NCBI GenBank assembly: GCA_963753835.1
Contig: CAVWDP010000002.1
Location: forward strand, 611,578-675,577
DNA length: 64,000 bases
Source of the DNA: an uncultured Bacteroidales bacterium
GTDB taxonomy: Bacteria > Bacteroidota > Bacteroidia > Bacteroidales > B18-G4
Direction of reading: 5' to 3'
The translations under genes were made by a program, and so were the position numbers. Positions 1-64,000 of this stretch are shown one piece after another. The notes under the pieces are model-generated. The model had not been told where the DNA came from, ran no database searches, and saw nothing but the letters and a program-made list of their open reading frames with translations. Within the stretch, counting starts at the first letter, position 1; every line of letters begins with the position of its first letter.

Positions 1-63
1 GTGCCGCGCCCTTCTTATTCCCGGGAAATGAGTTGTCATCCCGAGCGAAGCCGAGGGATCTCC
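1..63. repeat. Right half of a nested-palindrome intergenic element, truncated by the window edge
   Basis: gtgccgcgcccttctt...gtcatcccgagcgaagccgagggatc matches, in order and spacing, the right half of the element at 53518-53579 (gtgtgtcgcgccctttctt...gtcactccgagcgaagtcgagggg). Confidence 0.6.
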
Positions 64-116
64 TTCAAAATGAAATGAAGCTAGAATTTGAGGGCTTAGA
101 ATACAGAACCTGAAGT

Positions 117-497
117 TTAGAATTTATATTTCTTTAGCCTTTCAATGATCCTCCGCTCTTTTTTGGTTGGCCTGCCATCACCCCTTTCCCGGTATTCAAT
201 ATTCAGTTCCCGCTTCATCTTTTGTTTGTCATATTCTTCCTGTGGGGTGAGGTCCTCCATATAATCCGGTACCAGCTTGGCAGACACCCTGTTTTTTAGC
301 AGGGCTTTAACCTGAACAGTTTTTGTGTAGGTGGTCAGGGAGATGTGGATCACTTCATTCTTCTTCAGTTCCCGGGAGGCTTTGACATTTTGCCCTTCAA
401 CCTTGACTTTACCACCTTTGCATGCGGTTGCCGCCTGGTTCCTTGTTTTGAAAATACGAACAGCCCACAACCATTTGTCGATCCTGATGTTGTCCAT
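117..497 (-). CDS. hslR: S4-domain RNA-binding protein, Hsp15/HslR-like
   Basis: 126 aa. The N-terminus is S4-like (IRIDKWLWAVRIFKTRNQA) and the C-terminal tail is basic. It lies directly downstream of der. Confidence 0.75.
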   Translation of the reverse strand: MDNIRIDKWLWAVRIFKTRNQAATACKGGKVKVEGQNVKASRELKKNEVIHISLTTYTKTVQVKALLKNRVSAKLVPDYMEDLTPQEEYDKQKMKRELNIEYRERGDGRPTKKERRIIERLKKYKF

Positions 498-499
498 AC

Positions 500-1804
500 T
501 TATTTCTTTCTGAAATAGAGTGTGATGGGAACTCCCTCAAAGTTGAAATTTTTTCGCATCTGGTTCTCCAGGTAGCGTTGATAGGGTTCTTTGATATGTT
601 CTGGTAAATTTGAGAAGAAAACAAATGCAGGATAGGCAAGCTTCAGTTGCGTAATATAATTTATCTTAATCCGCGTGCCCCTGACCATAGGAGGGGAGTA
701 TCTTTCAATCAGTGGAAGCATCACATTATTCAGCTTTGATGTTGCGATCCGTCGCGAGCGGTTTTTGTATACATCAGTAGCAACCTCCAGTACCTTAAGA
801 ATGCGTTGCTTTTGGGTCACAGAAGTGAACAATACCGGAATATCTGTGAAGGGGGCTGTCTTTTTTAAAATGGCCTCCTTGAATTCAATATGGGTATTGG
901 TTTCCTTTTCGACCAGGTCCCATTTGTTGATCACTAACACCACTCCCTTGTTGTTCTTTTCACACAGGCGAAGGATATTCAGATCCTGTGATTCGATACC
1001 ATCCTTTGCATCGATCATGAGCAGGCAAACATCTGCCTTTTCGATGGCCCTGATGGAACGCATCACTGAATAAAACTCTATGTCTTCGCTTACTTTTTTC
1101 TTTTTTCTGAGCCCGGCAGTATCCACAAAAAGAAAATCAAAGCCATAGCTGTTATAGGGGATATAGATTGAATCGCGGGTTGTTCCGGCTATGGGTGTGA
1201 CAATATTCCTGTCTTCACCGATGAGGGCATTGATCAGGCTCGATTTACCTACATTTGGCCTTCCTATGACCGTAAATTTTGGCAGATCGCTGTCTTCTTC
1301 TTCGTTATCTACGCTGAATTCTTTAACTACCTCGTCGAGTAATTCTCCTGTGCCGCTTCCATTGATAGATGAAACTGGATAGACCTCTCCAAGGCCAAGG
1401 GCATAAAACTCCCCGGCCAGCTGTATGCGTTGTGGATTGTCTGCTTTATTTACAACAAGGAATACCTTTTTCTTAATTCTCCGCAAAATATTGGCCACAT
1501 CTTCATCAAGGCCAGTAATACCTTCCTTCACATCTACCATGAAGACGATTGCATCGGCTTCTTCCATGGCCAGGCTCACCTGCTTTCGGATCTCTTCCTC
1601 GAAGATATCACCTGATCCAACCACATATCCCCCTGTATCTATCACTGAGAATTCGATCCCATTCCAGTCGGCAGTACCATAGTGCCTGTCACGGGTAACA
1701 CCAGCGGTTTCTTCCACGATAGCTTGCCGGGTTTGTGTTAGCCGGTTAAAGAAAGTGGATTTGCCCACATTAGGGCGCCCTACGATGGCCAGGATGTTTC
1801 CCAT
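500..1804 (-). CDS. der: Ribosome-biogenesis GTPase Der (EngA)
   Basis: 434 aa. Two tandem GTPase domains, each with a GRPNVGKS P-loop, are followed by a KH-like C-terminal domain. Confidence 0.95.
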
Positions 1805-1820
1805 GGATTGATTTTTTTTG

Positions 1821-1828
1821 CAAAGATA
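1821..1828 (-). promoter_or_regulatory. Bacteroidota -7 box (TATCTTTG on the minus strand) upstream of der
   Basis: caaagata on the plus strand equals TAnnTTTG on the minus strand. It lies 16 nt upstream of the der ATG. Confidence 0.45.
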
Positions 1829-1881
1829 GAGAAATCAGGGATTGACAATTCTGTATTGTCAATTATGAATATGAAATTTAC

Positions 1882-2757
1882 CTAATCGTAGCCAAGATGC
1901 TTCAGCTTTTTAGGATCATTGCGCCAGTCTTTACTGACCTTTACACGAATTTCGAGAAAGACCTTTTTGCCCACAAACTCTTGAATGTCGAGACGGGCTG
2001 CAGTGGCTGCCTTTTTAATAGCCTTGCCCTCATGGCCAAGGATGATGGCCTTTTGCGACTCACGCACAACAAAAATATATGCCATGATATGGATGATCTT
2101 TTTTTCTTCTTTGTATGCATCAACGATCACCTCCGTAGAGTATGGCAATTCCTGATGGTAGTTGAGAAAGATCTTTTCCCTGATGATCTCTGACACAAAA
2201 AAGCGCATGGTTTTGTTAGTAAGCTCATCCTTGGGATAATATGGCGGACTTTCGGGTATTAACTCCAGGATCAGCTTAAATAGCGTATCCACATTAAACT
2301 TATGCAAGGCAGATATAGGAAGCACCTTGGCATTCGGGATCTTTTTCTGCCAGAGGCTGTGGAGTTTTTCAATCTTCTTTTGATCCGACAAATCGATCTT
2401 ATTGATGACCACGATCACAGGGACTTCAGTCTCTTTCAGTTTGCTGACAACTTCATCATCCTCATCTTTCTCATCGGCGGCCGTGATATAAAGGAAGACA
2501 TCTGCATCCAACAGGGCATCTTCCACGAACTTCATCATGGATTCCTGGAGGGCATAGTTTGGCTTCAGATAGCCGGGTGTATCAGAAAACACGATCTGGT
2601 AGTCATCTTCGTTCACAATTCCCAGTATCCTGTGGCGTGTAGTTTGCTTTTTTGAGGTAATGATCGACAGTTTTTCCCCTACCAATTCATTCATCAAGGT
2701 TGATTTACCGACATTTGGCTTGCCGATGATATTCACAAAACCTGCTTTATGCGACAT
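1882..2757 (-). CDS. era: GTPase Era
   Basis: 291 aa with GKPNVGKSTL, DTPG and NKID motifs and a KH C-terminal domain. Confidence 0.95.
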   Translation of the reverse strand: MSHKAGFVNIIGKPNVGKSTLMNELVGEKLSIITSKKQTTRHRILGIVNEDDYQIVFSDTPGYLKPNYALQESMMKFVEDALLDADVFLYITAADEKDEDDEVVSKLKETEVPVIVVINKIDLSDQKKIEKLHSLWQKKIPNAKVLPISALHKFNVDTLFKLILELIPESPPYYPKDELTNKTMRFFVSEIIREKIFLNYHQELPYSTEVIVDAYKEEKKIIHIMAYIFVVRESQKAIILGHEGKAIKKAATAARLDIQEFVGKKVFLEIRVKVSKDWRNDPKKLKHLGYD

Positions 2758-2804
2758 TTTAGAAGAATAATGAAAAAAGATTTGGTGGGGAAGTTACAAA
2801 AATT

Positions 2805-2812
2805 TATCTTTG
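2805..2812 (+). promoter_or_regulatory. -7 box TATCTTTG upstream of tRNA-fMet
   Basis: TAnnTTTG lies 22 nt upstream of the mature tRNA 5' end. A TTG sits about 20 nt further upstream. Confidence 0.5.
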
Positions 2813-2833
2813 CAGTCCCTTTTGAGGGTATAT

Positions 2834-3510
<677 letters not shown>

Positions 3511-3742
3511 TAGATACTCAAACAACCGTTCCTTTATTTGGTCACCCGTTATCTAACTAATCCATTCAGCATCCATATTTGACTCCAACCATCGTATTTC
3601 GTATATTTACTTGTGAATAAAAGCATTAAATCCGTAGCTGGATAGACGGGAATCCTTCGGATGTTACATATGCAATAGCATTTGTTACATATCTGATAGC
3701 ATTAATCATAAAGGCTATTTAACTTTAGTAAAAAATACTGCT

Positions 3743-4704
3743 ATGAAAAAATTTCACACCCTGCTTATTGCATTAATGGTTGCTGGTTCTGCAATGACTC
3801 AAACAGATAACCCTTACGAATCTTGCCTGCCTGATGGCATCACATTTGGATCACAAAGCCAGATTGACAGTTTTCCAATTAACTACCCGAATTGTACAGA
3901 GATTGAAGGGGGAGTACTAATAGGTGGATCAGTTTGGGGAAACGACATTACTAACCTGAATGGTTTAAATAATATAACATCAATTGGTGGACTCACCTTA
4001 AGCTTCTTACAAATAACAGACTTAAATGGATTAGAGAACCTTTTATCAATAAATGGCAGTTTCATAATCTTCGCAACCCCAAACCTGATGAGTTTAGAAG
4101 GGCTGGAGAATTTAACGAATATTGGGGGAAGTTTGCAGATCGGGTTCGAAAACTTTGAATCCAGCCTTACAAATTTAGATGCATTAAGTAAATTTAACAT
4201 CTATAAATGGCTCTCTCACCATAATCGGAAATCCCAATATATCTACACTTAGTGGTTTAGGTAATATTGATGCAGCTTCAATCGCTGGCATATCTATCAA
4301 AGCAGAATGATTCATTGGCAACCTGTGAAGTCCAAGAGCATCTGTGATTATCTCGTCTTCTTCAACCGGTACTGTTGAAATAATCGATAATGCCACCGGC
4401 TGCGATAGTCAGCAGGAAGTAGAAGATGCCTGTGAATCATTTTCAATTGAAGAATCTAGCACCCTGCAAGATATTATCATCTACCCCAACCCAACCCAAT
4501 CATCAATAACAATTGAACTCCCAACCCAACCATCAAAAAACACATCCCTGACCATTTCCAACACCAATGGCCAGCAACTCATCACCCAACCCATAACGGA
4601 ACCTCAAACCAGAAATCGACATTAGTTCACTACCAGTCGGCATATACATCGTCAAGGTCTGGAACGACAAAGATGTGATGGTTCAGAAGGTGATCAAGCA
4701 ATGA
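3743..4704 (+). pseudogene. Leucine-rich-repeat surface protein with T9SS C-terminal domain, multiply frameshifted
   Basis: Signal peptide, then LRR units (NLNGLNNITSIGG, LNGLENLLSINGS, LEGLENLTNIGGS). The repeat continues in another frame (NLTSINGSLTIIGNPNISTLSGLGNID). SLATCEVQ, ICDYL and SSSTGTVEIIDNATGC lie in different frames. The CTD (IIIYPNPTQSSITIELP ... VGIYIVKVWNDKDVMVQKVIKQ) is split again. At least five frame changes. Confidence 0.85.
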
Positions 4705-4747
4705 TATAACCACCAAATTGATTCGAAAACCAAAAACCAAACTTTTA

Positions 4748-6355
4748 ATGAACCGCCTTTATATTTTTCTAATTTTCGTTTTGACTTCTGTAATGGCTAC
4801 ATCTCAACCTTTGCCAGAGTGGACAACAAAAGTTGAAACTAACTTTAATAGTGCTGAGATAGGTGACAAACCAAAATTAAAATTTGATAATGAAGGTTAT
4901 TTAATACTCGGCGGCAATATCTATAATTCGTCATCAAGTAAAGATTATCTTATCATCAAGTATGACCTCAATGGCAATGAGGTTTGGCAAAAGACATACA
5001 ATGGTGGAAATAATTTAGATGATGAACTTCGTGATTATTTCATCGACTCACAAAATAACATTTATGTTACAGGGTTAAGTCATATTGACTCATTAAACAC
5101 CAAAATTGTCACGATAAAATATAGTTCTTCCGGAAGTTTGCTTTGGGAAAATAGTTACGAAGGAATAGCAGACAGAGGCGACTGGGGTAATTCAGTAACT
5201 ATTGATATGGATTTCAATACTTATATAACAGGTGCAACTGTGATTGACACACTTTTAGGTAAGAGATTAATAGTTTTAAAAATAGACTCAAATGGTAATC
5301 AGTTATGGAGTGAAATCTACAGTTCACAGGATAATGGAAGATATGAAGGGATGATAATAAAGATAATCAACAACAAAGTACAGGTATTAGGCAAATATCA
5401 CATTCCAAATTCTGGATTTGGGTGTATTATATTAAAACAAAATTTGTCTGGTTCTATTATTGACTCATATGAAGTTCCTGCTAGTGGCTGGATTACTTAT
5501 TATCTGGATAATTTCGGCAATTCATATGTCGGTGGTTGGGGTAGTTACGAAATAACAAAAGTCAGCAGTAATGGCGTAGTTGTGTTTACAGATTCAATAC
5601 AAACCAACCTACCTTCAAATGTATCTGGAGATGAAGTTAGGGCAATCACCGTTGATACAAGTCAAAATGTATATATAAGCGGACGGCATTATGGTGATGA
5701 CTATGGTGGGGCAAACTATTCAAATGCTGATATCCTGACAGTAAAATATGATTCTTTAGGTAACAAACTTTGGGAAAGCAGATATGAGTATCTTGGAAAT
5801 AATGCGGCAGATATTGCAAATTCCATAACAATTGATGATTATTTAAATGTTTACGTTGGAGGGGAAAGTCAAGCAACAATTGCTGGTGAAGACTACGACT
5901 ATATTGTGGTGAAATATAATTCTGAAGGTCAGGAAATCGGCACAATAAGATATGATGATGAAAATGGAGAGGATGATGTTATAACATCAATTATAGTAAC
6001 TGATACAAATCAAATTTTTGTGACGGGGTTAACCTTAAACAACGATCAGAGTACAAATACAACAACACAGAAATATTCTGAATTTGTGATAACTGATATA
6101 ATAGAGCCCAGCCATAAAAATACTATACCTATATACCCCAACCCTTCATCCACCCATATAACCATAGAATTACCCACTACACCACAAAAGAACACCTCCC
6201 TGACCATTTATAACCTCAACGGTCAACAACTCATCACACAAGCTATAACGGAACCACAGACGGTGGTTGATGTGTCAGGGTTGCCAAAAGGGGTCTACTT
6301 TGTAAAGGTAATGAATGACAAAAATGTTATTGTTCAGAAGGTGATTAAAGAATAA
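4748..6355 (+). CDS. SBBP-type beta-propeller repeat protein with T9SS C-terminal sorting domain
   Basis: Signal peptide MNRLYIFLIFVLTSVMATSQ. Recurring NIYVTG/NVYISG/NVYVGG propeller-like units. C-terminus IYPNPSSTHITIELP...GVYFVKVMNDKNVIVQKVIKE. The track ORF starts 30 nt upstream at 4718. Confidence 0.8.
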   Translation: MNRLYIFLIFVLTSVMATSQPLPEWTTKVETNFNSAEIGDKPKLKFDNEGYLILGGNIYNSSSSKDYLIIKYDLNGNEVWQKTYNGGNNLDDELRDYFIDSQNNIYVTGLSHIDSLNTKIVTIKYSSSGSLLWENSYEGIADRGDWGNSVTIDMDFNTYITGATVIDTLLGKRLIVLKIDSNGNQLWSEIYSSQDNGRYEGMIIKIINNKVQVLGKYHIPNSGFGCIILKQNLSGSIIDSYEVPASGWITYYLDNFGNSYVGGWGSYEITKVSSNGVVVFTDSIQTNLPSNVSGDEVRAITVDTSQNVYISGRHYGDDYGGANYSNADILTVKYDSLGNKLWESRYEYLGNNAADIANSITIDDYLNVYVGGESQATIAGEDYDYIVVKYNSEGQEIGTIRYDDENGEDDVITSIIVTDTNQIFVTGLTLNNDQSTNTTTQKYSEFVITDIIEPSHKNTIPIYPNPSSTHITIELPTTPQKNTSLTIYNLNGQQLITQAITEPQTVVDVSGLPKGVYFVKVMNDKNVIVQKVIKE

Positions 6356-6358
6356 TTT

Positions 6359-6410
6359 GGCTGCAACTTCCGGCAAGAAGGGGAGCCTTCTTGGACTTTT
6401 TTATTTGAGC
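6359..6410 (+). terminator. Terminator-like hairpin that belongs to a dispersed 45-nt repeat
   Basis: gctgcaacttccggCAAGAAGGggagCCTTCTTGgactttttt. A second copy lies at 11145-11188. Confidence 0.6.
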
Positions 6411-6504
6411 ATAAATTGAGCAGAGAACAGTCGTTTTTTATTACATTTGGCCTGATTGGAAAAACTTAATGGCCGCTAAATCAGGAAACTATAATTTGTA
6501 ATAT

Positions 6505-6990
6505 AATCCTGCCCCCGCTACAACAAAGTCCTGATGCATGCATCAGGACTTTTCTTTTTATGCTGAGCATTAAGCTTGCTTGAGTGCGAAAGCATGAAAA
6601 GAAAAGGTCTTTACGAGCGTAGCGAGTTAATCCGGGACTCTGTGAGGGAGAGACTTTGAGATTGGGGGATGGGGAGATAGGGTGAAGTGGGGAGCGAAGC
6701 ATTCAGTCTTATGGTCTTTATTATCCCCCCCATTCAGGATCATCCCGAGTACTCGGGATAACCTGGACAAATCCTAAGCTCTAAATACCCAAACTCGAAA
6801 CAAATTCAAAGGTTTCAAATCCAAAATACAAAACTTAAGTACGGCTTAATTTATCTAAGTGATTCTGCTCGTCGGGAGATGAGCAACCTGTACACACGCA
6901 TCAGAAGATGCTTGCGAGCGGAGGTAAAAAACACCCCCCCAAACATTTTATGGTAGAAATTTTTAATAAAAACACCGTTGTCGTCCCCCT
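6505..6990 (+). repeat. Direct repeat copy 2, beginning with a 16-nt tRNA-fMet 3' fragment
   Basis: aatcctgcccccgcta plus the terminator palindrome and downstream sequence, duplicated from 2890 onward. No upstream tRNA body is present. Confidence 0.9.
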
Positions 6991-7345
6991 GTTTTTTGAT
7001 GGGTGAAAAGATGGTGGTTTATTTGGTCATGTTTTTTCCACATTATTACTATCGATTCATAGTGTCTGAATTAGGCCGAAGACCTACAAGATGTATATTT
7101 TAATAAGAAATTGATGTGGGCCCACAAGGACCACCCCAATTTTTTATATGATAGATATATAGGGGGTTAAAAAATCACATTCTTAAAATGACTGCTATTT
7201 TCACTGTGAAATGTTTGGCAGTTCTCATATTCCAGGACATATGCCTGTATCATATTGGGCGGTTCGCTGGTCTTGAATAATAACTGCGGATTTGCTAACT
7301 TGGAAGAGCCAAAGCTTGTTATGAATACCCCGCCGAAATAGTTAG

Positions 7346-7353
7346 TATATTTG
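7346..7353 (+). promoter_or_regulatory. -7 box TATATTTG
   Basis: TAnnTTTG 10 nt upstream of the 7364 start. Confidence 0.4.
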
Positions 7354-7363
7354 ATTTAATAAA

Positions 7364-8069
7364 TTGAACAGCTTTATGAAAAAGATCTTGTCAGTAGTTA
7401 TTGGAATATTTATTCTCGGATCGGTCTTTTCCCAGGATTCATTTTTATCAACGATCAGAAAATTCAGTATCGGAGTTGGTTTTCATACGGATATCTGGCT
7501 GGGGAATCCTCCGGGCATGTTTCCAAGGACAATAAACCAGGGTGTCCAGGTAAATGGCATGTATAACTACCGCATAAAGGAAAGTGCGGTAAACATTGCA
7601 GGTGGAGTTGGTCTAGGAACCCATAATCTCTACACGAATACATATATTCCGGATATCAAGGCCGACTCAATCTCTTTCATAAAGATACCTGACAATATAC
7701 CGTATAAAAAAAGCAAACTCTCTCTGGCCTATATTGATATCCCTTTGGAATTCAGGATCAAAACGCGTAAGCATTTTCAGATAGCTTTCGGATTTAAGGT
7801 CGGTTTCAACATTAATGCTCATGTTAAGTACAAAGGAAATTGCTTCGTTGGTTGGCTCCAGTGGATCTGCTTTCGTAAATGGAGCAATTGTCAAGGAAAA
7901 GGAAAAGGATGTTCGCCAGATAGAAACCATCCGCTATGGTGCTACATTCCGGATAGGATATAAATGGATCAACCTAACGGCATACTATCAGATTTCAAAA
8001 GTATTTAAGGTTGACAGGGGTCCGGCACTGTACCCGATCTCATTTGGCATAGCGGTTATCCCTTATTAA
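7364..8069 (+). pseudogene. Outer-membrane beta-barrel (porin-like) protein, one frameshift near 7830-7850
   Basis: Signal peptide followed by alternating beta-strand pattern (FGFKVGFNINAHVKYKG). It continues in frame 0 as ...LVGSSGSAFVNGAIVKEKEKDVRQIETIRYGATFRIGYKWINLTAYYQISKVF, ending in an aromatic residue. Confidence 0.7.
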
Positions 8070-8660
8070 CACAACTACCCGTACAGGATAAGTTCTGCTC
8101 TGTGTTCCAGTGACTTCATTCAATGTCGTGTGGCTTCTATTGTTACAGCAATGTTTGCATTGTCGACTGTCAATTTTCAATTGTCGATTACTACTAATGG
8201 TTTTTTTATTTTACATTTTTTATAAAATCCCAATAATGTTGTATATTTACATTAACCCAAATACTAATTAAAATATATTCTCCATTCACAATTAACCGGT
8301 TCTCCGGCATTATATGACCAGGAACACAGGAAACCATATCTTTGAATATCAGCCTCCTTGGACTTCCCACTAAGGTCAATATTTTAAAATTTCAGCATTT
8401 GGTGAAGTGAGCTTTACAAGGCAATTTAGCCTTGTATTATTGCTGTTGATGTGCTATGCAATCAATAATCTTTACAGGCAAATTATCAAACATGTTTAAT
8501 CTGTGGACACACAGCATTACATTGCTATCCCAATCGAATTGTTTATTGACAGTATTAAATATACATTCAAACTAAACTAAAAATAATTGCCTATGAGAAA
8601 ATGAAATCCCACCTGGGAAAGAAACTTCAAAACCCAAATTATTAATTAAAATTTATTACA

Positions 8661-9382
8661 ATGAAAAAATTATTTTATTTATTAGGATTGATTATATCCT
8701 TGGCAGTTGTGATTGCAGCTTGTGAGAAAACTACATTAGATGACAATACAGAATCATCTATGAAAGGTAACAATGGCTGTGCAAAGATTCAGAGCGGAGA
8801 CATTGTTTATAGTAGCTCACATTATTTAGCAGGAACAGCAATTACAACAGGATTTGATGATTATGGATACAATTATCAAGCACTTAAGTTCCAGGGCTCC
8901 TATTTTAATTCATATGCAGGAGGAAATGGATTGCCACCCTGGGATGGAAACGATGCCGCTTATCTAGCAGTTAATCCAAGTGCTGCAACTCATTGGGCTT
9001 GGCCATACAGAGATGTTAATCTCATGATGAAATGGAATACAGCATGGATTTCAAAAACTGATTGCGATGGGGATGGAGCCTTAGATCGTCACTGGGGTTT
9101 TGATAGTTATATAGGATCAGGAGCTTGGTTGACGAATCACCAGTCGGGTACTTATGAAGTTGATGGTGAGACTTGTAATTGGAATTACTTTGTGAAAATT
9201 ATCGCTGTTCCTGCTGATGCAACGTCATCAGAAGGATCTGGTATAATGCTGATGGTACCGAGATCGGCCCTGTGATTTGGGGCGAATTTGCTATAATTCA
9301 AGAAGTAGAGAATGATCCATGTGCTGGAATTCATGGATTACAATATGTAAGCCCAGATCACGCAGGTTTAGGCGGATGGTAA
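8661..9382 (+). pseudogene. Lipoprotein of unknown function, one frameshift near 9235
   Basis: Lipobox LAVVIAAC. After ...ATSSEG the reading continues in another frame as WYNADGTEIGPVIWGEFAIIQEVENDPCAGIHGLQYVSPDHAGLGGW, followed by a hairpin and T-run at 9406-9432. Confidence 0.6.
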
Positions 9383-9483
9383 GAAATATTAACTAAAACT
9401 GATTGAGCCTGCCCTTCTGGGTGGGCTTTTTTATTGGGGTGGGTCAATTAAATATCTTTTCAAAATAAATTGAATTAGCAAAC

Positions 9484-11049
9484 TTAATTCCCTAGTTTCC
9501 TTTTCAGATCTACAGCTGTACTTGTAATAGCCAAGCCACCCTTGCCGGTACATTTAACGCATGATGGCATTTGGTCACTGACCCGTGAGACTGTTTGAAT
9601 AACCTCATCCAGTGGGATTACTGCATCGAAGCCCGAACATATCATGCTTGCAGACGTATACGCATTAACAGCGGCATTAACATTTTTTCCTAAACAAGGG
9701 ACTTCAACACGATCTGCTACCGGATCGCAAATCAATCCAATCATATTCTGAATAGCCATTGAAGAAGCATCTATGGCCTGCTTAGCCGTCCCGCCAAACA
9801 ATTGTACAATTGCCGCTGCAGCCATACCTGAGGCCGCACCACACTCCACCTGGCATCCATGTTCTTCCGCAGAAAATCCAGGTCCGGCAGCAAAATATAC
9901 ACCTACAATGCCGGCAGCAAAATAGGATTTTATCAACTCATCTTCACTTGACTTCAATTCTTCGGCAATTGCCTTTAGAACACCACCAACAGTTCCGCAG
10001 GAACCTGCCGTAGGATTAGCAACAAATACTTCCATGGCACTTTTAACTTCCATTATAGCAGTGACATATGAAATAATTCTGTTTAAAATTGAATTGTGAA
10101 GGATCCTATTATTTTTTTCAGCTTTTTTAATGAGGTGTGACTGATGATGCAAGATCCGATCCTCATATATAGTCCCCTCAATCCCCGTACTTATACTATT
10201 TTCAATAATTCTGATTATCTCTTTCATTTTATTGAGCAAGCTGGCTTCTGAGAGTCCGCTGAGGCACTTTTCATATATTAATCCAACATCGCCCAAACTA
10301 TAATTTTCTCTTTCAGCATATTTAAGAAGGGATTCTATTGTCGTAAAAGGCACTTCTGAATTATTACCTGATAATATCGGAAGAATCGGATTAACAATAA
10401 TTACTTCTTCAGTATTGGGCAATTTCCTTATTTGCTGTTTAATTTCACGTGGAATTTCTTTTGAGGACTTTATGTTTATCAGCATGCTGTATTTTCCAGA
10501 TATATGATTCACCACAGCATCTTTAGGAATGATTGATTTAATTCTATCAGGAATTAGCTCGGAAGTTTTAGTCAATACCAGCAATTCATGATAATCTCCC
10601 CGAATATCAACTTTAAAATCATTAAGCTGGTAAATGTTAAATGAACCACCTCCAAGAGAAACCGCGTAAACCAGTATATTATTCCCATTTATTCCAGATA
10701 AAGAAATACGAACCGTATTTACATGATGGGTCGGGTAGGAGCCTATTTTATAAATTATCGATAGATCCCTTTCTTCAACCAATTGCTTGGTATTCTTCAT
10801 ACGGAAGTCTGTTATTTCCAATCCTAACAATCCTCCGTTAATACCCATTACAGTTCCCTGTTCCATGTAGTTAGTGGCCCATGCCCCATCTTTATCAAAT
10901 TCGATAAGGGCTTTTTTAAGCGGTTCATTTAAAATATCCAGACAAATCCTGGCTATCCGCCATGTAGCTGCGGTATGAGAACTTGATTGACCACGCATTA
11001 CAGGCCCAATAATATCATTAAATATTGTTGGAAGCATTATTGCACTCAC
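9484..11049 (-). CDS. sdaA: Iron-sulfur L-serine ammonia-lyase (fused beta/alpha type)
   Basis: 521 aa. N-terminus has GPVMRGQSSSHT. The C-terminal half has HGCQVECGAASGMAAAA and LICDPVADRVEVPCLGKN, typical of serine dehydratase alpha domains. Confidence 0.75.
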   Translation of the reverse strand: MSAIMLPTIFNDIIGPVMRGQSSSHTAATWRIARICLDILNEPLKKALIEFDKDGAWATNYMEQGTVMGINGGLLGLEITDFRMKNTKQLVEERDLSIIYKIGSYPTHHVNTVRISLSGINGNNILVYAVSLGGGSFNIYQLNDFKVDIRGDYHELLVLTKTSELIPDRIKSIIPKDAVVNHISGKYSMLINIKSSKEIPREIKQQIRKLPNTEEVIIVNPILPILSGNNSEVPFTTIESLLKYAERENYSLGDVGLIYEKCLSGLSEASLLNKMKEIIRIIENSISTGIEGTIYEDRILHHQSHLIKKAEKNNRILHNSILNRIISYVTAIMEVKSAMEVFVANPTAGSCGTVGGVLKAIAEELKSSEDELIKSYFAAGIVGVYFAAGPGFSAEEHGCQVECGAASGMAAAAIVQLFGGTAKQAIDASSMAIQNMIGLICDPVADRVEVPCLGKNVNAAVNAYTSASMICSGFDAVIPLDEVIQTVSRVSDQMPSCVKCTGKGGLAITSTAVDLKRKLGN

Positions 11050-11144
11050 ATCTCAATTCGTTTGTAAAATGTTGGCTAAATTGAAAATCCCTTATTCGTT
11101 AAGTGAGATTTATTCAAAGATACGAAAGTTTGATAGGTCATTGA

Positions 11145-11188
11145 GCTGCAACTTCCGGCACGAAAGGGAACCTTCTTAGTCTTTTTTC
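11145..11188 (+). repeat. Second copy of the 45-nt terminator-like repeat
   Basis: gctgcaacttccggcacgaaagggaaccttcttagtctttttt, compared with 6359-6410. Confidence 0.6.
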
Positions 11189-11293
11189 ATTCCTTTAAGC
11201 GTATAGAAGTCATAATTCTCATCCTAAAGATATAAAGGACAATATTCTATTCAATGGAGTACAGCTTGGATGCAGGTAAATGGATTGATTTGA

Positions 11294-11746
11294 TTATTTT
11301 AGGAAATACTTTTCTTTAAAAGTCACCCCATGCTTTAGAAGGAGTTCTTTATATTCTTCACGGAAGGTTTTGATCATATGATGCCTCTCCTGGTTGCGGA
11401 TATATCCCACTAAAGCTGCTTTCTCTTTAATTGTATAGGTGAATGCACCATAACCAATAGTCCAACCAATGAACTCCGGGAATACTTCATTTTCTTTTAT
11501 CCATAAAGAAGATGAGACCTTAATATCTTTTACGAGTGAGGATAAAGAGACCATAGGGTGGATATGAGTAGCAATGTGGAGGTGGTTTTCGACACCATTG
11601 ATTTCATACGCGATACATTGATTGTGTTTTAAGACACCCCAGATGTATTTGTAGAGCAGATGGCGTTTTTGTGCATTGATCATAACTTTGTCCCTGTATT
11701 TAGTGGCGAAGACGATCTGGTAGATGATTTGGGTATATGTAGACAT
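11294..11746 (-). CDS. IS200/IS605-family Y1 (HUH) transposase-like protein, RAYT-type
   Basis: 150 aa. N-terminus YQIVFATKYR, HUH-like HLHIATH, and a candidate catalytic Tyr region GYGAFTY. It is a single gene with no tnpB. Confidence 0.75.
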   Translation of the reverse strand: MSTYTQIIYQIVFATKYRDKVMINAQKRHLLYKYIWGVLKHNQCIAYEINGVENHLHIATHIHPMVSLSSLVKDIKVSSSLWIKENEVFPEFIGWTIGYGAFTYTIKEKAALVGYIRNQERHHMIKTFREEYKELLLKHGVTFKEKYFLK

Positions 11747-11762
11747 GGGTATTGCTTTTGTT

Positions 11763-11963
11763 GAACCCCTTTGGGGTTCTTATTTCTACTATCATAACCA
11801 TGGGTCACCCCATGGTTACTCCACGGGTTACACCCGTAGTTATTATGGTTCAATCCCTGCGGGATTGATAGTCAATGAACCGCGGAGCGGTTCAACAGCA
11901 ATAACCGCAGGTGAAACCTGCGGTTATTACCATCAAGAGTCCTATCAACCCCAACGGGGTTGA
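11763..11963. repeat. Array of seven consecutive short hairpins (REP-like) immediately upstream of the RAYT-like gene
   Basis: GAACCCC-ttt-GGGGTTC (11763-79). TAACCATGGG-tcac-CCCATGGTTA (11795-818). ACGGGT-tac-ACCCGT (11823-37). CAATCCC-tgc-GGGATTG (11851-67). TGAACCGC-gga-GCGGTTCA (11876-94). ATAACCGCAGG-tgaaa-CCTGCGGTTAT (11901-27). TCAACCCC-aac-GGGGTTGA (11945-63). Confidence 0.85.
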
Positions 11964-12167
11964 ACAATTACGTGTATAATAATTAATACTGAAAATAGGA
12001 AAATGTCACACTTTGATGTGGACTTTTTTAGCAAACCACAAGCTGTGGGAATGATGATATACTATTGATTATTTATTATTAAAGATTGTTATTGAAGATT
12101 TGTGACATTAGAATGAATCGAATTTCTCCAATACTAATCGCCAATAATCACTAGGATATAATCAATC

Positions 12168-13457
12168 TTATTCAGCAATTGGGCTAAATTCTTCCTCAAT
12201 CAGTTTCACTAGCTTCTCACTGGTCGCCATATGACTGCCCATAAACTGCTTGTGTAATGCCTCCATGGGGATGATCTCTGACTGCCTAACGTACTCATAC
12301 AGGGCTGTGAGGATGGCATTACGCCCACCAAAATGCTCACGGAAATGGTGAACGATCACCTTTGCCTTGGTGTCAGGGAGCTCAAGGGTGCTGTCGATGA
12401 TCAACAAGGTTTCTTCAGTGGCCTTGTTAATCAGCTTATGGGCAAACTTAAGACCATCCTCAGAGGTAACAATGATCACATCGGGCCTGGGTGCACCAGT
12501 GTATAATATAGGCTCAGCTGATAGGATAAGATTGGCGGCAGAAAATCCCACACCCACTGTGACCGGATAACTTCCTTTCTTGGTGACCTCAAGGCCACAG
12601 CGCATCCCTGCTTTTACAAAGAGTGAGGCACCGGATTGTACGCCTTCCCCGGCTGTTCCGCTCAAAAATAAACGTACCGGCCTGACCAGCCTTGGAGTGA
12701 ATTCCTTTTCTATCTCCAGCTTCGGATCAAAAAGTGTGGGTGCGTTTTCTTTTTCATTTGTCTGATACACCTTTGGTTCATTGTCGGTATAAACCTTTAT
12801 CTCAATACCTGCTTCTTCGATCAGGGCCTTGAGCTTCATACCCGGATTGCTTTTAACACCGTAGGAAGTACAGATCTCCATCACCTCTACAAGGGAAAAC
12901 CCATCCCTGGAAAAGGCTTCTGCAAGCTGGTCGGAAATATCACCGATGCCTGTGATCCTGCTTACATAGCTGGCGCCAGCGGCTGTTACCAATCCGCAAA
13001 TATCATAACCCTTGTGAGCTGCACCACCCGGGAGGGTAGGGGTTTTGAAACCTTCAGGTGTAAACTCGCTGGGCTGACCTCCGGTCATGCCGTAAAGCAT
13101 ATTGTTATGCACTACAACAGTCATATTATAGCCATTATGTGCAGCATCCAACAAGTGTTGCATCCCGATGGTGGCACCACCATCTCCAATAAAAACAATG
13201 ACCTTTTTATCTGGATTATTGATGCCGGCAGATACACCTGATGCCAGGGCCACCGACCGTCCATGTAATCCATGCACGGTGTGTGTGTCAAAAGCCTTGT
13301 CGATGATTCCCAGACAACCGATATCAGTTACCAGGATAACATCCAGGAGGTCTTTCCCAAGTTTTTGGAGAGCTTTCTCTGTATTCTGGCTGATGGTGGT
13401 ATGTGTACAGCCTTTGCAAAAAGGCAGGGTGCCTGTATTGATAAATTTAGTTTCCAT
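12168..13457 (-). CDS. 2-oxoacid:ferredoxin oxidoreductase, beta (TPP-binding) subunit fused to a gamma domain
   Basis: 429 aa. The N-terminal half has the TPP motif GDGGATIGMQHL...NNMLYGMTGGQ. The C-terminal half is gamma-like (LSGTAGEGVQSGASLF...GSYPVTVGVG). Confidence 0.8.
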   Translation of the reverse strand: METKFINTGTLPFCKGCTHTTISQNTEKALQKLGKDLLDVILVTDIGCLGIIDKAFDTHTVHGLHGRSVALASGVSAGINNPDKKVIVFIGDGGATIGMQHLLDAAHNGYNMTVVVHNNMLYGMTGGQPSEFTPEGFKTPTLPGGAAHKGYDICGLVTAAGASYVSRITGIGDISDQLAEAFSRDGFSLVEVMEICTSYGVKSNPGMKLKALIEEAGIEIKVYTDNEPKVYQTNEKENAPTLFDPKLEIEKEFTPRLVRPVRLFLSGTAGEGVQSGASLFVKAGMRCGLEVTKKGSYPVTVGVGFSAANLILSAEPILYTGAPRPDVIIVTSEDGLKFAHKLINKATEETLLIIDSTLELPDTKAKVIVHHFREHFGGRNAILTALYEYVRQSEIIPMEALHKQFMGSHMATSEKLVKLIEEEFSPIAE

Positions 13458-14556
13458 GACGCTTCACCTCCTCTATGATTTCATCTGGGCTAATCATGCG
13501 CCCGATGGTATTAACATTATGGATATTCGCCGGGGGCCTGGCACCAAAAAGCAATTTGCTGTAAAGCCCGTGATGATTTTCTTCGGCAATGATCACCTTG
13601 TTGTATCCTGAAATAATATTTAAATAAATATCAGGGATTGGCAGCAGGGTTTTTGGGATGAGCAAAGAAACAGCCTTACCTTCTCCTTTTAACCTCAGTG
13701 CAGCTTCCCTGGCAGCATTAGCCGTGATTCCATAAGATACGAGCAATGTGTCTGCTGCATCTTCCTTAATCAGATCGTAATGCAAGTAAGTGTCCAGGTT
13801 ATTTTCGATCTTCTCATGTATCGCAATGGTATTTCCCAGGGCAGCTGGCGTAATCCCTTCAAGGATGCCATTCTCATTGTGCGTGGAAGCAGTATACCTT
13901 ACCTGGTGCTTGCTATTACTCACGGATAGGAAATCAGGAACCCCTTTTTCATTTCGCTTATATGGAATAAAAGTTTCATCTGCTGAGTAATGCTTTCTTT
14001 CAAGCGGTTTTATCTCTTTCAGGCTATCCAGATCGAAGCTGAATTGTGTCATTACTTCTTCTTTCGATGTGAGCAGGATCACCGGCGTGCGAAGGTTAAC
14101 AGCAGTTTTAAGTGCCTGCTCTGCCATTTCCCAGCAATCGGTTGCTTCTGAAGTGCTGATCACAGGAATGGAATATCCACCCGAGAGCATGCCGTCAAGC
14201 AAGGTAATGTCGCCCTGTGCACCGCTGGTGGCTGTTCCTGTGGCAGGTCCTAATCGTTGCACCAATATGATCACCATGGGCAGTTCCATCATGTATGCCA
14301 TATTGATGGATTCAAGCATGAGGGCAAAGCCCGGGAAGGAAGTTGCCGTGACCGGTAATTTGCCGGCTGTTGCAAAGCCGCTCATCCATTGTAGGGTGGT
14401 GATCTCATCAGGTGCAGCGAAAAAAGTTTTAAATCGTTTTCCCGAAAAGAGGTAGAGGTTGTTGGCCGGCGTAATGGGGTAGCCGATAAACACCTCTGCA
14501 CCTGCCCTCACAAGGGCTTCGGTTATCAATCTTGATCCGTCAATTAAAGCCTGCAT
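13447..14556 (-). CDS. 2-oxoacid:ferredoxin oxidoreductase, alpha subunit
   Basis: 369 aa. GYPITPAN motif near the N-terminus. Overlaps the downstream beta gene by 11 nt. Confidence 0.85.
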   Translation of the reverse strand: MQALIDGSRLITEALVRAGAEVFIGYPITPANNLYLFSGKRFKTFFAAPDEITTLQWMSGFATAGKLPVTATSFPGFALMLESINMAYMMELPMVIILVQRLGPATGTATSGAQGDITLLDGMLSGGYSIPVISTSEATDCWEMAEQALKTAVNLRTPVILLTSKEEVMTQFSFDLDSLKEIKPLERKHYSADETFIPYKRNEKGVPDFLSVSNSKHQVRYTASTHNENGILEGITPAALGNTIAIHEKIENNLDTYLHYDLIKEDAADTLLVSYGITANAAREAALRLKGEGKAVSLLIPKTLLPIPDIYLNIISGYNKVIIAEENHHGLYSKLLFGARPPANIHNVNTIGRMISPDEIIEEVKRHGN

Positions 14557-14585
14557 AAGCCTTTTTTTTGTGTTAATTAGATTTA

Positions 14586-14642
14586 AACCGATTCAATTTA
14601 TTTAACTGATATAACCAATTCAACTGATTTAACCGATTCAAC
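14586..14642 (+). repeat. Cluster of AACC(G/A)ATTCAA(C) words in the divergent promoter region
   Basis: aaccgattcaa (14586-96), aaccaattcaac (14613-24), aaccgattcaac (14631-42). The same 12-mer aaccaattcaac recurs at 47551-62. Confidence 0.6.
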
Positions 14643-14769
14643 AGTTAAAATGTGAAACATTTTAACAAAAGGCAAAGGTAGAAAAGAAGCGTTATACTAA
14701 AGGTATAAATTCCTAATTTTGAGCGAAAATAAATATTTATTTTTATTGTGAATTCAATAACAATATGTA

Positions 14770-14777
14770 TAATTTTG
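14770..14777 (+). promoter_or_regulatory. -7 box TAATTTTG upstream of gcdH
   Basis: TAnnTTTG 34 nt upstream of the ATG at 14812. Confidence 0.45.
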
Positions 14778-14811
14778 CCGGTTATTCGAAGTCTACTTAA
14801 ACCATTATAAT

Positions 14812-15993
14812 ATGTCAGCAACAGTTCAATTTGAGGCTCCTGACCACTACATGGTGGATGAGCTTTACACCGACGAGCAAAAGATCGTCCGTGATGCAGC
14901 AAGGGATTGGGTCAACCGTTCGGTTAAACCCGTTATTGAAGATTATTTTGAAAGAGCAGAATTTCCACGTCCACTCATAAAGGAAATGGGTGAATATGGC
15001 ATGTTCGGCCCGTTCATTCCTGAAGAGTATGGTGGCCCTGGTCTGGATTATACGTCCTACGGCCTGATCATGCAAGAACTTGAAAGAGGAGACTCAGGGA
15101 TTCGTTCTATGGCTTCCGTACAAACTTCCCTGGTATGCTTTCCAATATGGAAATATGCTACTGAAGAACAAAAACAGAAGTGGCTTCCACGACTTGTAAG
15201 CGGTGAGATCATTGGCTGTTTTGGCCTGACCGAGCCTAATCATGGCTCTGACCCGGGCAGCATGGTTACACGATTTGAAGATAAAGGCGACCATGTGGTA
15301 CTGAATGGTGCCAAAATGTGGATCACAAACTCCACTATTGCCGACATTTCAGTTGTTTGGGCCAAAGACGAGCAGGGTGTGATCAGGGGTATGGTTGTTG
15401 AGGCTGGTGGCGAAGGCTACTCGGCACCGGAAACACACGGAAAATATTCACTTCGTGCTTCCGTAACAGGCGAACTTGTATTTGATAATGTAAAAGTCCC
15501 TAAAGAAAACCTCTTTCCGGAGATCACCGGACTTCGTGGTCCTTTGAGCTGCCTGAACTCAGCCCGCTATGGCATTGCCTGGGGCGCTATTGGCGCCGCC
15601 ATGGACTGCTATGACGCGGCCCTGAGGTATGCGCTCGAACGCAAACAATTTGGCAGGCCAATCGCAGGTTTTCAACTCCAGCAGAAGAAACTTGCTGAAG
15701 CGCTGACAGAGATCACCAAAGCGCAACTCTTGATCTGGCGCCTGGGAGCACTGCGTGATGAAGGTAAAGCTACGGCTGCCCAAATTTCCATGGCGAAGCG
15801 TAATAATGTGAACATGGCCCTGGAGATCGCACGCGAAACACGGCAGATCCTGGGTGCTATGGGTATTACCAACGACTTCCCCATGATGCGCCACATGATG
15901 AATCTCGAATCAGTGATCACTTATGAGGGTACACATGATATACATCTCCTGATCACCGGCCACGCTGCAACTGGAATTCCTGCGTATAAATAG
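14812..15993 (+). CDS. gcdH: Glutaryl-CoA dehydrogenase
   Basis: 393 aa acyl-CoA dehydrogenase. GLTEPNHGSDPGSM and the C-terminal RNNVNMALEIARETRQILGAMGI...NLESVITYEGTHDIHLLITG closely track glutaryl-CoA dehydrogenase signatures. Confidence 0.85.
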   Translation: MSATVQFEAPDHYMVDELYTDEQKIVRDAARDWVNRSVKPVIEDYFERAEFPRPLIKEMGEYGMFGPFIPEEYGGPGLDYTSYGLIMQELERGDSGIRSMASVQTSLVCFPIWKYATEEQKQKWLPRLVSGEIIGCFGLTEPNHGSDPGSMVTRFEDKGDHVVLNGAKMWITNSTIADISVVWAKDEQGVIRGMVVEAGGEGYSAPETHGKYSLRASVTGELVFDNVKVPKENLFPEITGLRGPLSCLNSARYGIAWGAIGAAMDCYDAALRYALERKQFGRPIAGFQLQQKKLAEALTEITKAQLLIWRLGALRDEGKATAAQISMAKRNNVNMALEIARETRQILGAMGITNDFPMMRHMMNLESVITYEGTHDIHLLITGHAATGIPAYK

Positions 15994-16065
15994 GGTGCGA
16001 GGTGCGAGGAAATTAACCTTCTATCCTTGTGCTTTGAAGCATGGCGAAGGAGTATTCTATCCCCT

Positions 16066-16140
16066 TCGAATATCGAGTATCGAATATCGAGTTTCATGTA
16101 TCATGTATCATGTATCGAGTTTCGAGTTTCATGTATCATA
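16066..16140. repeat. Degenerate short-word stutter repeat (cgaatatcgagt / tcatgtatca units)
   Basis: cgaatatcgagtatcgaatatcgagtttcatgtatcatgtatcatgtatcgagtttcgagtttcatgtatca, located in the 3' intergenic region. Confidence 0.8.
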
Positions 16141-16154
16141 TTGTAATTTGTAAA

Positions 16155-16180
16155 TAAAAAAACCCCGCAGTGCTGCGGGG
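16155..16180 (-). terminator. Rho-independent terminator for the giant minus-strand gene (weakly bidirectional)
   Basis: aaaaaaaCCCCGCAGtgCTGCGGGG. Read on the minus strand, the hairpin is followed by a T7 run. Confidence 0.8.
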
Positions 16181-16211
16181 TCTTGACGATCTGAGAAAAG
16201 TTTACCTAAAC

Positions 16212-19200
16212 TTAATTCTGTACTTTTACCTTGCGGATGACTTGTGTGTCACCTGCTTGAATGCGTAGCAAGTACATACCATTAACCAGATCGGATATAT
16301 AAAGCTGTTGTGAGTAGGACCCAGCACTCTGGTATCCATAACTCGACTCCTGCATTTTATTTCCAAGCATATTGTAAAGTTCAAAGCTTACGTTTTCGTC
16401 CTTTTCAAGAGTATAATTGACATTTACAATACTTCTTGCAGGGTTGGGATACACATTAATAGCGCTTTCGTTGATGGTGCTTCCTTCTTCAACAGAAACT
16501 GTGATGGAAAGCGGGATCAGTTCGCCACCACCAGCCAGTGATACCCAGAGGCCGAAAGCAGGGCCATTGCTGTTGTTGGCAGGATTCAGGAATCCGGAGG
16601 CAACAACTGAAATAGCCTGTCCTTCAAGTCCGAGCGTAGCCAGGGGAGCAAGGTAAGCAGCAACAACCACCGTACCTGTTTCATCCCTTACTTCCAGGGT
16701 ATAGTCATTTGTTTCCAGTTCAAGGTAATCGGCGTATTCACCGTACATCAGGTCTTCGATGATAGGACCGCCCACAAAGGCAGTTTCCCAGATATCGACA
16801 GTTGGTGCATCGGTTGAACCGTGGAATACCAGAACATCAGTCATCGCATTATTCATCGCTCCTTCCCTTGCCATAGGGTATACATAGATATCGAATGGCT
16901 GTGAGGGATCGTAACCAGTCGGACTGACGATACCATTTGCAACGAGCTGGTATTTTTCGCCTCCTTCAAGGGTATAGTTCTGCGACCAGAGCGGATCCTC
17001 AGGACTTGTGCTTGTAGGAGGCTGAATGGCGATGGTAAACTCTTCACCGGCCGGTGCATCGATGAACGGGCTGGCGGTCCTGAACGCAAAGTTGTCGATC
17101 AGGAGCACATCATTCAGCCATACATCTACTTCTGCAGCGGCAAGGTCAGCTGAGTTATGGATCACCTGTACACGCGCAGTGCTGATGTCTTCAGCAGGAA
17201 GCTCGAGCAGTTCACCACCCATCATGGTAGCTACCCAGAGACCAAAGGCCTCACCATTGCTGTTGCTTGCGGGATTCAGGAATCCGGAAGCTATTACTGT
17301 AATTGCGTTTCCATCCAGTCCGAGTGTACTCAGAGGGGCAGCATATTGTGCCACAACATCGGTACCGGCTTCATTCCTGACCTGCAGTGAATAGTCAGCC
17401 GTCGGAAGTTCCATGTAGCTGGTATATTCACCATATGCAAGGTCATCAATGATCGCCCCGGCGCCCTGTCCAACTTCAACTACGTCGACAATTGGAGCAT
17501 CGGTTGAGCCGTGGAATACGAGAACATCAGTGTTCATCATATCCATACCGATCTGCCTGGCCTGAGGATATACATAGATATCGAAAGGTTCATTTGGTTC
17601 ATACCCTTCAGGGCTAACAATACCATTGGCTACAAGGATATAGGTCTCACCTCCTTCAAGTGTGTATTCTTTTGACCAGATTGGATTCAGCGGGTTGCTG
17701 CTGTTCGGTCCCTTCACCGAGATCGTGAATGCTTCACCGGCCGGTGCATCAATAAATGGCGTAGCCGTTCTGAATTCGAAGTCATCAATGAGAAGGCTGT
17801 TGTTCAGCCAAATGTCAACAACCCTTGCATTGGTGTCAGCCGAGTTATGGATAACCTGAACACGTGCTTCACTTGGTTCCTCCGGTGCAAGCTCAAACAG
17901 GTCACCGCCTTCGGCAAATGCCAGCCAGAGGCCAAATTCTTCACCATTGCTGTTTGATTCAGGATTCAGGAACCCTGAGGCTACGATGGTGCCTGCTTCA
18001 CCCTGCATACCGAGTGCATAGAGGGGTGTAACATATTCAGAAATGATCTGAGTGCTGGTTTCATCCCTCAGCTGAAGGTCGTAGTTTAACGTAGGGAGCT
18101 CAAGATAACTGGCAAAATCTCCATACGATAAGTCATCTAAGATAGGTCCGTTAACGATTTTAGTTTCCCAAATATCAACGGTCGGGGCATCTGTTCCCCC
18201 ATGGAAAACGAGAATGTCAGTCTTGTCTATGTCAGTGCCGGTCTCCCTGGCCTGGTCGAATACATAGATGTCGAAAGGCTGCAAAGGTGTGTAGCCGGTC
18301 GCGCTGACAATACCGTTGGCAATAAGGATATACTTTCCATTGGGTGCCAGTGTATAGTCCTGTGACCAGAGCGGGTTGCTTGAGCTTGTGCTGGTAGGAG
18401 GTTGAATTGAAATGGTGAATTTTTCACCAGCCGGTGCGTCGATGAACGGTGTTGCAGTCCTGAACTCAAAGTCGTCGATCAGGAGCATATCATTCAACCA
18501 TACATCTACAAATTCAGCAGCTTCATCAGCCGAGTTGTGGATCACCTGTACACGGGCAGTGGAGATCGCTTCAGCAGGAAGTTCGATCAGGTCACCACCA
18601 GCGGCAAGTGCAACCCATAAGCCAAATGCAGGACCATTGCTGTTCATAGCGGGATCCAGGAAACCTGAAGCTACCACGCTGAGCGCTTCACCATCAAGTC
18701 CAAGCGCACTGAGCGGAGCAGCATACTGAGCTACGACATCGGTTCCGGCTTGATTCCTGATCTGCAGGGAATAGTCGGCTGTAGGAAGCTCGAGATACCC
18801 GTCAAAGCTGCCATAAGCAAGATCATCAATGACCGTACCTGCGCCTGCAGCAACTTCAACTACATCCACAACGGGTGCGTCGGTAGATCCGTGAAATACC
18901 AGTACATCAGTATTCATTATATCACTTGCAGTTTCCCTGGCAAGCGGATATACGTAAATGTCAAAAGGCTGTGCAGGTTCATAGCCTGTCGGGCTTACAA
19001 TCCCATTTGCAACAAGGATGTATTTTTCACCACCGGTAAGGGTGTAATTCTGTGACCACAGCGGATTATCGGGACTTGTGCTGTTGGGTGGTTGAATTGA
19101 AATGGTGAACTCTACAACGGCAGGAGCATCGATGAACGGAGTGGCTGTCCTGAATTCAAAGTTTGGGATCAGCTTGACATCGTCCAGCCAAACATCAACG

Positions 19201-21392
19201 GTCTCGGCTGCAAGATCAGCAGAATTATGGACCACCTGTACACGGGCAGTGGAGATCGCTTCAGCAGGAAGTTCGATCAGGTCACCACCAGCGGCAAGTG
19301 CAACCCATAAGCCAAATGCAGGGCCGTTGCTGTTCATAGCGGGATCCAGGAAACCTGAAGCTACCACGCTGAGCGCTTCACCATCAAGTCCAAGCGCACT
19401 GAGCGGAGCAGCATACTGAGCTACGACATCGGTTCCGGCTTGATTCCTGATCTGCAGGGAATAGTCGGCTGTAGGAAGCTCGAGATACCCGTCAAAGCTG
19501 CCATAAGCAAGATCATCAATGACCGTACCTGCGCCTGCAGCAACTTCAACTACATCCACAACGGGTGCGTCGGTAGATCCGTGAAATACCAGTACATCGG
19601 TATTCATCATATCACTTGCAGTTTCCCTGGCAAGCGGATATACGTAAATGTCAAAAGGCTGTGCAGGTTCATAACCTGTCGGGCTTACAATCCCATTTGC
19701 AACAAGGATGTATTTTTCACCACCGGTAAGGGTATAATTCTGTGACCACAGCGGATTGTCGGGACTTGTGCTGTTGGGTGGTTGAATTGAAATAGTAAAT
19801 TCTACGCCCTGTGGAGCATTGATGAACGGAGTGGCTGTCCTGAATTCAAAGTTTGGGATCAGCTTGACATTGTCCAGCCAAACATCAACGGTCTCGGCTG
19901 CAAGATCAGCAGAGTTGTGGATCACCTGCACACGGGCCGGACTGATCGCTTCAGCAGGAAGCTCAACCAGTGGTCCACCGGAAGCAAGAGCCACATAAAG
20001 TCCAAAGATGTTGCCTGTGCCCCAGTATGCCGGATCCAGGAAACCAGAAGCAACGACGCTGATGGCCTGGCCATCGAGGGTCAGTGTGCTCAGCGGAGCG
20101 CCATATTGTGCAACTACGGTACTTCCTGTTTCATCCCTGATCTGGAGCGAATAGTCAGCTGTAGGCAGGTTGAGGTAACCATCAAAGGCACCGAAAGCAA
20201 GATCATCAGATAAGGTAGTCGGGCCCTGGGACACTTCAACTACATCAACAACAGGCGCATCGGTGGAACCGTGAAATACCAGCACGTCGGTATTCATGGC
20301 ATCACCTGCAATTTCCTGGGCCATGGGATAAACAAAGATGTCGAATGGCTGCTCAGGCGGGAATGAAGCAGCAGCTACATTACCTCCTGCAACCAGGATA
20401 TATTTTTCTCCTCCGGCGAGAGTGTAATTCTGCGACCAGATAGGACTATTCGGGCTTGTGCTGCCTGGAGGCTGAATGGAAATAGTGAATTCAACATTCG
20501 CAGGAGCATCTATAAATGGAGTAGCAGTCCTGAAATCAAAATCAGGGATCAGCTTAACATTGTCCAGCCATACATCTACTGATGCAGCAGCCGGATCGGC
20601 TGAATTGTGGATCACCTGTACACGGGCAGTTGAGATGGCTTCTGAAGGAAGCTCGATCAGGTCACCACCACTGGCAAGTGCTACCCACAATCCGAATGAT
20701 GGGCCATTGCTGTTCATAGAAGGATCCAGGAAGCCTGAAGCTATAACACTGAGTGCTTCACCATCGAGAGCAAGCGTACTGAGCGGAGCAGCATATTGGG
20801 CTACAACGTCGGTACCGGCCGAATTCCTGATCTGCAGCGAATAGTCTGCAGTTGGAAGCTCGAGGTATCCGTCAAATTCACCATAGGCAATGTCATCGAC
20901 TATCGTACCTGCACCTGCAGCTACCTCAACGACATCAACAAGCGGAGCATCGGTTGAACCGTGGAATACAAGCACATCAGTGCTGGTTCCTGAAATAGCT
21001 ACTTCCCTGGCCATCGGATATACATATATATCAAATGGAGTAAGCGGGTCATAGCCACTGGGGCTAACTATACCGTTAGCAATGAGTACATAAGTTTCAC
21101 CGTCGGCAAGCGTGTAGTTCTGTGACCACAGCGGATTGCTCGGACTGGTGCTGTTGGGAGGCTGAATAGAAATGGTAAATTCAACATCAGCAGGGGCATT
21201 GATGAATGAAGTAGCTGTCCTGAATTTGAAATTTTCGATCAACAATTCATCATCAAGCCATACATCAACGGTTTGAGCAGCCATATCGGCTGAATTATGA
21301 ATAACCTGCACCCTGGCCTGGCCAAGAGCAGTTGCAGAAAAACTAAAAATAGCTACTGCTAACACGAGTAAGAGTTTGTTCATTGTTTTCAT
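16212..21392 (-). CDS. Giant T9SS-secreted surface protein, seven tandem units each with two DUF4397-like domains
   Basis: 1726 aa from ATG 21392 (MKTMNKLLLVLAVAIFSFSATALGQA signal). Seven units begin with ARVQV(I/V)HNSAD. The second half-domain motif is DVLVFHGSTDAP.VDV. The 82-aa CTD is INVYPNPARS...MYLLRIQAGDTQVIRKVKVQN. The upstream extension to 21494 in the track ORF is unlikely to be translated. Confidence 0.85.
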   Translation of the reverse strand: MKTMNKLLLVLAVAIFSFSATALGQARVQVIHNSADMAAQTVDVWLDDELLIENFKFRTATSFINAPADVEFTISIQPPNSTSPSNPLWSQNYTLADGETYVLIANGIVSPSGYDPLTPFDIYVYPMAREVAISGTSTDVLVFHGSTDAPLVDVVEVAAGAGTIVDDIAYGEFDGYLELPTADYSLQIRNSAGTDVVAQYAAPLSTLALDGEALSVIASGFLDPSMNSNGPSFGLWVALASGGDLIELPSEAISTARVQVIHNSADPAAASVDVWLDNVKLIPDFDFRTATPFIDAPANVEFTISIQPPGSTSPNSPIWSQNYTLAGGEKYILVAGGNVAAASFPPEQPFDIFVYPMAQEIAGDAMNTDVLVFHGSTDAPVVDVVEVSQGPTTLSDDLAFGAFDGYLNLPTADYSLQIRDETGSTVVAQYGAPLSTLTLDGQAISVVASGFLDPAYWGTGNIFGLYVALASGGPLVELPAEAISPARVQVIHNSADLAAETVDVWLDNVKLIPNFEFRTATPFINAPQGVEFTISIQPPNSTSPDNPLWSQNYTLTGGEKYILVANGIVSPTGYEPAQPFDIYVYPLARETASDMMNTDVLVFHGSTDAPVVDVVEVAAGAGTVIDDLAYGSFDGYLELPTADYSLQIRNQAGTDVVAQYAAPLSALGLDGEALSVVASGFLDPAMNSNGPAFGLWVALAAGGDLIELPAEAISTARVQVVHNSADLAAETVDVWLDDVKLIPNFEFRTATPFIDAPAVVEFTISIQPPNSTSPDNPLWSQNYTLTGGEKYILVANGIVSPTGYEPAQPFDIYVYPLARETASDIMNTDVLVFHGSTDAPVVDVVEVAAGAGTVIDDLAYGSFDGYLELPTADYSLQIRNQAGTDVVAQYAAPLSALGLDGEALSVVASGFLDPAMNSNGPAFGLWVALAAGGDLIELPAEAISTARVQVIHNSADEAAEFVDVWLNDMLLIDDFEFRTATPFIDAPAGEKFTISIQPPTSTSSSNPLWSQDYTLAPNGKYILIANGIVSATGYTPLQPFDIYVFDQARETGTDIDKTDILVFHGGTDAPTVDIWETKIVNGPILDDLSYGDFASYLELPTLNYDLQLRDETSTQIISEYVTPLYALGMQGEAGTIVASGFLNPESNSNGEEFGLWLAFAEGGDLFELAPEEPSEARVQVIHNSADTNARVVDIWLNNSLLIDDFEFRTATPFIDAPAGEAFTISVKGPNSSNPLNPIWSKEYTLEGGETYILVANGIVSPEGYEPNEPFDIYVYPQARQIGMDMMNTDVLVFHGSTDAPIVDVVEVGQGAGAIIDDLAYGEYTSYMELPTADYSLQVRNEAGTDVVAQYAAPLSTLGLDGNAITVIASGFLNPASNSNGEAFGLWVATMMGGELLELPAEDISTARVQVIHNSADLAAAEVDVWLNDVLLIDNFAFRTASPFIDAPAGEEFTIAIQPPTSTSPEDPLWSQNYTLEGGEKYQLVANGIVSPTGYDPSQPFDIYVYPMAREGAMNNAMTDVLVFHGSTDAPTVDIWETAFVGGPIIEDLMYGEYADYLELETNDYTLEVRDETGTVVVAAYLAPLATLGLEGQAISVVASGFLNPANNSNGPAFGLWVSLAGGGELIPLSITVSVEEGSTINESAINVYPNPARSIVNVNYTLEKDENVSFELYNMLGNKMQESSYGYQSAGSYSQQLYISDLVNGMYLLRIQAGDTQVIRKVKVQN
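16480..21317 (-). repeat. Intragenic tandem repeat, 7 units of about 690 bp
   Basis: Unit 1 is exactly 230 aa by count. Units 3 and 4 (19248-19937 and 18558-19247) differ at only 6 of 230 residues, and long DNA stretches are identical at a 690-nt offset. Confidence 0.9.
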
Positions 21393-21586
21393 GATTGAAA
21401 GTTTAAGTTTAAATTTTGTCTGACAAGCATTAAACACTTGTTGGTTTAAATTGTTTAACAAAAAGACAGAAAGATTAAACAAAAAATACATCAAACTTGT
21501 TAAGTAGCTGAAAATGAATAAAATAAATTTGAAAGAATTTCTAAGAATTTTCTTACATTTAACTCATTTATTAAAAAAACTTAGGC

Positions 21587-22051
21587 ATGAACTATAAAAC
21601 AACTCATTTTTTGCCCATATCCTTGGAAGATGCATGGGCTTTTTTTACAGATCCTGCGAACCTTGAAAAGCTCACTCCGGAAAATATGAAATTCAGTATC
21701 ACTTCTGAAATGTTTACGGACAAGATTTATCCCGGGATGATCATCACCTATTCCGTTAGCCCGATATGGAAGATCGCACTCGGGTGGATGACTGAGATCA
21801 CACATGTAATGGATAAGAAGTTCTTCGTCGATGATCAAAAGACAGGACCATTCAAAGTCTGGCACCATCAGCATCATTTCGAGGAGGTCGATGGAGGTGT
21901 ATTGATGACAGACATTATATATTATAAAGTAGGATTTAGTTTCCTGGGACGTATTGCGGAGGTAATTTTTGTAAACAAAAGTGTTAAGAGAATTTTTGAC
22001 TACAGAAAGACAGTGTTAGATGAAATGTTTACTCAGATTTACCATTCGTGA
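21587..22051 (+). CDS. SRPBCC-fold (cyclase/dehydrase-like) ligand-binding protein
   Basis: 154 aa. WAFFTDPANLEKLTP...GPFKVWHHQHHFE pattern typical of this superfamily. Confidence 0.6.
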   Translation: MNYKTTHFLPISLEDAWAFFTDPANLEKLTPENMKFSITSEMFTDKIYPGMIITYSVSPIWKIALGWMTEITHVMDKKFFVDDQKTGPFKVWHHQHHFEEVDGGVLMTDIIYYKVGFSFLGRIAEVIFVNKSVKRIFDYRKTVLDEMFTQIYHS

Positions 22052-22108
22052 AATGTAATCAGCGGGATAACTGTAACAATATTATATTTACACATCACAT
22101 TTCGACTG

Positions 22109-22714
22109 ATGTATAGGAATTCACTTCTACCACTCTTATTATCCATCATTACTATTGGCTTTGCAAGCATATTGGTGGGACAGGAAATCCTTATCGACTT
22201 TGATGGCAATGAGTATAAAACAATTTTAATAGGAGAACGCTTATGGATGGCAGAAAACCTCAGAAGCATCCATGATGCAAATGGGGAAAAGATTAAACGT
22301 GTATGTTACGGCCAAATAAGTGAAAACTGTGATACATCCGGGGGTATGTATGCCTGGGATGATTTAAAAATAGATGAGAAAAATAATGAATTGCAGGGCA
22401 TTTGTCCTGATGAGTGGCATATTCCAACTGACGAAGAGTGGGCCGACTTTATTGAAGGCATTGGAGGAGCCGACAGTGCTGCATATAAGCTAAATAAGGG
22501 CTTGATCAATAATTTCAAAATTCAATATGGGGGGAACTACCATAAACGTTTACGAAACTACAACTACCTGGGTGATATTGCCTATTACTGGACATCAACC
22601 AGCTTCAGCTCTACTGCAGCATTTATCTGGATGATAGGAAAGAAGAATATCAATGCAAACCGGACTTCAATTCCAAAATTATATTGTATTAGTGTGAGGT
22701 GTATTAAGGATTAG
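22109..22714 (+). CDS. FISUMP (Fibrobacter succinogenes major paralogous) domain protein
   Basis: DFDGNEYKTILIGERLWMAENL, WHIPTDEEW, YYWTSTS and a C-terminal CISVRCIKD. Confidence 0.75.
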   Translation: MYRNSLLPLLLSIITIGFASILVGQEILIDFDGNEYKTILIGERLWMAENLRSIHDANGEKIKRVCYGQISENCDTSGGMYAWDDLKIDEKNNELQGICPDEWHIPTDEEWADFIEGIGGADSAAYKLNKGLINNFKIQYGGNYHKRLRNYNYLGDIAYYWTSTSFSSTAAFIWMIGKKNINANRTSIPKLYCISVRCIKD

Positions 22715-22746
22715 ATTTCTTATCTTTATTGGTAAATCTTCTACAA

Positions 22747-23250
22747 ATGAAAAAAACTGCCTTCTTTCTCCTGGTCATTTTCATGATCACATCAGGTGTG
22801 CTTATCCAGTTATCATGCAAGAAAAAATCCGATACAGTTGTCAATCCTATTTATATGCAGGTTGAGCTCCCACGCCATGAATTAAAGCACGATCTGTATT
22901 ATAAGATCCACCTGTCTGAGCGGTCGATTGAACTTTCTTTCAGTGAAACACTGGATGCTGCAACAGTAAATGGGAACATCAGGCTTATGGATCAGTATGG
23001 TGAGCTTTCTGATTATGAGCTGCAGCAATCGGGAAACCAGGTATTGATCATGTTTAATCCTGAGTTTGAATTGAAGCACGGATGGAAATATGATATAGAG
23101 ATTGATCCCGGTTTGAAGTCTGAATCCGGTCTGGCTGTATCACCTGATAAGAGTATTGAGTGCCGTACCGGCATCGACTATGCCATGCAATATACATGCT
23201 GCACAGAATGGAGGCGAGGGAAACCGAAATGCCATCGCCATTATTTCTGA
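22747..23250 (+). CDS. Lipoprotein with an Ig-like (SbsA-type) domain. Possibly the N-terminal part of the next gene.
   Basis: Lipobox IQLSC. Overlaps the next ORF by about 70-95 nt in a different frame. Confidence 0.5.
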   Translation: MKKTAFFLLVIFMITSGVLIQLSCKKKSDTVVNPIYMQVELPRHELKHDLYYKIHLSERSIELSFSETLDAATVNGNIRLMDQYGELSDYELQQSGNQVLIMFNPEFELKHGWKYDIEIDPGLKSESGLAVSPDKSIECRTGIDYAMQYTCCTEWRRGKPKCHRHYF

Positions 23251-24403
23251 TATACATATGGGAGATCCTCGTGCTTATACACACGACTATTGCTGGTTTG
23301 GAAAGAACCAGACAGCCCTGGAAGCATTCCTGGATTATGTACGTGCCGACAGCAGTAAAGTAAAGCAGCTGGTGATACTGGGAGATCTCTTCGATGAATG
23401 GCTGGTACCTTATACTATCTCTCCCTTTGATCCCACCCTTAGCATTAGCAGTACCAGTGATTTCTTTCATGCTGTGGCAGATGCAACGGTCAATAAAAAT
23501 ATATTTGACAAGCTCAGGGAGATTGTTGATCACGACAGTGTAGAGTTGATCTATGTGCCCGGAAACCATGATATGCTGGGTACACAGGATATCCTGAATG
23601 AGATCATTCCAAACATAAGCTGGAAAGGAGGCCCGGCCGGCCTCGGTGAATATTCACCTTTCCCTGAAATGATCTTTGAACATGGCCATCGCTATGATTT
23701 TTTTAATTGTCCGCAACCGCTGGTTAATCCTGATCACAAGCTTCCACCGGGCTACTTTATATCCAGGTTATATGCCAAGGGGATGATGGATGCTAAAACT
23801 GCCGACAAATCCATTGAGCAGACCTCCGGCTCTTTTGAATTTAAAGCTGCCTGGGACATAGCATATCTGTATACCATTGCCCACTTCTGGATGGTTCTGC
23901 CGGATGCTTATGCTAAAAATATCCTGATGGGAGGAATAGATCATTATACCGAACCGATGTCTTTTCACGGAACTAAAGAAATGTATGCCGCGAGTATCGA
24001 AGACTACTGGGCAGCCACACAAGCACAAAACCAGGTTCCGGTGCCTATTGCCTGTTGTTTCCATGCCATATGGAATGGCCATAGTGATCTGTATACTGCC
24101 GCAGAAACACAATATCTGAAACAACCCCCTTCTCCTAAGGCATATAAGATCGTTGCCTTTGGTCATACCCATGAGGCCATGCTAGAGGTATATCCAAAAG
24201 GAAGCGGCTATACCAGTATTTATGCAAATTCCGGTACATGGATCGATGCCGACCAGACAAAAAATGATGTACGCACATATTTGATGATCACTCCCAAAGC
24301 ATGGACCGGCTCCGAAATCGATGTGGTAGGTTTGTATCAGTACAATAAGGATACCGACAATGTTTATCGTCATCACAAACTAGACGAGGAGTCGATTAAA
24401 TAA
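23180..24403 (+). CDS. Calcineurin-like metallophosphoesterase
   Basis: Motifs ISDIHMGD, GDLFDEW, VPGNHD and GHTHE. The start is uncertain (ATG 23180 or a fusion with 22747-23250 through a frameshift near 23196-23212). Confidence 0.7.
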   Translation: MPCNIHAAQNGGEGNRNAIAIISDIHMGDPRAYTHDYCWFGKNQTALEAFLDYVRADSSKVKQLVILGDLFDEWLVPYTISPFDPTLSISSTSDFFHAVADATVNKNIFDKLREIVDHDSVELIYVPGNHDMLGTQDILNEIIPNISWKGGPAGLGEYSPFPEMIFEHGHRYDFFNCPQPLVNPDHKLPPGYFISRLYAKGMMDAKTADKSIEQTSGSFEFKAAWDIAYLYTIAHFWMVLPDAYAKNILMGGIDHYTEPMSFHGTKEMYAASIEDYWAATQAQNQVPVPIACCFHAIWNGHSDLYTAAETQYLKQPPSPKAYKIVAFGHTHEAMLEVYPKGSGYTSIYANSGTWIDADQTKNDVRTYLMITPKAWTGSEIDVVGLYQYNKDTDNVYRHHKLDEESIK

Positions 24404-24444
24404 TATATGTGCTATTTTTACGACGGATTTAATAATTAGGCTGA

Positions 24445-25881
24445 ATGCTTTTTAACTCCCTCGAATTTGCCATTTTCCTGCCACTGGTATTTTTGCTTTA
24501 CTGGTTTGTCTTCAATCGCAGGCTGCAATTGCAAAATGCCTTTTTGGTTCTTGCGAGTTATTTCTTTTATGGCTGGTGGGATTGGCGCTTTCTGTTCTTG
24601 ATCTTCTTTAGCTCACTGGTAGACTATACAGTGGGACTGGGATTGAGAAAAGAACAGCGGAAAAGGACCAGAAAGCTGCTGCTGGCAGTCAGTGTATTTG
24701 TGAACATTGGCTTCCTCGGATTCTTTAAATATTACAATTTCTTCCTGGATAGTTTTGTGGACGCATTCACTTTCCTTGGACATCCGATAAACCCGGGAAT
24801 GCTGTATATCTTGTTGCCTGTCGGGATCAGCTTTTATACCTTCCAGACGCTGAGTTATACCATTGATGTGTATCGGAAGAAACTCGAGCCAACCGAGGAT
24901 GCTATTGCTTTTTTTGCTTTTGTCAGCTTCTTTCCCCAGCTGGTTGCAGGGCCGATTGAAAGGGCTACAAATCTATTGCCCCAATTTCTGCATAAGCGTG
25001 TTTTTGATCAGGCCAAAGCAATTGATGGCATGCGACAGATCTTGTGGGGATTGTTCAAGAAGATCGTTATTGCTGATAATTGTGCGGTTTTTGTAAATGA
25101 TATTTTTTCCAATTACCAGGATCAGTCTGCCAGTACCTTGTTTATGGGTGCATTCCTCTTTGCTCTGCAGATCTACGGTGATTTCTCAGGATATTCTGAT
25201 ATTGCGATAGGGACAGCAAGGCTTTTCGGATTTAATCTGATGCGAAACTTCGCGTTTCCATATTTCGCCCGCGATATAGCCGAATTCTGGAGAAGGTGGC
25301 ATATCTCCCTGACCTCCTGGTTCCGCGATTACCTGTATATCCCCCTTGGAGGAAGTCGTGTGGGTAAGTCTAAGGTGATAAGAAATATATTCATCATCTT
25401 TATTGTGAGTGGCTTCTGGCATGGTGCCAGCTGGACATTTATTATCTGGGGAATATTGCATGCTTTGTATTTTCTCCCATTGATATTATTGCATCGCAAC
25501 CGCAAGAATCTTGATGTCGTGGCCAGGGGCCATTTTCTCCCTGGACTCAGGGAACTGTTATCCATGCTGATCACATTTTTGCTTGTGGTCTTTGCATGGA
25601 TATTTTTTAGGGCTGAAACAGTAGCACAGGCCTTTGAATATGTGGCAGGGCTTTTTAATACTTCTCTCTTCACGCATCCTGAAGTTTTTCCGCTTGAAAC
25701 CCTGATCCTGATCCTGATCATGTTTATTGCAGAATGGCTTCAAAGGGACAAACAACATGCACTGGAATTTAACAGGGTGAATATCCCAGCCTGGGGACGA
25801 TGGCTGATATATTATGCAGTAGTGTTTTGCATTATATGGTTTAGCGGAGAGCAACAGGAGTTTATATATTTCCAATTCTAG
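24445..25881 (+). CDS. MBOAT-family membrane O-acyltransferase (AlgI/DltB-like)
   Basis: 478 aa polytopic protein. FWRRWHISL...RDYLYIPLGG...SGFWHG contains the conserved His region. Confidence 0.9.
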   Translation: MLFNSLEFAIFLPLVFLLYWFVFNRRLQLQNAFLVLASYFFYGWWDWRFLFLIFFSSLVDYTVGLGLRKEQRKRTRKLLLAVSVFVNIGFLGFFKYYNFFLDSFVDAFTFLGHPINPGMLYILLPVGISFYTFQTLSYTIDVYRKKLEPTEDAIAFFAFVSFFPQLVAGPIERATNLLPQFLHKRVFDQAKAIDGMRQILWGLFKKIVIADNCAVFVNDIFSNYQDQSASTLFMGAFLFALQIYGDFSGYSDIAIGTARLFGFNLMRNFAFPYFARDIAEFWRRWHISLTSWFRDYLYIPLGGSRVGKSKVIRNIFIIFIVSGFWHGASWTFIIWGILHALYFLPLILLHRNRKNLDVVARGHFLPGLRELLSMLITFLLVVFAWIFFRAETVAQAFEYVAGLFNTSLFTHPEVFPLETLILILIMFIAEWLQRDKQHALEFNRVNIPAWGRWLIYYAVVFCIIWFSGEQQEFIYFQF

Positions 25882-25883
25882 CA

Positions 25884-26808
25884 ATGAGAGGTTTTTTATA
25901 TAAAATATTAAAGTTTTTTCTGGTACTGATTGTCGTACTTTCAGGGATCTTGACTATTACATTCATGTTGAGCTACAAGAATGCTGGTAGTCTTATCCTG
26001 GATAAGGATATACATACGCTCATTTGTGGAGATTCACACACTAAGACTGCATTAAACGATAGTATCATTCCAAATTCATTAAACATTGCACACTCCTCAG
26101 AGCATTATTTGTATACATATAATGTTTTGAGGGTACTTCTTGAAAATAATCCACAAATTTCAACAGTGATCCTGGGATTATCCTATCATAATATGTCTGC
26201 ATTTTATGATGATAATATTTTCGATGAAGACCGGACCCAATATATGTATCCGCGCTATTTCACAATTCTCGACAAGGAGTCGATGAAGATGATCCTGACG
26301 AATAATTTCCAGGGTGTGCTTGGGGACTTTAAAAACATATATCATGGGCTGTATCGGCACATTGATGCAAAAGAGCTTGAGGATTACAGTTTCATAGGAT
26401 GGTTTTACCGAAGTGAAAGAATGAATAAGAATGACAGCACCGTTGGCAGGGCAATTCAAGATCATTACTATCAAGCTGATGGCTCATTGCAGTCATTCTC
26501 TGCTCTTCAGCTCGTTTACCTGAAAGAGATCATTGAACTGTGCCACTCAAAGAATCTGGATTTGATACTTATAAACTGTCCGCTAAGCGAAGAATACCTG
26601 GCAGGAGTACCACAGCAATTCATTGACAATTACAATGGACTGATGAAAGATTACGGGCAGATATATGCTTGATTGCCATAATTACGAAGTTCCCGAAAAT
26701 TGCTGGGGTGACGGTGATCACCTGAATATCAAGGGATCAAAAATATTCAGTACCCACCTGGCAAATCAATGGGTGACTAATCGAAGATATTTCTTGCTCC
26801 GCTATTAG
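25884..26808 (+). pseudogene. Membrane-anchored SGNH/GDSL-like partner of the MBOAT gene, frameshift near 26660
   Basis: N-terminal TM, then LICGDSHT (block I GDS). After the stop at 26672 the +1 frame continues as LDCHNYEVPENCWGDGDHLNIKGSKIFSTHLANQW, which carries a DxxH-type block V. Confidence 0.6.
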
Positions 26809-26953
26809 CGGAGCTTATTATCAGCCCATCTTTTTTGCAGATAGGGCACTCAGTGTTCTTCTGGGTGGAAATGTAACCGCAACGGTCACATTTAAAGTAC
26901 CGGAAGTACTGAGTCCTCTTGGAGGTGTTCGGTATTTTAAGCCCGAGTTTCAT
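26777..26953 (-). CDS. Small zinc-ribbon protein (58 aa)
   Basis: CDRC...CPIC four-Cys ribbon. Its own minus-strand -7 box TAATTTTG lies at 26978-26985. Confidence 0.45.
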   Translation of the reverse strand: MKLGLKIPNTSKRTQYFRYFKCDRCGYISTQKNTECPICKKDGLIISSANSGARNIFD

Positions 26954-27140
26954 TTTACTGTGTTCTTTTGGGTTTGACAAAATTACCTATTTGCAATCCC
27001 CGTGCCATGATGTATAACACTCACTTATACAGCAGATTACAACAAATGTTCATGCGGCTTAAATAGACTATGAGCCGTTTCCGTAATGGATTAAGTCAAA
27101 AAAGAATATCCGAAATCGGAGAAAGGTGGTTCCGGTTAGG

Positions 27141-27511
27141 TTAGATTATTTCGATGGGATATACAAGTACAGACTTGGAACGTGTATTGCTCTCCCCGGT
27201 ATAGGTATCCGTGGCTTTAGTATAACCAGGAAAGTCGGTCTTCGCCGGTATTATTGTGATAGGTAAATGTGGGGCTATGCTCACTGGAGGTAGACCCATT
27301 ATGGAAGGTCCACTCAAATTTATCGCTATACTGGGAAGTATTATGAAAGGTGACCATAACAGGGGCCGGGCCATCATTGCCGGTAAAATAAAAACTGGCA
27401 ACCGGAAGTGTCAATGTGCCAACATTCTTCTGATCTGCCTCATCAGCTTTGGTGCAGGCATCCTGGACCATAATGATGACATGCCTAAAAGAAGATAAAG
27501 TTGTTCTTCAT
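27141..27511 (-). pseudogene. Small PKD-domain lipoprotein, two frameshifts
   Basis: MKNNFIFF then a stop at a T-run. Continues as ...IIMVQDAC TKADE...FYFTGNDGPAPVMVTFHNTSQYSDKFEWTFHNGSTSSEHSPTFTYHN (PKD), then shifts again to ...PGYTKATDTYTGESNTRSKSVLVYPIEII. Confidence 0.6.
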
Positions 27512-27699
27512 GAGAATCAGGGGTTTCAAATGCAAAAATAAATAAAATCAAGCGGATTTAGGAATTGAATCAGTTTAAGGCATGTTTTTTTCAGTTATCG
27601 GATTCATATTTTGAAGGAAAATCGTTTCTTTGTTTTTGATTTCCTTATCCATACTATTTTAAATGAAATAGCGTTTATGGATAAACCTTTTCTGATTGC

Positions 27700-28764
27700 A
27701 TGAAACGAGTCACTGCTGATCATTATTATACTACTTACTTCCCTGGGATCTATGCCCAGGCTCCTAAGTACAGCAACGAGTTTCTTGCAGTGGGTGTGGG
27801 TGCCCGCTCGCTTGGGATGGCCAATGCCCAAACGGGTATTACCAATGATGTGACTTCCGCTTACTGGAACCCTGCAGGATTGGTAAACCAGAGTATCTGA
27901 TATGCAGATCGGCCTGATGCACAACGAATATTTTGCAGGGATTGCCAAATATGACTATGCCGGTTTTTCGATGAAGCTGGATACAGCTTCTGCCATCGGG
28001 ATCTCTGTAATCAGAATGGGAATCGATGACATCCCCAACACCATCAACCTTTACGATAACCAGGGGAATATTAACTACAACAGGATCACCAGGTTCTCTG
28101 CGGCCGATTATGCCATGATGTTCACCTATGCCAGGAAAAGCAAGGTTAAAGGCTTAAGCTACGGTGGGAATGTGAAGATAATTTACCGACAGATCGGAAG
28201 CTTTGCAAAAGCATATGGTTTTGGCCTGGATGCCGGAATCCAATACAGGACAGGTAAGTGGCGCTTCGGCGCTATGGCGATGGATATTACCAGCACTTTT
28301 AATGCCTGGACATTTGAAGTTTCGGAAGATATGCAGGATGTATTTGCGGCTACGGGCAATGATATACCTGAAAACTCATTGGAAGTTACTTTACCACGAT
28401 TGAACCTGGGTGCCGGGCGACATTTCAGGTTATCAGACAACTTTTCTGCATTGCTTGCCCTCGATCTCGATATGACCTTTGATGGGAAGAGAAATACACT
28501 CATTAAATCAAATGTTGTCAGTATCGATCCCAAGCTGGGAGTTGAATTTGGCTTTAAAGACATCGTATATATCCGGGGTGGGATCAGAAATATTCAGGAA
28601 GAAACCGATTTTGGGGAAAGAAAAACTATACAATTGAACCCAATTTCGGAGTAGGGGTAAGGATCAAGAAGATGATCTCCATCGACTACGCCCTCACCAA
28701 TATCGGTGACTCATATTTCTATTCCAATGTTTTCTCACTTCGCATCGACCTGAACCGTAAATAG
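27700..28764 (+). pseudogene. PorV/PorQ-family T9SS outer-membrane protein, at least two frameshifts
   Basis: GARSLGMANAQTGITNDVTSAYWNPAGL is a PorV/PorQ-like N-terminal motif. Frame changes lie near 27895 and in the gaaagaaaaac run (28613-28626). The C-terminal strand SNVFSLRIDLNRK is in the original frame. Confidence 0.7.
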
Positions 28765-28776
28765 GCCTTTCTTTAT

Positions 28777-28784
28777 TATCTTTG
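28777..28784 (+). promoter_or_regulatory. -7 box TATCTTTG upstream of deoC
   Basis: TAnnTTTG 22 nt upstream of the ATG at 28807. Confidence 0.45.
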
Positions 28785-28806
28785 AAGAGATTAATCCAGT
28801 TTTCAT

Positions 28807-29646
28807 ATGAATGAATTCAAGCCATACCCATATTCTTCCGGGGATATTAGCGAGCGCATAGATAATATCCTAAAGCAAGGTCTGTCAGAAGAAGAACGAA
28901 AAAAGGCACTGTTTTTAATTTTAAGTGCTATTGACCTGACTACACTTGAAGCTACTGATACTGATGCGAAGGTGACTGCTCTTTGTGAACAGGCAGCCGG
29001 CTTTTCCAGCAGAAAAAAAGGAGTGCCTGATGTGGCAGCGGTTTGTGTATATCCACCTTTTGCGTCCCTGGTAAGAAATTTATTGAAAGAGACAGCTATC
29101 AAAACCGCCTGTGTGGCTACCGCTTTTCCTTCAGGACAAACCACCCTGGCGGTTAAACTAATGGAGGTTTCATCAGTGGTTCTGGAGGGGGCTGAAGAAG
29201 TGGATATGGTAATCAGCCGGGGGAAGTTCCTGGAAGGCAAATTCGAAGAAGTGGCTCAGGAAATTGTACTCGTCAAAGCCTCCTGTGGAGAGGCTCACTT
29301 AAAGGTCATACTCGAAACCGGTGAACTCATATCAGTTGAAAATATCAGGAAAGCCAGCGAGCTGGCCTTGATGGCAGGGGCTGATTTTCTGAAGACTTCT
29401 ACTGGAAAAATTCAACCTGCTGCAACACCGGAAGCTTTTCTCATCATGCTGGATACCATCCATGAGTATTATCAACTTACTGGCGAAAAAATAGGCATAA
29501 AAGCTGCAGGAGGCATAGCCGATGCTGAAACTGCATTACAATACTATATGTTGATAAAAGAGGTGTTGGGGAACGACTGGCTTAACAAGAACCTGTTTCG
29601 TATAGGTGCAAGCCGCCTTGCAGAAAATGTTTTCAGTGAACTATAG
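28807..29646 (+). CDS. deoC: Deoxyribose-phosphate aldolase
   Basis: 279 aa. DLTTLEATDT, VCVYP, EVDMVI and the Schiff-base region DFLKTSTGK. Confidence 0.85.
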   Translation: MNEFKPYPYSSGDISERIDNILKQGLSEEERKKALFLILSAIDLTTLEATDTDAKVTALCEQAAGFSSRKKGVPDVAAVCVYPPFASLVRNLLKETAIKTACVATAFPSGQTTLAVKLMEVSSVVLEGAEEVDMVISRGKFLEGKFEEVAQEIVLVKASCGEAHLKVILETGELISVENIRKASELALMAGADFLKTSTGKIQPAATPEAFLIMLDTIHEYYQLTGEKIGIKAAGGIADAETALQYYMLIKEVLGNDWLNKNLFRIGASRLAENVFSEL

Positions 29647-29697
29647 AAGCCTTAAGCTTGTTGTATGTATTCATAGATAAAACCATAATCTTCTGGC

Positions 29698-30490
29698 ATG
29701 AGAAAATTTACATATATCATATTGCTTCTTTTTACTTTCCATGTTTCCTTTGGACAAACAAGCCTGGATACAGCCCTTAACTTTTCGGTCAAGGATATCC
29801 ATGGGGTCAACATTGAGCTATTTCCTATCCTTGATGAAGGTAAATTGGTGGTGATCGACTTTTTTTCTACAACCTGCGGCCCATGTGCATTATATGCCCC
29901 TGAGGTGCAGGCATCTTACGAAGATTTTGGGGAAAATAACGGGAATGTTTTCTTTCTAAACATTGATCAGGGTGATGACAATGAAGGGGTGGCATTTTTT
30001 GATTCTATTCATGGAATTACAAGCCCTTCTGTCAGCGGCAGCCAGGGCGGAGGCTACCCGGTTCATGAATTGTTTATGATCCAGTCTACACCTACAGTCA
30101 TCCTCATCGCTCCTGACCGGAGCATTCTGGAACAATATATCTGGAAACCTACACAATCAAACCTGAATGCTGCCATCCTCGCAGCCGGTGGCATTATGGT
30201 TGGCATTGATGATGAGCCTGTCTTACATAAAAACAGCTTGCTTATATACCCAAACCCGGCCACAGGCCGAATTAATGTTCAGCTGGAGGTGATAGGCGCC
30301 TTCGCAATACCACCTTGAGGTTTATAACCTTCTTGGTTCAAGGGTTTTTGAGTCTGCACAACAGCAGCTCACGGCTGGTATACAGGAGCTTCATGCTGAT
30401 CTTAATAGCCTGCCTGGAGGAACGTATTTCGTAAGGCTTTTCAGGAATGGGAAGCATGAAAACCTCAGCAGGCTGATTTTACTCGATTAA
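29698..30490 (+). pseudogene. Thioredoxin-fold (TlpA/redoxin-like, CGPC) protein with T9SS C-terminal domain, frameshift at 30296-30316
   Basis: Signal peptide, FFSTTCGPCALYAP, then the CTD start LLIYPNPATGRINVQLEV. The rest of the CTD (LEVYNLLGSRVFES...LPGGTYFVRLFRNGKHENLSRLILLD) is in another frame. Confidence 0.7.
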
Positions 30491-30527
30491 CCTTTTATCA
30501 AAGTCGATTTTCCCGTAACTTTATGGT

Positions 30528-31040
30528 ATGAAAACTAAATTTATTCTACAAATCCCTGGCAGCCTTTTGCTGGATATTATTGCAGTATTGTTTATTGTCT
30601 ATTTGGGTGATATTTCACGGATTATTGGTTATCCGGTATATGTACTCGACCCTATGCGCATGATGCTGATCCTGGCATTTGCATTCACTGCCCGTTGGAA
30701 TTCCTGGGTGCTGGCTTTGCTGTTGCCTTTCGTATCCTATTCCTTTGGCTATCATCCAAGCATTACAAAAACAAGCCTGATGGCAGCTGAACTGCTGCTG
30801 AACGTCTGGTTATTCTGGTTTCTTCTTGATAAGACAAAAATGTCATTGCTTTCTATACTCATTAGTATCGTTTTCAGCAAAGCGGTATACTATTTGTTGA
30901 AATACCTATGTATACAATTTGGATGGCTCAGTGGAGACCTGGTAGCTACACCACTTGATATACAGGTGATCACCACTGTTGCTTTCAGTGTATTTGTGTT
31001 CCTGAGCTTCATGATCATTGGTAAACCTAAACGACAATAA
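30528..31040 (+). CDS. Hypothetical polytopic membrane protein
   Basis: 170 aa with about five hydrophobic segments. No family recognised. Confidence 0.5.
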   Translation: MKTKFILQIPGSLLLDIIAVLFIVYLGDISRIIGYPVYVLDPMRMMLILAFAFTARWNSWVLALLLPFVSYSFGYHPSITKTSLMAAELLLNVWLFWFLLDKTKMSLLSILISIVFSKAVYYLLKYLCIQFGWLSGDLVATPLDIQVITTVAFSVFVFLSFMIIGKPKRQ

Positions 31041-31044
31041 AGTC

Positions 31045-31464
31045 ATGTTAAGAAATAATAAAATATCAGTTTTTGTTCTCCTGTTATCTTTCTTCATATT
31101 GGGGGGCTGTGATACGGCAGATGATAATAATCCTTCTCCGGTGCCGGATGCAAGAGATAAATTTGTTGGTAACTGGAAAGTGAATGAAAGCTGTAGTAAG
31201 ATCACGTACTTTACATCCATCAGCAAAGATCCATCAAATTCGGTACAGGTTCTGATAGATAATTTTGGGGATGCTTCAGCCAATGAACCCGATACTGCTA
31301 TTATCACGGCAAGTACGATCCATTTGTATAAGCAAATCAATAGTGAAGGATGGATGATAGAAGGAAGCGGAAAGTACAACAGTGATGAAACCATCGACTG
31401 GACCTATACATTAACTATCTCAGGCACCCAGGATAATTGCAGCAGTACATACACTAAAAACTAA
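31045..31464 (+). CDS. Hypothetical lipoprotein
   Basis: MLRNNKISVFVLLLSFFILGGC lipobox. No family recognised. Confidence 0.5.
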   Translation: MLRNNKISVFVLLLSFFILGGCDTADDNNPSPVPDARDKFVGNWKVNESCSKITYFTSISKDPSNSVQVLIDNFGDASANEPDTAIITASTIHLYKQINSEGWMIEGSGKYNSDETIDWTYTLTISGTQDNCSSTYTKN

Positions 31465-31512
31465 GAAATCATTAAATACCCAGCACCCAGCACCCTGAAC
31501 CTTGAACCTTTT

Positions 31513-31872
31513 TCATTCATGCTGAATCTCACTTTCTATCACGCTTAACCTGGTGATGACCTCTTCGTAAATCTCGTTGATAGCTTCCATATCCTGCCTG
31601 TAATAGGCCATGCTGCTATCAAATTGCTCCTTACTAACTTCATAGCTGGTAAAGATGGCATAATAATAGGCTTCCCTGGTTTCTGCGATCTCGTGTCCCC
31701 GGTTTTCTTTTTGTCGAAGGGCGGCTTCAGCAATTTCCACATCCGCCATAATAAGGACGATTTTATCTTTATCTATCAGATTATCAGGTGGAGTACTCTT
31801 TGTGTCATCGTATGTTGAATAGCAGGATGAGAGTAATAGCAAGCCTGAGAGTAAGAAAATAGTTTTTCTCAT
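31513..31872 (-). CDS. DUF4296-like lipoprotein
   Basis: MRKTIFLLSGLLLLSSC lipobox. DKIVLIMADVEIAEAAL motif. Confidence 0.5.
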   Translation of the reverse strand: MRKTIFLLSGLLLLSSCYSTYDDTKSTPPDNLIDKDKIVLIMADVEIAEAALRQKENRGHEIAETREAYYYAIFTSYEVSKEQFDSSMAYYRQDMEAINEIYEEVITRLSVIESEIQHE

Positions 31873-31885
31873 ATGGAGAGAGTGA

Positions 31886-34087
31886 TCAATTGCCAACATC
31901 CGACATGAATTTTATTCTCATTAACCTGATCTCTTCCTCAGAGAATTCTTCTTCACCCAGTTCTTCGAGTGCATCATCTATGGAATCTGATTCAGCTTCG
32001 CTAAAGTAATCATAGATCTCTTCCTGGTGGTATTCATCCATGTACTCGGCGATGTAATAGTTGATATCGATCTTTGTTCCCGAGGAAACAATGTGTTCAA
32101 GCTCAACCAGGAGTTCGCTGAGCGTGAGATTTTTAGCTTCAGCAAGATCGTTGAGGGAGATCTTCCGGTCGATATTGGTGATGATGAATACTTTAAGCCC
32201 TGATTTGTTCACAACGGATTTTACCACCATGTCGTTGGGCCGGATAATATCATTCTCTTCAACATATTGAGCGATCAGCTCAAGAAATGGTTTCCCGTAT
32301 TTGTGTGCTTTGCCTGCACCCACACCGGTGATTTGCTGGAGCTCATCTTCCTTAATGGGATATTGAATGGCCATATCTTCAAGAGATGGATCCTGGAAGA
32401 TGACAAATGGAGGCAGGTTTTCTTTCTTCGATATGTCTTTTCTCAGATCCTTGAGCATGGTGAACAAGGTCTTATCAGCTGTGCTGGTCTTATGACTGCT
32501 GGCAAATACTTCATCCTCGTCATTCTCATAATCATGGTCCTGGGCAAGCATGATGGAGAAAGGCTTCTTGATGAAATCCTCACCTTCAGTACTGATCTTT
32601 AACAAACCATAATTATCAATGTCTTTGATGAGCATTTTCCGGATGAGGGCCTGTTTGATGACAGCATTCCAGTATTTTTCGTCACGGTCGGCCCCTTTGC
32701 CATAGATCTCCAGCTTATTATGCTTGTAGGATTTAACAGCAGCAGTATTTTTCCCAATCAGTACGTTGGCAATATGTTTGGCTTTGAAAAGCTGATTCAT
32801 GGATACCACTGCCTCCAGCACAGTTTTAATATCAGGGCTGGCTTCAGACTTTTTCTTAGGATTCAGGCAGTTATCGCAGGCCCCGCAATTTTCCTTTGTA
32901 TAGGGCTCCCCGAAGTAATGTAGCAAGAGCTTATGCCTGCATTCAGCTGATTCTGCATAGGACACAGTTTCCTGCAGCAATTCTTTGGCGATCTCCTGTT
33001 CTGCCACTGGCTTTCCTTTCATGAACTTCTCCAGCTTGATGATGTCGTCATAACTGTAGAATGCAATGCAATTTCCTTCACCATCATCCCGTCCGGCCCT
33101 TCCGGTTTCCTGGTAGTAGCTTTCTATACTTTTCGGGATGTCGTGATGAATAACGAACCTGACATCTGGTTTATCGATGCCCATACCAAAAGCAATGGTG
33201 GCCACGATCACATCTACCTCTTCCATCAGGAATTTATCCTGGTTAGTTTTCCTTGTTATCGAATCAAGTCCGGCATGGTAGGGCAGGGCACGGATGCCAT
33301 TTACCTGGAAGGCATCAGCAAGCTCCTCCACCTTTTTCCTGCTCAGGCAGTAAACGATTCCAGATTTCCCCAGGTGGCCTTTGATGTACCTGATAATATC
33401 ATGAATAACACTTTTAACCTTGGGCCTGATCTCATAATACAGGTTAGGCCTGTCGAAGGATGACATATATACTGCGGCATCCAGGATCTCAAGATTTTTT
33501 TGGATGTCATGCTGTACCTTTGGTGTAGCTGTGGCTGTAAGCGCCATTACAGGGACCTTTTGTCCAATGGTATTGATGATGGGGCGCAACCTTCTGTATT
33601 CCGGCCTGAAATCGTGACCCCATTCTGAGATACAATGCGCTTCATCGATGGCATAAAATGAGATCTCAATGCTTTTGAGGAATTCGATATTATCTTCCTT
33701 GGTAAGTGATTCCGGCGCTACATATAAGAGTTTGGTTTTCTTTTCGATCAGGTCGGTCCTGACCTGGGTCAGCTCGGCTTTGGATAAGGAAGAATTCATT
33801 ACATGAGCAATGCCTTCGTCGGTGCCAAAGTTTCTGATGGTGTCAACCTGGTTCTTCATCAGGGCAATCAGGGGGGATATGATAATGGCGGTACCATCCT
33901 TGATCAGGGCAGGGAGCTGATAACACATAGACTTGCCTCCGCCTGTGGGCATGATGACAAATGTATCTTTTCCTTTAAGTACATTTTCAATAATTGCTTC
34001 CTGGTTTCCTTTAAAGCTATCGAACCCGAAAATCTTCTTCAATAATCCGTGCAGGGAGTGTTCCATAGTCTCAGCCATATTCATCAA
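31886..34087 (-). CDS. recQ: ATP-dependent DNA helicase RecQ
   Basis: 733 aa. FRGNQ-like start (FKGNQEAII), PTGGGKS, DEAH, the zinc-binding CRH...CGACDNC region and a C-terminal HRDC region. Confidence 0.95.
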   Translation of the reverse strand: MMNMAETMEHSLHGLLKKIFGFDSFKGNQEAIIENVLKGKDTFVIMPTGGGKSMCYQLPALIKDGTAIIISPLIALMKNQVDTIRNFGTDEGIAHVMNSSLSKAELTQVRTDLIEKKTKLLYVAPESLTKEDNIEFLKSIEISFYAIDEAHCISEWGHDFRPEYRRLRPIINTIGQKVPVMALTATATPKVQHDIQKNLEILDAAVYMSSFDRPNLYYEIRPKVKSVIHDIIRYIKGHLGKSGIVYCLSRKKVEELADAFQVNGIRALPYHAGLDSITRKTNQDKFLMEEVDVIVATIAFGMGIDKPDVRFVIHHDIPKSIESYYQETGRAGRDDGEGNCIAFYSYDDIIKLEKFMKGKPVAEQEIAKELLQETVSYAESAECRHKLLLHYFGEPYTKENCGACDNCLNPKKKSEASPDIKTVLEAVVSMNQLFKAKHIANVLIGKNTAAVKSYKHNKLEIYGKGADRDEKYWNAVIKQALIRKMLIKDIDNYGLLKISTEGEDFIKKPFSIMLAQDHDYENDEDEVFASSHKTSTADKTLFTMLKDLRKDISKKENLPPFVIFQDPSLEDMAIQYPIKEDELQQITGVGAGKAHKYGKPFLELIAQYVEENDIIRPNDMVVKSVVNKSGLKVFIITNIDRKISLNDLAEAKNLTLSELLVELEHIVSSGTKIDINYYIAEYMDEYHQEEIYDYFSEAESDSIDDALEELGEEEFSEEEIRLMRIKFMSDVGN

Positions 34088-34101
34088 AACTTAAAAAACA
34101 A

Positions 34102-34109
34102 TATCTTTG
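34102..34109 (+). promoter_or_regulatory. -7 box TATCTTTG
   Basis: TAnnTTTG about 150 nt upstream of the kdsD start. Assigning it to kdsD is tentative. Confidence 0.3.
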
Positions 34110-34257
34110 TAGGGCCAGAGTAAAAATTATCAGGAATATTTAACGTTATTATTACACTATTGATGTTATTCATATTTAATCAAGTCTAAGAACTTTATTC
34201 CCGTTAAAACAAATATAACGATAAAAACTTCTTTTTGGAAGAAAAAATTTTAAAAAA

Positions 34258-35229
34258 GTGTTAATAAAATCAGCAGAAGAAATTCAGGCCATCGCAATTG
34301 CAACCATTGATAATGAGGTAAATGCAATTTCTGACTTAAAATCCTCCATAAATAGTGATTTCGTTAGCTGTGTTGAGCGCATCATTCAATCGGATGGCAG
34401 GGTGATCCTGACAGGTATTGGAAAAAGTGCCATTATAGCCCAGAAGATCGTATCTTCTTTAAACTCCACAGGAACACCATCCATCTTCATGCATGCGGCA
34501 GATGCAGTTCATGGCGACCTAGGGATCATTCGGGAGGATGATATTATTATATGCCTGTCGAAAAGCGGTGAAACGCCTGAGATCAAAGTGCTGGTCCCCC
34601 TGCTGAAAAACAGGAAGAACCTATTGATAGCCATGGTAGGGAACAAAGCGTCTTATTTAGCCAAACAAGCCGACCTGATCCTCGACACAACGGTTGAAAA
34701 GGAAGCCTGTCCGAATAATCTTGCTCCTACAGCCAGTACAACATCACAGCTGGTTATGGGTGATGCGCTGGCTATGGCACTACTATCATGCCGGGGCTTT
34801 ACAGCGGAAGACTTTGCACGATTTCACCCCGGAGGCTCACTGGGTAAACGAATGTATCTGAAGGTTTCAGACCTCTATACCCAAAATGAAAAACCTGTTG
34901 TAAGTCCCGGGGATGATGTAAAAACAGTGATCATGGAGATCTCATCCAAACGCCTGGGAGCTGCAGCTGTAGTTAAGGGAAATGAACTTATCGGCATCAT
35001 CACCGATGGTGACCTGAGGAGAATGCTGGAACAGAAAGCAGACATGGAAACCCTGACTGCTGAAGACATCATGACAGCCAACCCTCAGAGAATAGATGAG
35101 GAGGAGCTGGTAGTGAATGCACTTGAACTGATGCGTGAGAACAAAATTACCCAGCTACCTGTTTTAAAGAATGGGGTTTATGTTGGTGTAGTGCACATGC
35201 ATGACATAGTGAAAGAGGGGATCATCTGA
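34258..35229 (+). CDS. kdsD: KpsF/GutQ-family arabinose-5-phosphate isomerase (SIS plus 2 CBS domains)
   Basis: 323 aa, GTG start. GIGKSAIIAQK and SKSGET SIS motifs, with tandem CBS domains at the C-terminus. Confidence 0.85.
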   Translation: MLIKSAEEIQAIAIATIDNEVNAISDLKSSINSDFVSCVERIIQSDGRVILTGIGKSAIIAQKIVSSLNSTGTPSIFMHAADAVHGDLGIIREDDIIICLSKSGETPEIKVLVPLLKNRKNLLIAMVGNKASYLAKQADLILDTTVEKEACPNNLAPTASTTSQLVMGDALAMALLSCRGFTAEDFARFHPGGSLGKRMYLKVSDLYTQNEKPVVSPGDDVKTVIMEISSKRLGAAAVVKGNELIGIITDGDLRRMLEQKADMETLTAEDIMTANPQRIDEEELVVNALELMRENKITQLPVLKNGVYVGVVHMHDIVKEGII

Positions 35230-35244
35230 TAAAATTGGAGTGAA

Positions 35245-35592
35245 ATGAGTGAAAAGATAAAGGAATACAATGCTTACATGCAGATGATGAATGAGCGTTT
35301 GTTATCTGCTGAAAATAACAAGATCATCAAGCGGATATTTAACCTTGACACCAATACTTATATGGATGGGGCACTTGATAGCCGTACCAAAGAAATGCTT
35401 GGATTGGTTGCTTCCATGGTGTTGCGCTGTGATGATTGTATCAAATACCACCTGATCCAATGCCATGAACAAGGTGTGAAAAGTGAAGAGATCATGGAGA
35501 TCTTTGGAGTTGCGAACCTTGTTGGTGGTACCATCGTCATACCCCATACACGAAGAGCTCTTGAGTTCTGGGAAGAGTTGCAATCAGCCTAA
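35245..35592 (+). CDS. Carboxymuconolactone decarboxylase / AhpD-like family protein
   Basis: 115 aa with the CDDCIKYH CxxC motif. Confidence 0.7.
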   Translation: MSEKIKEYNAYMQMMNERLLSAENNKIIKRIFNLDTNTYMDGALDSRTKEMLGLVASMVLRCDDCIKYHLIQCHEQGVKSEEIMEIFGVANLVGGTIVIPHTRRALEFWEELQSA

Positions 35593-35698
35593 TTAAGTAT
35601 TAAAAACATCAGGCTGCCTATGATGGCGCTAAGTACGAGGGAATGAAATTTCAAGTAAATCTGCGTATTATCTTTTTCCTGCTTGATGGCTGTGGGGC

Positions 35699-38122
35699 TT
35701 GCTCATGCCCATACAAGCCCAGGTTACAAAGATCATGGGCAGGATAACAAATGCTGAAACGGGAGAACCCATACCTTTTGTTAATGTTTTTTTTGAAGGA
35801 ACAAACATTGGGGCAACATCTGATTTTGAAGGTGATTTTGCCATTGAAACATTTTCACCCGGTGATTCCCTTACTGCATCTTTTGTAGGCTATGTGTCCC
35901 AGAGTATGCGCATTACTCCAAAGATCTTTCAGCAAGTTGACTTTGCATTGGATCCCGACAAGATCTTACTGGAAGAGGTGGTCATCCTTCCCGGCGAAAA
36001 TCCTGCGGAGGTGCTGCTTAGGAAAGTGATTGAAAACAAAGACAAAAATAATAAAAAGGAATTTGAGGCTTACGAATTCGAGGTGTATACCAAGGTGCAG
36101 TTCGATGCCAACAATATAACTGAGAAATTGCAGGAGCGGAAACTGATCAAGCCCTTTGAATTCATTTTTGACTACATGGATACTTCCACCCTGAATGGAA
36201 AGGCATACCTGCCTATATTTCTTTCAGAGACCATGTCGAGCATCTATTATAGGAAACAACCGAAAGAAAGATTGGAAATCATCGTGGCTTCTAAGCTTTC
36301 CGGAGTTGAAAATGAAAGCATTACACAGTTTTTGGGAGACCTCAACACCAGTGTAAATATCTATGATAATTATGTTACCATCTTTCAAAAGAATTTCATT
36401 TCACCTATAGCTAACTCCGGACTTGGCTATTACCGTTACTATCTTGTTGACAGTATGTATATTGATAATCAATGGTGTTATCACATGATGTTTAAACCAC
36501 GCCGGAAACAGGAGCTCACCTTTTCAGGTACTTTCTGGGTGCACGACACCACTTTTGCTATCAAAAGCGTTGAGATGGAAATGGCGGGGGATATGAATCT
36601 GAACTTTGTGAGTGCCGGAATGGTCAGACAGGAATATAATCTGATTGATGGGCAATACTGGATGTTGACCAAAGATTACCTGATGGGGGATTTCAATTTT
36701 ACCAAGAAATCACGAACCATAGGTGTATATGGGCACAGGACTACTTCCTCCAGGAATTTTGTTTTAAATCAACCCAGGGAGGATCAATTTTATAAGAGTC
36801 CTGTGGCTGTTGTGGTGGAGGAGGATGCCATGGATAGGGACGATGCATACTGGGAGATTGCACGGCACGATAGCCTTACCAGCAGGGAAAATGGTATTTA
36901 TGAGATGATCGACTCCATAAAAAGCATTCCGTTGTTTGAAACATACATGGACCTTGGGTATATGCTGATCAATGGTTATTATATCTGGGGTAATTTCGAG
37001 CTTGGCCCTTATTATAAGTTGATCAGTTTTAATGATATCGAGGGGACACGGTTCCGTTTTGGAGGAAGAACAAGCAATCAGTTCAGCACAAAGCTGATGC
37101 TCGAGGGGCACGCGGCCTATGGAACAAAAGATAAGAGGATGAAGTATGGGCTTGGGTTTCTGTATATGTTCGACAAAAACCCACGCAGGGCACTCAGTGG
37201 TTCCTATTTGTTCGATATGGTGCAACTGGGGCAAAGCCAGGATGCATTTAGCCAGGAGAACTTTTTTTCAGTGTTTTTCAGGCGAAATCCAGCCAATAAG
37301 CTATCCATGCTGGAGCGTTATCAGCTGGCCTATGAACATGAATGGGTACAGGGCTTTTCTACTACCTTTAGCTTTGCTCACCGCAAGCTATTCCCCGTTG
37401 GGGATAACACCTTCGTGGTTTACCCCGAACCTGATCAGCCAACGGTGGAGGATAATATTATCTCTGCTGAAGCTGGACTGAAGATTCGCTGGGCACATAA
37501 AGAGCGCTATATTCTTGGAGAATTTACAAGGATCACCATCGGGACCAAATATCCTATTTTTGAAGTGAATTACGCTTATGGTGTCCCGGGAATATTTGGG
37601 AGCGAATATGAATATCAAAGGTTGCAGTTGCAAATAAGGCAGTGGTTTAATGTGTTCTCTATCGGCTGGTCGAAATATATTTTTGAAACAGGCAAGATCT
37701 GGGGCACATTACCGTATCCACTGTTAAAGCTTCAGCCGGCCAATGAAACTTTCCTTTTCGATGAATTTGCCTATAATCTGACGAACTATTATGAATTTAT
37801 TCACGATGAGTATATCAGCTTGTATTATACCCACCATTTCGACGGATTATTTCTCAACCATATTCCCCTTTTGCGCAAATTGAAATGGAGAACTGTGATC
37901 CATGGCAGAGCATTGCTTGGATCACTCACTGATGCCAATAAAGCGTATTCAGACTTTCCCGGTGACCAGGTCGAATCGGCAAAACCATATTATGAAGCAG
38001 GAGCAGGAATTGAGAATATCTTTAAGTTTATCAGGGTTGATGCCATCTGGCGATTGAGCCACCGTGATACACAACCGAATAGAAATTTCGGGGTATTTAT
38101 TTCAGCAGCATTTTCTTTTTAG
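35699..38122 (+). CDS. CarboxypepD_reg-like plus DUF5686-type outer-membrane protein
   Basis: N-terminal [34 protein letters not shown]. The large C-terminal region ends in an aromatic residue (AAFSF). The likely signal peptide is encoded out of frame upstream (see findings). Confidence 0.7.
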
Positions 38123-38123
38123 T

Positions 38124-38131
38124 TAACTTTG
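38124..38131 (+). promoter_or_regulatory. -7 box TAACTTTG upstream of lptB
   Basis: TAnnTTTG ends only 8 nt before the ATG at 38140. Confidence 0.4.
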
Positions 38132-38139
38132 ATCAGCTT

Positions 38140-38865
38140 ATGAAATTAAGAACTGAAAATCTCATTAAAAAATATGGCAAGCGGACGGTAGTCAGGGATG
38201 TGTCTTTCCATGTGGACCAGGGAGAGATTGTTGGTTTACTCGGACCCAACGGGGCAGGGAAAACCACTTCTTTTTATATGATCGTGGGCCTGATCAAACC
38301 TTATTCAGGTAAGGTATTCCTGGATGATACCGAGATCACCGACTATCCAATGTATAGAAGGGCTCAGGCAGGTATTGGATACCTGGCCCAGGAAGCTTCT
38401 GTTTTCCGGAAATTGAGCGTAGAGGATAATATCCGTGCCGTCCTCCAGTTCACTAAATTTTCTAAGGCTGAACAAAAGGATCGTTTAGAGTCACTTCTTG
38501 AGGAGTTCGGATTACAGCAGGTACGTCAGAGCTATGGCATTCAGCTATCTGGTGGGGAGCGAAGAAGAACAGAAATTGCACGGGCCCTGGCTGTTGATCC
38601 TCGTTTTATATTGCTTGATGAGCCTTTTGCTGGGGTTGATCCCATTGCAGTTGAAGATATACAGTCTATTGTCACAAAACTCATTGAGAAAAACATAGGT
38701 GTACTTATTACAGACCATAATGTTCACGAAACACTAAATATCACTCACAGAGCCTACCTGCTTTTTGAAGGAAGCATTTTGAAAGCCGGAACATCTGAGG
38801 AACTTGCCGAAGATGAGCATGTGAGGAAGGTGTACCTCGGAGAGAATTTCAATCTTAGACGTTAG
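38140..38865 (+). CDS. lptB: LPS export ABC transporter ATP-binding protein LptB
   Basis: 241 aa. [29 protein letters not shown], and the typical C-terminus [10 protein letters not shown]. Confidence 0.9.
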
Positions 38866-38874
38866 TTTCTTGTC

Positions 38875-39253
38875 CTTTTTTGCTTGTCCAAATCTTCCTT
38901 TGTACTTTTCCCTTGATGGATATTTCCTTTGGTACTTTTTTGCTTGTCCAAAAAAGTACCAAAAAAAGACATCCCCGGTCAATGCCTTCGATTTAGGGAT
39001 GGCTCTTTCAGACACTTTCTCCCTCAGGCTGCGCCCGGGTCCTTAAATGCTTCGCATTTATATGAATAATAACCTCAGATTCAGGAGATGTTCGGGCGGG
39101 GGGCAAGACAGAACGGCGGGCCAGCGATAGCGGGAATGCCCTTATCCGGGCGGGACAGGAGGAATGGCCCGTCCGAAAAGATAAGGGCAGGGAGTGGAGA
39201 AGCTTCGTTCTGACTAGATTTTTTGGTGACTTTTTTATCATGAAAAAAGTCAC
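38875..39253. repeat. Structured non-coding element between convergent genes (hairpin-flanked, GC-rich core)
   Basis: Direct repeat ttttttgcttgtccaaa occurs twice (38875-92, 38935-52). Hairpins GGTACTTTTTT-gcttgtcc-AAAAAAGTACC (38931-60) and GTGACTTTTTT-atcatg-AAAAAAGTCAC (39226-53). Long hairpin CCCTTATCCGGGCGGG...CCCGTCCGaaaaGATAAGGG (39139-87). Confidence 0.6.
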
Positions 39254-39326
39254 AAATAATGCTTTTGAAGACTTTGATCTTAGTTCTTTCATTTAATAAA
39301 GAGCAAAAGAATTGATTACTGTTCAC

Positions 39327-41634
39327 TTAAAATTCATAAATTAATTCCCCCATAATAAAACGACCTGGAGGCAATTTGCCTTTTCGGTCAATGGTCATGT
39401 CATTAAAGATATTCTGTACGGTCAGGGACAATCCGATCCTTTGTGGAAGCTTTTTACTTAATTTTATGTTGAACAGATGATGTGGGTCGATATATTGGGT
39501 ATTTTCATCATCATACCATTCTTTCCCTATAAATTGCCAGTCGAACAGCACATTCACCACTTTGTTTTGCCAGTTGATGGCCGCACCGGCCATGTTGATC
39601 GGAACCTCTATCAAGGATTTCCCTGTTAGGTCTTTATCTTCATTTACCGGGTCTTCGAATTCAAGAATACACGAATGGTTAGTGCTATAGTTTGCACTGA
39701 AAACAAGGTTTGAAAGTATTTCCCAATTGAGTGTGATTTCAGCTCCAATGATCTCTATTTCGGTTATGTTCTGTCGCTGAAGAACAGGCTTCAGGTCTGC
39801 TCCACCAGTTTCAACAGAGTCGCCGGTAGATACAAAATATTGAAAGTCATGACCTCTTGAATAATATACAGATGGCTCGATGGAGATCTTGTCGATGATC
39901 ATCCAGGTCAGCCCCAGCTCATAGTTGACAAGGCGCTCCGGTTTCAGTTCAGGGTTGGCTAGTTTAAATCCTTTGGAAATCTTGCCTGACTTAACAAGGT
40001 CATCGACCTTAGGTGGCATAAAACCGGACGTTATTGAAGCATAGATCCCTAAATCCTGGCGAATCTGATATTGCAAGGCCAACTTTGGGCTAAACTGAAC
40101 CCAGGAATGCTTACCAAACATGGCTGAAACATCTTTGATGAACCCGGTGTTATTTGTAGGATTATAAACGTCCTGGAAGCCATCATAAAACAGGGCATAG
40201 TCAAACCTTAATCCTGCAATGACAGCTAATTTTTTGAAAATCAGGAATTCATCCTGTATAAATATACCAACAAAAAGCAGGTTTCCACCATACTGTACTT
40301 CATCCGTAGAAGTACGGTAAACCTGCCTGGCATCCAGATCCCCCAATTTAACTTCAAAACCGCTCGTAAACAGGTGATGGCGGAAGAAGACACGGGAAAG
40401 GTTGAGCCAGATCCCATAATCGTTTTTTGTTGAATTTGTCTCCGATAACTTGTATTTTCTTGAACTGCTGAAACTTTCATTCTGATTTTTGAAGTCTTCT
40501 ACCTGATAGTATAGCTTTGTATTCAGCTTGAATCTTCCAGGTTGTCCGGTAAAGCTTGAAAGAAGTATTTGACTGTTGTATTGGTCATATGATCCTTCTT
40601 CCTCATAAACCTGGGTACCTGTGCCAAATTTTCCATTATAAAGCCGATAGCTGATGTCAAGCGATGTTACAGTATCGAAGCGGTAACCGGCCAATAATCC
40701 CGCACTGTATTCAAACAGATCAGCTTTGGAGTCCATATGTATCACGGGTTTCTTCAGGTTCCAGGATATAGCCATCCCCTTTTCGGAGAAATCCGTTCAT
40801 TTTCCAGTAAAAACCTGATTCTTTATGCCGGCCAGCTCCGCCAAGATCAAGTGCCCCCCCATAAGTACCTAAAGACCCTCCAAAGGCGCTGACATTACCC
40901 TCAATGGGTTTGATGGGTTTTTTAGTCGTGATATTTATAACGCCTGCCATGGCATTGTTACCGTATATGGCAGAGCTGGGGCCTTTAACTATTTCAATGT
41001 TGTCGATCTGATTTGGTTCAATGAAATTCCAATTCACGGAGCCACCAGCGGCCTTATTCATGGGTACACCATCGAGCAGGATAAGTGTCCTGGAACTGCC
41101 CGGCAACCCACGCATGGTGACACTGGCACTTTTAGAAAAAATTCCCCAGGGCCTGTGTACATAAACATTGGCAATACCCCTGAGGAGATCATCGGTATTC
41201 AGGGCCGGGATCTGCTCAACCAGCTGCTTCGAGATCAGGCCAACCCTGGCCGGCATCAAAGAAAGTTTTCTCCTGGTAAGTGTTGCTGTGATGGTAACAG
41301 GATCGATCTCGACGACCACCGGCCGTACCATGAAGCTTAGTTCAGCGGTTTCAGTATGCAGGTCAATTTGTGTGTTGTAATCAAGATAGCCAATATGCGA
41401 GATAGATAATGTATATGTTCCTGAAGGAAGTTCAGGAAAAGTGAAAAGTCCTTTGCTATCAGTTACGGTACCAAGCTGCAGCTCCCCGATGATCACATGA
41501 GCATCGGTTAACGGACTTTTACTATAGGCATCCATCACCCTTCCTTTCAGCAAAAGGTCTCCGTCTGCCTTTGTGCTTTGCTGAAAAATGAGGAGGGATA
41601 TCCCAAATAATAAAATAGTCAGGAACCGACTCAT
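39327..41634 (-). pseudogene. TonB-dependent receptor (CarboxypepD_reg + plug + barrel), one frameshift near 40733-40745
   Basis: The N-terminal ORF (40720-41634) has the signal, LKGRVMD..., and a plug (TMRGLPGSSRTLILLDGVPMN). The barrel ORF (39327-40775) ends ...GRFIMGELIYEF. The two overlap in different frames. Confidence 0.8.
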
Positions 41635-42528
41635 CTATGGTTGGGTTTTTAGGCTGATGTTCACGCTGCCCTCCTGGGCTCCATTTACTGCATTGACTTT
41701 GAAGATTCCCAGCCTGCCTTCCTGGGTACGGAAAGTGTAGATATCATCAAGCTTCAGTTTCTTGGCCTTCCTCTTAGCTTCCCCTTCATCATAATTGGCA
41801 ATGATGATACTGTCGTTTATAGCGTTATTGAAGTCATCTGCCGCGAGAGATGTTTTCATATAACGTGTTGTATTTATTGATTCCCAGTTGGCAGGATTAG
41901 TAGGAAAGATACCATCTTCAATATTGGCACCCGGTGAGGCAATGGTGTTCTTGTCGATATCATCATAAAAACATAGCATATCGATCCCGGCCTGTAGTGA
42001 AGTATCAGCATCAACGACCTGGTAGAAGTACATCATATTGTTGGCGATATCAAAGCATCCACCAGATTGCTGATTGTCCTGTGCCCCGAATTCAACAGGG
42101 CCATATTCCACGAGAGGAGTATATTGTGCATTGGTGTCCAGGCTTATTTTAATGCTTGTTGATGCAGCATTGCCTTCGCTGTCGCGAACGATAAAATTCC
42201 AATCTTCAACAGGGGCAAGGGTTTTTATAAATATCCCTTCCCACACAAAGTAGGAAGTATTCATACCCGTGTCGAAATACCTGCTGACGCTATCTGAATA
42301 CACTTCGATAAGGAAATTGGTAATGTTCAGGTCGCTGCCCTGCATCAATACCTTCAGGCGGATATCACTTCCTGAAGAAAGTATGGTATCACCAAAAATA
42401 TATCCGTTTTCTTCTACCAGCACGAGGTCAGGAGGGAGATGTTCTACCGTTTTTTTGCAGGAAAAGCTTATGATGATGAGCATAGCCAGAAGGCCCGGCA
42501 TGATCAGGTAGTTGGGTGATCTTGTCAT
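41635..42528 (-). CDS. Hypothetical lipoprotein
   Basis: MTRSPNYLIMPGLLAMLIIISFSC lipobox. Its stop codon abuts the TBDR start codon. Confidence 0.5.
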   Translation of the reverse strand: MTRSPNYLIMPGLLAMLIIISFSCKKTVEHLPPDLVLVEENGYIFGDTILSSGSDIRLKVLMQGSDLNITNFLIEVYSDSVSRYFDTGMNTSYFVWEGIFIKTLAPVEDWNFIVRDSEGNAASTSIKISLDTNAQYTPLVEYGPVEFGAQDNQQSGGCFDIANNMMYFYQVVDADTSLQAGIDMLCFYDDIDKNTIASPGANIEDGIFPTNPANWESINTTRYMKTSLAADDFNNAINDSIIIANYDEGEAKRKAKKLKLDDIYTFRTQEGRLGIFKVNAVNGAQEGSVNISLKTQP

Positions 42529-42532
42529 GTTG

Positions 42533-43117
42533 TTATTGTTCGCTTGATTTAATAAAAGAGTTCTTAATGCTATATAAACCATAACCTAGCATGCCACCCA
42601 GCATTCCGAAAAGGAAGAAACTCAGGATGGTGTACGCAACACCAAATTTTACAAATGCCATATAAGGATGCCCTGATACCAGGTTCACCAGGAGGCGACT
42701 CAGGGGAATACACATATAAGCCATCCCTGATGCTATAGAGATTACAAATAATAGGCGAGATCTTTCCTTCCCAGCTAAATAAAACAGGTCAAGCACGATA
42801 CCAGGGAGCAAATAACTGAATGAATGTAAAACGGTTCCCTGTCCGATACCTGGGATCAGGAGCATGATACCAACACCAAGCATAGCCATCAAGCCTGCAT
42901 ACCTGATATCAGATGACAGGCGAACGAGAGAGATGATAGCCATGAACTCAAGTCCGTGGTGTCCGGGAATATTCAAAGGGATCCTTAAACTAAAATGCAA
43001 GTATGTTGCCAGTGCGCCTCCCATGACTAAAAGGAACAATTCCAGAACCAGTGGAATACTCCGGCTAAGAGATTGACCGGATGATGTCTTTATGGGTAAG
43101 TTTCCATTCATATTCAT
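42533..43117 (-). CDS. Hypothetical polytopic membrane protein (His-containing loop PGHHGLEF)
   Basis: 194 aa with five or six hydrophobic segments. No confident family. Confidence 0.5.
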   Translation of the reverse strand: MNMNGNLPIKTSSGQSLSRSIPLVLELFLLVMGGALATYLHFSLRIPLNIPGHHGLEFMAIISLVRLSSDIRYAGLMAMLGVGIMLLIPGIGQGTVLHSFSYLLPGIVLDLFYLAGKERSRLLFVISIASGMAYMCIPLSRLLVNLVSGHPYMAFVKFGVAYTILSFFLFGMLGGMLGYGLYSIKNSFIKSSEQ

Positions 43118-43182
43118 CGTGTATTTCAGTTTTTTGAGTGATTAAGATAGCTTTATGATCTTTTAATATTGGTCGTACCCAT

Positions 43183-43827
43183 TCATGTATTGATATCCTT
43201 AGCATCTTCCAGGGGATGTTCTCCATCCAATGAGCTAATATTATCCAGGGCCAGTACTTCTTTTATTTCGCGTATGCTGAATACGCCGGCTTTCATATCG
43301 CGTAGTTCTTTGATCCCTCTTCGCCAGATAAACCTTCCATCGTTTCCACTTGCCCGCAGGCCAACAGCCGCCAGGGCGCCAATGATCCCTTCATGATTGC
43401 CGGTAAATCCCTTCAAATAAATATTTGTTTGCTTTGCCAACGCCGTGGCATTATACATATTCAGGACTTTGATCTTGGCTGCCAGTCCCCAATCGATAAT
43501 TTGTTCGTTTACCCCGTCAAATGAGGCAACACAGAGTCCTGCATCAGAACCTGGGGCGCTATATGCAGTTAGATGATCAGCACACAAATCCGTCACAGCA
43601 TTTACATTACTGCACATGAGGTTGATGCAGGCTGAACTGTTCTGAGAAGTGTACCTTATGGCCGGGTCAACAAATAGCTGGTGTCTCGTGATTCCGCTCA
43701 CCTTGCCCATATTTGTTGCTTCCAGTTTGTGGGCGAGTTGCCGGGCCAGGAACCCGGTACCCCGGCTGTTGGCATTATCAGTGTCATCGATGCCTATCAA
43801 CAGATTTATGTAGTTGTCATGATCCAT
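43183..43827 (-). CDS. Stand-alone TiaS N-terminal (DUF1743 / TCKD-like) domain protein
   Basis: 214 aa from ATG 43827. LIGIDDTDNANSRGTGFLA and GIIGALAAVG resemble, as I recall them, the GIDDTDS...GMCTTYLA and GLIGALAAVG motifs of archaeal tRNA-Ile2 agmatidine synthetase TiaS. Confidence 0.55.
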   Translation of the reverse strand: MDHDNYINLLIGIDDTDNANSRGTGFLARQLAHKLEATNMGKVSGITRHQLFVDPAIRYTSQNSSACINLMCSNVNAVTDLCADHLTAYSAPGSDAGLCVASFDGVNEQIIDWGLAAKIKVLNMYNATALAKQTNIYLKGFTGNHEGIIGALAAVGLRASGNDGRFIWRRGIKELRDMKAGVFSIREIKEVLALDNISSLDGEHPLEDAKDINT

Positions 43828-43840
43828 CCGGCAAGCCTGA

Positions 43841-44221
43841 TTACTGGTTTTCCATTTTCTTTTTAAGTTCCAGATAAGCTTCTTCAACTGCATCATCCAG
43901 CTTTTGCTGAAGGGCTGCATAAGCTTCAAGCAGTTTCAAAGCAGCCGGAGTCAACAATGATTGTCCACCTTCCTTTCCACCCCTTGTTTTTTCGGTTAGA
44001 TCATATCCCAGCAATGTTTCTGCCTTTTTCAGGTCACCCCAGGCCTTACGGTAACTGATGCCTGTATCTTCTGCAGCAGATTTCAGGGAACCCTTATCCC
44101 TGACCCCAAGAAGCAATGCATACACCTCTTCTGAGATGATACCCTCACCACTCATGGATGACAACCATAGCTTGTAGTTCAGCAGTACGTTAAAACGATT
44201 TGATTTACCTCTTTTACCCAT
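43841..44221 (-). CDS. ModE N-terminal-domain (wHTH) regulator lacking Mop/TOBE domains
   Basis: GSLKSAAEDTGISYRKAWGDLKKAE...EKTRGGKEGGQSLLTPAALKLL parallels E. coli ModE GSISQGAKDAGISYKSAWDAI...ERATGGKGGGGAVLT. The C-terminus is a short coiled-coil-like tail. Confidence 0.75.
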   Translation of the reverse strand: MGKRGKSNRFNVLLNYKLWLSSMSGEGIISEEVYALLLGVRDKGSLKSAAEDTGISYRKAWGDLKKAETLLGYDLTEKTRGGKEGGQSLLTPAALKLLEAYAALQQKLDDAVEEAYLELKKKMENQ

Positions 44222-44241
44222 TTTGAATACAATCTTGATGT

Positions 44242-44266
44242 CGTTATGCAAAGATATACATATCGG
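44242..44266. promoter_or_regulatory. ModE-box-like dyad, site 1
   Basis: cGTTATGCA-aagata-TACATATCgg. 9-6-9 architecture. 19 of 22 positions are identical to site 2. Confidence 0.55.
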
Positions 44267-44270
44267 CAGG

Positions 44271-44278
44271 CAAATTTA
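44271..44278 (-). promoter_or_regulatory. -7 box TAAATTTG (minus strand) for the modE-like operon
   Basis: caaattta on the plus strand. The dyad lies between this box and the ATG at 44221. Confidence 0.4.
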
Positions 44279-44402
44279 TAAAAAGACGAATACACACAAA
44301 AGCAAAGAAGGTTTTTTTATTCAGAAAATTATAGTGCTTACCATTGAACATTGTACACATTTATATGTTGTTAGGGTAATACCATCACGAAAACCTCGTA
44401 AA

Positions 44403-44897
44403 ATGAAAAAGATATTCAAGATCATAGCAGTGTTTGTCCTGGCAGGATTTATAAATATAGCTGCCTTTGCACATTGTGAAGTACCCTGTGGGATTTATAC
44501 GGACCATCTGCGCATTGAATTGATCAAAGAGCACATCATGACTATTGAGAAAGCCATGATCCAGATTGAGACATTGTCTTCAGAAGAAGAGATTAACTAT
44601 AACCAGCTTGTCAGGTGGATCGATACCAAGGAGCATCATGCCAACCTCATACAGGAAATAGCAGAGCAATATTTCATGACTCAGCGAATCAAACCAGTTG
44701 ACCCCGAAAATGAAGAAGCGTATAATAAATATATTGCCCAGCTGACACTGGCGCATGAGATGCTGATCTACTCGATGAAGACCAAGCAGTCGACGGATCT
44801 CAAATACACAGAGAAATTAAGTGCCACTGTAGATAAGTTCGCGGAAGCTTACTTTGGTCCTGAAGACCAGAAACACCTTCAGGAACACAAGCACTAA
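44403..44897 (+). CDS. sodN: Nickel superoxide dismutase with Sec-type signal peptide
   Basis: Ni-hook HCEVPCGIY (His1, Cys2, Cys6, Tyr9) follows directly after MKKIFKIIAVFVLAGFINIAAFA. The upstream extension to 44223 in the track ORF is rejected. Confidence 0.85.
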   Translation: MKKIFKIIAVFVLAGFINIAAFAHCEVPCGIYTDHLRIELIKEHIMTIEKAMIQIETLSSEEEINYNQLVRWIDTKEHHANLIQEIAEQYFMTQRIKPVDPENEEAYNKYIAQLTLAHEMLIYSMKTKQSTDLKYTEKLSATVDKFAEAYFGPEDQKHLQEHKH

Positions 44898-44977
44898 AGC
44901 ATAGTCTGATCACTCAGATTATTTTTGGTTTTGTTTGATTCTAAAAGGGCCGACGGGAGTTGGTCCTTTTTTTTATA

Positions 44978-45130
44978 AACCCTAAATCCTAATACCTAAA
45001 CTCTAAACAAAATTCAAGGTCAAAATTCCAATTGACCTCATCTCCTAAATCCCCTCATCTAAAAGAGAGGGGGACTTTTTTAGAATTTAAATAATTTGAG
45101 CTTGTTTCGAATTTAGAGATTAGGACTTAG
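44978..45130. repeat. Inverted pair of CCTAA..TCTAAA..(T)CGAAACAA..TTCAA(A) family repeats flanking a hairpin
   Basis: Left arm 44978-45035. Right arm 45096-45130 in inverse orientation. Central CCCCTC-atctaaaaga-GAGGGG followed by a T-run. The same family occurs at 3288-3350 and 6771-6835. Confidence 0.6.
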
Positions 45131-45137
45131 TATTTTC

Positions 45138-47294
45138 CTATTCCTGGTGTGGTTTAACTACTTCAATCACTTCCGGCAGGTCCATCCCAAGTTTTTCAAG
45201 GTGTGAAATTTTAGGAACACCATTCTTTGTCCATCCCCTGCGCGTGTATACAGCATCAAGCAGTTTTTCATACTGAGATTCCCTGTATTCCCTCATGATG
45301 GCTTTCTTTTCAGCAGTAGTTTTGCCTTCCGGATCAACACCAAGGATCTCTTTCAATTGTTTGTCGTAGCGTTCTGCCCTTGATTCGTATTCTTCATCTG
45401 TTACAGGTCCTGCAGCACGATATGGCTGAGCATCAAACTCCCTGGTTCCATACCCTCTCCTGAGGTTGAAAATCCTTTGGAAGTTATATACACGTTCCGA
45501 CATGGTGATCATTTCTTCCTTACTGAAAGGTTTATCCGTGACAGCAGTGTATATGGTCACATAGTTGTCGACATGCTCAGGCACCTTTGCAGGCTCATCT
45601 GTTTCAGCATTATTTTCCGGTTCAACATCGTTCCATGGAAGTTTACATAAACCAACCAGACCGAACCAGGTACGGAACATCGGGAAGTAATGTAATGCTT
45701 CTGCTTTATCTTCAAAAGTAGGGATCTGGTTATTCACCATGTCCATGAAAATGAGCCAGGCTTCATCATGCTGAGGCCCTTTGTTGGTCATTGCAAAACC
45801 TCCCTGTTGGGCGAGAGATTCCTTGGAAACATATTCTGAGTATTCCAGGCCCTTATTTTCCATTCCAATGTCCTGGAGGAAATCGGCCTCACCCCATCCT
45901 TTTTCAATGAACATTTCTTTCATCTTGCGAACTCCAAGCCCGGCAACCAGGCCAAAGCCTTCGCCGCGGGCAAGCATGTGCAACAATTCCATTGCTGAGT
46001 CAGCATTACCAAAGTTGAGTTTCAGTCCACCGGTCCGCTCTTCATTCAGGATGCCGCTCTCGTAACATTCCATAATAAAGGCAAGCAATGTACCCCAGGT
46101 AATGGTGCAAATACCATAAGTATCGCAATAGAAGTTTGCTTCAATAACATAGTCGGGATTGAAGATCCCGCAATTGGAGCCCAGGCCACCGGCATTTTCA
46201 TATTCTGGTCCGTCAACGATCACTTGTTGCCCGGCATAAGGACCTGTTCTTACCAGATATTCATCCACTCCCTTTGCACAGGCCATATTACAGCCAATCC
46301 AGCATCCATCGGGTATGCCCTGGGTAAAGCGTGCCTTCCAAACGTCTCCATGGATGGCGTCGGCTTCAGGATGGCTTCCGAACTTATAATTGTGTACAGG
46401 AAGCAGGTCGTAATCATTCATAATATTAACGAGGTGGGCTGTACCTTTAGTCCTCATTTCGGCCTGATCGTCATCAAGTTCACGCATCTCCTTATTGAAG
46501 GTCTTTCCCCTTTCCATGATGGCCTGCAGGTCTTTCACATCATTCAGGTTACCCTTTACACCCGGAATCCGGCAAACGATGGCCTTGATCTTCTTGTCGC
46601 GGAAAACAGTTCCAATGCCACCACGGCCGGCTTGTTTCAGCCTTACTTTCTTCCGTTTAGGATCGTAGAAGCTAAAATTGAGCATCCCGATCAATGAGTT
46701 TCCGGCAGCAGCACCCGTTGAAACCACAGCAATATTTTTCTTGTCTCTGTCATCAACAGCATACATCTCTGTCAACACCTCAACAAGCTCATGGCTATCC
46801 ATGGGCTCCAGCGGTGCTTCAAAGATCTCCACACTGTGATCGACACCGTCGATATAGATCATGATGTCTTTTTCAGCTTTTCCCTGCAATTCAATGGCAT
46901 CAAAGCCTGAGAATTTGAGGAAAGGCCCAAAGAATCCGCCAACATTGCTATCAATTGGAATGTTGGTTTGGGGAGAAATGGAAACACAAATAGATTTTCC
47001 TGATCCTGAGTACTGGGTGATCCCGCCAATTGGGCCGGACGAGATATTGATTTCGTTTTCCGGGTCATTCCACTTAGTATCCGGTTTTGTGCCGTCCCAC
47101 AAAAGCCGTAATCCATAACCCTTTCCACCTATGAACTTCTCTTTCATCTCGGCAGGAACTGCCTTTTCCTTGATCTCATTATCAGAAACATTAATGTAGA
47201 GGGTCTTGTCATTATAGCCCCTGAAAATTGGTTTCCATTCATATGACCATTTCGCCAGTGTTTTGTGGGCGTTTTTCATTTCCTCGATATTCAT
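45138..47294 (-). CDS. aor: Aldehyde:ferredoxin oxidoreductase family (tungsto/molybdopterin) enzyme, long YdhV-like form
   Basis: 718 aa. AOR N-domain (GGKGYGLRLLW), Cys cluster DGCWIGCNMAC, and a large pterin-binding C-terminal region. Confidence 0.8.
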   Translation of the reverse strand: MNIEEMKNAHKTLAKWSYEWKPIFRGYNDKTLYINVSDNEIKEKAVPAEMKEKFIGGKGYGLRLLWDGTKPDTKWNDPENEINISSGPIGGITQYSGSGKSICVSISPQTNIPIDSNVGGFFGPFLKFSGFDAIELQGKAEKDIMIYIDGVDHSVEIFEAPLEPMDSHELVEVLTEMYAVDDRDKKNIAVVSTGAAAGNSLIGMLNFSFYDPKRKKVRLKQAGRGGIGTVFRDKKIKAIVCRIPGVKGNLNDVKDLQAIMERGKTFNKEMRELDDDQAEMRTKGTAHLVNIMNDYDLLPVHNYKFGSHPEADAIHGDVWKARFTQGIPDGCWIGCNMACAKGVDEYLVRTGPYAGQQVIVDGPEYENAGGLGSNCGIFNPDYVIEANFYCDTYGICTITWGTLLAFIMECYESGILNEERTGGLKLNFGNADSAMELLHMLARGEGFGLVAGLGVRKMKEMFIEKGWGEADFLQDIGMENKGLEYSEYVSKESLAQQGGFAMTNKGPQHDEAWLIFMDMVNNQIPTFEDKAEALHYFPMFRTWFGLVGLCKLPWNDVEPENNAETDEPAKVPEHVDNYVTIYTAVTDKPFSKEEMITMSERVYNFQRIFNLRRGYGTREFDAQPYRAAGPVTDEEYESRAERYDKQLKEILGVDPEGKTTAEKKAIMREYRESQYEKLLDAVYTRRGWTKNGVPKISHLEKLGMDLPEVIEVVKPHQE

Positions 47295-47330
47295 ATTTTA
47301 TGCTGTTTTAGTGATTTGTACAAGAGAAAA

Positions 47331-47338
47331 CAAAAATA
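47331..47338 (-). promoter_or_regulatory. -7 box TATTTTTG (minus strand) for aor
   Basis: caaaaata on the plus strand, 36 nt upstream of the ATG at 47294. Confidence 0.4.
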
Positions 47339-47381
47339 TTAATTTAAAGCTATCATCTTCCTTAAATTACTTTCTAAAAAA

Positions 47382-47407
47382 CTGATATGCAAACAAATGC
47401 ATATCGG
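47382..47407. promoter_or_regulatory. ModE-box-like dyad, site 2
   Basis: ctGATATGCA-aacaaa-TGCATATCgg. Perfect 8-bp inverted repeat with a 6-nt spacer. Confidence 0.55.
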
Positions 47408-47469
47408 TTGATGAGTGATAAAACCCTATCTTATACTTGGTTATGTGTAGTTTAGACGGTATATAAATT

Positions 47470-47497
47470 AGTCACCCTTCGACTTCGCTCAGGATGA
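47470..47497 (+). repeat. Solo copy of the CTTCGACTTCGCTC(A/G)GGATGAC REP-like motif
   Basis: gtcacccttcgacttcgctcaggatgac, compared with 49701-27, 53437-60, the inverse of 53556-79, and the inverse of 35-60. Confidence 0.75.
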
Positions 47498-47501
47498 CAA
47501 T

Positions 47502-47562
47502 CGGTTGATTTAGTTGAACTGCTTAAATTAGTACCCTAGTTCAACAAGTTTAACCAATTCAA
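47502..47562. repeat. Imperfect inverted repeat GGTTGATTTAGTTGAAC / GTTCAACAAGTTTAACC plus an aaccaattcaac word
   Basis: Arms at 47502-18 and 47538-54 match at 13 of 17 positions as an inverted repeat. The 12-mer at 47551-62 is identical to 14613-24. Confidence 0.55.
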
Positions 47563-47582
47563 CAATTTCACCAACAAAGCTT

Positions 47583-47590
47583 TATATTTG
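47583..47590 (+). promoter_or_regulatory. -7 box TATATTTG upstream of the thiF-like gene
   Basis: TAnnTTTG 9 nt upstream of the ATG at 47600. Confidence 0.45.
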
Positions 47591-47599
47591 TAAAGGATT

Positions 47600-48184
47600 A
47601 TGATATTGCAGGAAATAAAAAATAAACTGAAGGACAAGGTTGTAGGCATTGCAGGTTGTGGTGGACTTGGTTCTAATGCTGCCATAGCACTGGCTCGATC
47701 TGGCATTGGAAAGCTTGTTTTGGCTGATTTCGACAGGGTTGAACAGGCCAACCTAAATCGCCAGTACTTTTTCAGGGAGCAGCTTGGTGAATTTAAGGCT
47801 GAAGCCTTACGGGATAATATCCTTAGGATTGATCAGCATGTAAGTGTAGAAACACATGTGCTTAACCTTGAACCTGACAGTATAGTCACATTCTTTGCTG
47901 ATTGTGATGTGATTGTGGAGGCCTTTGATGTGGATATTGCAAAACAGATGATCATTGAAACAGTCCTGGCAGATATGCCTGATAAATATATAATCTCAGG
48001 GCAGGGAGTAGCCGGATATGGGAATAATGAAGAGATCAAAACGCAAAGGTTGGGGAAGTTGATCATTGTAGGAGATGGGGAAACGGAAGTTTCGGAAAAT
48101 AAACCACCTTTGGGTCCCAAAGTGGCAGCCATTGCAAATATGCAGGCCAACATTGTGCTGGAGATCCTGCTTAATGGAGAGTAG
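47600..48184 (+). CDS. thiF: Short ThiF-family (E1-like) sulfur-carrier adenylyltransferase
   Basis: 194 aa. GCGGLGSN nucleotide loop, NLNRQ, EAFD...K, and a C-terminal PKVAAIANMQAN, as in the roughly 200-aa ThiF family. Confidence 0.75.
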   Translation: MILQEIKNKLKDKVVGIAGCGGLGSNAAIALARSGIGKLVLADFDRVEQANLNRQYFFREQLGEFKAEALRDNILRIDQHVSVETHVLNLEPDSIVTFFADCDVIVEAFDVDIAKQMIIETVLADMPDKYIISGQGVAGYGNNEEIKTQRLGKLIIVGDGETEVSENKPPLGPKVAAIANMQANIVLEILLNGE

Positions 48185-48185
48185 T

Positions 48186-48389
48186 ATGGAAATTTTACTG
48201 AACAACCGCAACGAAAATATTGATAGGGGAGAGATCACACTGGAAGAACTCATCCAGCACAAGAATTTTACTTTCAAATTACTTGTCACCAAAGTTAACG
48301 GTCGACTGGTAAAGAAGGATGACAGGGGGACTTTCATCATCCGGGAAGGGGATGAGGTGAATGTGCTGCATATGATATCAGGGGGATGA
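48186..48389 (+). CDS. thiS: ThiS/MoaD-type sulfur-carrier protein
   Basis: 67 aa ending in ...VLHMISGG (C-terminal Gly-Gly). Its ATG lies 1 nt after the thiF-like stop. Confidence 0.75.
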   Translation: MEILLNNRNENIDRGEITLEELIQHKNFTFKLLVTKVNGRLVKKDDRGTFIIREGDEVNVLHMISGG

Positions 48390-48425
48390 TAGCTGATATC
48401 TGATAGCTGATATCTGATATTTGAA
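48387..48425. repeat. Stutter repeat (gatagctgatatct units)
   Basis: gatagctgatatctgatagctgatatctgatatttg. The 13-mer ctgatatctgata recurs inverted at 53617-53629. Confidence 0.75.
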
Positions 48426-48458
48426 GTAATATTAAATTTACTATTCTGATAACTGAGA

Positions 48459-49676
48459 TCAGAGAACCTCGGCTACGACAAACGTACTACCGGCAACAAA
48501 AACCAGATCATCTTTCTTTGCATGCTTCAGTGCAGAATTATATGCCTCTTTTACACTTTGAAACGTTTCTCCACGCAGCTTAAACTTACCTGCTTTTTCT
48601 CTTAGTTCCTGTACATCCATCCCCCGGGGGATGTCGGCTTTGCAGAAATAGTATGTTGCCGAAGGGGGGAGAAGTTCGAGCACAGGCTCCACATTTTTAT
48701 CGGCAACCATACCTAAAACAAAATGAAGATGCTGATGCGGGGTTTGATCGATCAACTTGAGCAATTCGCTGATCCCATCCCGGTTGTGGCCGATATCGCA
48801 AATGGCAAGGGGTTTGCTTTGGAGGACCTGCCAGCGTCCCTGGAGACCTGTATTGCTCACAGTATTACTGATACCGGCCTGAATTTGGGCTTCATTGATA
48901 TTGAACCCCAGATCTTTCAGTGAATGAATGGCACATACAGCAGTTTTGGTATTTCTATTTTGCCATTCACCGGATAAAGCAGGTTTGATTTCTATAAGAT
49001 TTTCCTGGTCGGCAAAAATGAGGCTTGTTTCTGCTTTTTTAGCCCGATCAATAAATACTTGCTTAACCTCCTGTTGTGTTTCCCCAATAATGGCCGGAAT
49101 GCCGGCTTTGATGATGGCTGCCTTCTCAGTGGCTATCTTTTCAAGCGTATTGCCCAGGAATTGTGTATGGTCATAGCCAATATTTGTGATCACTGATAAC
49201 AATGGGTTTATTACATTGCTAGAATCAAGTCGGCCACCCATACCGGTCTCAATCACGGCAATATCAACTTCCTCCTGCCTGAAATAGTCAAAGGCCATGC
49301 CAATGGTCATTTCAAAAAATGATAACCCAATCCCACTAAATGCATCTTTATATGCTTCTATAAAATCGACCACTTGTTGCTCAGGGATCATCCGGCCATT
49401 CACACGGATCCTTTCCCTGAAGTCTTTCAAGTGAGGGGAGGTATACAGGCCGGTTTTATATCCGGCCTCCTGCAGTACTGAGGCGATCATGTGCGAGACA
49501 GATCCTTTTCCATTTGTTCCGGCAATATGCACTGATTTGAACGATTTTTCAGGATTCCCAAGTAGTTCACATAGCTCGATGGTATTTGACAAATCAGCTT
49601 TGTATGCAGCCGGCCCGATGCGTTGAAACATGGGCAATTGGGTGAACATATATTCCAGGGTTTGCTGGTAATCCAT
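48459..49676 (-). CDS. folC: Folylpolyglutamate synthase / dihydrofolate synthase
   Basis: 405 aa. HIAGTNGKGS P-loop, Mur-ligase central and C-terminal domains. Confidence 0.9.
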   Translation of the reverse strand: MDYQQTLEYMFTQLPMFQRIGPAAYKADLSNTIELCELLGNPEKSFKSVHIAGTNGKGSVSHMIASVLQEAGYKTGLYTSPHLKDFRERIRVNGRMIPEQQVVDFIEAYKDAFSGIGLSFFEMTIGMAFDYFRQEEVDIAVIETGMGGRLDSSNVINPLLSVITNIGYDHTQFLGNTLEKIATEKAAIIKAGIPAIIGETQQEVKQVFIDRAKKAETSLIFADQENLIEIKPALSGEWQNRNTKTAVCAIHSLKDLGFNINEAQIQAGISNTVSNTGLQGRWQVLQSKPLAICDIGHNRDGISELLKLIDQTPHQHLHFVLGMVADKNVEPVLELLPPSATYYFCKADIPRGMDVQELREKAGKFKLRGETFQSVKEAYNSALKHAKKDDLVFVAGSTFVVAEVL

Positions 49677-49680
49677 ACCG

Positions 49681-49688
49681 CAAAGATA
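49681..49688 (-). promoter_or_regulatory. -7 box TATCTTTG (minus strand) abutting the folC ATG
   Basis: caaagata on the plus strand. Only 4 nt separate the box from the ATG at 49676. Confidence 0.4.
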
Positions 49689-49700
49689 ATTATGAATTAT

Positions 49701-49727
49701 GGATCCTTCGACTTCGCTCAGGATAAG
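49701..49727 (+). repeat. Solo copy of the CTTCGACTTCGCTCAGGAT REP-like motif
   Basis: ggatccttcgacttcgctcaggataag. Confidence 0.7.
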
Positions 49728-49755
49728 TTTTGGGTGTTGAGTGTTGGGTGTTGGA

Positions 49756-50601
49756 TTAGTTAAGTCGTATGAATGTGTAGGTGATAAATCCTATTTGAGT
49801 CTCCTTGGCATTTAGGTCGGGTTCAAATTTGGATTTTAAAGCTGCTTTTATTGCTTCATCAACAAGCGATTTGCTTGAATTATTTGATCCTTTCATTTCA
49901 AATACAGCATTTGTGACTTGCCCGGATCTGTCAACATAAACTTTTATCTTGACCGTCCCTACTTCATCAGAAGTATATACCGGTTTTACAAGTTCCAATG
50001 CTCCCCTTCCCCCCAACTCATATCCAATACCTTCATCCCCTTTACCTGCCCCTTCATAATTTTTGGCATCAATAGTACCATCAGGTTTTCCCTGGTCGCC
50101 GGGCTGCCCGGTCTCTCCCTGGTTGCTTCCTTCACCATCGGTATTGCTGTTGCCTTTGTACAAAGCCCTGTCATTTACTTTTGGAGGTTCAGGCTCGGGT
50201 TCTGCTTCTTTTTCTACTTCTTGCACCACTTCTTCAACAGGGTCAACCACAGGCTGGATGACTTCTTCCTCCTGTTTCTCTTCATCTTTTTCTTCAATTT
50301 CCTCATCCTCAATGGCAGGGGCTTCCTCAATGTCCTGGGTGATTAGATCTTCTTCAGGCTCCGGCTCGGGTTCAGCTTGTGGAGGAGGCTGTTGTGGAGG
50401 AGGTTGTTGTATGGGGGGCGGGGTTTGCTCCTGCACATAACCCATGCCCTGATCACTGCTGCCCAGGTTCACCTCCACGCCTTCTTCGCCCGGAAGGGGA
50501 AGGGGTGTGGACAGGGCAAAATAAAGTATGGCCAGCAAAGCCAGCAAATGGAACCCTACTGTCCCAACAATACCTTTAAAGTGGTTATTCTTTTCGCTCA
50601 T
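49756..50601 (-). CDS. tonB: TonB-family energy transducer
   Basis: 281 aa. N-terminal TM, Pro/Glu-rich linker (PPPIQQPPPQQPPPQAEPEPEPEE) and a TonB C-terminal domain. Confidence 0.85.
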   Translation of the reverse strand: MSEKNNHFKGIVGTVGFHLLALLAILYFALSTPLPLPGEEGVEVNLGSSDQGMGYVQEQTPPPIQQPPPQQPPPQAEPEPEPEEDLITQDIEEAPAIEDEEIEEKDEEKQEEEVIQPVVDPVEEVVQEVEKEAEPEPEPPKVNDRALYKGNSNTDGEGSNQGETGQPGDQGKPDGTIDAKNYEGAGKGDEGIGYELGGRGALELVKPVYTSDEVGTVKIKVYVDRSGQVTNAVFEMKGSNNSSKSLVDEAIKAALKSKFEPDLNAKETQIGFITYTFIRLN

Positions 50602-50602
50602 T

Positions 50603-51016
50603 TTATCGTTTTGGCTTCGTAGCCAGGATTACCTTGTGTTTGGTATTATACTTTTTGTTGATGTTGTTCACGGCATCGATCACATTAACCACATATTGTA
50701 CAGGTACGCTTTTGTCGGACCGAAGTACGACGGAAGCATCGATCTGACCTGCGATCTTTGAATCGATCCTGTCTTGCAATTGTAGCTCACTCACCCTGTT
50801 TTCATCAACGAAGTACTGATACTTCTCATTAATATAAATGGTCACTGATTGCTTGGCCATGGTCTTGCTGTTACTGTTGGGCAACAAAAGCTTGATGGCA
50901 TTAGGTGCGACCAGGGTTGAGGTCAGCATAAAGAAGATCAATAGCAGGAATACCAGGTCAGACATGGATGCCATGCTGAATTCCGCTTTTCTTTTATTTC
51001 TTGTCTGAATAGCCAT
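50603..51016 (-). CDS. exbD: ExbD/TolR biopolymer transport protein
   Basis: 137 aa. SMSDLVFLLLIFFMLTS TM followed by a periplasmic domain. Confidence 0.9.
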   Translation of the reverse strand: MAIQTRNKRKAEFSMASMSDLVFLLLIFFMLTSTLVAPNAIKLLLPNSNSKTMAKQSVTIYINEKYQYFVDENRVSELQLQDRIDSKIAGQIDASVVLRSDKSVPVQYVVNVIDAVNNINKKYNTKHKVILATKPKR

Positions 51017-51026
51017 AATGCCTCTT

Positions 51027-51716
51027 TTAGCTTGCCGGTTCGTTCAGCAGGTCCATAAATTCAGTTGACCTGGCTTCAAGCAGATAAACCAGTTTTTCAA
51101 CCTTTGCTACCAGGATGTTATAACAAACATAGGCCAGGATACCCACGATCAGGCCTCCCACGGTAGTGATCATGGCCTGGTAAATTCCTGTCGACAAAAG
51201 GGCAATATCAATGTTATTTCCGGCCATCGACATATCATAAAATGCAATGATCATACCAATGACGGTTCCGAGGAAACCCAACATAGGTGCTGCACCGGCA
51301 ATGGTCGCCAGCCCTGCAACATTCTTTTCGAGCCTGGAAACCTCCAGCTTCCCAACATTTTCGATGGCAGCGTTGATATCGTTCAATGGCCTGCCAATCC
51401 TCATCAGTCCTTTCTCGATCATCCGGGCTATCGGGCTTTTGTTGCTTTTACACAATGCGAGGGCCGAATCAACCTTTCCGCCTTTAATAAAGTCGCGGAT
51501 GTTGTTCATGAAATGGCGGTCTTCCCGAGAAGCTTTGTTGATCGTGAAAAATCTTTCGATAAAGATGTAAACAGCAATGATGGAAAGCAGTCCCAGAATG
51601 GCCATGATCCAGCCACCTTTGAGAATGAGTTCATAAATCGTGAGTGTGATCTCCGTGGGTTCCATATCGGCAGCTCCTGCCGCAGTTTGAACCTGTAATA
51701 AATAGCTTATGATCAT
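51027..51716 (-). CDS. exbB: MotA/TolQ/ExbB proton channel protein
   Basis: 229 aa. The conserved C-terminal TM pair contains APMLGFLGTVIGMI. Confidence 0.9.
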   Translation of the reverse strand: MIISYLLQVQTAAGAADMEPTEITLTIYELILKGGWIMAILGLLSIIAVYIFIERFFTINKASREDRHFMNNIRDFIKGGKVDSALALCKSNKSPIARMIEKGLMRIGRPLNDINAAIENVGKLEVSRLEKNVAGLATIAGAAPMLGFLGTVIGMIIAFYDMSMAGNNIDIALLSTGIYQAMITTVGGLIVGILAYVCYNILVAKVEKLVYLLEARSTEFMDLLNEPAS

Positions 51717-51947
51717 CTTTAAAATTATTTGCTTTAAATGTAGATAGAACTTGATCCGGGCAACAGGGATTTAGGCCCCATTTTTTAACACTATACTGTT
51801 AATATTAACTGATTCCGGGCTGTTTTATTATACGTATGAACAGACTTTCCTGCCTTGGATTTTGTTTGTTGTAAATCAGTTCTTAATAAAGTTATTTATA
51901 TATGTTTCTAAATAATAGATATATGCTTTGCAGTCTTAAAATATTTA

Positions 51948-51955
51948 TACTTTTG
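51948..51955 (+). promoter_or_regulatory. -7 box TACTTTTG upstream of nhaD
   Basis: TAnnTTTG 27 nt upstream of the ATG at 51983. Confidence 0.45.
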
Positions 51956-51982
51956 CAGCCATAAATCTTAAAACTTTCTTCT

Positions 51983-53432
51983 ATGTTTTTATTAATGGTT
52001 ATCATCTTTATCCTGGGATACACAGCAATTGCGCTGGAGCACCCTATTAAAGTGGATAAAGCAGCATCAGCCTTGCTTACAGGAACCATCCTTTGGGGAT
52101 TGTATGCATTGAATTCGACGGGAATTTTAGGCCTGGATCTAAGCCCATCGTGGCAGGCAGTAAAAGATGTCAGTCATGATGTGATGGCATTTATTTACCC
52201 GGCGATCGATCATGTCAGGTTCGACAGACTCTGGGAAGGCCCTGCAGAACTCTCACATCATATTTCTGAATTTGTGGTTCTTGACCTTGAGCATCACCTT
52301 GTTGAAATCTCTCAAATTCTTTTCTTTTTGTTGGGAGCCATGACCATTGTTGAAACAGTTGACCAGCACCAGGGATTCAAGATCATTACCGACCGGATCA
52401 GAGCGACCAATAAGGTCAGGCTGCTCTGGATCCTCAGCTTCCTGACTTTCTTCATGTCAGCTACACTGGATAATCTGACCACAACTATTGTGATGGTTGC
52501 CTTGCTGAGAAAGCTTATTGATGATAAGAAAACGAGGTGGTTTTTTGCCAGTATGGTGGTTCTGGCAGCTAATGCCGGAGGTGCATGGTCGCCCATCGGG
52601 GATGTGACAACGATCATGCTATGGATCGGTGGTCAGGTAACCACAGCCAATATTATCATGTATGTCTTCATTCCAAGTATGGTAACCATGATTGTACCCT
52701 TGCTTATAGTAACCTTTACTGTGAAAGGTGATGTACAACGGCCTGTGCTGGAAAATGGGGAACATCATGAATTTACGAGCGCCTTTGAGCGGAGGTTATT
52801 ACTGATCATGGGAGTTTCAGCATTACTTTTTGTTCCTATTTTTAAAACCGTTACCCATCTTCCACCCTATATGGGGATGCTCTTTGGCCTCGGTGTGATC
52901 TGGTTGGTGACTGAGATTATGCACAGGAACAAACCATTGGAAGACAGAAGAAAGCTTACTGTTATTGGCATCCTGAAGAAAAGTGGATGTCCCTACAATA
53001 TTCTTCTTCCTCGGTATTCTTACGGCAGTTGCTGCATTGCAGTCGATGGGCCACCTTGATGTACTGGCGAAATACCTCGATGAAAACCTTCACAATATAT
53101 ATGCGATCAACCTGATCATTGGTGTCCTTTCAGCAATTGTCGACAATGTGCCACTGGTTGCCGGAGCTATGGGAATGTATCCATTGGCTGAGGCTGGTTC
53201 AGTAGGATATTTAGCTGACTTTGTAGTAGATGGGAAGTTCTGGCAGTTCCTGGCTTATTGTGCCGGAACAGGTGGTAGTATCCTGATCATTGGTTCTGCT
53301 GCAGGTGTTGCAGCCATGGGACTGGAAAAGATCGATTTTATTTGGTATATGAAAAGGATTTCACTCCTTGCATTGGCAGGATATATTGCAGGTGCTGCAG
53401 TATACTATTTCCAGATGCAGATCATTGGATAG
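51983..53432 (+). pseudogene. nhaD: NhaD-type Na+/H+ antiporter, one frameshift in the gaaaag run near 52975-52985
   Basis: ORF 1 ends ...RRKLTVIGILKK then garbled sequence. ORF 2 resumes as DVPTIFFFLGILTAVAALQSMGHL in another frame. Together they give about 480 aa with a typical NhaD/ArsB-fold layout. Confidence 0.75.
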
Positions 53433-53436
53433 ACGG

Positions 53437-53579
53437 TCCCTCGACTTCGCTCGGGATGACAACGGCTAAAGTGTTTTGAGAAAGAAGGGCGCGACACACA
53501 TATTGAGACTTTCAATGGTGTGTCGCGCCCTTTCTTGTTTTATTTAAGAGAACTTGTCACTCCGAGCGAAGTCGAGGGG
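53437..53579. repeat. 143-bp nested palindrome (MITE/REP-composite-like) between convergent genes
   Basis: Outer arms tccctcgacttcgctcgggatgac (53437-60) and gtcactccgagcgaagtcgagggg (53556-79). Inner arms agaagggcgcgacacac (53483-99) and gtgtgtcgcgccctttct (53518-35). Central ATTGA-gactt-TCAAT. Confidence 0.85.
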
Positions 53580-53600
53580 CTCCCAAACGGAGGCTTTTTT

Positions 53601-53632
53601 TATATCAAATATCAAGTATCAGATATCAGATT
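53601..53632. repeat. Stutter repeat (atatcaaatatcaagtatcagatatcagat)
   Basis: Overlaps the last codons of anmK. Shares an inverted 13-mer with 48387-48425. Confidence 0.6.
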
Positions 53633-54701
53633 TCCGGAGGCATGAGGGTTTTATTATAGATCCTGCACTATGATCCATTCCCGCCCCGGTAACTGATCCA
53701 AGAACATTATTGATACCTTCCAGTCTGAGCAGGCCAAGCAAAGCGAAGATCATGGCTTCCTTGTATTCGATAAGGCTTGGTTCCGGAATATGGATGTCAA
53801 TCTCAGCATGATGCTGAATTCGATCTATAAGAAACTCATTATAGGCCCCTCCTCCACTAACTAGCATGGTTTTTCCACCGTCAGAAACAGCGGATGATAT
53901 CCTCAGGGCAGCATGCTCGGTAAAGCTTGCCAGAAGATCAGGGATGTTGTAGTTTTTGTATTTCTCGATGATAGGAAAGACTTGATCTGTTACCCATTCT
54001 CTGCCCAGTGATCGGGGGCCATGAAGCTTATAGTATGACAAGGATTCCAGTTCAATGAGCAGGGTAGGGATGATGGTTCCGCTTTTGGCCATGCTCCCCT
54101 TATCATCATATGAATTTCCTGCCTTTTCAGCGAGCATATTAAGGACCATATTCGCCGGACAGATATCGAATGCTACCCTTTGCCCCAGATGTTCATAAGA
54201 GATGTTGGCAATGCCTCCGATGTTAAGACAATAGTCGTATTCAGAAAAAAGAAGATGATCACCCAGGGGAACCAGTGGAGCTCCCTGCCCACCCATCTCA
54301 ACATCCGTGCTCCTGAAGTCATTCACAACTGTTAATCCACATATTTCCGCAATATTTTTGCCATCACCGATCTGTATGGTTATTTTTTGAGCCGGATCAT
54401 GATGGATCGTGTGCCCATGTGAAGCAATAAAATCAGTCTTCAAGGCATATTTTTTTATGAAATTCAGAACAGCTCGTCCGATATATTCACCAAGCTCAAG
54501 GTCTGCAGTACGGATGTCAGCCTCATCGGCTTCAGGCAGGTTCATCAGGCGTGTTACCCAGGCTTTGCTATAAGGAATGGTTTCAGCTTTTTCTATTGTG
54601 TACGACCATTTGTTACCTAGATGATTGAATATACAATAGGCCAGGTCAAGGCCATCATGTGAGGTCCCCGACATTATTCCTATACCACGGAAGGTTTTCA
54701 A
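53619..54701 (-). CDS. anmK: Anhydro-N-acetylmuramic acid kinase
   Basis: 360 aa. GIMSGTSHDGLD N-terminus, NIGGIAN, and a GGGAYN-type motif. Confidence 0.9.
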   Translation of the reverse strand: MKTFRGIGIMSGTSHDGLDLAYCIFNHLGNKWSYTIEKAETIPYSKAWVTRLMNLPEADEADIRTADLELGEYIGRAVLNFIKKYALKTDFIASHGHTIHHDPAQKITIQIGDGKNIAEICGLTVVNDFRSTDVEMGGQGAPLVPLGDHLLFSEYDYCLNIGGIANISYEHLGQRVAFDICPANMVLNMLAEKAGNSYDDKGSMAKSGTIIPTLLIELESLSYYKLHGPRSLGREWVTDQVFPIIEKYKNYNIPDLLASFTEHAALRISSAVSDGGKTMLVSGGGAYNEFLIDRIQHHAEIDIHIPEPSLIEYKEAMIFALLGLLRLEGINNVLGSVTGAGMDHSAGSIIKPSCLRKSDI

Positions 54702-54711
54702 AGTAATTGTT

Positions 54712-55989
54712 CTATAATGCTTTCAATAAGCTTTCTAATGCGATTCCCCTCGATCCTTTTATCAGAACATGGGTCTCCTTCAAGGGGTTATTCTTCATCC
54801 AGGCTGCTGCTTCCGTTGTATTAGAGAATACCATGATATTGTCAATTGAACAGGCCTTTACGAATTCAGGTCCCACAAGGATCACCCTACTGAACTTGTC
54901 AGCAATTTCTGAAATGATCTTCTTATGTTCAGCCTGGGATTCATCCCCCAACTCCAGCATATCACCCAGGATCAAAACTTTATTCCTGGCATCCAGTTTT
55001 TGAAAATGACTGATCGATACCGACATGCTTGAGGGGTTGGCGTTGTATGCATCCAGGTAGATTTTGTTAGATCCGCTTTGTAGTAGCTGACTCCTATTAT
55101 TTTCAGGTATATATGACGCAATAGCTTCAACAATATCGGACGGATCAATATCAAAATACTTCCCGATACAAATGGCTGCCATTACATTCTCAAAGTTATA
55201 ATCACCGTAAAGGTTTGTTTCTATGGGTTGATTTTGCCACATAAGCTCCAGGAAAGGTAGCGATTTTGTGAGCAGTGCATTCACATCAGAATGAGGATCA
55301 GCGCCATAAGTAACTTTTGATAGCGGTGATGCGAGCTTCATGAGCAGCGGGTCGTCTAAATTTACAAATGCTATACCACCGGTATCGAGCAGATGGTCAT
55401 ATAATTCAGATTTTGCCCTGATCACCCCTTCAAGACCCCCAAAGCCTTCCAGGTGGGCTTTCCCTATGTTTGTAATCATTCCATGTGTGGGTGCAGCAAT
55501 ATTACACAAATCAGCAATTTCTCCTACATGGTTAGCCCCCATCTCTATCACCCCAATTTCATCATCAACACTCATATTGAGTATCGTCACCGGAACACCT
55601 ATATGGTTATTCAGATTACCAATGGTGGCAAGCGTTTTATACTTTGTTGCCAATACCCGCCTGATCAGTTCTTTTGAGGTTGTTTTGCCATTGGTGCCGG
55701 TAAGAGCAATGATTGGAATATTTATTTGTTTTCGATAGTAAGTGGCCAGGTCCTGCAAGGCTTTCAGCACATCTTCCACAAGAAAGAAGCCTTCACCAGC
55801 ATTATATCTCTCATCATCGATCACAGAGAGCATGGCGCCTTTCTCCAGGGCCTCAGCTGCATACATATTACCATCGAAGTTCTCTCCCTTCAGTGCAAAA
55901 AACACAGATCCTTCGGTAATAAGTCTTGAATCGGTGCTTACGCCTGTTGATTGCCTGAAATATTTATATAGATCTTCGATCATGCTCAT
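54712..55989 (-). CDS. murF: UDP-N-acetylmuramoyl-tripeptide--D-alanyl-D-alanine ligase
   Basis: 425 aa. GTNGKTTSKE P-loop, the Mur ligase domains, and DAYNANPSSM. Confidence 0.9.
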   Translation of the reverse strand: MSMIEDLYKYFRQSTGVSTDSRLITEGSVFFALKGENFDGNMYAAEALEKGAMLSVIDDERYNAGEGFFLVEDVLKALQDLATYYRKQINIPIIALTGTNGKTTSKELIRRVLATKYKTLATIGNLNNHIGVPVTILNMSVDDEIGVIEMGANHVGEIADLCNIAAPTHGMITNIGKAHLEGFGGLEGVIRAKSELYDHLLDTGGIAFVNLDDPLLMKLASPLSKVTYGADPHSDVNALLTKSLPFLELMWQNQPIETNLYGDYNFENVMAAICIGKYFDIDPSDIVEAIASYIPENNRSQLLQSGSNKIYLDAYNANPSSMSVSISHFQKLDARNKVLILGDMLELGDESQAEHKKIISEIADKFSRVILVGPEFVKACSIDNIMVFSNTTEAAAWMKNNPLKETHVLIKGSRGIALESLLKAL

Positions 55990-56057
55990 TGTTACAAATA
56001 TAAAAAAACCCCATCCTTAAGCGAAGGATGGGGTCGTATATTTTTCAGGATACATTA

Positions 56058-57548
56058 TTATTTTCCGGGCATTGGGCTTCCCACCCTTGACATTGCACAA
56101 CGGAATCCAATAAAGTTTGTTGCTACATTTTCGTTCATAAACCTGCGCTGACCCGGGCTGAGGTAATAGGCCCTGTCTTTCCAGGAACCTCCTTTATATA
56201 CACGGGCTTCATCACTGATCAGTGATGTTGCTCCATATTCGTACATGCCGTTGGTTTGGTTAGATTGTGTTGGTTCTGAGAGCCAGTCGCCGCTTTCTGA
56301 TAGATGCGACATCTGATCGCCATCACCATAGTTCCTGTTATCAGCTTTGCGATAGTTTTGCCTTCCAACAAGTTCTTCATCGGTTACTTCTTCGTACCTG
56401 ATCCTACCAAGGCTGTCTTTATCAACCAGGAAACCATCCTGATCGCGTACAGCATTTTTAAAGACATTCCCCCTGTATGGGTTATAGTCTGAAAAGTCTT
56501 CAAGGGAGAGAGGTCTGTAGATATCAAGAACCCATTCGCTGACGTTTCCACCCATATTATACAAACCATAATCATTAGGCCAGTATGAGCCAATTGGGGC
56601 AGGGATGTCGGCACCGTCATTCAGGTTGCCTGCAACACCCATATAATCACCGCGGCCTCTTTTGAAGTTAGCCACAAAGCTTCCGTAATATTTCTTCTCG
56701 TCGGTACGGGTATAATTTCCGTTCCAGGGGTATCTTCTTCTTTCAACAACTCTTTCATAAAGTGTATTACCAATCAGTCCAAGAGCAGCATATTCCCATT
56801 CAGCTTCTGTAGGGAGCCTGTAACGGGGACTGATGAGCCCATCCTGGATACTGGCATTCCTTTCCCCGGTAGAGTTGGGGTTCAGGTTGCGGAGTGGCTT
56901 GTTTACGAGTCCTTCGTACTGGCCTGCAAGGTAAGCTTCCGTGTTAAAGTTGTTTTCATTCTTCTGGTCAGGATCGAGATCAAGGATGCCTTCCTGGATC
57001 AATACCCACTCATTTACCCTGTCGGTCCTCCATGAACAGTAGTCGTTGGCCTGGAGCCATGTAACACCTACTACCGGATAATTATGGTATGCAGGATGAC
57101 GCAGGTAAGTTTCAACGAGTGGCTCATTGTATGAAAGCCTGTCGCGCCATACCAGGGTGTCAGGCAGTGCATTCACAAATACCTGTGGGTAATCGGCTCC
57201 GAAGATCCGCTTTAACCAGTAAAGATATTCGAGATAATCAAGGTTGCTGACCTCAGTTTCGTCCATATAAAAAGAAGCAATGGTCACTCTGCGTGGGAAG
57301 TTGTTCCAATCGAACATGAGATCTTCCTGCGTGGAGCCCATAACAAATGTACCGCCTTCAATAAGGATCAGTCCGGGACCTGTAAATTGTTCCCTGACCT
57401 CGGAAACTTCAAATCCGCCATTTTCAGGATTGTTGTATTCCCAATTGGTGGTCCTGGAGTATTGTTTCTTCTTGAAAAAACTGCAGGACGATAATGATGC
57501 GATGAAAATCATCATCAGGAAAACAAGGGCTAATCTGCTGTACTTCAT
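56058..57548 (-). CDS. gldJ: Gliding-motility/T9SS lipoprotein GldJ (SUMF1/FGE-fold)
   Basis: 496 aa. Lipobox ASLSSC. The sulfatase-modifying-factor-like fold motifs run through the protein. Lying next to murF and porU matches the arrangement I recall for Flavobacterium johnsoniae. Confidence 0.75.
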   Translation of the reverse strand: MKYSRLALVFLMMIFIASLSSCSFFKKKQYSRTTNWEYNNPENGGFEVSEVREQFTGPGLILIEGGTFVMGSTQEDLMFDWNNFPRRVTIASFYMDETEVSNLDYLEYLYWLKRIFGADYPQVFVNALPDTLVWRDRLSYNEPLVETYLRHPAYHNYPVVGVTWLQANDYCSWRTDRVNEWVLIQEGILDLDPDQKNENNFNTEAYLAGQYEGLVNKPLRNLNPNSTGERNASIQDGLISPRYRLPTEAEWEYAALGLIGNTLYERVVERRRYPWNGNYTRTDEKKYYGSFVANFKRGRGDYMGVAGNLNDGADIPAPIGSYWPNDYGLYNMGGNVSEWVLDIYRPLSLEDFSDYNPYRGNVFKNAVRDQDGFLVDKDSLGRIRYEEVTDEELVGRQNYRKADNRNYGDGDQMSHLSESGDWLSEPTQSNQTNGMYEYGATSLISDEARVYKGGSWKDRAYYLSPGQRRFMNENVATNFIGFRCAMSRVGSPMPGK

Positions 57549-57587
57549 GATTTTGTTCTTTCTTTGGTATAATTTGTGACTTATTAA

Positions 57588-58592
57588 CTAAAACCGTGGG
57601 CAATTTATTGCCTTGATGCGCCTTCTTTTTTGATCTAAACAATTAAATCGCCATCCAAGTGACACTTCATGAGCGCCACCGGTGGTGCTTTTTAAGTTGG
57701 AAAGGGTGTAATCATAACTGTATCCCACCTTCAATCCTTTCCACTCTAACCCTATCATCGGAATGATGGCATCGGCATTTTCAAAATTATGCCTGAACCA
57801 TGCACCGGCAATAAAAGGTTTATAATTTATGTACAAACCTACATTTAATTGGTGAAAGTTATCCTGTTGCATGTAAAGAAAATTTGGTGAGATAGAGAAT
57901 TTACCATAATCTTCATCCTGTATCGTCCTGCCTGTGAGGTCGATAAAGACTCCGCCATGCACAGTAAACTTCATATATAGTTTGCTCGAATTTGTATTAT
58001 AAAATGCATTACTAGGTTCTGTAAGATGATGAACAGCTACCCCACCATATATATTTCCTTTGTAAGAAAAAGCAATACCCGCATCAAAATCAGGATATGA
58101 AATGCTGTTATTGTCGGGAGGTAGTTCGGATGTTGGATTCACAACCCCCTGGTTGGGATCGATCATGTCACCAAAAATAAGGTTATCCCACTGAAGCCTT
58201 GATTGAATGAAGCTGGCCTCCAGGGCGAAATTGATATAGGTCCAGTTTCCTACCTGCAGCCTGTAAGAATACATGGCACTGATGATATTGGTATTCAGAA
58301 GGTCGCCCGCATTGTCGCCAATAAAATATACGCCAACCCCACCATGGATCTTAGATACGTACATATCGAAAGAAGCACTGTAGGAAACAAAGTTATTAGC
58401 CAATGATGGCCACTGGTTCCTATAGCTCATCGACAGTTGCGGGCATACATTTGATCCGGCTAAAGCAGGATTCAGGTATAGCTGATTTGCATAAAACTGG
58501 GAAAAGTGAGGATCAGGCAGAGATTGCCCATGGGTGTTTATAAATACCCCCAGTAATAAGAGCGATATGAGAATATGAGTTTTACGGGTCAT
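57588..58592 (-). CDS. PorP/SprF-family T9SS membrane protein
   Basis: 334 aa. DPHFSQFYANQLYLNPALAG N-terminal signature followed by a beta-barrel pattern. Confidence 0.85.
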   Translation of the reverse strand: MTRKTHILISLLLLGVFINTHGQSLPDPHFSQFYANQLYLNPALAGSNVCPQLSMSYRNQWPSLANNFVSYSASFDMYVSKIHGGVGVYFIGDNAGDLLNTNIISAMYSYRLQVGNWTYINFALEASFIQSRLQWDNLIFGDMIDPNQGVVNPTSELPPDNNSISYPDFDAGIAFSYKGNIYGGVAVHHLTEPSNAFYNTNSSKLYMKFTVHGGVFIDLTGRTIQDEDYGKFSISPNFLYMQQDNFHQLNVGLYINYKPFIAGAWFRHNFENADAIIPMIGLEWKGLKVGYSYDYTLSNLKSTTGGAHEVSLGWRFNCLDQKRRRIKAINCPRF

Positions 58593-58811
58593 TGTATATT
58601 CAAAAATGATCCTGAAAAATTAGTTTACAATATTACAAACATTTTTTATTTTCCTCATGTAAATAATTGTCTCAACAGCCTTAATTTCGCAATATTAACT
58701 GAACTAAAACGTTTAAAAATGTAATTTGGATATACTCTATTGTATATTTTTACAAATTTGCCGGTTGGTTCCATAGCCTCCGATCTAATAAATGGCCTTA
58801 ATTTCTAGCAT

Positions 58812-61800
58812 ATGCTTACGCGAAGTAATGTTTTTTTACTGTTAGCTTTTATCCTGATTCCAATACTCTCATTGGGAGATGTTGGTCCACTGGAAAAAAA
58901 ACTTGATTGGAACCCTGTTAAAAAGATTCGAATAGCTGAAAACAAGTTTGTGTCTGAATTATACTTTACAGGGGCAACTTATGACAGCGAAACAGGAAAC
59001 CTTCCGGTATACAGTGAGCGCTATTCTATAGGCAACCCTAACACCCTGGTGGAGGCTACAATAACCGACCAGGTTTGGGAGAATATTGATGATGCAGCCA
59101 TGAGAAGCATCACAGGCTATGAAAAGATTTCATCATCATTGGACATTAACACATTTGTTGCCACAGAGCGCAAGCAGTCATTTGCTGTTGTTTCTTTTGT
59201 GCCATTGCGTAAAGATCCCTTAAGCGGTAATTTTCAGAAACTTATTTCCTTCACCCTGCGACTCAGATATGTGGATCAGGGACTTGGGCAACGCTCTTCA
59301 GGACAGACATATAAGCAAAACTCAGTTTTGGCATCTGGAAACTGGTATAAAGTAGCTGTTCAGTTTACTGGTGTTCATATGATCACTTATGATGAGCTTT
59401 CTTCAATGGGATTAAATCCTTCTGGTATTGACCCACGGAATCTTCGGGTTTATGGTAACGGTGGTGGTATGCTTCCCGAACCATGCGATGCTCCCAGGAT
59501 TGATGACCTGATGGAAAATGCCATTTTTGTTGCTGGTGAAAATGACGGGACCTTCAATCAGGGAGATTATATCCTCTTTTACGGGGAGTCGCCAAACACC
59601 TGGACGTGGGACGATGAATCGAGTCAATTTATACATGAGGTAAATCTTTATTCTAACTTCAATTACTATTTTATCACTACTGACCTTGGTGCAGGAAAGC
59701 GAATTCAGAGTATTTCTTCCACCACCCAGGCCTTCACCCATCAAGTGAATAAATTTACCGACAGGAAATTCATTGAAAAGGACGATCTTAATATTGTGAG
59801 GACGGGGCGTGACTGGTTCGAATATCCGCCTTATGAGGTTCAAACTACAGCTGAATATCCTTTTAGCTTTCCCGACATTGACCTTAGTGTGCCTGTGAAA
59901 TTAAGGAGCAGGGTAGCTGCCAGGTCGAGCACACAGAGCAACTTCAAGTATTATAGCAATGGTAATCAGCTGATCGAAACTCTGCCAATACAATCTGTAT
60001 CATTTTCCTCGGATCAATTTGCGCGTACAGCCTCATTGGAAACCGAATTTAATGCAAACACCTCCAACATAGTGCTTACGGTCAAGTATAGTAAGCCCTT
60101 ATCAGGATCAGTAGGGTGGATGGACTACCTGGCTTTGAATGCAAGGCGAAGCCTGAATTTCACTGGAGGAGAACTGGCATTCAGAGACCCCTTGTCGGTA
60201 GGCATAGGCAATATTGCCGAGTACAGCATAAGTGGCGTTTCTCAATCAGTTACAATATGGGATATCAGCGATCGCTTCAATGTGAAGAAAGTGAATGCCA
60301 GCCTTGCCGGATCAACGATGACTTTCCGTTTACCTGCCGACAGCCTGAGTGAATATATTTCTTTTGATGGCAGCAGCTATTTCAGTGTTTCTTTTATTGA
60401 GAAAGTAGCAAATCAAAACCTGCACTCCATTAGCATCCCTGACATGGTGATCATTGCCCATCCAGCTTTTATGAGCGATGCTACTCGCCTGGCAAATCAT
60501 CATATCGAACATGATGGTTTGAGTGTTTTTCTTACCGAAACAGGCAAGGTTTACAATGAATTTTCGTCTGGTGCCCAGGACATTACTGCCATCAGAAACT
60601 TTATGAAAATGATGTATGATCAGGCACTTGCTGGTAGTGAATGCCGCTATCTTCTGTTGTTTGGCGATGCCTCATATGATTATAAGGACAGGATAGAGGA
60701 TAATTCGAATTTTGTACCAACCTGGGAAGATTCCAGGTCGATGAATATCATCAGTTCTATTGCTACTGACGACTATTATGGATTCCTAGATGATGATGAG
60801 GGTGCAGGGGGGAACAGCGACTTGCTGGATTTGGGGATTGGCCGCCTTGTGATATCTACCCAGGAGTCATCAAAACAGATCGTAGATAAGATCATTCATT
60901 TTGTAAAGGGAGAACCTGAGGTGTTTGGAAGCTGGCGCAATGTAGTATGCTTCGTGGCCGATGACGAAGATGGCAACCTTCATATGAGCCAGGCTGAAAA
61001 AATGGCTGTCAGATTAGATACCACTTATGGATACCTGAATGTAGATAAGATCTATGTGGATGCATATGCACAGGTCAGCACATCCGGCGGACAAAGAGCA
61101 CCTGAAGTTAATGAAGCAATCAATCGCAGGATTGAAAAGGGTACCATGGTCATGAACTATACCGGCCATGGCGGAGAAGCCGGATGGGGCCATGAACGAT
61201 TCCTTGAAATTTCAGATATTAATATCTGGACAAACTATGACAAGTTGCCGATCTTTATCACAGCCACATGTGAATTCAGCCGGTATGATGACCCAACCAG
61301 GGCTTCGGCCGGGGAATATGTGCTATTGAATCCTGATGGTGGGGCAGTATCACTTTTTACAACTGCCAGGGCCACCTACGGCTCTCCCAATTTTGAATTG
61401 AATGATGCCATGTACGATCTGATGTTTGAACAGGTAGATGGTAAATATCCACGTTTTGGGGACCTGATCCGATATGCAAAGAACAAAAATGGTGGGATAA
61501 GTGATAATGACAGGAAATTTATTCTCCTTGGAGATCCTGCATTACAATTGCCATATCCCGAACATACCATACATACGATAAAAATTAACGATGTTGTAAT
61601 TGCTAATCAGCAAGATACGCTCAAGGCACTTCAAAAAGTCACCATCCAGGGATCGATACATGGAGCCAATGGCCAAATTCTGCAATCATATAATGGCACC
61701 TTGCGTCCCACCGTTTATGATAAACCTTCAAAGGTAGAAACCCTGGTAACAGATCCAGAAAGCAATCCATTCTCATTCGAATTACTGGTAGCCATACTTT

Positions 61801-62642
61801 ATAATGGAAAGGCAAGCATTACAAATGGTGAGTTTACATTTTCTTTTATAGTCCCCAAGGATATAGCCTACAATTATGGCTATGGAAAGATCAGCTATTA
61901 TGCCAATAATGATCAGGAAGATGGCACCGGCTATTACAAGAAAGTAGTTATTGGTGGATATGATGAGAACGTTCCACCGGATAACCATGGCCCGGAAATT
62001 GAGTTGTACATGAATGATGAAAATTTCGCTTTTGGTGGAATCACAGATGAAAATCCAGTATTGCTTGCCTATGTCAACGACTCAAGCGGGATCAATACCG
62101 TGGGTACGGGCATAGGACATGATATTGTGACCACCCTGGATAATAATAGTAATAAAACTGTGATTATCAATGATTACTACGAATCCGACATCGATAGCTA
62201 TACCAGTGGTGTGATCAGATACCCGGTGTCAACCTTAAGTGAAGGAAACCATTCACTCAAACTGAAAGTGTGGGATGTACATAATAATTCATCCGAATCA
62301 TATACCGAGTTTGTTGTGGCAAGCTCAGCCGAACTTGCTATCGATCATGTATTAAATTATCCGAATCCGTTTACGACAAGTACAGCTTTCTATTTTGATC
62401 ATAATCAGCCTAATGCGATGCTGGAAGTGCAGGTTCAGATATATACAGTTTCGGGGCGATTGATCAAAACCATCGATCAGTTTGTTATAACCAGTGGATA
62501 TCGTTCTGAGCCTATTTACTGGGATGGGCTTGACGATTTTGGAGATCGAATAGGCCGTGGGGTCTATATATATAAACTTAGGGTCCGTAGCCAGGATGGA
62601 ACTTTTGCGGAAAAGCTTGAGAAACTGGTGATCCTTCGTTAA
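58812..62642 (+). CDS. porU: T9SS C-terminal signal peptidase/sortase PorU (peptidase C25 family)
   Basis: 1276 aa. NSVLASGNWYKV...YGNGG N-terminal region. Gingipain-like core (YLLLFGDASYDYK, NYTGHGGE, FITATCEF). CTD-like end (LNYPNPFT...GVYIYKLRV). Confidence 0.85.
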   Translation: MLTRSNVFLLLAFILIPILSLGDVGPLEKKLDWNPVKKIRIAENKFVSELYFTGATYDSETGNLPVYSERYSIGNPNTLVEATITDQVWENIDDAAMRSITGYEKISSSLDINTFVATERKQSFAVVSFVPLRKDPLSGNFQKLISFTLRLRYVDQGLGQRSSGQTYKQNSVLASGNWYKVAVQFTGVHMITYDELSSMGLNPSGIDPRNLRVYGNGGGMLPEPCDAPRIDDLMENAIFVAGENDGTFNQGDYILFYGESPNTWTWDDESSQFIHEVNLYSNFNYYFITTDLGAGKRIQSISSTTQAFTHQVNKFTDRKFIEKDDLNIVRTGRDWFEYPPYEVQTTAEYPFSFPDIDLSVPVKLRSRVAARSSTQSNFKYYSNGNQLIETLPIQSVSFSSDQFARTASLETEFNANTSNIVLTVKYSKPLSGSVGWMDYLALNARRSLNFTGGELAFRDPLSVGIGNIAEYSISGVSQSVTIWDISDRFNVKKVNASLAGSTMTFRLPADSLSEYISFDGSSYFSVSFIEKVANQNLHSISIPDMVIIAHPAFMSDATRLANHHIEHDGLSVFLTETGKVYNEFSSGAQDITAIRNFMKMMYDQALAGSECRYLLLFGDASYDYKDRIEDNSNFVPTWEDSRSMNIISSIATDDYYGFLDDDEGAGGNSDLLDLGIGRLVISTQESSKQIVDKIIHFVKGEPEVFGSWRNVVCFVADDEDGNLHMSQAEKMAVRLDTTYGYLNVDKIYVDAYAQVSTSGGQRAPEVNEAINRRIEKGTMVMNYTGHGGEAGWGHERFLEISDINIWTNYDKLPIFITATCEFSRYDDPTRASAGEYVLLNPDGGAVSLFTTARATYGSPNFELNDAMYDLMFEQVDGKYPRFGDLIRYAKNKNGGISDNDRKFILLGDPALQLPYPEHTIHTIKINDVVIANQQDTLKALQKVTIQGSIHGANGQILQSYNGTLRPTVYDKPSKVETLVTDPESNPFSFELLVAILYNGKASITNGEFTFSFIVPKDIAYNYGYGKISYYANNDQEDGTGYYKKVVIGGYDENVPPDNHGPEIELYMNDENFAFGGITDENPVLLAYVNDSSGINTVGTGIGHDIVTTLDNNSNKTVIINDYYESDIDSYTSGVIRYPVSTLSEGNHSLKLKVWDVHNNSSESYTEFVVASSAELAIDHVLNYPNPFTTSTAFYFDHNQPNAMLEVQVQIYTVSGRLIKTIDQFVITSGYRSEPIYWDGLDDFGDRIGRGVYIYKLRVRSQDGTFAEKLEKLVILR

Positions 62643-62729
62643 GAATTTTTAAGAAATATTAAAAGACCAAGGCAGGCAACCTATTGATTTCAGATCTTGT
62701 CTTGAATATGTTGAAATTACGGTGCTAAT

Positions 62730-64000
62730 ATGAAACCTTATATATTACTCCTGATCCTTATTTTCACGATTACAGCTGCCCGGTCGCAGGATAAAGACCC
62801 AGGCCTGTCTTTCACTGATTATAAGGTTGAGAGCAGGTATTTGAACGATGACATCAGCATGCAGGTGCTCGACTTTAAGGAGGCACTGTTGGATGATGCT
62901 TTTGGTTTGTTGCCTGTCCGCATATATCGTTTCCGTCTTCAGTCGAAGGATGTAGCCTTATCAGCTGTTATCGTCGAGGAGCATGTTAGTTTGCTGGAAC
63001 ATCCTGAAATGCAGCAAACTGCAGATGTTCATTTGATTGGAAAAGAATTTACTCTGCGAACCAGCATTATCTACCAGGAAGGAAATCCCTATGCAGAAGT
63101 GCTGGTACTTCCATTCAGAAATGCCACTCATCAGCAGGTAACAGTCCTTGATTCATGCAAAATTCATATTAATGTATTAGCTACAGAGCCTGCTAAGGCA
63201 ACTGAAAAAGGATTTGTTGATAACTCTGTGCTGGCCAATGGTTCCTGGTATCGCCTGGCAACAAATGAAACCGCTATTTATAGAATCACTTATAATGACT
63301 TGATGGATATGGGCATAGAGCCTTCAGGGCTCGACCCGACAAAGATCAGGGTTTTTGGAAATGGAAATGGCATCGTGCCAGAGAAGAATGATGATGTCAG
63401 GTATGACGACCTGATTGAAAATTCCATATATGTGCGTGGAGAGGGTGATGGGATATTTAATGAAGATGACTATATCCTTTTTTACGGACAGTCATCAATT
63501 TTCTGGCAATTTGTACCCTTTAGCGGATATAGGATCTTCGAACATAAAATCAATCCATATACTGACTACTCTTATTATTTCCTGAATGTGAACGATGTAG
63601 CGGGTAAAAGGATTCCGGTTTCTAATAATCAGGGACTTACTCCAAGCATATATGTAAGTGAATTCACTGATTTTGCCGTTCATGAGAATGATACCGTTAA
63701 TATATTGAAAACTGGCCGTGAATGGTATGGAGAACGCTATGGAGAGCAGACCACTTATGAGTATTCATTTAGTTTCCCCAATATTGTAGAGGATTACGAG
63801 GTCAGTCTCCAAACAAATATCATTGCTCATTCCACCCAGGAAAGTCATTTTAATTTTTATTATGGCGAACAGCACCTGCTGGAAGCCCGACTGAATAAGA
63901 TCCAGGTTGGTTCTGTTATCTATGCAGTGGCTCTTACTCCGGATACAGTGGGGTTTTATCCTGTTCAGGGAGACGATATAACTATTCGTGTCGATTATGA
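62730..64000 (+). CDS. Second PorU-like (C25-family N-terminal region) protein, 3' end outside the window
   Basis: Open from ATG 62730 to the window end. It is not in the ORF track because no stop is reached. MKPYILLLILIFTITAARSQ signal. NSVLANGSWYRL...VFGNGNGIVPE...DYILFYGQS...YYFLNVNDVAGKRI is collinear with PorU residues of about 170-300. Confidence 0.75.
   Translation, partial: MKPYILLLILIFTITAARSQDKDPGLSFTDYKVESRYLNDDISMQVLDFKEALLDDAFGLLPVRIYRFRLQSKDVALSAVIVEEHVSLLEHPEMQQTADVHLIGKEFTLRTSIIYQEGNPYAEVLVLPFRNATHQQVTVLDSCKIHINVLATEPAKATEKGFVDNSVLANGSWYRLATNETAIYRITYNDLMDMGIEPSGLDPTKIRVFGNGNGIVPEKNDDVRYDDLIENSIYVRGEGDGIFNEDDYILFYGQSSIFWQFVPFSGYRIFEHKINPYTDYSYYFLNVNDVAGKRIPVSNNQGLTPSIYVSEFTDFAVHENDTVNILKTGREWYGERYGEQTTYEYSFSFPNIVEDYEVSLQTNIIAHSTQESHFNFYYGEQHLLEARLNKIQVGSVIYAVALTPDTVGFYPVQGDDITIRVDY

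What the first reader, a model, noticed from the sequence alone, without database searches (positions are those of the whole stretch)
3743..53432. Frameshift interruptions are confined to envelope genes: at least 9 exported or membrane genes are broken and none of about 22 cytoplasmic genes
By my reading, nine genes each need one or more frame changes to restore an obviously continuous protein:
- LRR-CTD, 3743-4704 (at least 5 shifts)
- OM beta-barrel, 7364-8069
- lipoprotein, 8661-9382
- SGNH partner, 25884-26808
- PKD lipoprotein, 27141-27511 (2 shifts)
- PorV/PorQ-like, 27700-28764 (at least 2 shifts)
- thioredoxin-CTD, 29698-30490
- TBDR, 39327-41634
- NhaD, 51983-53432

Two more are ambiguous (22747-24403, and the 35643-35720 signal peptide).

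My tally of intact genes: about 22 cytoplasmic genes, including the long ones (recQ, aor, der), plus about 17 envelope genes. The intact envelope set includes the 5.2-kb giant gene and the 3.8-kb porU.

Some junctions sit in short homopolymers (gaaaag at about 52980, gaaagaaaaac at about 28620, a T-run at about 27490). Others do not. Random indel error should hit long cytoplasmic genes too. The bias therefore suggests one of three things: real pseudogenisation of surface functions, slipped-strand phase variation, or consensus artefacts at strain-variable surface loci in a mixed-population assembly.
Basis: seen in the sequence. Interest (0 to 1): 0.6.

Follow-up and report, generated by a model that had tools for sequence, protein, structure and literature searches.

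The report
Frameshifts from likely long-read assembly errors
Thirteen genes in this stretch of an uncultured Bacteroidales genome are split by 23 single-base insertions or deletions that look like assembly errors rather than biology, and they are not truly confined to envelope genes.

Summary
The broken genes are real features of the sequence. All nine listed genes and both "ambiguous" ones need frame changes to match orthologues that are intact in every relative examined.

The headline claim fails. A frameshift-aware alignment census found 23 single-base events in 13 genes. Two of those genes have no signal peptide or membrane segment: a 49-aa zinc-ribbon protein (26808-26953) and a 253-aa TiaS_TCKD-like protein (43068-43827).

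The bias is not robust:
- Envelope genes make up 62% of the coding bases.
- Sixteen of the 23 events sit in two patches (4.19-4.61 kb and 26.66-28.63 kb).
- Counted as 8-12 independent clusters, the envelope excess gives p = 0.11-0.36.

The lesions carry a technical signature:
- They are indels only, with no in-frame stop codon in any reconstructed gene.
- None lies in any of the 241 coding homopolymers of 5 or more bases.
- Insertions and deletions alternate within genes.
- One patch crosses four genes.
- There is no sequence decay. The PorV/PorQ gene has 4 shifts, yet fewer lineage-specific substitutions than its intact sister, with the same third-codon-position bias.

The public record is a 1.47-Mb contig of an uncultured lineage. 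Most likely these are residual long-read consensus errors. Read mapping is needed to prove it. Interest is low.

The parts
3743..4704 (+). LRR (Recep_L-type) protein with a T9SS C-terminal sorting domain. It has five +1 shifts (extra bases) at about 4188, 4302, 4335, 4357 and 4611. This is patch 1.
   Evidence: Frameshift-aware alignment to full-length homologues P0318, P0304 and P0270. Pfam Por_Secre_tail is split across frames. No in-frame stop.
7376..8069 (+). Outer-membrane beta-barrel protein (OMP_b-brl_2). One +1 shift at about 7844-7862.
   Evidence: Homologues of 220-235 aa lose the match to the window ORF after about residue 161. Alignment; Pfam.
8661..9382 (+). Lipoprotein of unknown family. 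One -1 shift at about 9237.
   Evidence: Single-frame full-length homologues occur in 60+ metagenome contigs. tblastn frames 3 then 2. Alignment to L058.
22747..24403 (+). One +1 shift at 23176-23191.
   Evidence: Orthologues in L001 and L005 span both frames. Pfam.
25884..26780 (+). Membrane-anchored partner of the MBOAT gene (the 'SGNH partner'). +1 shift at 26664 and a probable -1 at 26764. Patch 2 starts here.
   Evidence: Alignment to the 299-aa orthologue in L056 and to L002.
26808..26953 (-). 49-aa zinc-ribbon protein with no signal peptide, so not an envelope gene. One -1 shift at 26821 replaces the last 5 residues.
   Evidence: 46 of 49 residues are identical to L056 once the shift is allowed. 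Relatives end ...KKDGL(S/H)N(K/T)LR. DNA alignment shows one missing base. Pfam rubredoxin-like hit.
27150..27511 (-). Small PKD-like lipoprotein. Shifts: +1 at 27490, -1 at 27234, -1 at 27217.
27700..28764 (+). PorV/PorQ-family outer-membrane protein. Shifts: +1 at 27709, -1 at 27746 (this pair scrambles the signal peptide), +1 at 27895, -1 at about 28616-28631. Patch 2 ends here.
   Evidence: DNA alignment with L055 (94% aa identity) and L056 shows these four single bases as the only length differences in 1065 nt. Protein alignment. The public record calls a 250-aa fragment identical to the window ORF (P0062).
29698..30490 (+). Thioredoxin-fold protein with a T9SS sorting domain. One +1 shift at about 30298.
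35643..38122 (+). DUF5686/CarboxypepD_reg outer-membrane protein. One -1 shift inside the signal peptide at about 35685-35700.
   Evidence: The 825-aa orthologues start about 20 residues upstream of the in-frame ORF. An ATG plus signal-peptide-like start lies in another frame.
39327..41634 (-). TonB-dependent receptor. One +1 shift at 40737, between the plug and the barrel.
   Evidence: Pfam split. The 768-aa orthologue in L057. DNA alignment.
43068..43827 (-). 253-aa TiaS_TCKD-like protein with no signal peptide or TM segment, so not an envelope gene. One +1 shift at about 43209 puts the conserved last 47 residues out of frame.
   Evidence: tblastn frames -2 then -3. Alignment. Pfam.
51983..53432 (+). 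NhaD/CitMHS-type inner-membrane transporter. One +1 shift at 52979 (A3 to A4).
   Evidence: Pfam profile positions 4-232 then 244-322 in two ORFs. The 482-aa orthologue is 91% identical.

Best explanation
The frame breaks are residual single-base consensus errors in a long-read, metagenome-derived assembly. They are not mutations carried by the organism.

Most errors sit in two short stretches of poor consensus: 4.19-4.61 kb and 26.66-28.63 kb. About seven more are scattered at roughly one per 8 kb. The patches may reflect a local coverage drop or mixed haplotypes; this cannot be told without reads.

Envelope genes fill 62% of the coding DNA here and both poor stretches fall on them. Two hits in cytoplasmic genes were overlooked because they lie near the C-terminus. 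Together these made the errors look envelope-specific.

Shown: the events, their positions and types, intact orthologues, the absence of decay, and the weak statistics. Inferred: the sequencing technology and the cause of the patches.
For: 1. SPECTRUM. There are 23 events of exactly one base (15 gains, 8 losses). No reconstructed gene body has an in-frame stop or a larger deletion.

2. CONTEXT.
- No event lies in a run of 5 or more bases, although coding DNA holds 241 such runs.
- Most events are in no run at all, for example GAG[T]CAC, CAG[A]GTA, CTC[G]TCT and GG[-]GG.
- By contrast, spontaneous bacterial indels occur at about one-fifth the rate of substitutions and mainly in simple repeats (PMC5854121).

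3. NO DECAY.
- The repaired PorV/PorQ protein is 86.7% identical to outgroup P0004. Its intact sister P0001 is 85.6% identical to the same outgroup.
- The repaired protein has only 1 private change at an invariant site.
- At the DNA level the window-specific substitutions are 7/3/31 by codon position. The intact sister has 6/4/41.

4. GEOMETRY.
- Gains and losses alternate within genes: PorV +,-,+,- and the MBOAT partner +,-.
- Patch 2 runs across four adjacent genes, including a cytoplasmic one, and starts 780 nt into the first gene.

5. ORTHOLOGUES. All are in one frame in seven syntenic relatives. These include a 1.42-Mb contig with a Flye-style name.

6. PROVENANCE.
- The window's own proteins P0062 and P0121 sit on a 1,474,148-bp contig in NCBI/ENA.
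- The lineage is otherwise known only from MAGs.
- Seven 690-nt tandem units, two of them 99% identical, are resolved. This points to long reads.
- Two otherwise identical repeat copies differ by a poly-C run of 9 versus 7.

7. LITERATURE.
- Indel errors in long-read assemblies depend on coverage (PMC9262707).
- A large Nanopore-only MAG catalogue reports sequencing-error effects in lower-coverage MAGs (PMC12313526).
- Collapsing nearby allelic variants introduces spurious indels (PMC8445201).

8. BIAS. At cluster level the envelope excess gives p = 0.11-0.36. Homopolymer density and GC content do not differ between the two gene classes.
Against: - No reads, quality values or coverage could be examined, and the source record could not be fetched. 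The artefact is therefore inferred, not shown.
- No assembly of the same species exists in the searched collections to act as an independent check. The best non-self identities are 94% for PorV and 96% for AOR.
- The gene-level Fisher test is still nominally significant (p = 0.022). Both cytoplasmic hits are C-terminal, which is what purifying selection on real mutations would also leave.
- Classic Nanopore errors favour homopolymers, and these events do not. The platform is unknown.
- The syntenic relative, which appears to be a comparable assembly, has none of these breaks.
Confidence: 0.6

Rival explanations
1. The breaks are technical, but the envelope bias is real. Co-assembled strains differ most at surface-exposed genes. 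Collapsing their haplotypes into one consensus misaligns reads around nearby variants and writes spurious single-base indels there.
For: - Indels outside homopolymers, and paired gains and losses a few tens of bases apart, are what mis-registered alignment of divergent alleles produces (PMC8445201).
- Some insertions can be read as both alleles of a SNP kept side by side. For example, GAG[T]CA could merge GCA and GTA.
- Non-synonymous microdiversity concentrates in cell-surface functions in natural populations (PMC9426551).
- The gene-level test gives p = 0.022.
- Patch 1 lies in a 3.6-kb segment bracketed by identical repeats, which could be strain-variable.
Against: - The bias disappears at cluster level.
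- Two cytoplasmic genes are hit.
- The broken genes are no more divergent from the relative than the intact ones. Identities are 0.63-0.91 for broken genes and 0.59-0.96 for intact genes.
- PorV/PorQ, the worst-hit conserved gene, is a core gene at 86-94% identity.
- Heterogeneity cannot be measured without reads.
Confidence: 0.22
2. The mutations are real. On this reading, surface and transport genes are being inactivated, or loss-of-function alleles are segregating at high frequency. Possible causes are relaxed selection in a restricted niche or selection by phages that use these proteins as receptors.
For: - The public record carries the same breaks (P0062).
- Eleven of the 13 hit genes are envelope genes, including typical phage-receptor classes (TBDR, OM barrels, PorV).
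- The two cytoplasmic hits only alter C-terminal tails.
- Essential cytoplasmic genes are untouched.
Against: - There are 23 indels with 0 nonsense codons, 0 larger deletions and 0 IS insertions.
- Mutation-accumulation data give indels at about one-fifth the rate of substitutions (PMC5854121). From that ratio, my own estimate is that the 4 indels in the 1065-nt PorV gene should come with roughly 20 extra, mostly non-synonymous substitutions. The window branch instead has fewer changes than the intact sister, with the same third-position bias.
- The indels avoid runs, where natural indels concentrate.
- Up to 5 hits fall in one gene, while T9SS partners (PorU, PorP, GldJ) and TonB-ExbBD are intact.
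- Patch 2 ignores gene boundaries.
Confidence: 0.13
3. The breaks reflect slipped-strand phase variation (contingency loci) or programmed ribosomal frameshifting.
For: A few junctions touch short runs: A4 at 52979, A4 at 27490, and G and A runs near 28620.
Against: - No tract of 5 or more bases and no repeat unit lies at any junction.
- About 4 of 23 events lie near a run of 4 or more bases. By my rough estimate from the run density, about 16% of positions lie that close to such a run, so this is no enrichment.
- There is no shared slippery motif, and both shift directions occur.
- Orthologues are encoded in one frame, so no recoding site is conserved.
Confidence: 0.01

Closest known systems
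Residual indel errors in long-read (Nanopore or PacBio) genome and MAG assemblies, which split ORFs. This is what IDEEL-type tests and frameshift correctors such as proovframe address.
   Same: Single-base gains and losses split otherwise conserved genes. The density is about 1 per 3 kb overall. The record is a Mb-scale contig of an uncultured lineage. Orthologues are intact elsewhere and the affected genes show no sequence decay.
   Different: The events avoid homopolymers, which is atypical of classic Nanopore error. They are strongly patchy. The platform, coverage and polishing history are unknown to me.
Spurious frameshifts from collapsing divergent alleles into one consensus (described for a diploid trypanosome assembly, PMC8445201).
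   Same: Indels arise outside repeats. Nearby gain/loss pairs occur, and the effect concentrates at particular loci.
   Different: Here the 'alleles' would be co-occurring strains in a metagenome. No read-level evidence of heterogeneity is available.
Pseudogene accumulation in recently host-restricted or niche-restricted bacteria.
   Same: Many genes are interrupted by frameshifts, and surface and transport functions are prominent among them.
   Different: There are no nonsense mutations, deletions or IS disruptions. There is no rise in non-synonymous change. Several hits fall in single, otherwise pristine genes. Essential partners of the same machinery are intact.
Phase-variable contingency loci (homopolymer or SSR slippage in surface genes).
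   Same: Surface genes are affected by frameshifts.
   Different: No repeat tract lies at any junction. There are several shifts per gene and no positional preference for the 5' end.

Membership tests
Long-read consensus/assembly indel artefact | The lesions are small indels only, without the substitutions, stops and deletions that accompany real gene decay. | tested here: met
   23 one-base events and 0 in-frame stops in 13 repaired genes. PorV branch length and codon-position pattern are normal.
Long-read consensus/assembly indel artefact | The same genes are uninterrupted in close relatives and independent assemblies. | tested here: met
   Seven syntenic relatives and dozens of database homologues are in one frame. 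No assembly of the same species was available.
Long-read consensus/assembly indel artefact | The indels are not supported by the majority of raw reads, or they coincide with low coverage or mixed haplotypes. | not testable with these tools
   No reads were available. The source contig (1,474,148 bp) could not be fetched.
Long-read consensus/assembly indel artefact | The assembly was made from long, error-prone reads. | tested here: inconclusive
   Supporting hints: a Mb-scale contig, resolved 7 x 690-nt repeats, and a poly-C 9-versus-7 difference between identical repeat copies. The platform is not stated anywhere I could reach.
Pseudogenes of reductive or relaxed evolution | A mixed lesion spectrum: nonsense, frameshift, deletion and IS insertion. 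| tested here: not met
   Only one-base indels were found.
Pseudogenes of reductive or relaxed evolution | Relaxed constraint, seen as excess non-synonymous change on the affected lineage. | tested here: not met
   PorV window-specific changes are 7/3/31 by codon position, against 6/4/41 in the intact sister. Only 1 private change falls at an invariant site. This was tested on PorV only.
Phase-variable contingency locus | A homopolymer or short tandem repeat tract lies at the switch point. | tested here: not met
   The longest run at any junction is 4 bases. All 241 coding runs of 5 or more bases are in frame.
Programmed ribosomal frameshift | A conserved slippery site, with the two-frame arrangement conserved in orthologues. 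| tested here: not met
   Orthologues are single-frame. There is no common motif, and both +1 and -1 shifts occur.
Envelope-specific effect (the finding's claim) | Frameshifts are absent from cytoplasmic genes and enriched in envelope genes beyond chance. | tested here: not met
   Two cytoplasmic genes are hit. Envelope genes are 62% of coding bp, and the cluster-level p is 0.11-0.36.

The most novel reading that the evidence does not exclude
The indels are real and very recent. On this reading, a natural population of an uncultured marine or sediment Bacteroidales lineage carries high-frequency loss-of-function alleles in a block of surface genes, including a PorV/PorQ protein, T9SS cargo proteins, a TonB-dependent receptor and lipoproteins. 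Phage pressure or a shift to a restricted niche could be the cause. An unusual mutational process that makes non-repeat single-base indels would also be needed.
Probability: 0.1. Interest if true: 0.5.

Novelty: not a real feature. Interest (0 to 1): 0.1.

Why it matters
If these are artefacts, the value is practical.
- The public record under-reports at least 13 proteins. It annotates, for example, a 250-aa PorV fragment.
- Any pseudogene or "surface-function loss" inference drawn from this genome would be wrong.
- Apparent functional bias in broken genes can arise from local gene content, clustered errors and detection bias. C-terminal shifts are easy to miss.

If the mutations were real, they would show rapid, targeted loss of surface functions in a wild population. 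The evidence here points away from that.

Tried and rejected
- FETCHING THE WINDOW'S OWN CONTIG. Exact-protein look-up failed three times (DeoC, P0062, P0121). The genome is nonetheless in the protein collection. No genome-wide census was therefore possible.
- SAME-SPECIES ASSEMBLY. None was found. The best non-self hits are 94% (PorV) and 96% (AOR).
- METAGENOME SCAN WITH THE LIPOPROTEIN. It confirmed that gene's shift but gave no synteny for the 0-12 kb region.
- THIF AS A BROKEN CYTOPLASMIC GENE. Rejected. It is a short ThiF followed by a separate ThiS ending in GG.
- OTHER ORF PAIRS SUSPECTED OF BEING BROKEN. 43841-44251 with 43183-43929, and 30519-31037 with 31015-31461, are separate genes in the relatives too.
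- ORF 2794-3117. It is not a gene. It overlies tRNA-Met and a repeat.
- HOMOPOLYMER DENSITY OR GC CONTENT AS THE CAUSE OF THE BIAS. Rejected. Runs of 4 or more bases occur at 17.3 per kb in cytoplasmic genes and 14.6 per kb in envelope genes. GC is 0.443 versus 0.433.
- SHARED SEQUENCE OR METHYLATION MOTIF AT JUNCTIONS. None is evident.
- TYING THE RELATIVE'S ENA ANALYSIS ACCESSION TO THE NANOPORE-ONLY MICROFLORA DANICA CATALOGUE. No supplementary files are held.
- RFAM SCAN. It found only the tRNA.

Full report
WHAT THE WINDOW IS

The closest genomes in the species-representative collection are uncultured Bacteroidales/Bacteroidota MAGs. They share about 70-90% protein identity with the window and conserved gene order. 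The window's own proteins are in the public protein collection: a 250-aa PorV fragment (P0062) and the aldehyde:ferredoxin oxidoreductase (P0121). Both sit on a single contig of 1,474,148 bp from NCBI/ENA. That contig could not be fetched. A syntenic relative on a 1,424,674-bp contig could be fetched (ENA ERZ25039514, contig_23039). Loci L056 and L057 from it cover window positions 15-56 kb with every gene intact.

CHECKING THE OBSERVATION

I annotated all long ORFs with Pfam and NCBIfam. I then wrote a protein-to-DNA aligner that allows +1, -1 and +2 frame changes. With it I aligned intact orthologues to the window, gene by gene.

The events are:

| Gene | Events |
|---|---|
| LRR-CTD | five +1 shifts at about 4188, 4302, 4335, 4357, 4611 |
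| OM beta-barrel | +1 at about 7844-7862 |
| Lipoprotein | -1 at about 9237 |
| Big_5-metallophosphoesterase lipoprotein | +1 at 23176-23191 |
| MBOAT partner | +1 at 26664, probably -1 at 26764 |
| PKD lipoprotein | +1 at 27490, -1 at 27234, -1 at 27217 |
| PorV/PorQ | +1 at 27709, -1 at 27746, +1 at 27895, -1 near 28616-28631 |
| Thioredoxin-CTD | +1 near 30298 |
| DUF5686 signal peptide | -1 near 35685-35700 |
| TBDR | +1 at 40737 |
| NhaD | +1 at 52979 |

For PorV/PorQ, a DNA alignment with two intact relatives shows that these four single bases are the only length differences in 1065 nt. The first pair turns the signal peptide LLIIIILLTSLG into TADHYYTTYFPG.

The same census found shifts in two genes that have no signal peptide or membrane segment.
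- The 49-aa zinc-ribbon gene at 26808-26953 (minus strand) lacks one base at 26821. The 36 bases before it are identical to the relative. The conserved ending ...KKDGLxNKLR is found in another frame.
- The 253-aa TiaS_TCKD-like gene at 43068-43827 (minus strand) has an extra base near 43209. This puts its last 47 residues, 65% identical to the relative, out of frame.

Both shifts are near the C-terminus, so the ORFs do not look broken to the eye. All other cytoplasmic genes align in one frame or cover their family profile end to end. These are Hsp15-like, Der, Era, serine dehydratase, IS200 transposase, both POR subunits, acyl-CoA dehydrogenase, a 154-aa protein, DeoC, RecQ, KpsF, CMD, LptB, the HTH regulator, AOR, ThiF, ThiS, FolC-like, AnmK and MurC-like. 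The apparent ThiF break is a separate ThiS gene.

IS THE ENVELOPE BIAS MORE THAN CHANCE?

I classed 28 genes as envelope (35.1 kb) and 23 as cytoplasmic (21.5 kb). Envelope genes are therefore 62% of the coding bases.
- By gene, 11 of 28 envelope versus 2 of 23 cytoplasmic genes are hit (Fisher p = 0.022).
- By event, 21 of 23 fall in envelope genes (binomial p = 0.002). But the events are not independent.
- Five lie within 424 bp of the LRR-CTD gene. Eleven lie within 1968 bp spanning four adjacent genes (26664-28631).
- Merging events closer than 300-2000 bp leaves 8-12 clusters, 6-10 of them purely in envelope genes, with p = 0.11-0.36.
- Homopolymer density and GC content do not differ between the classes.

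The strict claim is therefore false, and the residual enrichment is not robust for a single window.

WHAT THE LESIONS LOOK LIKE

All 23 events are one base long: 15 gains and 8 losses. No repaired gene contains an in-frame stop, a larger deletion or an insertion element.

No event lies in a run of 5 or more bases, although the coding DNA contains 241 such runs, 68 of them 6 bases or longer. Where the close relatives allow base-level placement, most events are outside any run. Examples are GAG[T]CAC, CAG[A]GTA, AAA[G]CAG, CTC[G]TCT, ACC[A]GAA, a base lost between GG and GG, and a base lost after CTG. Only NhaD (A3 to A4) and a few others touch short runs. About 4 of 23 events lie near a run of 4 or more bases. 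By my estimate, a random position would do so about 16% of the time.

This is the opposite of natural slippage. In mutation-accumulation lines, indels arise at about one-fifth the rate of substitutions and mostly in simple repeats. Their rates rise with run length (PMC5854121).

NO SIGN OF DECAY

The PorV/PorQ gene carries four shifts, so if they were real it would have been evolving neutrally.
- Its repaired protein is 86.7% identical to outgroup P0004. The intact sister P0001 is 85.6% identical to the same outgroup.
- It has only one private change at a site invariant in 43 homologues, a typical value for the family.
- At the DNA level, with L056 as outgroup, window-specific substitutions fall 7/3/31 on codon positions 1/2/3. 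The intact sister L055 has 6/4/41.

The window's branch is shorter and just as strongly constrained. After repair, the other broken genes are as similar to the relative (0.63-0.91) as the intact ones (0.59-0.96). The relative-rate test itself was done only on PorV.

MOST LIKELY EXPLANATION

Several features together fit residual consensus errors in a long-read metagenome assembly:
- an indel-only, repeat-independent spectrum;
- gains and losses alternating within genes;
- a dense patch that starts 780 nt into one gene and runs across three more, including a cytoplasmic one;
- intact orthologues in all seven syntenic relatives;
- full sequence constraint in the affected genes.

Provenance is compatible with this. 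The record is a Mb-scale contig of a lineage known only from MAGs. Seven 690-nt tandem units, two of them 99% identical, are resolved. Two otherwise identical repeat copies differ by a poly-C run of 9 versus 7.

The literature agrees on three points.
- Indel errors depend on coverage (PMC9262707).
- A Nanopore-only MAG catalogue reports error effects in lower-coverage MAGs (PMC12313526).
- Collapsing nearby allelic variants into one consensus writes spurious indels (PMC8445201).

I could not establish the platform. I also could not tell whether the two patches come from a coverage dip or from mixed strains.

RIVAL EXPLANATIONS

- A technical origin with a true surface-gene bias, through strain microdiversity, remains possible (PMC9426551). 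The statistics do not require it, and two cytoplasmic hits count against a strict form.
- Real recent loss-of-function mutations cannot be excluded without reads. They would need 23 non-repeat indels with no accompanying substitutions or stops, and up to five hits in single pristine genes. I give this about 0.13.
- Phase variation and programmed frameshifting are contradicted directly. There are no tracts and no shared motif, both shift directions occur, and the orthologues are single-frame.

VERDICT

The broken genes are real in the record, but the "envelope-only" pattern is not. The breaks are most likely assembly errors. This is ordinary and matters mainly as a caution for annotation. The decisive test is to map reads at the 23 coordinates and to run a genome-wide, cluster-aware census.

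Noticed in passing
window 2834-2906, 2890-3504 and 6505-6988: A tRNA-Met gene. Its last ~18 nt plus ~480-600 nt downstream are repeated 3.6 kb further on. The copies are 100% identical over 123 and 118 nt and 90% identical over 264 nt. They bracket the LRR-CTD and SBBP-CTD genes. Inside the identical block the copies differ by a 129-nt extra piece and by a poly-C run of 9 versus 7. This could be an island or duplication at a tRNA, or a strain-variable segment.
   Followed up: partly
window 16212-21494 (minus strand): A 1760-aa T9SS cargo protein with 14 DUF4397 domains. It is built from seven tandem 690-nt units, two of them 99% identical, yet it is a single uninterrupted ORF. The orthologue in the relative is shorter, at 1486 aa.
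   Followed up: partly
window 11294-11746 (minus strand): An IS200/IS605-family Y1 transposase. It lies at the edge of a lower-GC stretch (0.36-0.39, about 4-12 kb) that has no synteny with the relatives.
   Followed up: no
window 44403-44897 (+): A nickel superoxide dismutase whose Sec-like hydrophobic leader ends directly before the His-Cys of the Ni-hook (…AAFA|HCEVPCGIY). This suggests an exported Ni-SOD.
   Followed up: no
window 58812-62642 and 62730-63998 (+): Full-length PorU (profile positions 1-1095 of 1095) is followed at once by a second PorU-like gene that runs off the window end. GldJ and PorP/SprF lie upstream.
   Followed up: no
window 38866-39326: A 460-nt non-coding stretch lies between lptB and the TonB-dependent receptor. 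In the relative the two genes are 6 nt apart. The stretch contains short direct repeats and a hairpin (ggtgactttttt…aaaaaagtcac) and has no Rfam match.
   Followed up: partly
window 32-86 and 53409-53463: A 55-nt inverted repeat pair, 76% complementary (GTTGTCATCCCGAGCGAAGCCGAGGGATC…). The arms are 53 kb apart. It is probably a dispersed REP-like element.
   Followed up: no
window 41635-44221 (minus strand): A conserved cluster: HTH regulator, TiaS_TCKD-like protein, 4-TM membrane protein (its start overlaps the previous gene), lipoprotein and TonB-dependent receptor. It sits next to the tungsten-type aldehyde:ferredoxin oxidoreductase and ThiF/ThiS. Its function is unknown; it may be an uptake system.
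   Followed up: no

What the first reader, a model, noticed from the sequence alone, without database searches (positions are those of the whole stretch)
11294..11963. RAYT-like Y1 transposase gene preceded by seven back-to-back AACC...GGTT hairpins
Within 200 bp directly upstream of the single-gene IS200/IS605-type (HUH) ORF there are seven consecutive stem-loops (coordinates are in the feature list). Five have stems that begin (A/T/G)AACC and end GGTT(A/T/C), with 3-5 nt loops. Canonical IS200/IS605 ends carry one subterminal hairpin per end, and REP/RAYT systems usually scatter REPs around the genome.

A dense array at the gene's 5' side could be a REPIN nursery, a recognition-site cluster, or a structured leader controlling the transposase. 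GTTCAAC/GTTGAAC words from these stems recur in the 14.6-kb and 47.5-kb intergenic word clusters.
Basis: seen in the sequence. Interest (0 to 1): 0.6.

Follow-up and report, generated by a model that had tools for sequence, protein, structure and literature searches.

The report
Y1 transposase with tri-hairpin end modules
The seven hairpins are two mirror-image copies of a conserved three-hairpin DNA module that brackets a little-studied IS200-like (HUH/Y1) transposase gene family throughout Bacteroidota, a family that the one paper describing it says generally lacks such flanking structures.

Summary
Seven perfect stem-loops lie at 11763-11963, about 130 times the window's background density, and the region folds with z about -9 on both strands.

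The ORF is an intact HUH/Y1 enzyme, but not a RAYT. By motifs and length it belongs to TnpA_Y1 'subclass 1.2' of Quentin et al. 2018. That paper lists this subclass as having no REPs and generally no terminal hairpins.

The hairpins are not an arbitrary array. They are two copies, tail to tail, of one roughly 115-nt module: AAnCC hairpin, invariant TA(A/G)C tag, variable hairpin, A-rich spacer, AACC hairpin. The gene-proximal copy has one duplicated middle hairpin.

In 80 homologous loci a module abuts the start codon in 66 and, inverted, the stop codon in 60. All three helices covary, almost without G-U pairs. Loops are 72% GNA on one strand, which points to single-stranded DNA.

An unbiased metagenome scan found gene-less copies: solos, '><' and '<>' doublets.

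Best reading: these are the enzyme's cognate ssDNA sites, a REPtron/IS200-like system. The window copy lacks a right end. One genome has seven copies with outer inverted repeats and 8-bp target duplications, which remains unexplained.

The parts
11294..11746 (-). Y1 (HUH) transposase-like gene, 150 aa, TnpA_Y1 subclass 1.2 type. HUH = H55-L-H57; catalytic Y115 with Q119; H122-H123.
   Evidence: Pfam Y1_Tnp 3.5e-19. NCBIfam IS200 52.1 bits (cut-off 55) and REP_Tyr_transpos 16.2 bits (cut-off 80). Invariant residues. IS608 TnpA 2a6m, E = 5.7e-4. pN 0.108 against pS 0.75 versus L001.
11753..11887 (-). Gene-proximal end module (the 'left end', '>' in the gene frame). It reads H3'-H2'-H2''-H1' on the gene-sense strand and ends 7 nt before the ATG by the model match; the last hairpin ends 17 nt before it.
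   Evidence: Covariance model R1: 80.4 bits, E = 1e-16, full length 1-115, with a 21-nt insertion that is the extra hairpin.
11857..11972 (+). Distal end module in the opposite orientation ('<' in the gene frame), tail to tail with the proximal module. It reads H3'-H2'-H1' on the + strand.
   Evidence: R1: 80.1 bits, E = 1.2e-16, full length. The homologous module is in L001 at 2646-2760.
11763..11779 (-). H1' of the proximal module: GAACCCC-AAA-GGGGTTC (gene-sense strand), followed by a conserved AA.
11795..11818 (-). Extra B-type hairpin (H2''), a duplicate of the [TAAC + variable hairpin] unit. It corresponds to the H2' of L001.
11821..11839 (-). H2' of the proximal module: CTACGGGT-GTA-ACCCGTGG on the gene-sense strand (8 pairs including one G.T; 6 perfect pairs at 11823-11837), preceded by the invariant TAAC tag.
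11850..11868 (-). H3' of the proximal module: TCAATCCC-GCA-GGGATTGA, followed by AAC.
11876..11894 (+). H3' of the distal module: TGAACCGC-GGA-GCGGTTCA.
11900..11928 (+). H2' of the distal module: AATAACCGCAGGT-GAA-ACCTGCGGTTATT. The TAAC tag is drawn into the stem. The loop-closing pair changed on both sides relative to L001 (T-A to A-T).
11945..11963 (+). H1' of the distal module: TCAACCCC-AAC-GGGGTTGA, followed by AC (GTTGAAC).
11973..12167 (-). AT-rich 195-nt segment between the stop codon of the upstream oxidoreductase gene and the distal module. It is conserved with L001 although the neighbouring genes differ, so it probably travels with the unit. Its role is unknown and it is not a remnant of the Y1 gene.

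Best explanation
The locus is a REPtron/IS200-like unit of the TnpA_Y1 'subclass 1.2' family.

What the module is: the hairpins are the family's own composite end module, about 115 nt long. It has an outer AAnCC-loop-GGnTT hairpin (H3), a conserved linker ending in an invariant TA(A/G)C tetranucleotide at the 5' foot of a variable-sequence hairpin (H2), an A-rich spacer of about 25 nt, and an inner nAACCnn-loop-nnGGTTn hairpin (H1) that abuts the gene.

How it is normally arranged: canonically one module precedes the start codon and an inverted one follows the stop codon.

How it most likely works (inferred): the modules are the single-stranded-DNA recognition and cleavage sites of the encoded HUH/Y1 enzyme. 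The hairpins extrude on the strand that carries the stable GNA triloops. The enzyme binds them as IS608 TnpA and E. coli TnpA_REP bind their hairpins, and it cuts and rejoins nearby. Through this the gene unit and gene-less copies (solo modules, '><' and '<>' doublets) are duplicated and spread.

The window copy: it has the left-end module plus a second, inverted module, and no right-end module. The '<>' arrangement is what a right-end/left-end junction of a tandem or circular form would look like. The gene itself is therefore probably no longer mobile as a unit. It is still under strong purifying selection and could act in trans.

Shown: module identity, conservation, covariation, association with the gene, and gene-less copies. 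Inferred: binding and cleavage by the enzyme, and the ssDNA form.
For: - Catalytic equipment is intact and conserved. pN is 0.108 against a saturated pS of 0.75 versus the 81%-identical L001.
- Hairpin density peaks only in the roughly 200 nt on each side of the gene in 80 homologous loci: 1.6 per 100 nt against about 0.1 background.
- A model built from 43 modules finds exactly two full-length modules in the window, both at 80 bits, and nothing else credible in 64 kb.
- The model finds 276 modules in the 80 loci. A '>' abuts the start in 66, a '<' abuts the stop in 60, and both occur in 53.
- On a MAFFT alignment that was not fitted to structure, 94% of cells pair and 15 of 17 pairs have compensatory changes. 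The covariation score is 0.575 against 0.18 in shuffles (0 of 500 reach it) and 0.09 or less with slid partners. One-sided (G-U type) changes are few, a handful per pair at most, against 160 double changes.
- 357 of 496 triloops are GNA on the model strand and 20 are TNC. Closing pairs are C-G or T-A. From my own knowledge, d(C-GNA-G) minihairpins are exceptionally stable in DNA.
- The window and L001 share the whole unit, although the flanking genes are unrelated. Other pairs share roughly 650-700-bp units bounded near the H3 hairpins, with unrelated flanks.
- In a scan keyed on the hairpin alone, 25 of 44 decidable hits have no Y1 gene within 1.5 kb. Fifteen loci carry gene-less '><' doublets.
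- Two solo modules 4.2 kb apart on one contig are identical but for one base over the ~110-nt module plus its 3' tail, with sharp ends.
Against: - There is no biochemical evidence. No cleavage site could be mapped, because no empty-site/filled-site pair was available.
- The inverted arrangement of the ends differs from IS608/ISDra2, where both recognised hairpins lie on the same strand in the same orientation. The classical single-strand 'peel and paste' scheme therefore cannot simply be transferred.
- Most genomes appear to carry only one or two gene copies (Quentin et al. 2018). In the 80 loci only 14 of 276 modules lie more than 1 kb from the gene.
- No other module occurs in this 64-kb window.
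- The only clearly multi-copy case has outer terminal inverted repeats and 8-bp target duplications. This suggests mobilisation by a different (DDE-type) enzyme.
Confidence: 0.62

Rival explanations
1. Structured RNA leader or insulator. The hairpins act in the transcript, or as terminators, to block read-through from the upstream oxidoreductase gene and to throttle translation of the transposase. From my own knowledge, this is what the left-end hairpins of Salmonella IS200 do.
For: - The innermost hairpin ends 17 nt before the ATG.
- The array lies between a co-oriented upstream gene and the Y1 gene.
- Terminator-like matches are enriched in 10900-12400: 5 found against 0.9 expected. However, the two that lie in the array are on the + strand, antisense to the gene.
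Against: - The same module occurs inverted directly after the stop codon in 60 of 80 loci, and in gene-less solos and doublets.
- Compensatory changes almost never pass through G-U.
- Loops are GNA on the sense strand upstream but on the antisense strand downstream.
- On the gene strand no hairpin is followed by a T-run.
- No Rfam family matches.
- A secondary regulatory role is not excluded.
Confidence: 0.15
2. The modules are terminal inverted repeats of a MITE-like element moved by an unrelated DDE transposase, and the Y1 gene is only a passenger.
For: In the complete MAG OY760906.1, seven copies of a roughly 743-bp unit end in a 24-nt outer inverted repeat (GGATCAATTCATAAAGWTGTGG...). Six of the seven have perfect 8-bp direct duplications of different sequence. 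The joint TIR + TSD test scores 5 of 43 units against 0 of 1255 controls, and all five are from that genome. One gene-less doublet (L113) has a roughly 30-nt outer inverted repeat and a 12-bp duplication.
Against: - The TIR/TSD signature is absent from the other units tested and from the window.
- In OY760906.1 it lies 33-41 nt outside the hairpin modules. It therefore looks like an added outer layer rather than the module itself.
- Hairpin triplets that covary and carry strand-specific loops are not a feature of DDE ends.
- The tight gene-module association across roughly 80 genomes is unexpected for a passenger.
Confidence: 0.12
3. A classical RAYT (TnpA_REP, class 2) with its REP/BIME cluster.
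For: Hairpins flank the gene in inverted orientation, and arrays of alternating orientation occur in some relatives (L013, L047). This resembles REPtrons and BIMEs.
Against: - REP_Tyr_transpos scores 16 bits against a cut-off of 80.
- The Tyr motif is YxxxQ..HH, not YxxxNP.
- There is no GTAG/GTGG tag at the hairpin foot; the tag is TA(A/G)C.
- The repeat unit is a three-hairpin composite, not a single 20-40-nt palindrome.
Confidence: 0.04

Closest known systems
TnpA_Y1 subclass 1.2 (Quentin, Siguier, Chandler and Fichant 2018, BMC Genomics 19:475; PMC6006769)
   Same: - Median length 148 aa (150 here)
- Y-x3-Q-x2-HH signature (YIRNQERHH here; YIKNQKEHH in the paper)
- DH[IV]H-type HuH (NHLH here; D/N-H-[LI]-H in relatives)
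- WQ motif in relatives
- Conserved C-terminal tail
- Bacteroidetes hosts
- Low copy number

   Different: [quoted passage not shown] Here a conserved three-hairpin module flanks the gene in 66 of 80 (5' side) and 60 of 80 (3' side) loci, gene-less copies exist, and one genome has seven near-identical copies.
IS200/IS605 family elements (IS200, IS608, ISDra2; TnpA_IS200, subclass 1.1)
   Same: - Single small HUH/Y1 gene
- Unit size about 650-740 bp
- Hairpins at both ends
- YxxxQ catalytic motif
- Nearest solved structure is IS608 TnpA

   Different: - The NCBIfam IS200 equivalog score falls just below its cut-off (52.1 against 55).
- Each end carries three hairpins instead of one.
- The two ends are inverted repeats of each other, about 65-75% identical over 70-130 nt, instead of like-oriented hairpins on one strand.
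- The family is mostly single-copy.
REPtrons: RAYT/TnpA_REP genes flanked by REP/BIME sequences (Nunvar 2010; Ton-Hoang 2012; Bertels and Rainey 2011)
   Same: - Y1 gene bracketed by inverted palindromic repeats
- Alternating-orientation arrays next to the gene
- A conserved tetranucleotide at the 5' foot of a hairpin
- Gene-less doublets elsewhere
- Low gene copy number
(background)
   Different: - The protein is class 1, not class 2.
- The tag is TA(A/G)C, not GTAG.
- The repeat unit is a roughly 115-nt three-hairpin composite.
- No genome-wide high-copy dispersal has been shown.
TIRtrons/TIRYT (Di Nocera et al. 2013, PMC3733652)
   Same: Y1 genes flanked by terminal inverted repeats. Some of those repeats are self-complementary and occur as dimers or clusters elsewhere in the genome.
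   Different: TIRYT proteins belong mostly to class 2.1, are longer and carry HTH tails. Their repeats share a GGGGWSAS motif. None of this applies here.

Membership tests
Y1_Tnp / HUH single-tyrosine transposase superfamily | Pfam PF01797 match above the gathering score | tested here: met
   69.6 bits against a cut-off of 23, E = 3.5e-19, residues 4-119
Y1_Tnp / HUH single-tyrosine transposase superfamily | HUH metal-binding motif and catalytic Tyr with a downstream Gln | tested here: met
   H55-L-H57, Y115 and Q119 are invariant in 18 homologues. The HLH aligns with the HIH of IS608 TnpA 2a6m.
TnpA_Y1 subclass 1.2 (Quentin et al. 2018) | Y-x3-Q-x2-HH signature, about 148 aa, short core plus a conserved C-terminal tail | tested here: met
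   Y115-IRN-Q119-ER-H122-H123; 150 aa; relatives are 148 aa with a conserved tail at 120-148 (definition). I did not have the authors' HMM, so membership rests on the published motifs.
TnpA_Y1 subclass 1.2 (Quentin et al. 2018) | Hosts restricted mainly to Bacteroidetes and Cyanobacteria; low copy number | tested here: met
   The 80 best genome loci are almost all Bacteroidota MAGs or isolates. P0014 occupies the same single locus in every sample read. The exception is OY760906.1 with at least 8 copies.
TnpA_Y1 subclass 1.2 (Quentin et al. 2018) | Reported absence of REP-like or terminal secondary structures | tested here: not met
   Modules flank 66 of 80 (5') and 60 of 80 (3') loci. This is a descriptive statement in the paper, not a criterion, so it revises the description rather than excluding membership.
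IS200/IS605 family (TnpA_IS200 equivalog) | NCBIfam NF033573 equivalog score at or above the cut-off | tested here: not met
   52.1 bits against a cut-off of 55
IS200/IS605 family (TnpA_IS200 equivalog) | One subterminal hairpin per end, like-oriented on the same strand; no terminal inverted repeats; no target duplication | tested here: not met
   Each end has three hairpins, and the ends are inverted repeats. No target duplication was seen in most lineages, but an 8-bp duplication occurs in OY760906.1.
IS200/IS605 family (TnpA_IS200 equivalog) | Transposition through a circular ssDNA intermediate with insertion 3' of a specific tetra- or pentanucleotide | not testable with these tools
   No empty-site/filled-site pairs were available, and this needs experiment.
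RAYT / TnpA_REP (class 2) | NCBIfam NF047646 score at or above the cut-off; Y-x3-NP motif | tested here: not met
   16.2 bits against a cut-off of 80. The motif is YIRNQ, not Y...NP.
RAYT / TnpA_REP (class 2) | Flanking REPs with a 5' GTAG/GTGG tetranucleotide, present in many copies genome-wide | tested here: not met
   The tag at the hairpin foot is TA(A/G)C (invariant T34, A35, C37). Genome-wide copy number is not testable for this genome, and there are no further copies in 64 kb.
MITE/DDE-type element | Terminal inverted repeats plus fixed-length target-site duplications | tested here: inconclusive
   Met only by the OY760906.1 copies (5 of 43 units; 0 of 1255 controls). Not met for the window copy, which has no right end.

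The most novel reading that the evidence does not exclude
The 8-bp target-site duplications and terminal inverted repeats seen on six of seven copies in OY760906.1 are produced by the subclass 1.2 Y1 enzyme itself. That would make this a strand-symmetric HUH/Y1 transposon whose two inverted tri-hairpin ends are each processed on the strand carrying the GNA loops, and which inserts across a staggered double-strand target cut. No such mode is known for any prokaryotic Y1 element.
Probability: 0.1. Interest if true: 0.85.

Novelty: new variant of a known kind. Interest (0 to 1): 0.55.

Why it matters
Subclass 1.2 is the closest relative of the IS200 transposases. It is currently described as a Y1 enzyme without a DNA partner and without IS properties. 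A conserved, covarying, strand-asymmetric three-hairpin module at both ends of the gene, plus gene-less copies, gives the family a candidate substrate. That makes its biochemistry directly testable with three short oligonucleotides per strand.

The inverted arrangement of the ends sits between the IS200/IS605 design (like-oriented hairpins) and the REP/RAYT design (inverted REPs). It therefore bears on how Y1 transposases became domesticated.

Practically, the model built here can annotate a repeat family in Bacteroidota that is not in Rfam. I also found no description of it in the literature library I could search.

Tried and rejected
- **Rfam.** Neither the gathering nor the permissive threshold gave a credible family.
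- **Exact-protein look-up.** The window protein is not on record.
- **AT-rich 195 nt upstream as a decayed Y1 gene.** tblastn and three-frame translation show nothing. The segment matches only L001.
- **Right-end module downstream of the window gene (11050-11293).** There is no model hit and no inverted repeat.
- **14.6-kb and 47.5-kb word clusters as related repeats.** Rejected.
- **P0014 (seen on 51 contigs) as a second multi-copy case.** It is one locus seen in many samples.
- **Target-site duplications as a family-wide feature.**
  - The longest direct repeat across unit ends is enriched (8 nt or more in 33% of units against 13% of controls). The excess is explained by tandem arrays, long flank duplications and the OY760906.1 copies.
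  - The strict TIR + 8-bp TSD test picks out only OY760906.1.
- **The ~2-kb insertion in L010 as the missing DDE partner.** It is a group II intron reverse transcriptase.
- **Nezha/ISNpu3 MITEs of cyanobacteria as a lead.** The text I read did not give the transposase family.
- **Two '><' doublets on one contig (L105).** They are too diverged to define ends.
- **The 79-aa + strand ORF 11724-11963.** It is made of the hairpin arms and was not pursued as a gene.
Full report
**1. The observation**

Reading 10800-12500 and an inverted-repeat scan confirm seven perfect stem-loops between 11763 and 11963. They lie directly upstream of a minus-strand ORF at 11294-11746. Stems are 6-13 bp and loops 3-4 nt.

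- Of the 21 distinct perfect hairpins in the window with a stem of at least 7 bp and at least 4 G/C, six lie in these 200 bp. The other 15 are spread over 63.8 kb.
- Of the seven AA[CT]C...G[AG]TT hairpins in the window, six are here. About 4.8 are expected in the whole window by chance.
- As single-stranded DNA, the region folds into all seven hairpins on either strand. Energies are -61.6 and -60.4 kcal/mol, with z-scores of -9.7 and -8.6.

**2. The gene**

The 150-aa product matches Pfam Y1_Tnp at 3.5e-19.

- It scores just below NCBI's IS200 equivalog cut-off (52.1 against 55). It scores far below the RAYT model (16.2 against 80).
- A database search gave 1412 relatives. Nearly all are 148 aa, and where a source names the organism it is Bacteroidota.
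- In an alignment of 18 relatives, H55, H57, Y115, Q119, H122 and H123 are invariant.
- The nearest solved structure is IS608 TnpA. Its HIH aligns with the HLH here.
- Against its closest genomic relative (L001, 81% amino-acid identity), synonymous sites are saturated (pS 0.75). Non-synonymous divergence is 0.108. The gene is therefore under strong purifying selection.
- Length, the Y-x3-Q-x2-HH signature, the HuH/W motifs of relatives and the host range match 'subclass 1.2' of the TnpA_Y1 classification of Quentin et al. 2018. That paper lists the subclass as 'REP: no'. [quoted passage not shown]

**3. The hairpins are a family feature with a fixed grammar**

I fetched 80 genomic loci encoding relatives. 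Perfect GC-containing hairpins are concentrated in the roughly 200 nt before the start codon and the roughly 200 nt after the stop codon. Density there is up to 1.6 per 100 nt, against about 0.1 further away.

Listing the hairpins showed a repeated order.

- Upstream: [AAnCCC-GAA-GGGnTT] GAAy..AATAAC [CCnnnnnT-GnA-AnnnnnGG] A-rich spacer [nAACCCC-GAA-GGGGTTn] AAT, then the gene.
- Downstream: the reverse complement of the same series.

BLAST of upstream against downstream flanks finds imperfect inverted repeats, mostly 70-130 nt long, in most loci.

A MAFFT alignment of 43 such modules has these features:

- an invariant T-A-(A/G)-C at the 5' foot of the middle hairpin;
- nearly invariant AACC/GGTT in the inner hairpin;
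- conserved A residues after the outer and inner hairpins.

RNAalifold recovers three helices with 17 pairs, and 15 of the pairs have compensatory changes. On the same alignment, which was not fitted to structure:

- 94% of cells pair;
- the covariation score is 0.575, against 0.18 in shuffles (0 of 500 reach it) and 0.09 or less when partners are slid;
- one-sided (G-U type) changes are few, a handful per pair at most, against 160 two-sided changes.

**4. What the seven hairpins are**

A covariance model of the module (R1) finds exactly two full-length matches in the window, both near 80 bits. One is at 11753-11887 on the gene strand and abuts the start codon. The other is at 11857-11972 on the opposite strand. 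Nothing else credible appears in 64 kb.

The proximal copy contains a 21-nt insertion. This is a second copy of the [TAAC + variable hairpin] unit. So 7 = 3 + 3 + 1.

The two modules lie tail to tail, with their outer hairpins 7 nt apart. There is no module or inverted repeat downstream of the gene.

**5. The family architecture**

R1 finds 276 modules in the 80 loci.

- A '>' module abuts the start codon in 66 loci.
- A '<' module abuts the stop codon in 60 loci.
- Both occur in 53 loci.

Extra modules form doublets and alternating or tandem arrays, for example in L013, L031 and L047. The window's '<>[gene]' form, without a right end, recurs in L001, L012, L023, L025, L041 and L078. It is scattered over the protein tree, so it arose repeatedly.

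**6. DNA rather than RNA**

On the model strand, 357 of 496 triloops are GNA (GAA alone is 51%) and only 20 are TNC. Closing pairs are C-G or T-A. From my own knowledge, d(C-GNA-G) minihairpins are exceptionally stable in DNA.

The model strand is the sense strand upstream and the antisense strand downstream. Each strand of a canonical unit therefore starts with a GNA-type module.

This evidence argues for a single-stranded-DNA role rather than an mRNA leader:

- G-U pairs are scarce;
- the inverted downstream copies exist;
- gene-less copies exist.

No Rfam family matches. The terminator-like matches in the array are on the antisense strand.

**7. Mobility and dispersal**

*Shared units in unrelated contexts.* The window and L001 share about 420-530 bp upstream of the gene: the AT-rich segment, both modules, and in L001 an extra tandem copy. 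The neighbouring genes on both sides are unrelated. Other pairs from different organisms share units of about 650-700 bp whose homology ends near the outer hairpins.

*Gene-less copies.* I scanned metagenome contigs with a pattern for the inner hairpin only. This avoids bias towards the gene.

- It returned 80 loci, in which R1 finds 141 modules.
- Of 44 pattern hits with enough flanking sequence to decide, 25 have no family gene within 1.5 kb.
- Fifteen loci carry gene-less '><' doublets of about 235 bp, which are left plus right end with the gene missing. At least six carry '<>' doublets. Many carry solos.
- On one contig, two solo modules 4.2 kb apart are identical but for one base over the ~110-nt module plus its 3' tail, and their ends are sharp.

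*Limits.* In the 80 gene-centred loci only 14 of 276 modules lie more than 1 kb from the gene. The window has none elsewhere. Dispersal is therefore real but, as far as I can see, modest.

**8. An unexplained special case**

The complete MAG OY760906.1 holds at least eight gene copies. Seven were compared.

- They share a sharply bounded unit of about 743 bp at around 99% identity.
- Beyond the hairpin modules, the unit ends in a 24-nt outer terminal inverted repeat.
- Six of the seven are flanked by perfect 8-bp direct duplications of unrelated sequence.
- Two copies have truncated ORFs. One is interrupted by a group II intron.

Terminal inverted repeats plus target duplications are not expected of IS200/IS605 elements. 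A strict joint test finds this signature only in this genome: 5 of 43 units, against 0 of 1255 mismatched controls. One gene-less doublet (L113) does show a 12-bp duplication with a roughly 30-nt outer inverted repeat.

The simplest reading is that the unit was boxed in by DDE-type ends there and amplified by another transposase. This would also explain why that genome is the multi-copy exception.

**9. Comparison and verdict**

The system works like a REPtron or an IS200-type element. It has a small HUH/Y1 enzyme bracketed by hairpins that carry a conserved tetranucleotide at a hairpin foot, and gene-less copies exist elsewhere.

- It is not a RAYT. The model score, the Y motif and the tag were all tested and not met.
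- It is not a canonical IS200/IS605 element. It scores just below the equivalog cut-off, has three hairpins per end, and its ends are inverted.
- By published motifs the protein belongs to subclass 1.2.

The flanking tri-hairpin module contradicts the published description of that subclass. I found no later description in the searchable library. I therefore rate it a new variant of a known kind. The structural and comparative claims carry high confidence. The claim that the modules are the enzyme's ssDNA substrates carries moderate confidence (about 0.6).

Noticed in passing
window 2834-3504 and 6505-6988: A direct repeat of roughly 480-615 nt, in three blocks 100%, 100% and 90% identical. Its first copy begins 16 nt inside the 3' end of tRNA-Met (2834-2906). 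It looks like the attL/attR pair of a roughly 3.6-kb integrated element. A 28-nt perfect palindrome, AAAGTCCTGATGCATGCATCAGGACTTT, sits in both copies.
   Followed up: partly
window 14565-14673 and about 47490-47570: Intergenic clusters of the word TTTAACC(G/A)ATTCAAC and near variants. They are not hairpins and not Y1 modules (R1 17.9 bits, E = 0.049). They may be repeated protein-binding sites; the first cluster lies just upstream of the oxidoreductase gene that starts at 14556.
   Followed up: partly
window 11973-12167: The AT-rich 195 nt between the upstream gene's stop codon and the distal module is 77-86% identical to L001 2476-2661, although the neighbouring genes are unrelated. In both loci the homology starts right at the stop codon of the upstream gene. 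It is not a remnant of the Y1 gene.
   Followed up: partly
L004, L005, L009, L010, L016, L021, L028 (OY760906.1): Seven near-identical copies of a roughly 743-bp Y1 unit with a 24-nt outer terminal inverted repeat. Six of the seven have perfect 8-bp target-site duplications. This is unexpected for a Y1 element.
   Followed up: partly
L010 871-2845: A group II intron reverse transcriptase gene (470 aa, YADD motif) is inserted in the left end module of one Y1 unit. The unit's 8-bp duplication (GCATTAAC) is still intact around the enlarged element.
   Followed up: no
L006, L036, L152, L113, L011/L014: Long direct repeats of 11-19 nt exact (longer if mismatches are allowed) flank some gene units and gene-less doublets, 15-60 nt outside the outer hairpins. 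In L011/L014, L036 and L043 they contain the same word, ATTTACGA. They could be long target duplications, partial tandem copies or a preferred target; this is not resolved.
   Followed up: partly
window 8686-8700 and 12152-12166: A 15-nt perfect inverted match, GATTGATTATATCCT, lies between the left edge of the AT-rich segment and a site 3.5 kb away, beyond the serine-dehydratase-like gene. E = 0.19, so it is probably chance.
   Followed up: no
L023 vs L025 (two Pedobacter species): In the gene-overlapping alignment, the genes are 84.5% identical at the DNA level and homology stops within 7 nt of the start codon and 3 nt of the stop codon. A separate comparison of the upstream module regions still shows a roughly 128-nt stretch at 90.6% identity. 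Conservation of the flanks is therefore patchy rather than absent.
   Followed up: no

Follow-up and report, generated by a model that had tools for sequence, protein, structure and literature searches.

A conserved TonB-dependent receptor cassette of Bacteroidales is a candidate system for tungsten or molybdenum acquisition

The closest described systems for tungstate and molybdate are the ABC transporters WtpABC, TupABC and ModABC, each a trio of binding protein, permease and ATPase, and the ModE regulon, in which an operator stands before the uptake genes and before a cofactor-dependent enzyme. At the outer membrane, CntO, ZnuD, FrpB4 and OprC/NosA are TonB-energised importers for trace metals outside the iron paradigm, and Bacteroidetes take up vitamins through a TonB receptor and a surface lipoprotein, as in BtuB-BtuG, acidic residues after the lipidated Cys being the surface-export signal in this phylum. 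At the inner membrane, transporter-kinase trapping is known from ThiW/ThiM, YkoE/ThiD and PnuC/NadR. A kinase-type domain in an entirely different setting is found in TiaS, the archaeal tRNA-Ile2 agmatidine synthetase of about 420 aa, which has extra domains for tRNA binding.

Here we analysed a stretch of 64 kb from an uncultured Bacteroidales bacterium (hereafter the window), containing an operon that, by sequence comparison, appears to be one copy of a widespread conserved Bacteroidales/Bacteroidota cassette. Its gene content combined with a molybdate/tungstate-type operator points to import of tungsten or molybdenum as the most likely function. On balance, and with modest confidence based on genomic association and predicted folds, we consider that the cassette supplies tungsten, and perhaps molybdenum too, to the AOR next to it, where the metal would enter the pyranopterin cofactor. 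In the literature search no description of the five-gene cassette was found; the earlier reading of the window from its sequence alone (the sequence-only reading) had noted that a TonB-dependent route of this kind would be undescribed.

Table 1. Positions of the cassette, its control sites and its neighbours in the window
Feature	Position	Strand	Length	Remarks
ModE-N-like HTH regulator	43841-44221	-	126 aa	
TiaS-TCKD-like gene (kinase-like protein)	43065-43827 repaired; 43183-43827 as assembled	-	253 aa repaired	
Six-helix membrane protein	42533-43117	-	194 aa	
Lipoprotein	41635-42528	-	297 aa	
TonB-dependent receptor	39327-41634	-	768 aa repaired	
AOR, tungsten-containing oxidoreductase large subunit	45138-47294	-		AFOR_N 1.5e-46, AFOR_C 5.7e-96
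Ni-SOD	44403-44897			divergent to operon
ThiF-like adenylyltransferase	47600-48184	+		ThiF 4.6e-32
ThiS/MoaD-like small protein	about 48186-48389	+		ThiS homologue match at 48186-48386
Operon promoter and operator	44242-44278	-		-7 box, palindrome, second TAnnTTTG in spacer
ModE-type operator TGATATG-N10-CATATCG	47383-47406	.		divergent AOR/ThiF intergenic region

The five co-oriented minus-strand genes proposed by the sequence-only reading were all recovered, as were the AOR and the Ni-SOD that it had placed beside them (Table 1). The window also holds the features of a class I WOR locus, i.e. AFOR_N and AFOR_C, an adjacent thiF and a small ThiS-like gene, and class I WOR genes adjoin worX and thiF (PMC13328260). 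ThiF and the ThiS/MoaD-like protein together make up the pair for pterin sulfuration that class I tungsten oxidoreductase loci typically carry. Unlike WtpABC, TupABC and ModABC loci, the window encodes no binding-protein/permease/ATPase trio: tblastn with WtpA-like, permease and ATPase queries matched LptB only, as expected from the earlier statement that modABC, tupABC and wtpABC are missing, and no WtpA/ModA-type binding protein, permease, MoeA, MoaA, MoaC or MogA was detected by tblastn in the 64 kb. Relative to these importers the cassette would add a TonB-energised step at the outer membrane, and its membrane and cytoplasmic proteins form a pair unrelated to theirs. An ExbB/ExbD/TonB set is encoded 6 kb from the cassette.

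Two cassette genes are interrupted as assembled. The receptor frame, flagged earlier as broken near 40733-40745, indeed contains a single extra G at 40733/40734, which leaves two pieces (40720-41634 and 39327-40775); across this point intact relatives read RDS[ILT]DSK. A second break had escaped the sequence-only reading, namely an extra G at 43197/43198 that truncates the gene it had correctly called TCKD-like, the C-terminus running on in another frame to 43065. With this true C-terminus the gene overlaps that of the membrane protein, as in relatives, so that of the reported intergenic gaps (13, 65, 4 and 0 nt), all literally right, the 65-nt gap is an artefact. Since P0210, a protein from a short-read assembly that is identical to the kinase-like protein on both sides, reads straight through 43197/43198, an assembly error is likely behind this break.

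The kinase-like protein is encoded in at least 489 genomes, from which 80 related loci were drawn for comparison. Nearly all have the kinase-like, membrane, lipoprotein and receptor genes in this order on one strand, the families being present in 79, 76, 63 and 62 of the 80, respectively, and the regulator adjoins the cassette in 36. Directly upstream on the same strand, AOR is found in 23 of the 80 loci, with ThiF in 20, and directly downstream are MoeA (12 loci), MoaA (11), MoaC (8) and MOSC-MogA (8), i.e. the cassette shares with WtpABC, TupABC and ModABC the company of AOR, MoeA and Moa genes as well as the presumed cargo. Some versions even embed WtpA-like binding proteins (best match NF003196, E 1.5e-56), in five loci between regulator and cassette and in two elsewhere in the locus, seven in all. 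Of the 43 loci that are 15 kb or longer, 20 carry a Mo/W gene, and 54 of the 80 carry a Mo/W gene or operator; about a third have neither within reach, many of them being short contigs. The link of the cassette to tungsten or molybdenum is thus well supported by comparative sequence evidence. This linkage is an observation, as are the gene content and its conservation, the shared operator, the folds and the conserved catalytic motif described below, whereas we infer transport itself, its substrate, whether the regulator represses or activates, and what the inner pair does.

The regulator is a winged-helix protein homologous to the N-terminal DNA-binding domain of ModE (TIGR00637, 3.4e-19); residues 26-105 of E. 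coli ModE (1b9m) match with an E of 1.6e-8, the 135-aa 2ijl was matched too, and there is a weak match to HTH_1. The winged-helix domain is thus shared with ModE, which goes with modABC in E. coli. In contrast to the ModE regulon, however, the Mop/TOBE molybdate-binding domain is absent from the regulator, in which the N-terminal ModE domain alone matches (relatives span 123-146 aa), and the earlier label modE-like hence holds for the DNA-binding domain and not for the Mop domains. As the protein is without a metal-sensing domain, responsiveness to W or Mo is assumed.

The -7 box and dyad noticed before the operon are both in place. The palindrome CGATATG-N10-CATAACG (44242-44265) stands immediately after the -7 box TAAATTTG (44271-44278), which is of the Bacteroidetes type, and a second TAnnTTTG (44249-44256) lies inside its spacer; in about 30 loci TAnnTTTG is followed by CGATATG-N10-CATATCG, ~40 nt before the regulator start. 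Altogether, 74 palindrome sites were found in 1.27 Mb, where about 1 is expected, almost all of them before the regulator gene, AOR or the lipoprotein gene of the lipoprotein-receptor pair, and the window has 2 vs 0.03 expected. Its second site precedes the AOR start codon by 89 nt, and in 12 related loci an equivalent site stands 69-116 nt before AOR. The regulator, kinase-like and membrane genes form a first transcription unit, and a separate operator precedes the lipoprotein-receptor pair in many loci. The core TATG-N10-CATA and its symmetry equal, by sequence, those of the ModE box of M. acetivorans, RTTATGT-N8-RCATAAY, which has been validated by EMSA (PMC12327845). We regard the palindromes as putative ModE-type operators common to AOR and cassette, with AOR apparently a co-regulated consumer of the cofactor. 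The placement before uptake genes and a cofactor-dependent enzyme resembles the ModE regulon, the difference being that a TonB receptor cassette would be the target in place of modABC.

The six-helix inner-membrane protein exposes a motif, IPG(H/R)HGLEFM, that is invariant in the family alignment and located on the periplasmic side, in the outer loop between helices 1 and 2. In several family members Arg takes the place of the first His of PGHHGLEF, a change more compatible with an anionic than with a cationic ligand. For the model (pLDDT 85.7, pTM 0.80), the top five Foldseek matches are all S-components (TM 0.46-0.62, probability 0.97-1.0, but E about 0.1), the best in the PDB being TmRibU (5kbw) and 5edl (TM 0.51-0.62), and the predicted fold thus bears a moderate resemblance to ECF S-components. 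Sequence profiles do not place the protein in an S-component family: neither it nor 37 relatives gave a Pfam match, and of 43 divergent members 3 gave weak PF09819 hits, none with an E below 0.0028. The six-helix predicted fold and the kinase-fold partner are reminiscent of the S-components RibU and YkoE and of transporter-kinase trapping pairs. ECF transporters differ, however, as the EcfT/EcfA module is absent from the cassette in all 80 loci and the partner has a TiaS-type domain and is not a known vitamin kinase.

This partner, 246-257 aa in homologues, matches the TCKD of TiaS (E 1e-8) and keeps the GIDDTD motif; D14, D15 and D17 are invariant in the family, likewise T24, which aligns to Thr18 of TiaS. 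The model (pLDDT 91) matches 3amu with an E of 2.7e-10 and an rmsd of 2.3 A. While the N-terminal 155 residues resemble TiaS TCKD and methanogenesis marker protein 11 in fold and sequence, the alignment to TiaS is confined to residues 5-157, and the C-terminal domain of about 95 residues is the protein's own. Unlike TiaS, the protein is bacterial, without RNA-binding domains (the ferredoxin-like, OB and zinc-ribbon domains are missing; NF040849 scores 30 bits vs a cut-off of 600), and its gene overlaps that of the membrane protein, the overlap measuring 47 or 50 nt in every one of the 53 loci that could be scored. Based on sequence and model, it is predicted to be cytoplasmic and ATP-using, with the TiaS catalytic motif retained.

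The lipoprotein represents an orphan family without Pfam, NCBIfam or PDB matches. Its lipobox Cys is followed by a K-K-x-x-E-like signal, a basic GKRKAK patch is conserved, and C24, K26, K254 and K256 are invariant in the alignment. The acidic residues after the lipid-anchored Cys recall the surface-export signals of BtuB-BtuG and SusC-SusD, and the gene is always immediately upstream of the receptor gene in related loci; probably the protein is a surface-exposed receptor partner, although no similarity to BtuG or SusD is detectable. Many relatives add a T9SS-sorted protein, absent from the window. The receptor, after removal of one G, has plug and 22-strand barrel in one polypeptide (Plug 9.2e-25, barrel 7.4e-39) behind an N-terminal CarboxypepD_reg, which, with the preceding lipoprotein gene, is a further likeness to BtuB-BtuG and SusC-SusD; relatives are intact at 760-769 aa. 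Clear orthology to a receptor of known different specificity, named earlier as an argument against metal or oxyanion acquisition, was not found in NCBIfam, the PDB or relatives. All NCBIfam matches are far below equivalog cut-offs (TonB-hemin, 98.7 bits for the N-terminal and 87.9 for the C-terminal fragment vs 316.85), and the best PDB match (E 1e-20) covers the plug only. CntO is among the PDB sequence matches, but similarity to CntO, ZnuD, FrpB4 and OprC/NosA is limited to the generic plug. A TonB receptor for tungstate or molybdate was not found in the searchable literature.

Of the cargoes offered by the sequence-only reading for a TonB-dependent acquisition system, tungstate and molybdate are upheld together with the tie to AOR, through conserved linkage and the common operator, and nickel is not. 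Nickel uptake for the adjacent Ni-SOD would account for the divergent neighbour in the window and for the His pair of the membrane protein, yet it is scarcely credible: Ni-SOD occurs in 5 of the 80 loci, all closest relatives, where it lies between AOR and regulator, the first motif His is Arg in several family members, and elsewhere neither operators nor genes pointed to nickel enzymes. Homologues auto-named 'involved in Fe transport', and heme and siderophore receptors as top NCBIfam and PDB matches, would suit an ordinary iron, heme or siderophore operon lying beside AOR by chance. This is highly improbable considering that those matches are mostly plug only and far under family cut-offs, that Mo/W gene linkage is found repeatedly even where the kinase-like protein is as little as 45% identical, and that cassette and AOR have an operator in common. 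Very unlikely, too, is a decaying pseudogene cluster in the host organism with both frameshifts real, as two of five broken genes could suggest; against it stand the intact short-read-derived protein, identical either side of the kinase-like gene break, the nature of both breaks as single G-to-GG insertions, the likewise split CitMHS, an unrelated neighbour, and the absence of further lesions at a conservation of 66-72% to intact relatives.

Two further readings concern the inner pair. As S-component and kinase pairs are classically vitamin-salvage devices, organic cargo fits them as well as an oxyanion, and the cassette might salvage a pterin-cofactor intermediate instead of a metal, i.e. a dephosphorylated or cyclic pyranopterin or a Moco/Wco breakdown product, imported by receptor and lipoprotein, passed across the inner membrane by the S-component-like protein and trapped through (pyro)phosphorylation by the kinase-like protein. 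The likeness to vitamin-binding folds, the conserved overlap pairing the membrane and kinase-domain genes, the usual Bacteroidetes vitamin design of TonB receptor plus surface lipoprotein, and secondary structural matches to the pterin pyrophosphokinase HPPK (E 4e-3 to 1e-2, TM 0.25-0.30) all agree with this. We nevertheless judge it unlikely: the HPPK similarity is weak, the cassette is often strung with the full de novo pathway (MoaA, MoaC, MoeA, MogA-like) and with WtpA-like tungstate-binding proteins, and control is apparently by a ModE-type box, no Moco riboswitch having been found in a search for one. Alternatively, receptor and lipoprotein alone may transport, with the membrane protein sensing periplasmic tungstate/molybdate and the TiaS-type protein kinase signalling to the sensor-less regulator. 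Besides the missing Mop domains, the first transcription unit, uniting regulator and pair, and the separate operator of lipoprotein and receptor in many loci would be in line with such signalling, as would loci L027 and L074, where a complete WtpA-type ABC system stands beside the cassette and the inner pair is hence not simply its replacement. However, lipoprotein and receptor accompany the pair in 62-63 of 80 loci and the regulator in 36, a far looser association, the pair precedes the receptor genes also where no regulator adjoins, and the membrane fold is like substrate-capture proteins and not like known sensors, which makes a sensor pair quite unlikely.

Returning to tungsten or molybdenum acquisition, we propose that the cassette may operate using the following mechanism. 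The small ModE-DNA-binding-domain protein would bind CGATATG-N10-CATATCG palindromes, probably repressing at its own promoter, because the operator there directly adjoins the -7 box and overlies the start region, with a second site upstream of AOR. The surface lipoprotein and the TonB-dependent receptor would capture tungstate or molybdate, either as such or as a complex or thio derivative, and carry it across the outer membrane, a step that the ExbB/ExbD/TonB set could energise. The S-component-like protein would then bind the substrate on the periplasmic side via the (H/R)HGLE loop and pass it inward, while the translationally coupled TiaS-type kinase-like protein would spend ATP, either driving this step or modifying and trapping the cargo.

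Rather doubtful, and put forward tentatively, is the idea that the S-component-like and kinase-like proteins constitute a new inner-membrane import device and, with receptor and lipoprotein, the first TonB-dependent W/Mo pathway. If true, a kinase-fold partner cleaving ATP to AMP, in place of an ECF/ABC module, would drive a solitary capture protein or render its action irreversible, and anaerobic Bacteroidota would possess an alternative to Tup, Wtp and Mod.

Based on comparison of the window with related loci combined with structure models, we propose that the cassette and its regulator form a ModE-box-regulated, TonB-dependent system that would acquire tungsten, possibly also molybdenum, for the cofactor of the adjacent aldehyde:ferredoxin oxidoreductase (AOR). 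A functional place of the cassette in Mo/W-cofactor metabolism we regard as probable; metal import by the cassette, as the full model has it, is narrowly favoured.

The sequence-only reading had described five co-oriented minus-strand genes between 39327 and 44221, an arrangement borne out here, together with a frame break in the receptor near 40733-40745, which we trace to a single extra G at 40733/40734 (tatGGac), where intact relatives of 760-769 aa have RDS[ILT]DSK spanning the position. A second break, overlooked in that reading, lies in the kinase-like gene, whose open reading frame ends at 214 aa compared with 246-257 aa in homologues, the missing C-terminus (ISIHEWVRP...IRSIS) being found in another frame as far as 43065. 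P0210, a 253-aa protein from an independent short-read assembly, matches frame 1 of the window before the break and frame 2 after it, and therefore places an extra G at 43197/43198 (aaGGat). Once this frame is repaired, the 65-nt gap previously noted downstream proves an artefact: the gene overlaps the start of the membrane protein gene by 47-53 nt, depending on the choice of ATG. Every one of the 53 related loci with a placeable start shows such an overlap, of either 47 or 50 nt.

Main features of the locus in window coordinates
Feature	Position	Strand
TonB-dependent receptor, C-terminal part, barrel	39327-40775	minus
TonB-dependent receptor, N-terminal part, CarboxypepD_reg and plug	40720-41634	minus
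Lipoprotein	41635-42528	minus
Membrane protein, 194 aa	42533-43117	minus
TiaS-TCKD-like (kinase-like) protein, as assembled	43183-43827	minus
Helix-turn-helix regulator, 126 aa	43841-44221	minus
Palindrome site, operon promoter	44242-44265	
Ni-SOD	44403-44897	plus
AOR-family oxidoreductase	45138-47294	minus
Palindrome site, AOR/ThiF intergenic region	47383-47406	
ThiF-like and ThiS-like genes, divergent, beyond AOR	47600-48389	
FolC and TonB/ExbD/ExbB set	49756-51716	

In both cassette genes the break is a G-to-GG insertion, as read on the minus strand. The unrelated neighbour CitMHS (51983-53432), intact at 482 aa in relatives, is likewise interrupted, by a frameshift in the region 52941-52993, making it the third broken gene within 14 kb, which points to assembly indels. 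Assembly errors of one base are the most economical reading of all three breaks, and true pseudogenisation of the cassette is unlikely. No intact receptor copy at 90% identity or above was found that would prove the receptor frameshift erroneous, and an exact-sequence look-up of the window membrane and kinase-like proteins returned no recorded contig. Rfam scans near the locus gave weak chance matches only, with no Moco riboswitch or other RNA, and scans of the operon for sigma-70 promoters and terminators gave counts at shuffle level. In the window a unique insert of ~460 nt (38866-39326) separates lptB from the stop codon of the receptor gene, where the junction in the relative L001 measures 6 nt. 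Two A/T-rich hairpins (GGTACTTTTTT...AAAAAAGTACC and GTGACTTTTTT...AAAAAAGTCAC) enclose its GC-rich core, which has a strong local hairpin near 39137-39190, and the overall fold z-score is only -1.4; no second copy was found in the window or the loci.

An alignment of the kinase-like protein, scanned against one genome per species, matched at least 489 genomes, and 80 loci (designated by L numbers) were kept and compared by tblastn, ORF clustering and Pfam/NCBIfam. The carriers are almost all Bacteroidales or Bacteroidota MAGs. The single-strand order kinase-like protein, membrane protein, lipoprotein, receptor is nearly universal (present in 79, 76, 63 and 62 loci, respectively), absent members being mostly explained by contig ends. 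The surroundings are lineage-dependent, yet repeatedly concern Mo/W-cofactor metabolism. AOR, whose co-occurrence had been suggested as a check, is encoded immediately 5' of the cassette in the same orientation in 23 of the 80 loci, with a divergent ThiF in 20, and directly downstream we find MoeA (12 loci), MoaA (11), MoaC (8) and a MOSC-MogA-like fusion (8). In loci such as L034, L037, L047, L051 and L056 these genes form a single string: AOR, Ppnp-like, helix-turn-helix, kinase-like, membrane, lipoprotein, receptor, T9SS-sorted protein, MoeA, MoaA, MoaC and MogA-like. Seven loci encode a WtpA-like tungstate-binding protein, which in 5 cases is inserted between regulator and kinase-like gene; two loci, L027 and L074, have the full set of binding protein, permease and ATPase. 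In the 64-kb window, tblastn detected no WtpA-like, permease, MoeA, MoaA, MoaC or MogA-like gene, in agreement with the absence of ABC genes previously noted.

Several further genes accompany the cassette. In 17 loci (e.g. L025:3211-3492) a gene for a 93-aa Ppnp/DUF1255 cupin of the nucleoside phosphorylase family, not present in the window, is placed between those for AOR and the regulator. A T9SS-sorted protein of ~281 aa (Por_Secre_tail, weak F5/8-type-C match), which could act as a secreted or surface capture protein, follows the receptor 3' in 38 loci (e.g. L013:14530-15372); neither the window nor its nearest relatives encode it. The orphan family f23 (~350 aa; L027:16349-17413, L032:18534-19550 and four others), without Pfam or NCBIfam match, is positioned after second lipoprotein/T9SS protein/receptor sets, within a WtpA-type ABC operon. 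The kinase-like/membrane pair occurs without lipoprotein and receptor in L060, L070, L075 and L080, from non-Bacteroidota bins labelled Anaerolineae, Isosphaeraceae, Steroidobacteraceae and Alcaligenaceae, where mis-binning is possible; two of these have a 155-aa orphan gene 5' of the pair, and their contexts gave no functional clue except a convergent TonB receptor in L075.

The regulatory sequences connect AOR and the cassette. Upstream of the regulator, a Bacteroidetes -7 box (TAnnTTTG) is followed immediately by the palindrome CGATATG-N10-CATATCG, which, with at most one mismatch in total, has 74 sites in 1.27 Mb of loci compared with an estimated ~1 expected. These are almost all found ~40 nt 5' of the regulator, 69-116 nt 5' of AOR or ~30 nt 5' of the lipoprotein gene, and occasionally 5' of an NAD-type aldehyde dehydrogenase or the kinase-like gene. 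In the window the count is exactly two, against 0.03 expected from shuffles. The core TATG-N10-CATA agrees with RTTATGT-N8-RCATAAY, the palindrome required for binding of Methanosarcina acetivorans ModE as determined by EMSA (PMC12327845), and the regulator is homologous to the DNA-binding domain of E. coli ModE (1b9m, E 1.6e-8) but, unlike ModE, is devoid of Mop domains. Judged from the shared palindrome and this homology, AOR and cassette probably belong to one ModE-type regulon in the window itself. Because the palindrome overlaps the start region at the operon promoter and at AOR is located well 5' of the likely -7 box, its positions suggest that the uptake operon may be repressed and AOR activated, as in E. 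coli. The ModE-domain regulator also adjoins NAD-type aldehyde dehydrogenase genes in L013 (6909-8462), L017, L018, L035 and L077, in L035 with a ModE-type operator (L035:6661) just upstream of the dehydrogenase gene, a neighbourhood that may reflect a tungsten-sparing switch by which AOR and a metal-free isoenzyme would alternate.

The outer-membrane half of the system follows an established design, and its proposed cargo appears to be new. For the TonB receptor, no orthology to any receptor of established specificity was found. The lipoprotein, without match in Pfam, NCBIfam or PDB sequence searches, has an invariant basic patch, GKRKAK, and a Cys-Lys-Lys-x-x-Glu-like sequence following the lipobox. 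Such sequences resemble Bacteroidetes lipoprotein export signals, which suggests that the protein is surface-exposed.

The inner half, in contrast, combines an S-component-like protein with a TiaS-type ATP-using partner and has no described counterpart. The membrane protein is confidently modelled as a six-helix bundle (pLDDT 85.7, pTM 0.80), and its five best structural matches in the PDB are ECF S-components (TmRibU, 5edl; TM 0.46-0.62, probability 0.97-1.0, E ~0.1). In Pfam, NCBIfam and PDB sequence searches the window protein gave no match; 3 of 43 distant family members match PF09819 weakly. The family is compact, with 339 clusters in a profile search of 1.8 billion representatives, the best 150 of which are ~185-205 aa or fragments, with no fusions or bridge to named families among them. 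An invariant IPG(H/R)HGLEFM is located in the loop ahead of helix 2, on the periplasmic side by the positive-inside rule, and conserved Arg and Glu/Asp line the helices; the His-to-Arg exchange in the motif would fit anion binding better than cation binding. In the kinase-like protein (pLDDT 91), residues 1-155 superpose on the TCKD kinase domain of TiaS (3amu, E 2.7e-10, rmsd 2.3 A), a domain that has been described as dually specific, for RNA and for protein (PMC11938285). The GIDDTD motif and a Thr aligned with TiaS Thr18 are invariant, and the C-terminal ~95 residues form a separate domain without clear match.

How this pair operates allows for three readings. The pair may recover a pterin intermediate, salvage being the classical use of S-component and kinase pairs. 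Alternatively, it may consist of a sensor with a kinase that signals to the sensor-less regulator. Our preference is for import in which ATP would energise the step or trap the cargo, since the genomic linkage of the pair is tighter with the receptor genes than with the regulator.

As to the cargo, the TonB-dependent acquisition system proposed from the sequence alone is backed by the comparison, with tungsten or molybdenum best supported by gene linkage and operator, and its nickel option is not supported: Ni-SOD is confined to 5 of the 80 loci, all closest relatives of the window locus, between AOR and regulator, and nickel is therefore an incidental neighbour. Iron, heme or nickel cargo is unlikely, the nickel and iron readings having been rejected on grounds of distribution and score. 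The window Ni-SOD has a Sec-signal-like leader (MKKIFKIIAVFVLAGFINIAAFA) immediately ahead of the Ni-hook HCEVPCGIY, suggesting possible export or unusual N-terminal processing.

On the current view, bacteria take up tungsten and molybdenum as free oxyanions that pass through porins and are then imported by the Mod, Tup or Wtp ABC systems. Full-text searches of the literature outside subscription-only sources yielded no description of TonB-dependent uptake of tungstate or molybdate, of the cassette or of bacterial TCKD-like proteins, and a literature search on methanogenesis marker 11 and TCKD homologues gave nothing relevant. A 2026 survey of tungsten oxidoreductases reports TupABC in virtually all microbes with class I-IV enzymes; neither Bacteroidetes nor TonB receptors are mentioned in it (PMC13328260).

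In conclusion, the inner-membrane pair is a candidate for a new transport or signalling principle and could show a new means of energising or trapping transport, and the sensor-less ModE-domain regulator poses the question of metal sensing. If the model is true, tungsten and molybdenum would join the short list of TonB cargoes through a ModE-box-controlled outer-membrane route in hundreds of Bacteroidales genomes, and four protein families currently annotated as hypothetical would gain a function. It would also help to explain how these anaerobes, in sediments and guts, meet the competition for tungsten at picomolar to nanomolar levels.

Follow-up and report, generated by a model that had tools for sequence, protein, structure and literature searches.

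A free-standing bacterial homologue of the TiaS kinase domain, paired with an S-component-like membrane protein, as a candidate component of tungstate and molybdate acquisition

The stretch of DNA analysed here (the window, 64,000 nucleotides from an uncultured Bacteroidales bacterium) carries on its minus strand an ORF of 214 aa (43183..43827) that encodes a domain related to the TCKD of TiaS (~aa 8-158) and the beginning of a C-terminal domain. This ORF opens with an ATG at 43827, 13 nt past the TAA (43841..43843) of a ModE-like gene, a spacing that agrees with the initial annotation, and its minus-strand translation indeed contains the two motifs quoted there, LIGIDDTDNANSRGTGFLA and GNHEGIIGALAAVG. 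An identical protein in the public record (P0001) is likewise annotated as 214 aa. The 3′ remainder of the gene lies in the next frame (43065..43184, minus strand), where it encodes EWVRPILKDHKAILITQKTEIHDEYEWKLTHKDIIRSIS before a TAG at 43067..43065; these are the last 39 residues, present in all homologues, and over their whole length they align with the C-terminal ends of homologues that are 253 aa long. At the frameshift site (43185..43192, minus strand) there is one surplus base relative to the homologues, the conserved P..W stretch spanning 37 nt here versus 36 in relatives. Judged from these alignments, the 214-aa frame originally described holds as an ORF but not as the full gene: it is truncated by a 1-nt insertion near 43185-43190, the real gene being 43065..43827 and its product a protein of ~253 aa. 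Since at least two further genes of the window, those of a TonB-dependent receptor (TBDR) and of a CitMHS transporter, are split likewise, an assembly indel error is more likely than a specific decay of the TCKD-like gene. If, on the other hand, the shifts are real, their presence in both the TCKD-like gene and the receptor means that the system may be inactive in the host genome.

The proposed relationship to TiaS was borne out by profile searches and structure comparison alike. With the single sequence, the Pfam TiaS_TCKD profile gave E=5e-4 and 20.5 bits, below its gathering score of 27, and the NCBIfam TiaS profile gave E=1.2e-7, while a profile of the family matched TiaS in the PDB across the whole TCKD (TiaS residues 1-151) with E=5.5e-9. 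An AF2 model of the protein (pLDDT 91.9, pTM 0.90) retrieved TiaS in Foldseek with E=6.8e-11 and an rmsd of 2.3 Å over 153 columns. The similarity is beyond chance, and what the gene encodes is a bacterial homologue of the TiaS TCKD standing on its own, with the catalytic motifs kept: D-D-T-D and the RGTGF Thr correspond in the alignment to TiaS D8/D9/T10/D11 and T18 and are invariant in 54 family members, and the positions both common to TiaS and invariant in the family comprise GIDDTD, the Thr18 equivalent, an R, an N and GxIGALAAxG. The roles of the TiaS DDTD residues and of the autophosphorylated Thr18 are said to have been described by Terasaka et al. 2011 and Osawa et al. 2011. Neither the ferredoxin-like (FLD) domain nor the OB or zinc-ribbon domain of TiaS is found in the ~253-aa protein by HMM and Foldseek alignments, as first noted, and the matches end at TCKD residue ~151-155, with the alignments reaching no further than ~152-155 even against the TCKD+FLD fragment 3U02. 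This 252-aa PDB entry had been considered as an archaeal stand-alone orthologue and was discarded as a P. furiosus TiaS fragment, given its TiaS-type motifs and Foldseek title. What did not stand is the picture of a bare TCKD, ruled out by a conserved C-terminal domain of its own (~95 aa), which in the AF2 model is predicted to be mostly beta and not beta-alpha-beta-beta-alpha-beta. The best curated-profile match of the single sequence was the NCBIfam family of methanogenesis marker 11 (Mmp11, TIGR03280; E=1.9e-12), and second-tier Foldseek matches of the model included the pterin pyrophosphokinase HPPK (E ~4e-3) and PII-like proteins (E ~4e-3 to 1e-2).

The next gene, Memb (42533..43111, minus strand), encodes a six-TM protein with an ECF S-component-like fold, and it begins (MNG...) within the TCKD-like gene, ~47 nt before the end of the latter. 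Directly downstream of the TCKD-like gene in 77 of the 80 loci surveyed, with a start overlap of ~50 nt, it forms with it a near-obligatory pair, and public gene callers likewise give this overlap in Chloroflexota loci. Memb had no sequence match in Pfam, NCBIfam or the PDB. Its AF2 model (pLDDT 86) retrieved S-components (RibU, YkoE, PanT) as all top seven Foldseek matches in the PDB, with TM 0.5-0.65 and prob 0.77-1.0, although the E-values were only 0.09-0.9 and the best single TM pair 0.59/0.65; the modelled likeness is thus a resemblance at the fold level, short of proven homology. A conserved R-x-PL-xx-PGHHG-x-E motif occupies the first predicted outer loop in the alignment, and the conserved R/H/H/E/R/K placed in predicted outer loops suggest that the ligand is anionic or a metal. 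The cargo of S-components is usually an organic vitamin or a cation, and they normally require EcfT/EcfA; neither EcfT (CbiQ) nor paired EcfA/A' genes were seen among the conserved neighbours in the 80 loci or in nine further loci with annotated context.

Two envelope genes follow on the same strand. A lipoprotein of unknown family (41635..42582, minus strand; signal peptide ending ...IISFSC), found at the equivalent position in 55/80 loci, is putatively the binding protein, at the surface or in the periplasm, that partners the TBDR (39327..41634, minus strand). The latter consists of two overlapping ORFs, 40720..41634 with CarboxypepD_reg and Plug and 39327..40775 with the barrel, as against one ORF of 690-790 aa in homologous loci; subfamily typing returned generic matches only, all below cut-offs. 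A lipoprotein and a TonB receptor are in general what Bacteroidota loci add to the TCKD-like/Memb pair, often together with a T9SS-secreted protein, and no homology was detectable among the Bacteroidota lipoprotein, the T9SS protein and a small lipoprotein. Monoderm loci have a lipoprotein of ~150 aa, which in two of them (L081 and L088) is fused N-terminally to TupA; a suspected likeness to the sulfite-oxidase-type molybdopterin domain was abandoned after Pfam and PDB profile searches came back empty.

Upstream, the ModE-like regulator (43841..44221, minus strand; 126 aa from the ATG at 44221) comprises the N-terminal HTH only, with no Mop/TOBE domains. It matched the NCBIfam ModE_repress domain with E=3.4e-19, its homologues begin MGKRGKSNRF, and the gene is present in 40 of the 80 loci, in most of them directly upstream of the TCKD-like gene. 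Between the promoter and this gene there is a predicted ModE-type palindromic operator, CGATATGTATATCTTTGCATAACG (44242..44265), and immediately upstream of it a Bacteroidetes-type -7 box, TAAATTTG (44271..44278, minus strand), which is conserved in aligned upstream regions and fits TAnnTTTG, the Bacteroidetes promoter consensus. A second predicted ModE-type operator, TGATATGCAAACAAATGCATATCG (47383..47406), is located in the divergent region between aor and thiF, ~90 nt upstream of the aor start. These are the two sites in the window that match CGATATG-N10-CATATCG with at most one mismatch, versus 0.02 expected, and 56 occurrences were counted in 1 Mb of loci versus 0.07 expected; the exact palindrome GATATGTATATC, considered as the operator at one stage, was dropped in favour of this wider repeat. 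Among 39 loci having the ModE-like gene, the predicted operator precedes it in 27; it also occurs at the Memb/lipoprotein junction in 28 loci, some of them without an adjacent ModE gene, and in one locus (L078) an equivalent site lies 111 nt upstream of aor. The product of aor (45138..47294, minus strand) is a tungsten-type aldehyde:ferredoxin oxidoreductase (AOR; Pfam AFOR_N E=1.5e-46, AFOR_C E=5.7e-96), a likely consumer of the metal, whose gene is adjacent in 25/80 loci. Beside it, on the plus strand (47600..48389), are genes of a ThiF-type adenylyltransferase (47600..48184) and a ThiS/MoaD-like sulfur carrier (~48186..48389), with ThiF co-occurring in 19/80 loci.

The family to which the TCKD-like protein belongs comprises at least 7,000 proteins from at least 494 species of several phyla, in 314-1,099 clusters at 50% identity. 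It is unnamed and annotated throughout as hypothetical, a literature search found no publication mentioning it, and one JGI record auto-names a homologue TiaS. Some members depart from the common architecture, with a fusion to DAO and BFD that is possibly a gene-calling artefact (P0468), N-terminal extensions without any known domain (P0461 and P0474) and, in one subfamily, a Cys-rich C-terminal tail; as functional clues, none of these was decisive.

Beyond the window, gene neighbours across phyla include AOR, formate dehydrogenase, MoaA/MoaC/MoeA, ModAB, TupABC, Mop and a MoSto-like protein, and of the 62 loci that span at least 9 kb, 41 carry ModE, AOR, FDH, MoaA, MoaC or MoeA. The TCKD-like/Memb pair of Chloroflexota and related loci is found between modA-modB-mop and tupABC, or beside AOR/MoeA/MobA. 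In loci without Memb, the direct neighbour of the TCKD-like gene is modABC (L083) or a gene for a MoSto-beta-like protein (L086; PDB 2ogx_B, E=3.7e-76), which points to the oxyanion itself and not to an organic vitamin. No riboswitches, Moco type included, were found by Rfam in the window or in 19 loci, and the loci surveyed showed no association of the TCKD-like gene with translation genes. The initial annotation had placed the gene in a metal-related operon, with a ModE-like gene upstream and a membrane protein, a lipoprotein and a TBDR downstream; all of these are present, the associations recur across the loci surveyed (modE-like 40/80, TBDR ~60/80, aor 25/80), and with the ModE-type operators and the cross-phylum ties to Mo/W transport, cofactor synthesis and enzymes the link to metals is stronger than first seen. 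The frameshift, the C-terminal domain, the S-component-like partner and the position of Mmp11, over TiaS, as the closest curated relative had gone unremarked there.

Altogether, it is an evenly balanced proposition that the TCKD-like protein works in the cytoplasm as the ATP-using part of a module for tungstate/molybdate acquisition that has not been described before; ATP use, a W/Mo oxyanion as substrate and physical or functional coupling to transport are what we infer. In Bacteroidota, the surface lipoprotein and the TBDR, often with the T9SS-secreted protein, would convey the W/Mo species through the outer membrane, and Memb, as a six-helix ECF S-component-like permease, would carry it through the inner one. 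The TCKD-fold protein, translationally coupled to Memb, might then use ATP at its TiaS-like DDTD/Thr site to drive uptake or, alternatively, to trap or activate the incoming oxyanion for cofactor insertion, and the short ModE-like regulator would repress the whole set through the CGATATG-N10-CATATCG operators, with AOR co-regulated. A bolder form of this proposal, which we put forward only tentatively and hold rather doubtful, is that TCKD-like protein and Memb represent a new primary or trapping transporter class for tungstate/molybdate, with a TiaS-type kinase fold replacing the ABC ATPase or activating the oxyanion for cofactor insertion, that in Bacteroidota the transporter is supplied by a TonB-dependent receptor dedicated to W/Mo and that, by extension, Mmp11 acts in W/Mo handling for formylmethanofuran dehydrogenase. 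Several observations count against acquisition of W/Mo: in 21 of the 62 long loci the bare five-gene operon has no Mo/W gene nearby, and in several Chloroflexota loci Mod/Tup ABC importers are encoded in the same operon, so that a third importer looks redundant. Moreover, since TiaS phosphorylates a carbonyl oxygen, we know of no direct precedent in the TCKD family for kinase action on an oxyanion, and phospho- or adenylyl-tungstate would be labile. The usual cargo of S-components and their need for EcfT/EcfA, the likeness of Memb to them at the fold level only (Foldseek E=0.09) and, if real, the frameshifts in the window also weigh on this side.

Part of the same evidence could be read without making the protein a component of transport. 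The TCKD-like protein might instead be a cytoplasmic enzyme of Mo/W-cofactor maturation or metal handling, or a nucleotide-sensing regulator; conceivably, it would activate pterin or metal with ATP ahead of a MoeA-type insertion, load storage proteins or gate the permease in a PII-like manner. Its gene beside MoeA, MobA, MoaD-like genes and AOR, the adjoining MoSto-beta-like ATP-dependent storage protein, its occurrence without Memb in two kinds of locus and a weak fold resemblance to PII-like proteins (E ~4e-3 to 1e-2), which are genetically paired with transporters, are all consistent with such roles. The overlapping pairing with Memb in 77/80 loci speaks against them, however, as does the place of the TCKD-like gene at the head of the structural genes in an import operon that spans the envelope and, in 21 loci, has no cofactor genes nearby, and a purely regulatory binder would hardly keep the catalytic DDTD/Thr motif; this explanation is unlikely, albeit with some weight of its own. 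Comparably unlikely is the salvage of an organic Moco-related molecule (a pterin precursor, dephospho-MPT, a cPMP breakdown product or a metallophore complex), imported by the TBDR and the S-component-like permease and trapped through phosphorylation by the TCKD-like kinase, following the pattern of PnuC/NadR, ThiW/ThiM and further pairs of vitamin permease and kinase. The vitamin S-components RibU, YkoE and PanT as best structural matches of Memb, the TBDR with surface lipoprotein as the usual pattern of vitamin and cofactor capture in Bacteroidota, the TiaS chemistry of phosphorylating an organic carbonyl oxygen and, weakly, HPPK among the second-tier matches (E ~4e-3) would fit this cargo. 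De novo MoaA/MoaC/MoeA genes are nevertheless often present in the loci, the two Memb-less loci (L083 and L086) abut modABC or a MoSto-like gene, both oxyanion-only, ModE-type repression is typical of metal uptake, and neither metallophore biosynthetic genes in the loci nor a Moco riboswitch in the Rfam searches were seen.

It is quite improbable that a TiaS-like ligase makes, through an ATP-dependent C-N bond, a small secreted W/Mo chelator that Memb exports and the lipoprotein and TBDR recapture. TiaS is an ATP-dependent amine-carbonyl ligase, and the arrangement of TBDR, lipoprotein and secreted protein resembles metallophore and hemophore systems; yet the single 250-aa enzyme is accompanied by no further biosynthetic genes, S-component folds belong to importers, monoderm Chloroflexota have the module too, there with ABC importers and without a TBDR, and the Bacteroidota operon would then encode no inner-membrane importer. 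Finally, a bacterial counterpart of TiaS that would modify C34 of tRNA-Ile2 in an agmatidine-like manner, which the initial annotation already judged unlikely, could invoke the TCKD homology with its catalytic residues and the JGI name but is barely credible given that the tRNA-holding FLD, OB and zinc-ribbon domains are absent (matches stop at TCKD residue ~151-155), that the gene is paired with a membrane protein (77/80 loci), has a ModE-type operator and shows no association with translation genes, and that bacteria decode AUA with TilS.

Anaerobic carbon metabolism relies centrally on W/Mo enzymes such as AOR and formate dehydrogenase, and W uptake in Bacteroidota is poorly understood. To our knowledge, known uptake of W and Mo is limited to ModABC, TupABC and WtpABC, with no TonB-dependent or S-component-type route established. 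Should the acquisition module be real, it would represent a new mechanism of transport or activation with a testable operator and regulon, a rare fold, that of the TiaS-type kinase, would gain a second function in metal acquisition, and work on methanogenesis marker protein 11 would have a first starting point.

Among known systems, TiaS (TCKD, Pfam PF22641; PDB 3AMT, 3AMU and 4RVZ) has the fold in common with the TCKD-like protein over ~150 residues, together with GIDDTD, the Thr18 position and the helix GxIGALAAVG that closes the domain, at an identity of only ~22-25%. The latter differs in its bacterial origin, its pairing with a membrane protein and its regulation together with Mo/W genes, in its different ~95-aa C-terminal domain and in family-specific invariants (TRHQL, YTSQNSSAC, GSDAGLC, GNDGRFxW and WxRP). 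Mmp11, which occurs in archaeal methanogens only, has a domain (positions 135-284 of 292 matched) closer to the TCKD-like one than that of TiaS; the match of 46.9 bits nonetheless falls far below the family cut-off of 255.8, the 134-residue N-terminal part of Mmp11 is missing in the TCKD-like family, and Mmp11 is without the C-terminal domain of the latter. With the ModE regulon of ModABC/TupABC/WtpABC uptake, the locus shares a ModE-type HTH, a predicted inverted-repeat operator of the CGTTAT-N12-ATAACG type, which resembles the E. coli modA operator, and the inclusion of a Mo/W enzyme (aor), whereas its regulator lacks the Mop/TOBE oxyanion-binding domains, its putative transport proteins are not ABC-type and the outer-membrane step would be TonB-dependent. 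Like ECF S-components, Memb is predicted to be a six-helix bundle of ~190 aa with N-in/C-in topology by the positive-inside rule, but it shows no sequence similarity to them and its translation is coupled to that of a TCKD-fold protein. A small permease encoded together with a small nucleotide-using protein of the cytoplasm, which presumably acts on it or behind it, is likewise found in the pairs PnuC/NadR, ThiW/ThiM, GlnK/AmtB and SbtB/SbtA, whose folds and substrates differ, so that the analogy with the TCKD-like/Memb pair is one of logic only.

The TCKD-like protein is a homologue of the kinase domain (TCKD) of TiaS, the archaeal tRNA-Ile2 agmatidine synthetase. Single-sequence matches were weak but consistent (Pfam TiaS_TCKD, E=5e-4, under the gathering score; NCBIfam TiaS, E=1.2e-7; PDB TiaS, E=0.004), and a profile of 54 family members covered the whole TCKD of A. 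fulgidus TiaS (residues 1-151; E=5.5e-9). The structure of the intact homologue P0007 was predicted with AlphaFold2 (pLDDT 91.9, pTM 0.90), and this confident model matched the five TiaS entries of the PDB best (E=6.8e-11; rmsd 2.3 Å over 153 columns); unrelated structures followed only from E=3.5e-3. The kinase-domain homology advanced in the initial annotation was thus recovered by both profile and structure. The ATP-site residues are conserved as well, since the GIDDTD motif and further positions common to TiaS are invariant in the family, as is the threonine aligned with the autophosphorylated Thr18. Matches to TiaS stop at about residue 152, in agreement with the claim that the downstream, tRNA-binding domains are absent. 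In this sense the domain stands alone, but the reconstructed protein of 253 aa carries a C-terminal domain of its own. These ~95 residues form a mostly beta domain, confidently modelled in P0007, with the invariant motifs GNDGRFxW, ELR, WxRP and YEWK, and with no match to any part of TiaS, including the TCKD plus ferredoxin-like domain fragment 3U02. In a divergent subfamily (P0414, P0442 and P0474), GNDGE-x-KGG replaces GNDGRFxW and a Cys-rich C-terminal tail, C-x-NC-x-x-RRWT-x-x-x-F-x-C, is reminiscent of a zinc ribbon; P0474 has an additional 200-aa N-terminal extension.

As annotated initially, the ORF (43827..43183, minus strand) starts with an ATG 13 nt past the stop of the ModE-like gene and encodes 214 aa containing LIGIDDTDNANSRGTGFLA and GNHEGIIGALAAVG; the contig (1.47 Mb) has a 214-aa product in its public annotation too (P0001). 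All homologues are 246-257 aa long and end in a conserved ...W-x-RP-ILK...YEWK...IR-x-IS tail missing from the window product. The 3' remainder was found in the adjacent frame (43184..43065, minus strand), reading EWVRPILKDHKAILITQKTEIHDEYEWKLTHKDIIRSIS and then a stop. Relatives have 36 nt in the conserved P...W stretch and the window has 37 nt, so that one extra base near 43185-43190 splits the gene, and the 253-aa protein reconstructed across the frameshift aligns with relatives end to end. The TonB receptor of the window is split in the same way (39327-41634, minus strand; two ORFs matching Plug, then barrel), as is an unrelated CitMHS transporter (51983-53432, plus strand; model positions 4-232, then 247-322), each as two overlapping or adjacent ORFs covering consecutive parts of one family. 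Real pseudogenisation is possible, but with such similar splits in other genes indel errors of a long-read assembly are the simplest explanation. A protein with a T9SS tail (3743-4625, plus strand) is possibly split too.

Word-indexed searches returned 3,593 and at least 7,157 relatives, practically all of them named 'hypothetical protein'. When 1.84 billion cluster representatives were searched exhaustively with an HMM, 1,099 clusters reached E<=1e-3 and 314 reached E<=1e-30, mostly with lengths of 240-260 aa. With one genome scanned per species, relatives occurred in at least 494 genomes, almost all MAGs. The majority belong to Bacteroidales and other Bacteroidota, the other carriers being Gammaproteobacteria (Steroidobacteraceae-like), Planctomycetota, Acidobacteriota, Chloroflexota and Alcaligenaceae. 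Our literature search found no publication mentioning the family.

Neighbours were counted by calling ORFs in 80 loci and clustering them. In 77 of these the TCKD-like gene is followed by one for a six-helix membrane protein of ~190 aa, and the two reading frames overlap: in the window the membrane-protein ORF (42533..43111) begins, out of frame, within the final ~50 nt of the TCKD-like gene. The overlap recurs in independent public gene calls for Chloroflexota loci, and in L047, with a ModE-like gene separating the two, the N-terminus of the membrane partner is unchanged; these gene arrangements argue for translational coupling and a stoichiometric complex. No sequence match to the partner was found in Pfam, NCBIfam or PDB. 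The top seven structural matches of its AlphaFold2 model (pLDDT 86) are all ECF S-components (RibU, YkoE, PanT; TM up to 0.59/0.65), beyond which the match probability collapses. The positive-inside rule places both termini in the cytoplasm, and in this predicted topology the strongly conserved R-x-PL-xx-PGHHG-x-E would lie in outer loop 1, which in S-components is the lid over the binding pocket, with additional conserved Arg, Lys and Tyr residues near the outer face.

Downstream of the pair, Bacteroidota encode a lipoprotein of unassigned family (55/80 loci), a TonB-dependent receptor (~60/80) and a protein of 280 aa ending in a T9SS sorting tail (35 loci), so that the membrane protein, lipoprotein and receptor noted initially are recurrent companions. 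Monoderm Chloroflexota and Planctomycetota loci have instead a ~150-aa lipoprotein just upstream (L045 545-1009, L077 7373-7825, L081 7516-7998, L087 7505-7999). Its domain, with a conserved ...EG..L..VL..AGV...KAWVKDV..I.V and no Pfam or PDB sequence match, is also fused N-terminally to TupA, the tungstate-binding protein (TTTSTQDSGL motif; L081 9250-10563, L088 5611-6915).

Of the 80 loci, 40 encode a ModE-like regulator that consists of the HTH domain only, in most cases immediately ahead of the TCKD-like gene. Aligning upstream regions revealed a palindrome, CG[A/T]TATG-N10-CATA[A/T]CG, which directly follows the Bacteroidetes -7 box (TAnnTTTG) and has the ModE-like start codon ~40 nt further on. 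Its half-site and spacing resemble those of the E. coli modA operator. The palindrome was observed 56 times in ~1 Mb of loci against 0.07 expected: upstream of the ModE-like gene in 27/39 loci, at the membrane-protein/lipoprotein gene junction in 28, some without a neighbouring ModE-like gene, and 111 nt upstream of aor, the tungsten-type aldehyde:ferredoxin oxidoreductase (AOR) gene, in L078. With at most one mismatch the window has exactly two (0.02 expected), putative operators at 44242-44265, before the operon, and at 47383-47406, ~90 nt before aor. A search with Rfam detected neither a Moco nor any other riboswitch in the window and 19 of the loci. Directly upstream of the ModE-like gene, 15 loci encode a 93-aa PpnP/DUF1255 cupin (Pfam Ppnp E=5e-29), ~370 nt away in L020, L021, L025, L028, L033, L037, L048, L053, L057, L064, L073 and L078; it could be a small ligand-binding partner for a ModE-like protein without Mop domains.

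At least one gene for ModE-like, AOR, formate dehydrogenase alpha/beta/gamma, MoaA, MoaC or MoeA lies in 41 of the 62 loci of at least 9 kb, the remaining 21 having the five-gene operon alone in unrelated surroundings. Gammaproteobacterial loci have the pair after fdnGHI-type genes, together with a convergent TonB-dependent receptor. In Chloroflexota-type loci the pair is flanked by modA-modB-mop and tupABC, behind a PBP_like-domain regulator, or has AOR, MoaD-like, MobA-like and two MoeA genes as neighbours. These genes and the ModE-type operators bear out the metal-related operon first proposed, and the family very probably belongs to Mo/W homeostasis. Two kinds of locus lack the membrane partner; in these, the TCKD-like gene directly adjoins modABC (L083/L084) or a homologue of the beta subunit of the molybdenum storage protein (E=3.7e-76 to PDB 2OGX_B), which is ATP-dependent. 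In a Thermoflexales MAG this homologue (L086 8770-9600), close to the Azotobacter protein, lies immediately downstream, apparently with no alpha-subunit gene beside it. A nickel superoxide dismutase divergent from the operon (44403-44897, plus strand; Sod_Ni E=2e-27), with an N-terminal leader ahead of its HCEVPCGIY nickel hook, adjoins the system in only 7/80 loci, all close relatives, and is thus probably outside it. Next to aor, a ThiF-type adenylyltransferase (over the NCBIfam cut-off) and a ThiS/MoaD-like carrier (47600-48389, plus strand) may serve dithiolene sulfur transfer to the tungsten-cofactor pterin, not thiamine synthesis; ThiF is again beside AOR in 19/80 loci. A two-gene 2-oxoacid:ferredoxin oxidoreductase (12168-14556, minus strand; POR_N/PFOR_II and TPP_enzyme_C/POR) fits, with AOR, an anaerobic, ferredoxin-based metabolism.

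Altogether, the gene set has the anatomy of an import pathway that spans the envelope and is repressed in response to metal. At the outer membrane, the TonB receptor would act with a binding protein that is secreted or surface-exposed, and at the inner membrane the S-component-like permease would act. Given this anatomy and the retained ATP-handling residues of the TiaS kinase, the cytoplasmic TCKD-like protein is proposed as the permease's ATP-using partner, which would energise transport, or trap or activate an incoming W/Mo species then delivered to MoeA-type insertion or storage. We infer ATP use, substrate identity and coupling to transport alike. The partner-less loci with modABC or a storage-protein-like gene suggest that the protein acts on, or just downstream of, an oxyanion, not an organic vitamin. 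We give this transport-coupled mechanism an even chance, with a smaller but real chance that the system is a new class of W/Mo transporter. Less likely rivals are that the permease and kinase salvage a pterin or cofactor fragment, which the kinase traps, that the protein serves in cofactor maturation or as a PII-like regulator, and that it makes a small chelator. A role in tRNA modification, already considered unlikely in the initial annotation, is very unlikely given the missing tRNA-binding domains and the Mo/W-linked context.

Returning to the import route, we know of no earlier description of a TCKD-fold protein with an S-component-like permease, a TonB receptor and ModE-type control, and our literature search found none; the protein is built on a known catalytic module, and its combination with these partners is what appears new. 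The membrane partner is like ECF S-components in fold only, and no EcfT or paired ECF ATPase gene is found among the conserved neighbours of the 80 loci or in the annotated surroundings of 9 others. With TiaS, whose kinase reportedly cleaves ATP and phosphorylates an oxygen atom of its substrate, the protein shares the kinase module but not the tRNA-binding domains, and it is therefore not a TiaS. Of the curated profiles, the nearest to this protein is methanogenesis marker protein 11 (Mmp11, NCBIfam TIGR03280), methanogen-specific and of unassigned function, but the match is partial (C-terminal half only; E=1.9e-12, far under cut-off) and does not make it an Mmp11. That TCKD-like half is nearer to the bacterial family than TiaS is, and the Mo/W link of the family makes a role of Mmp11 with the W/Mo formylmethanofuran dehydrogenase worth considering.
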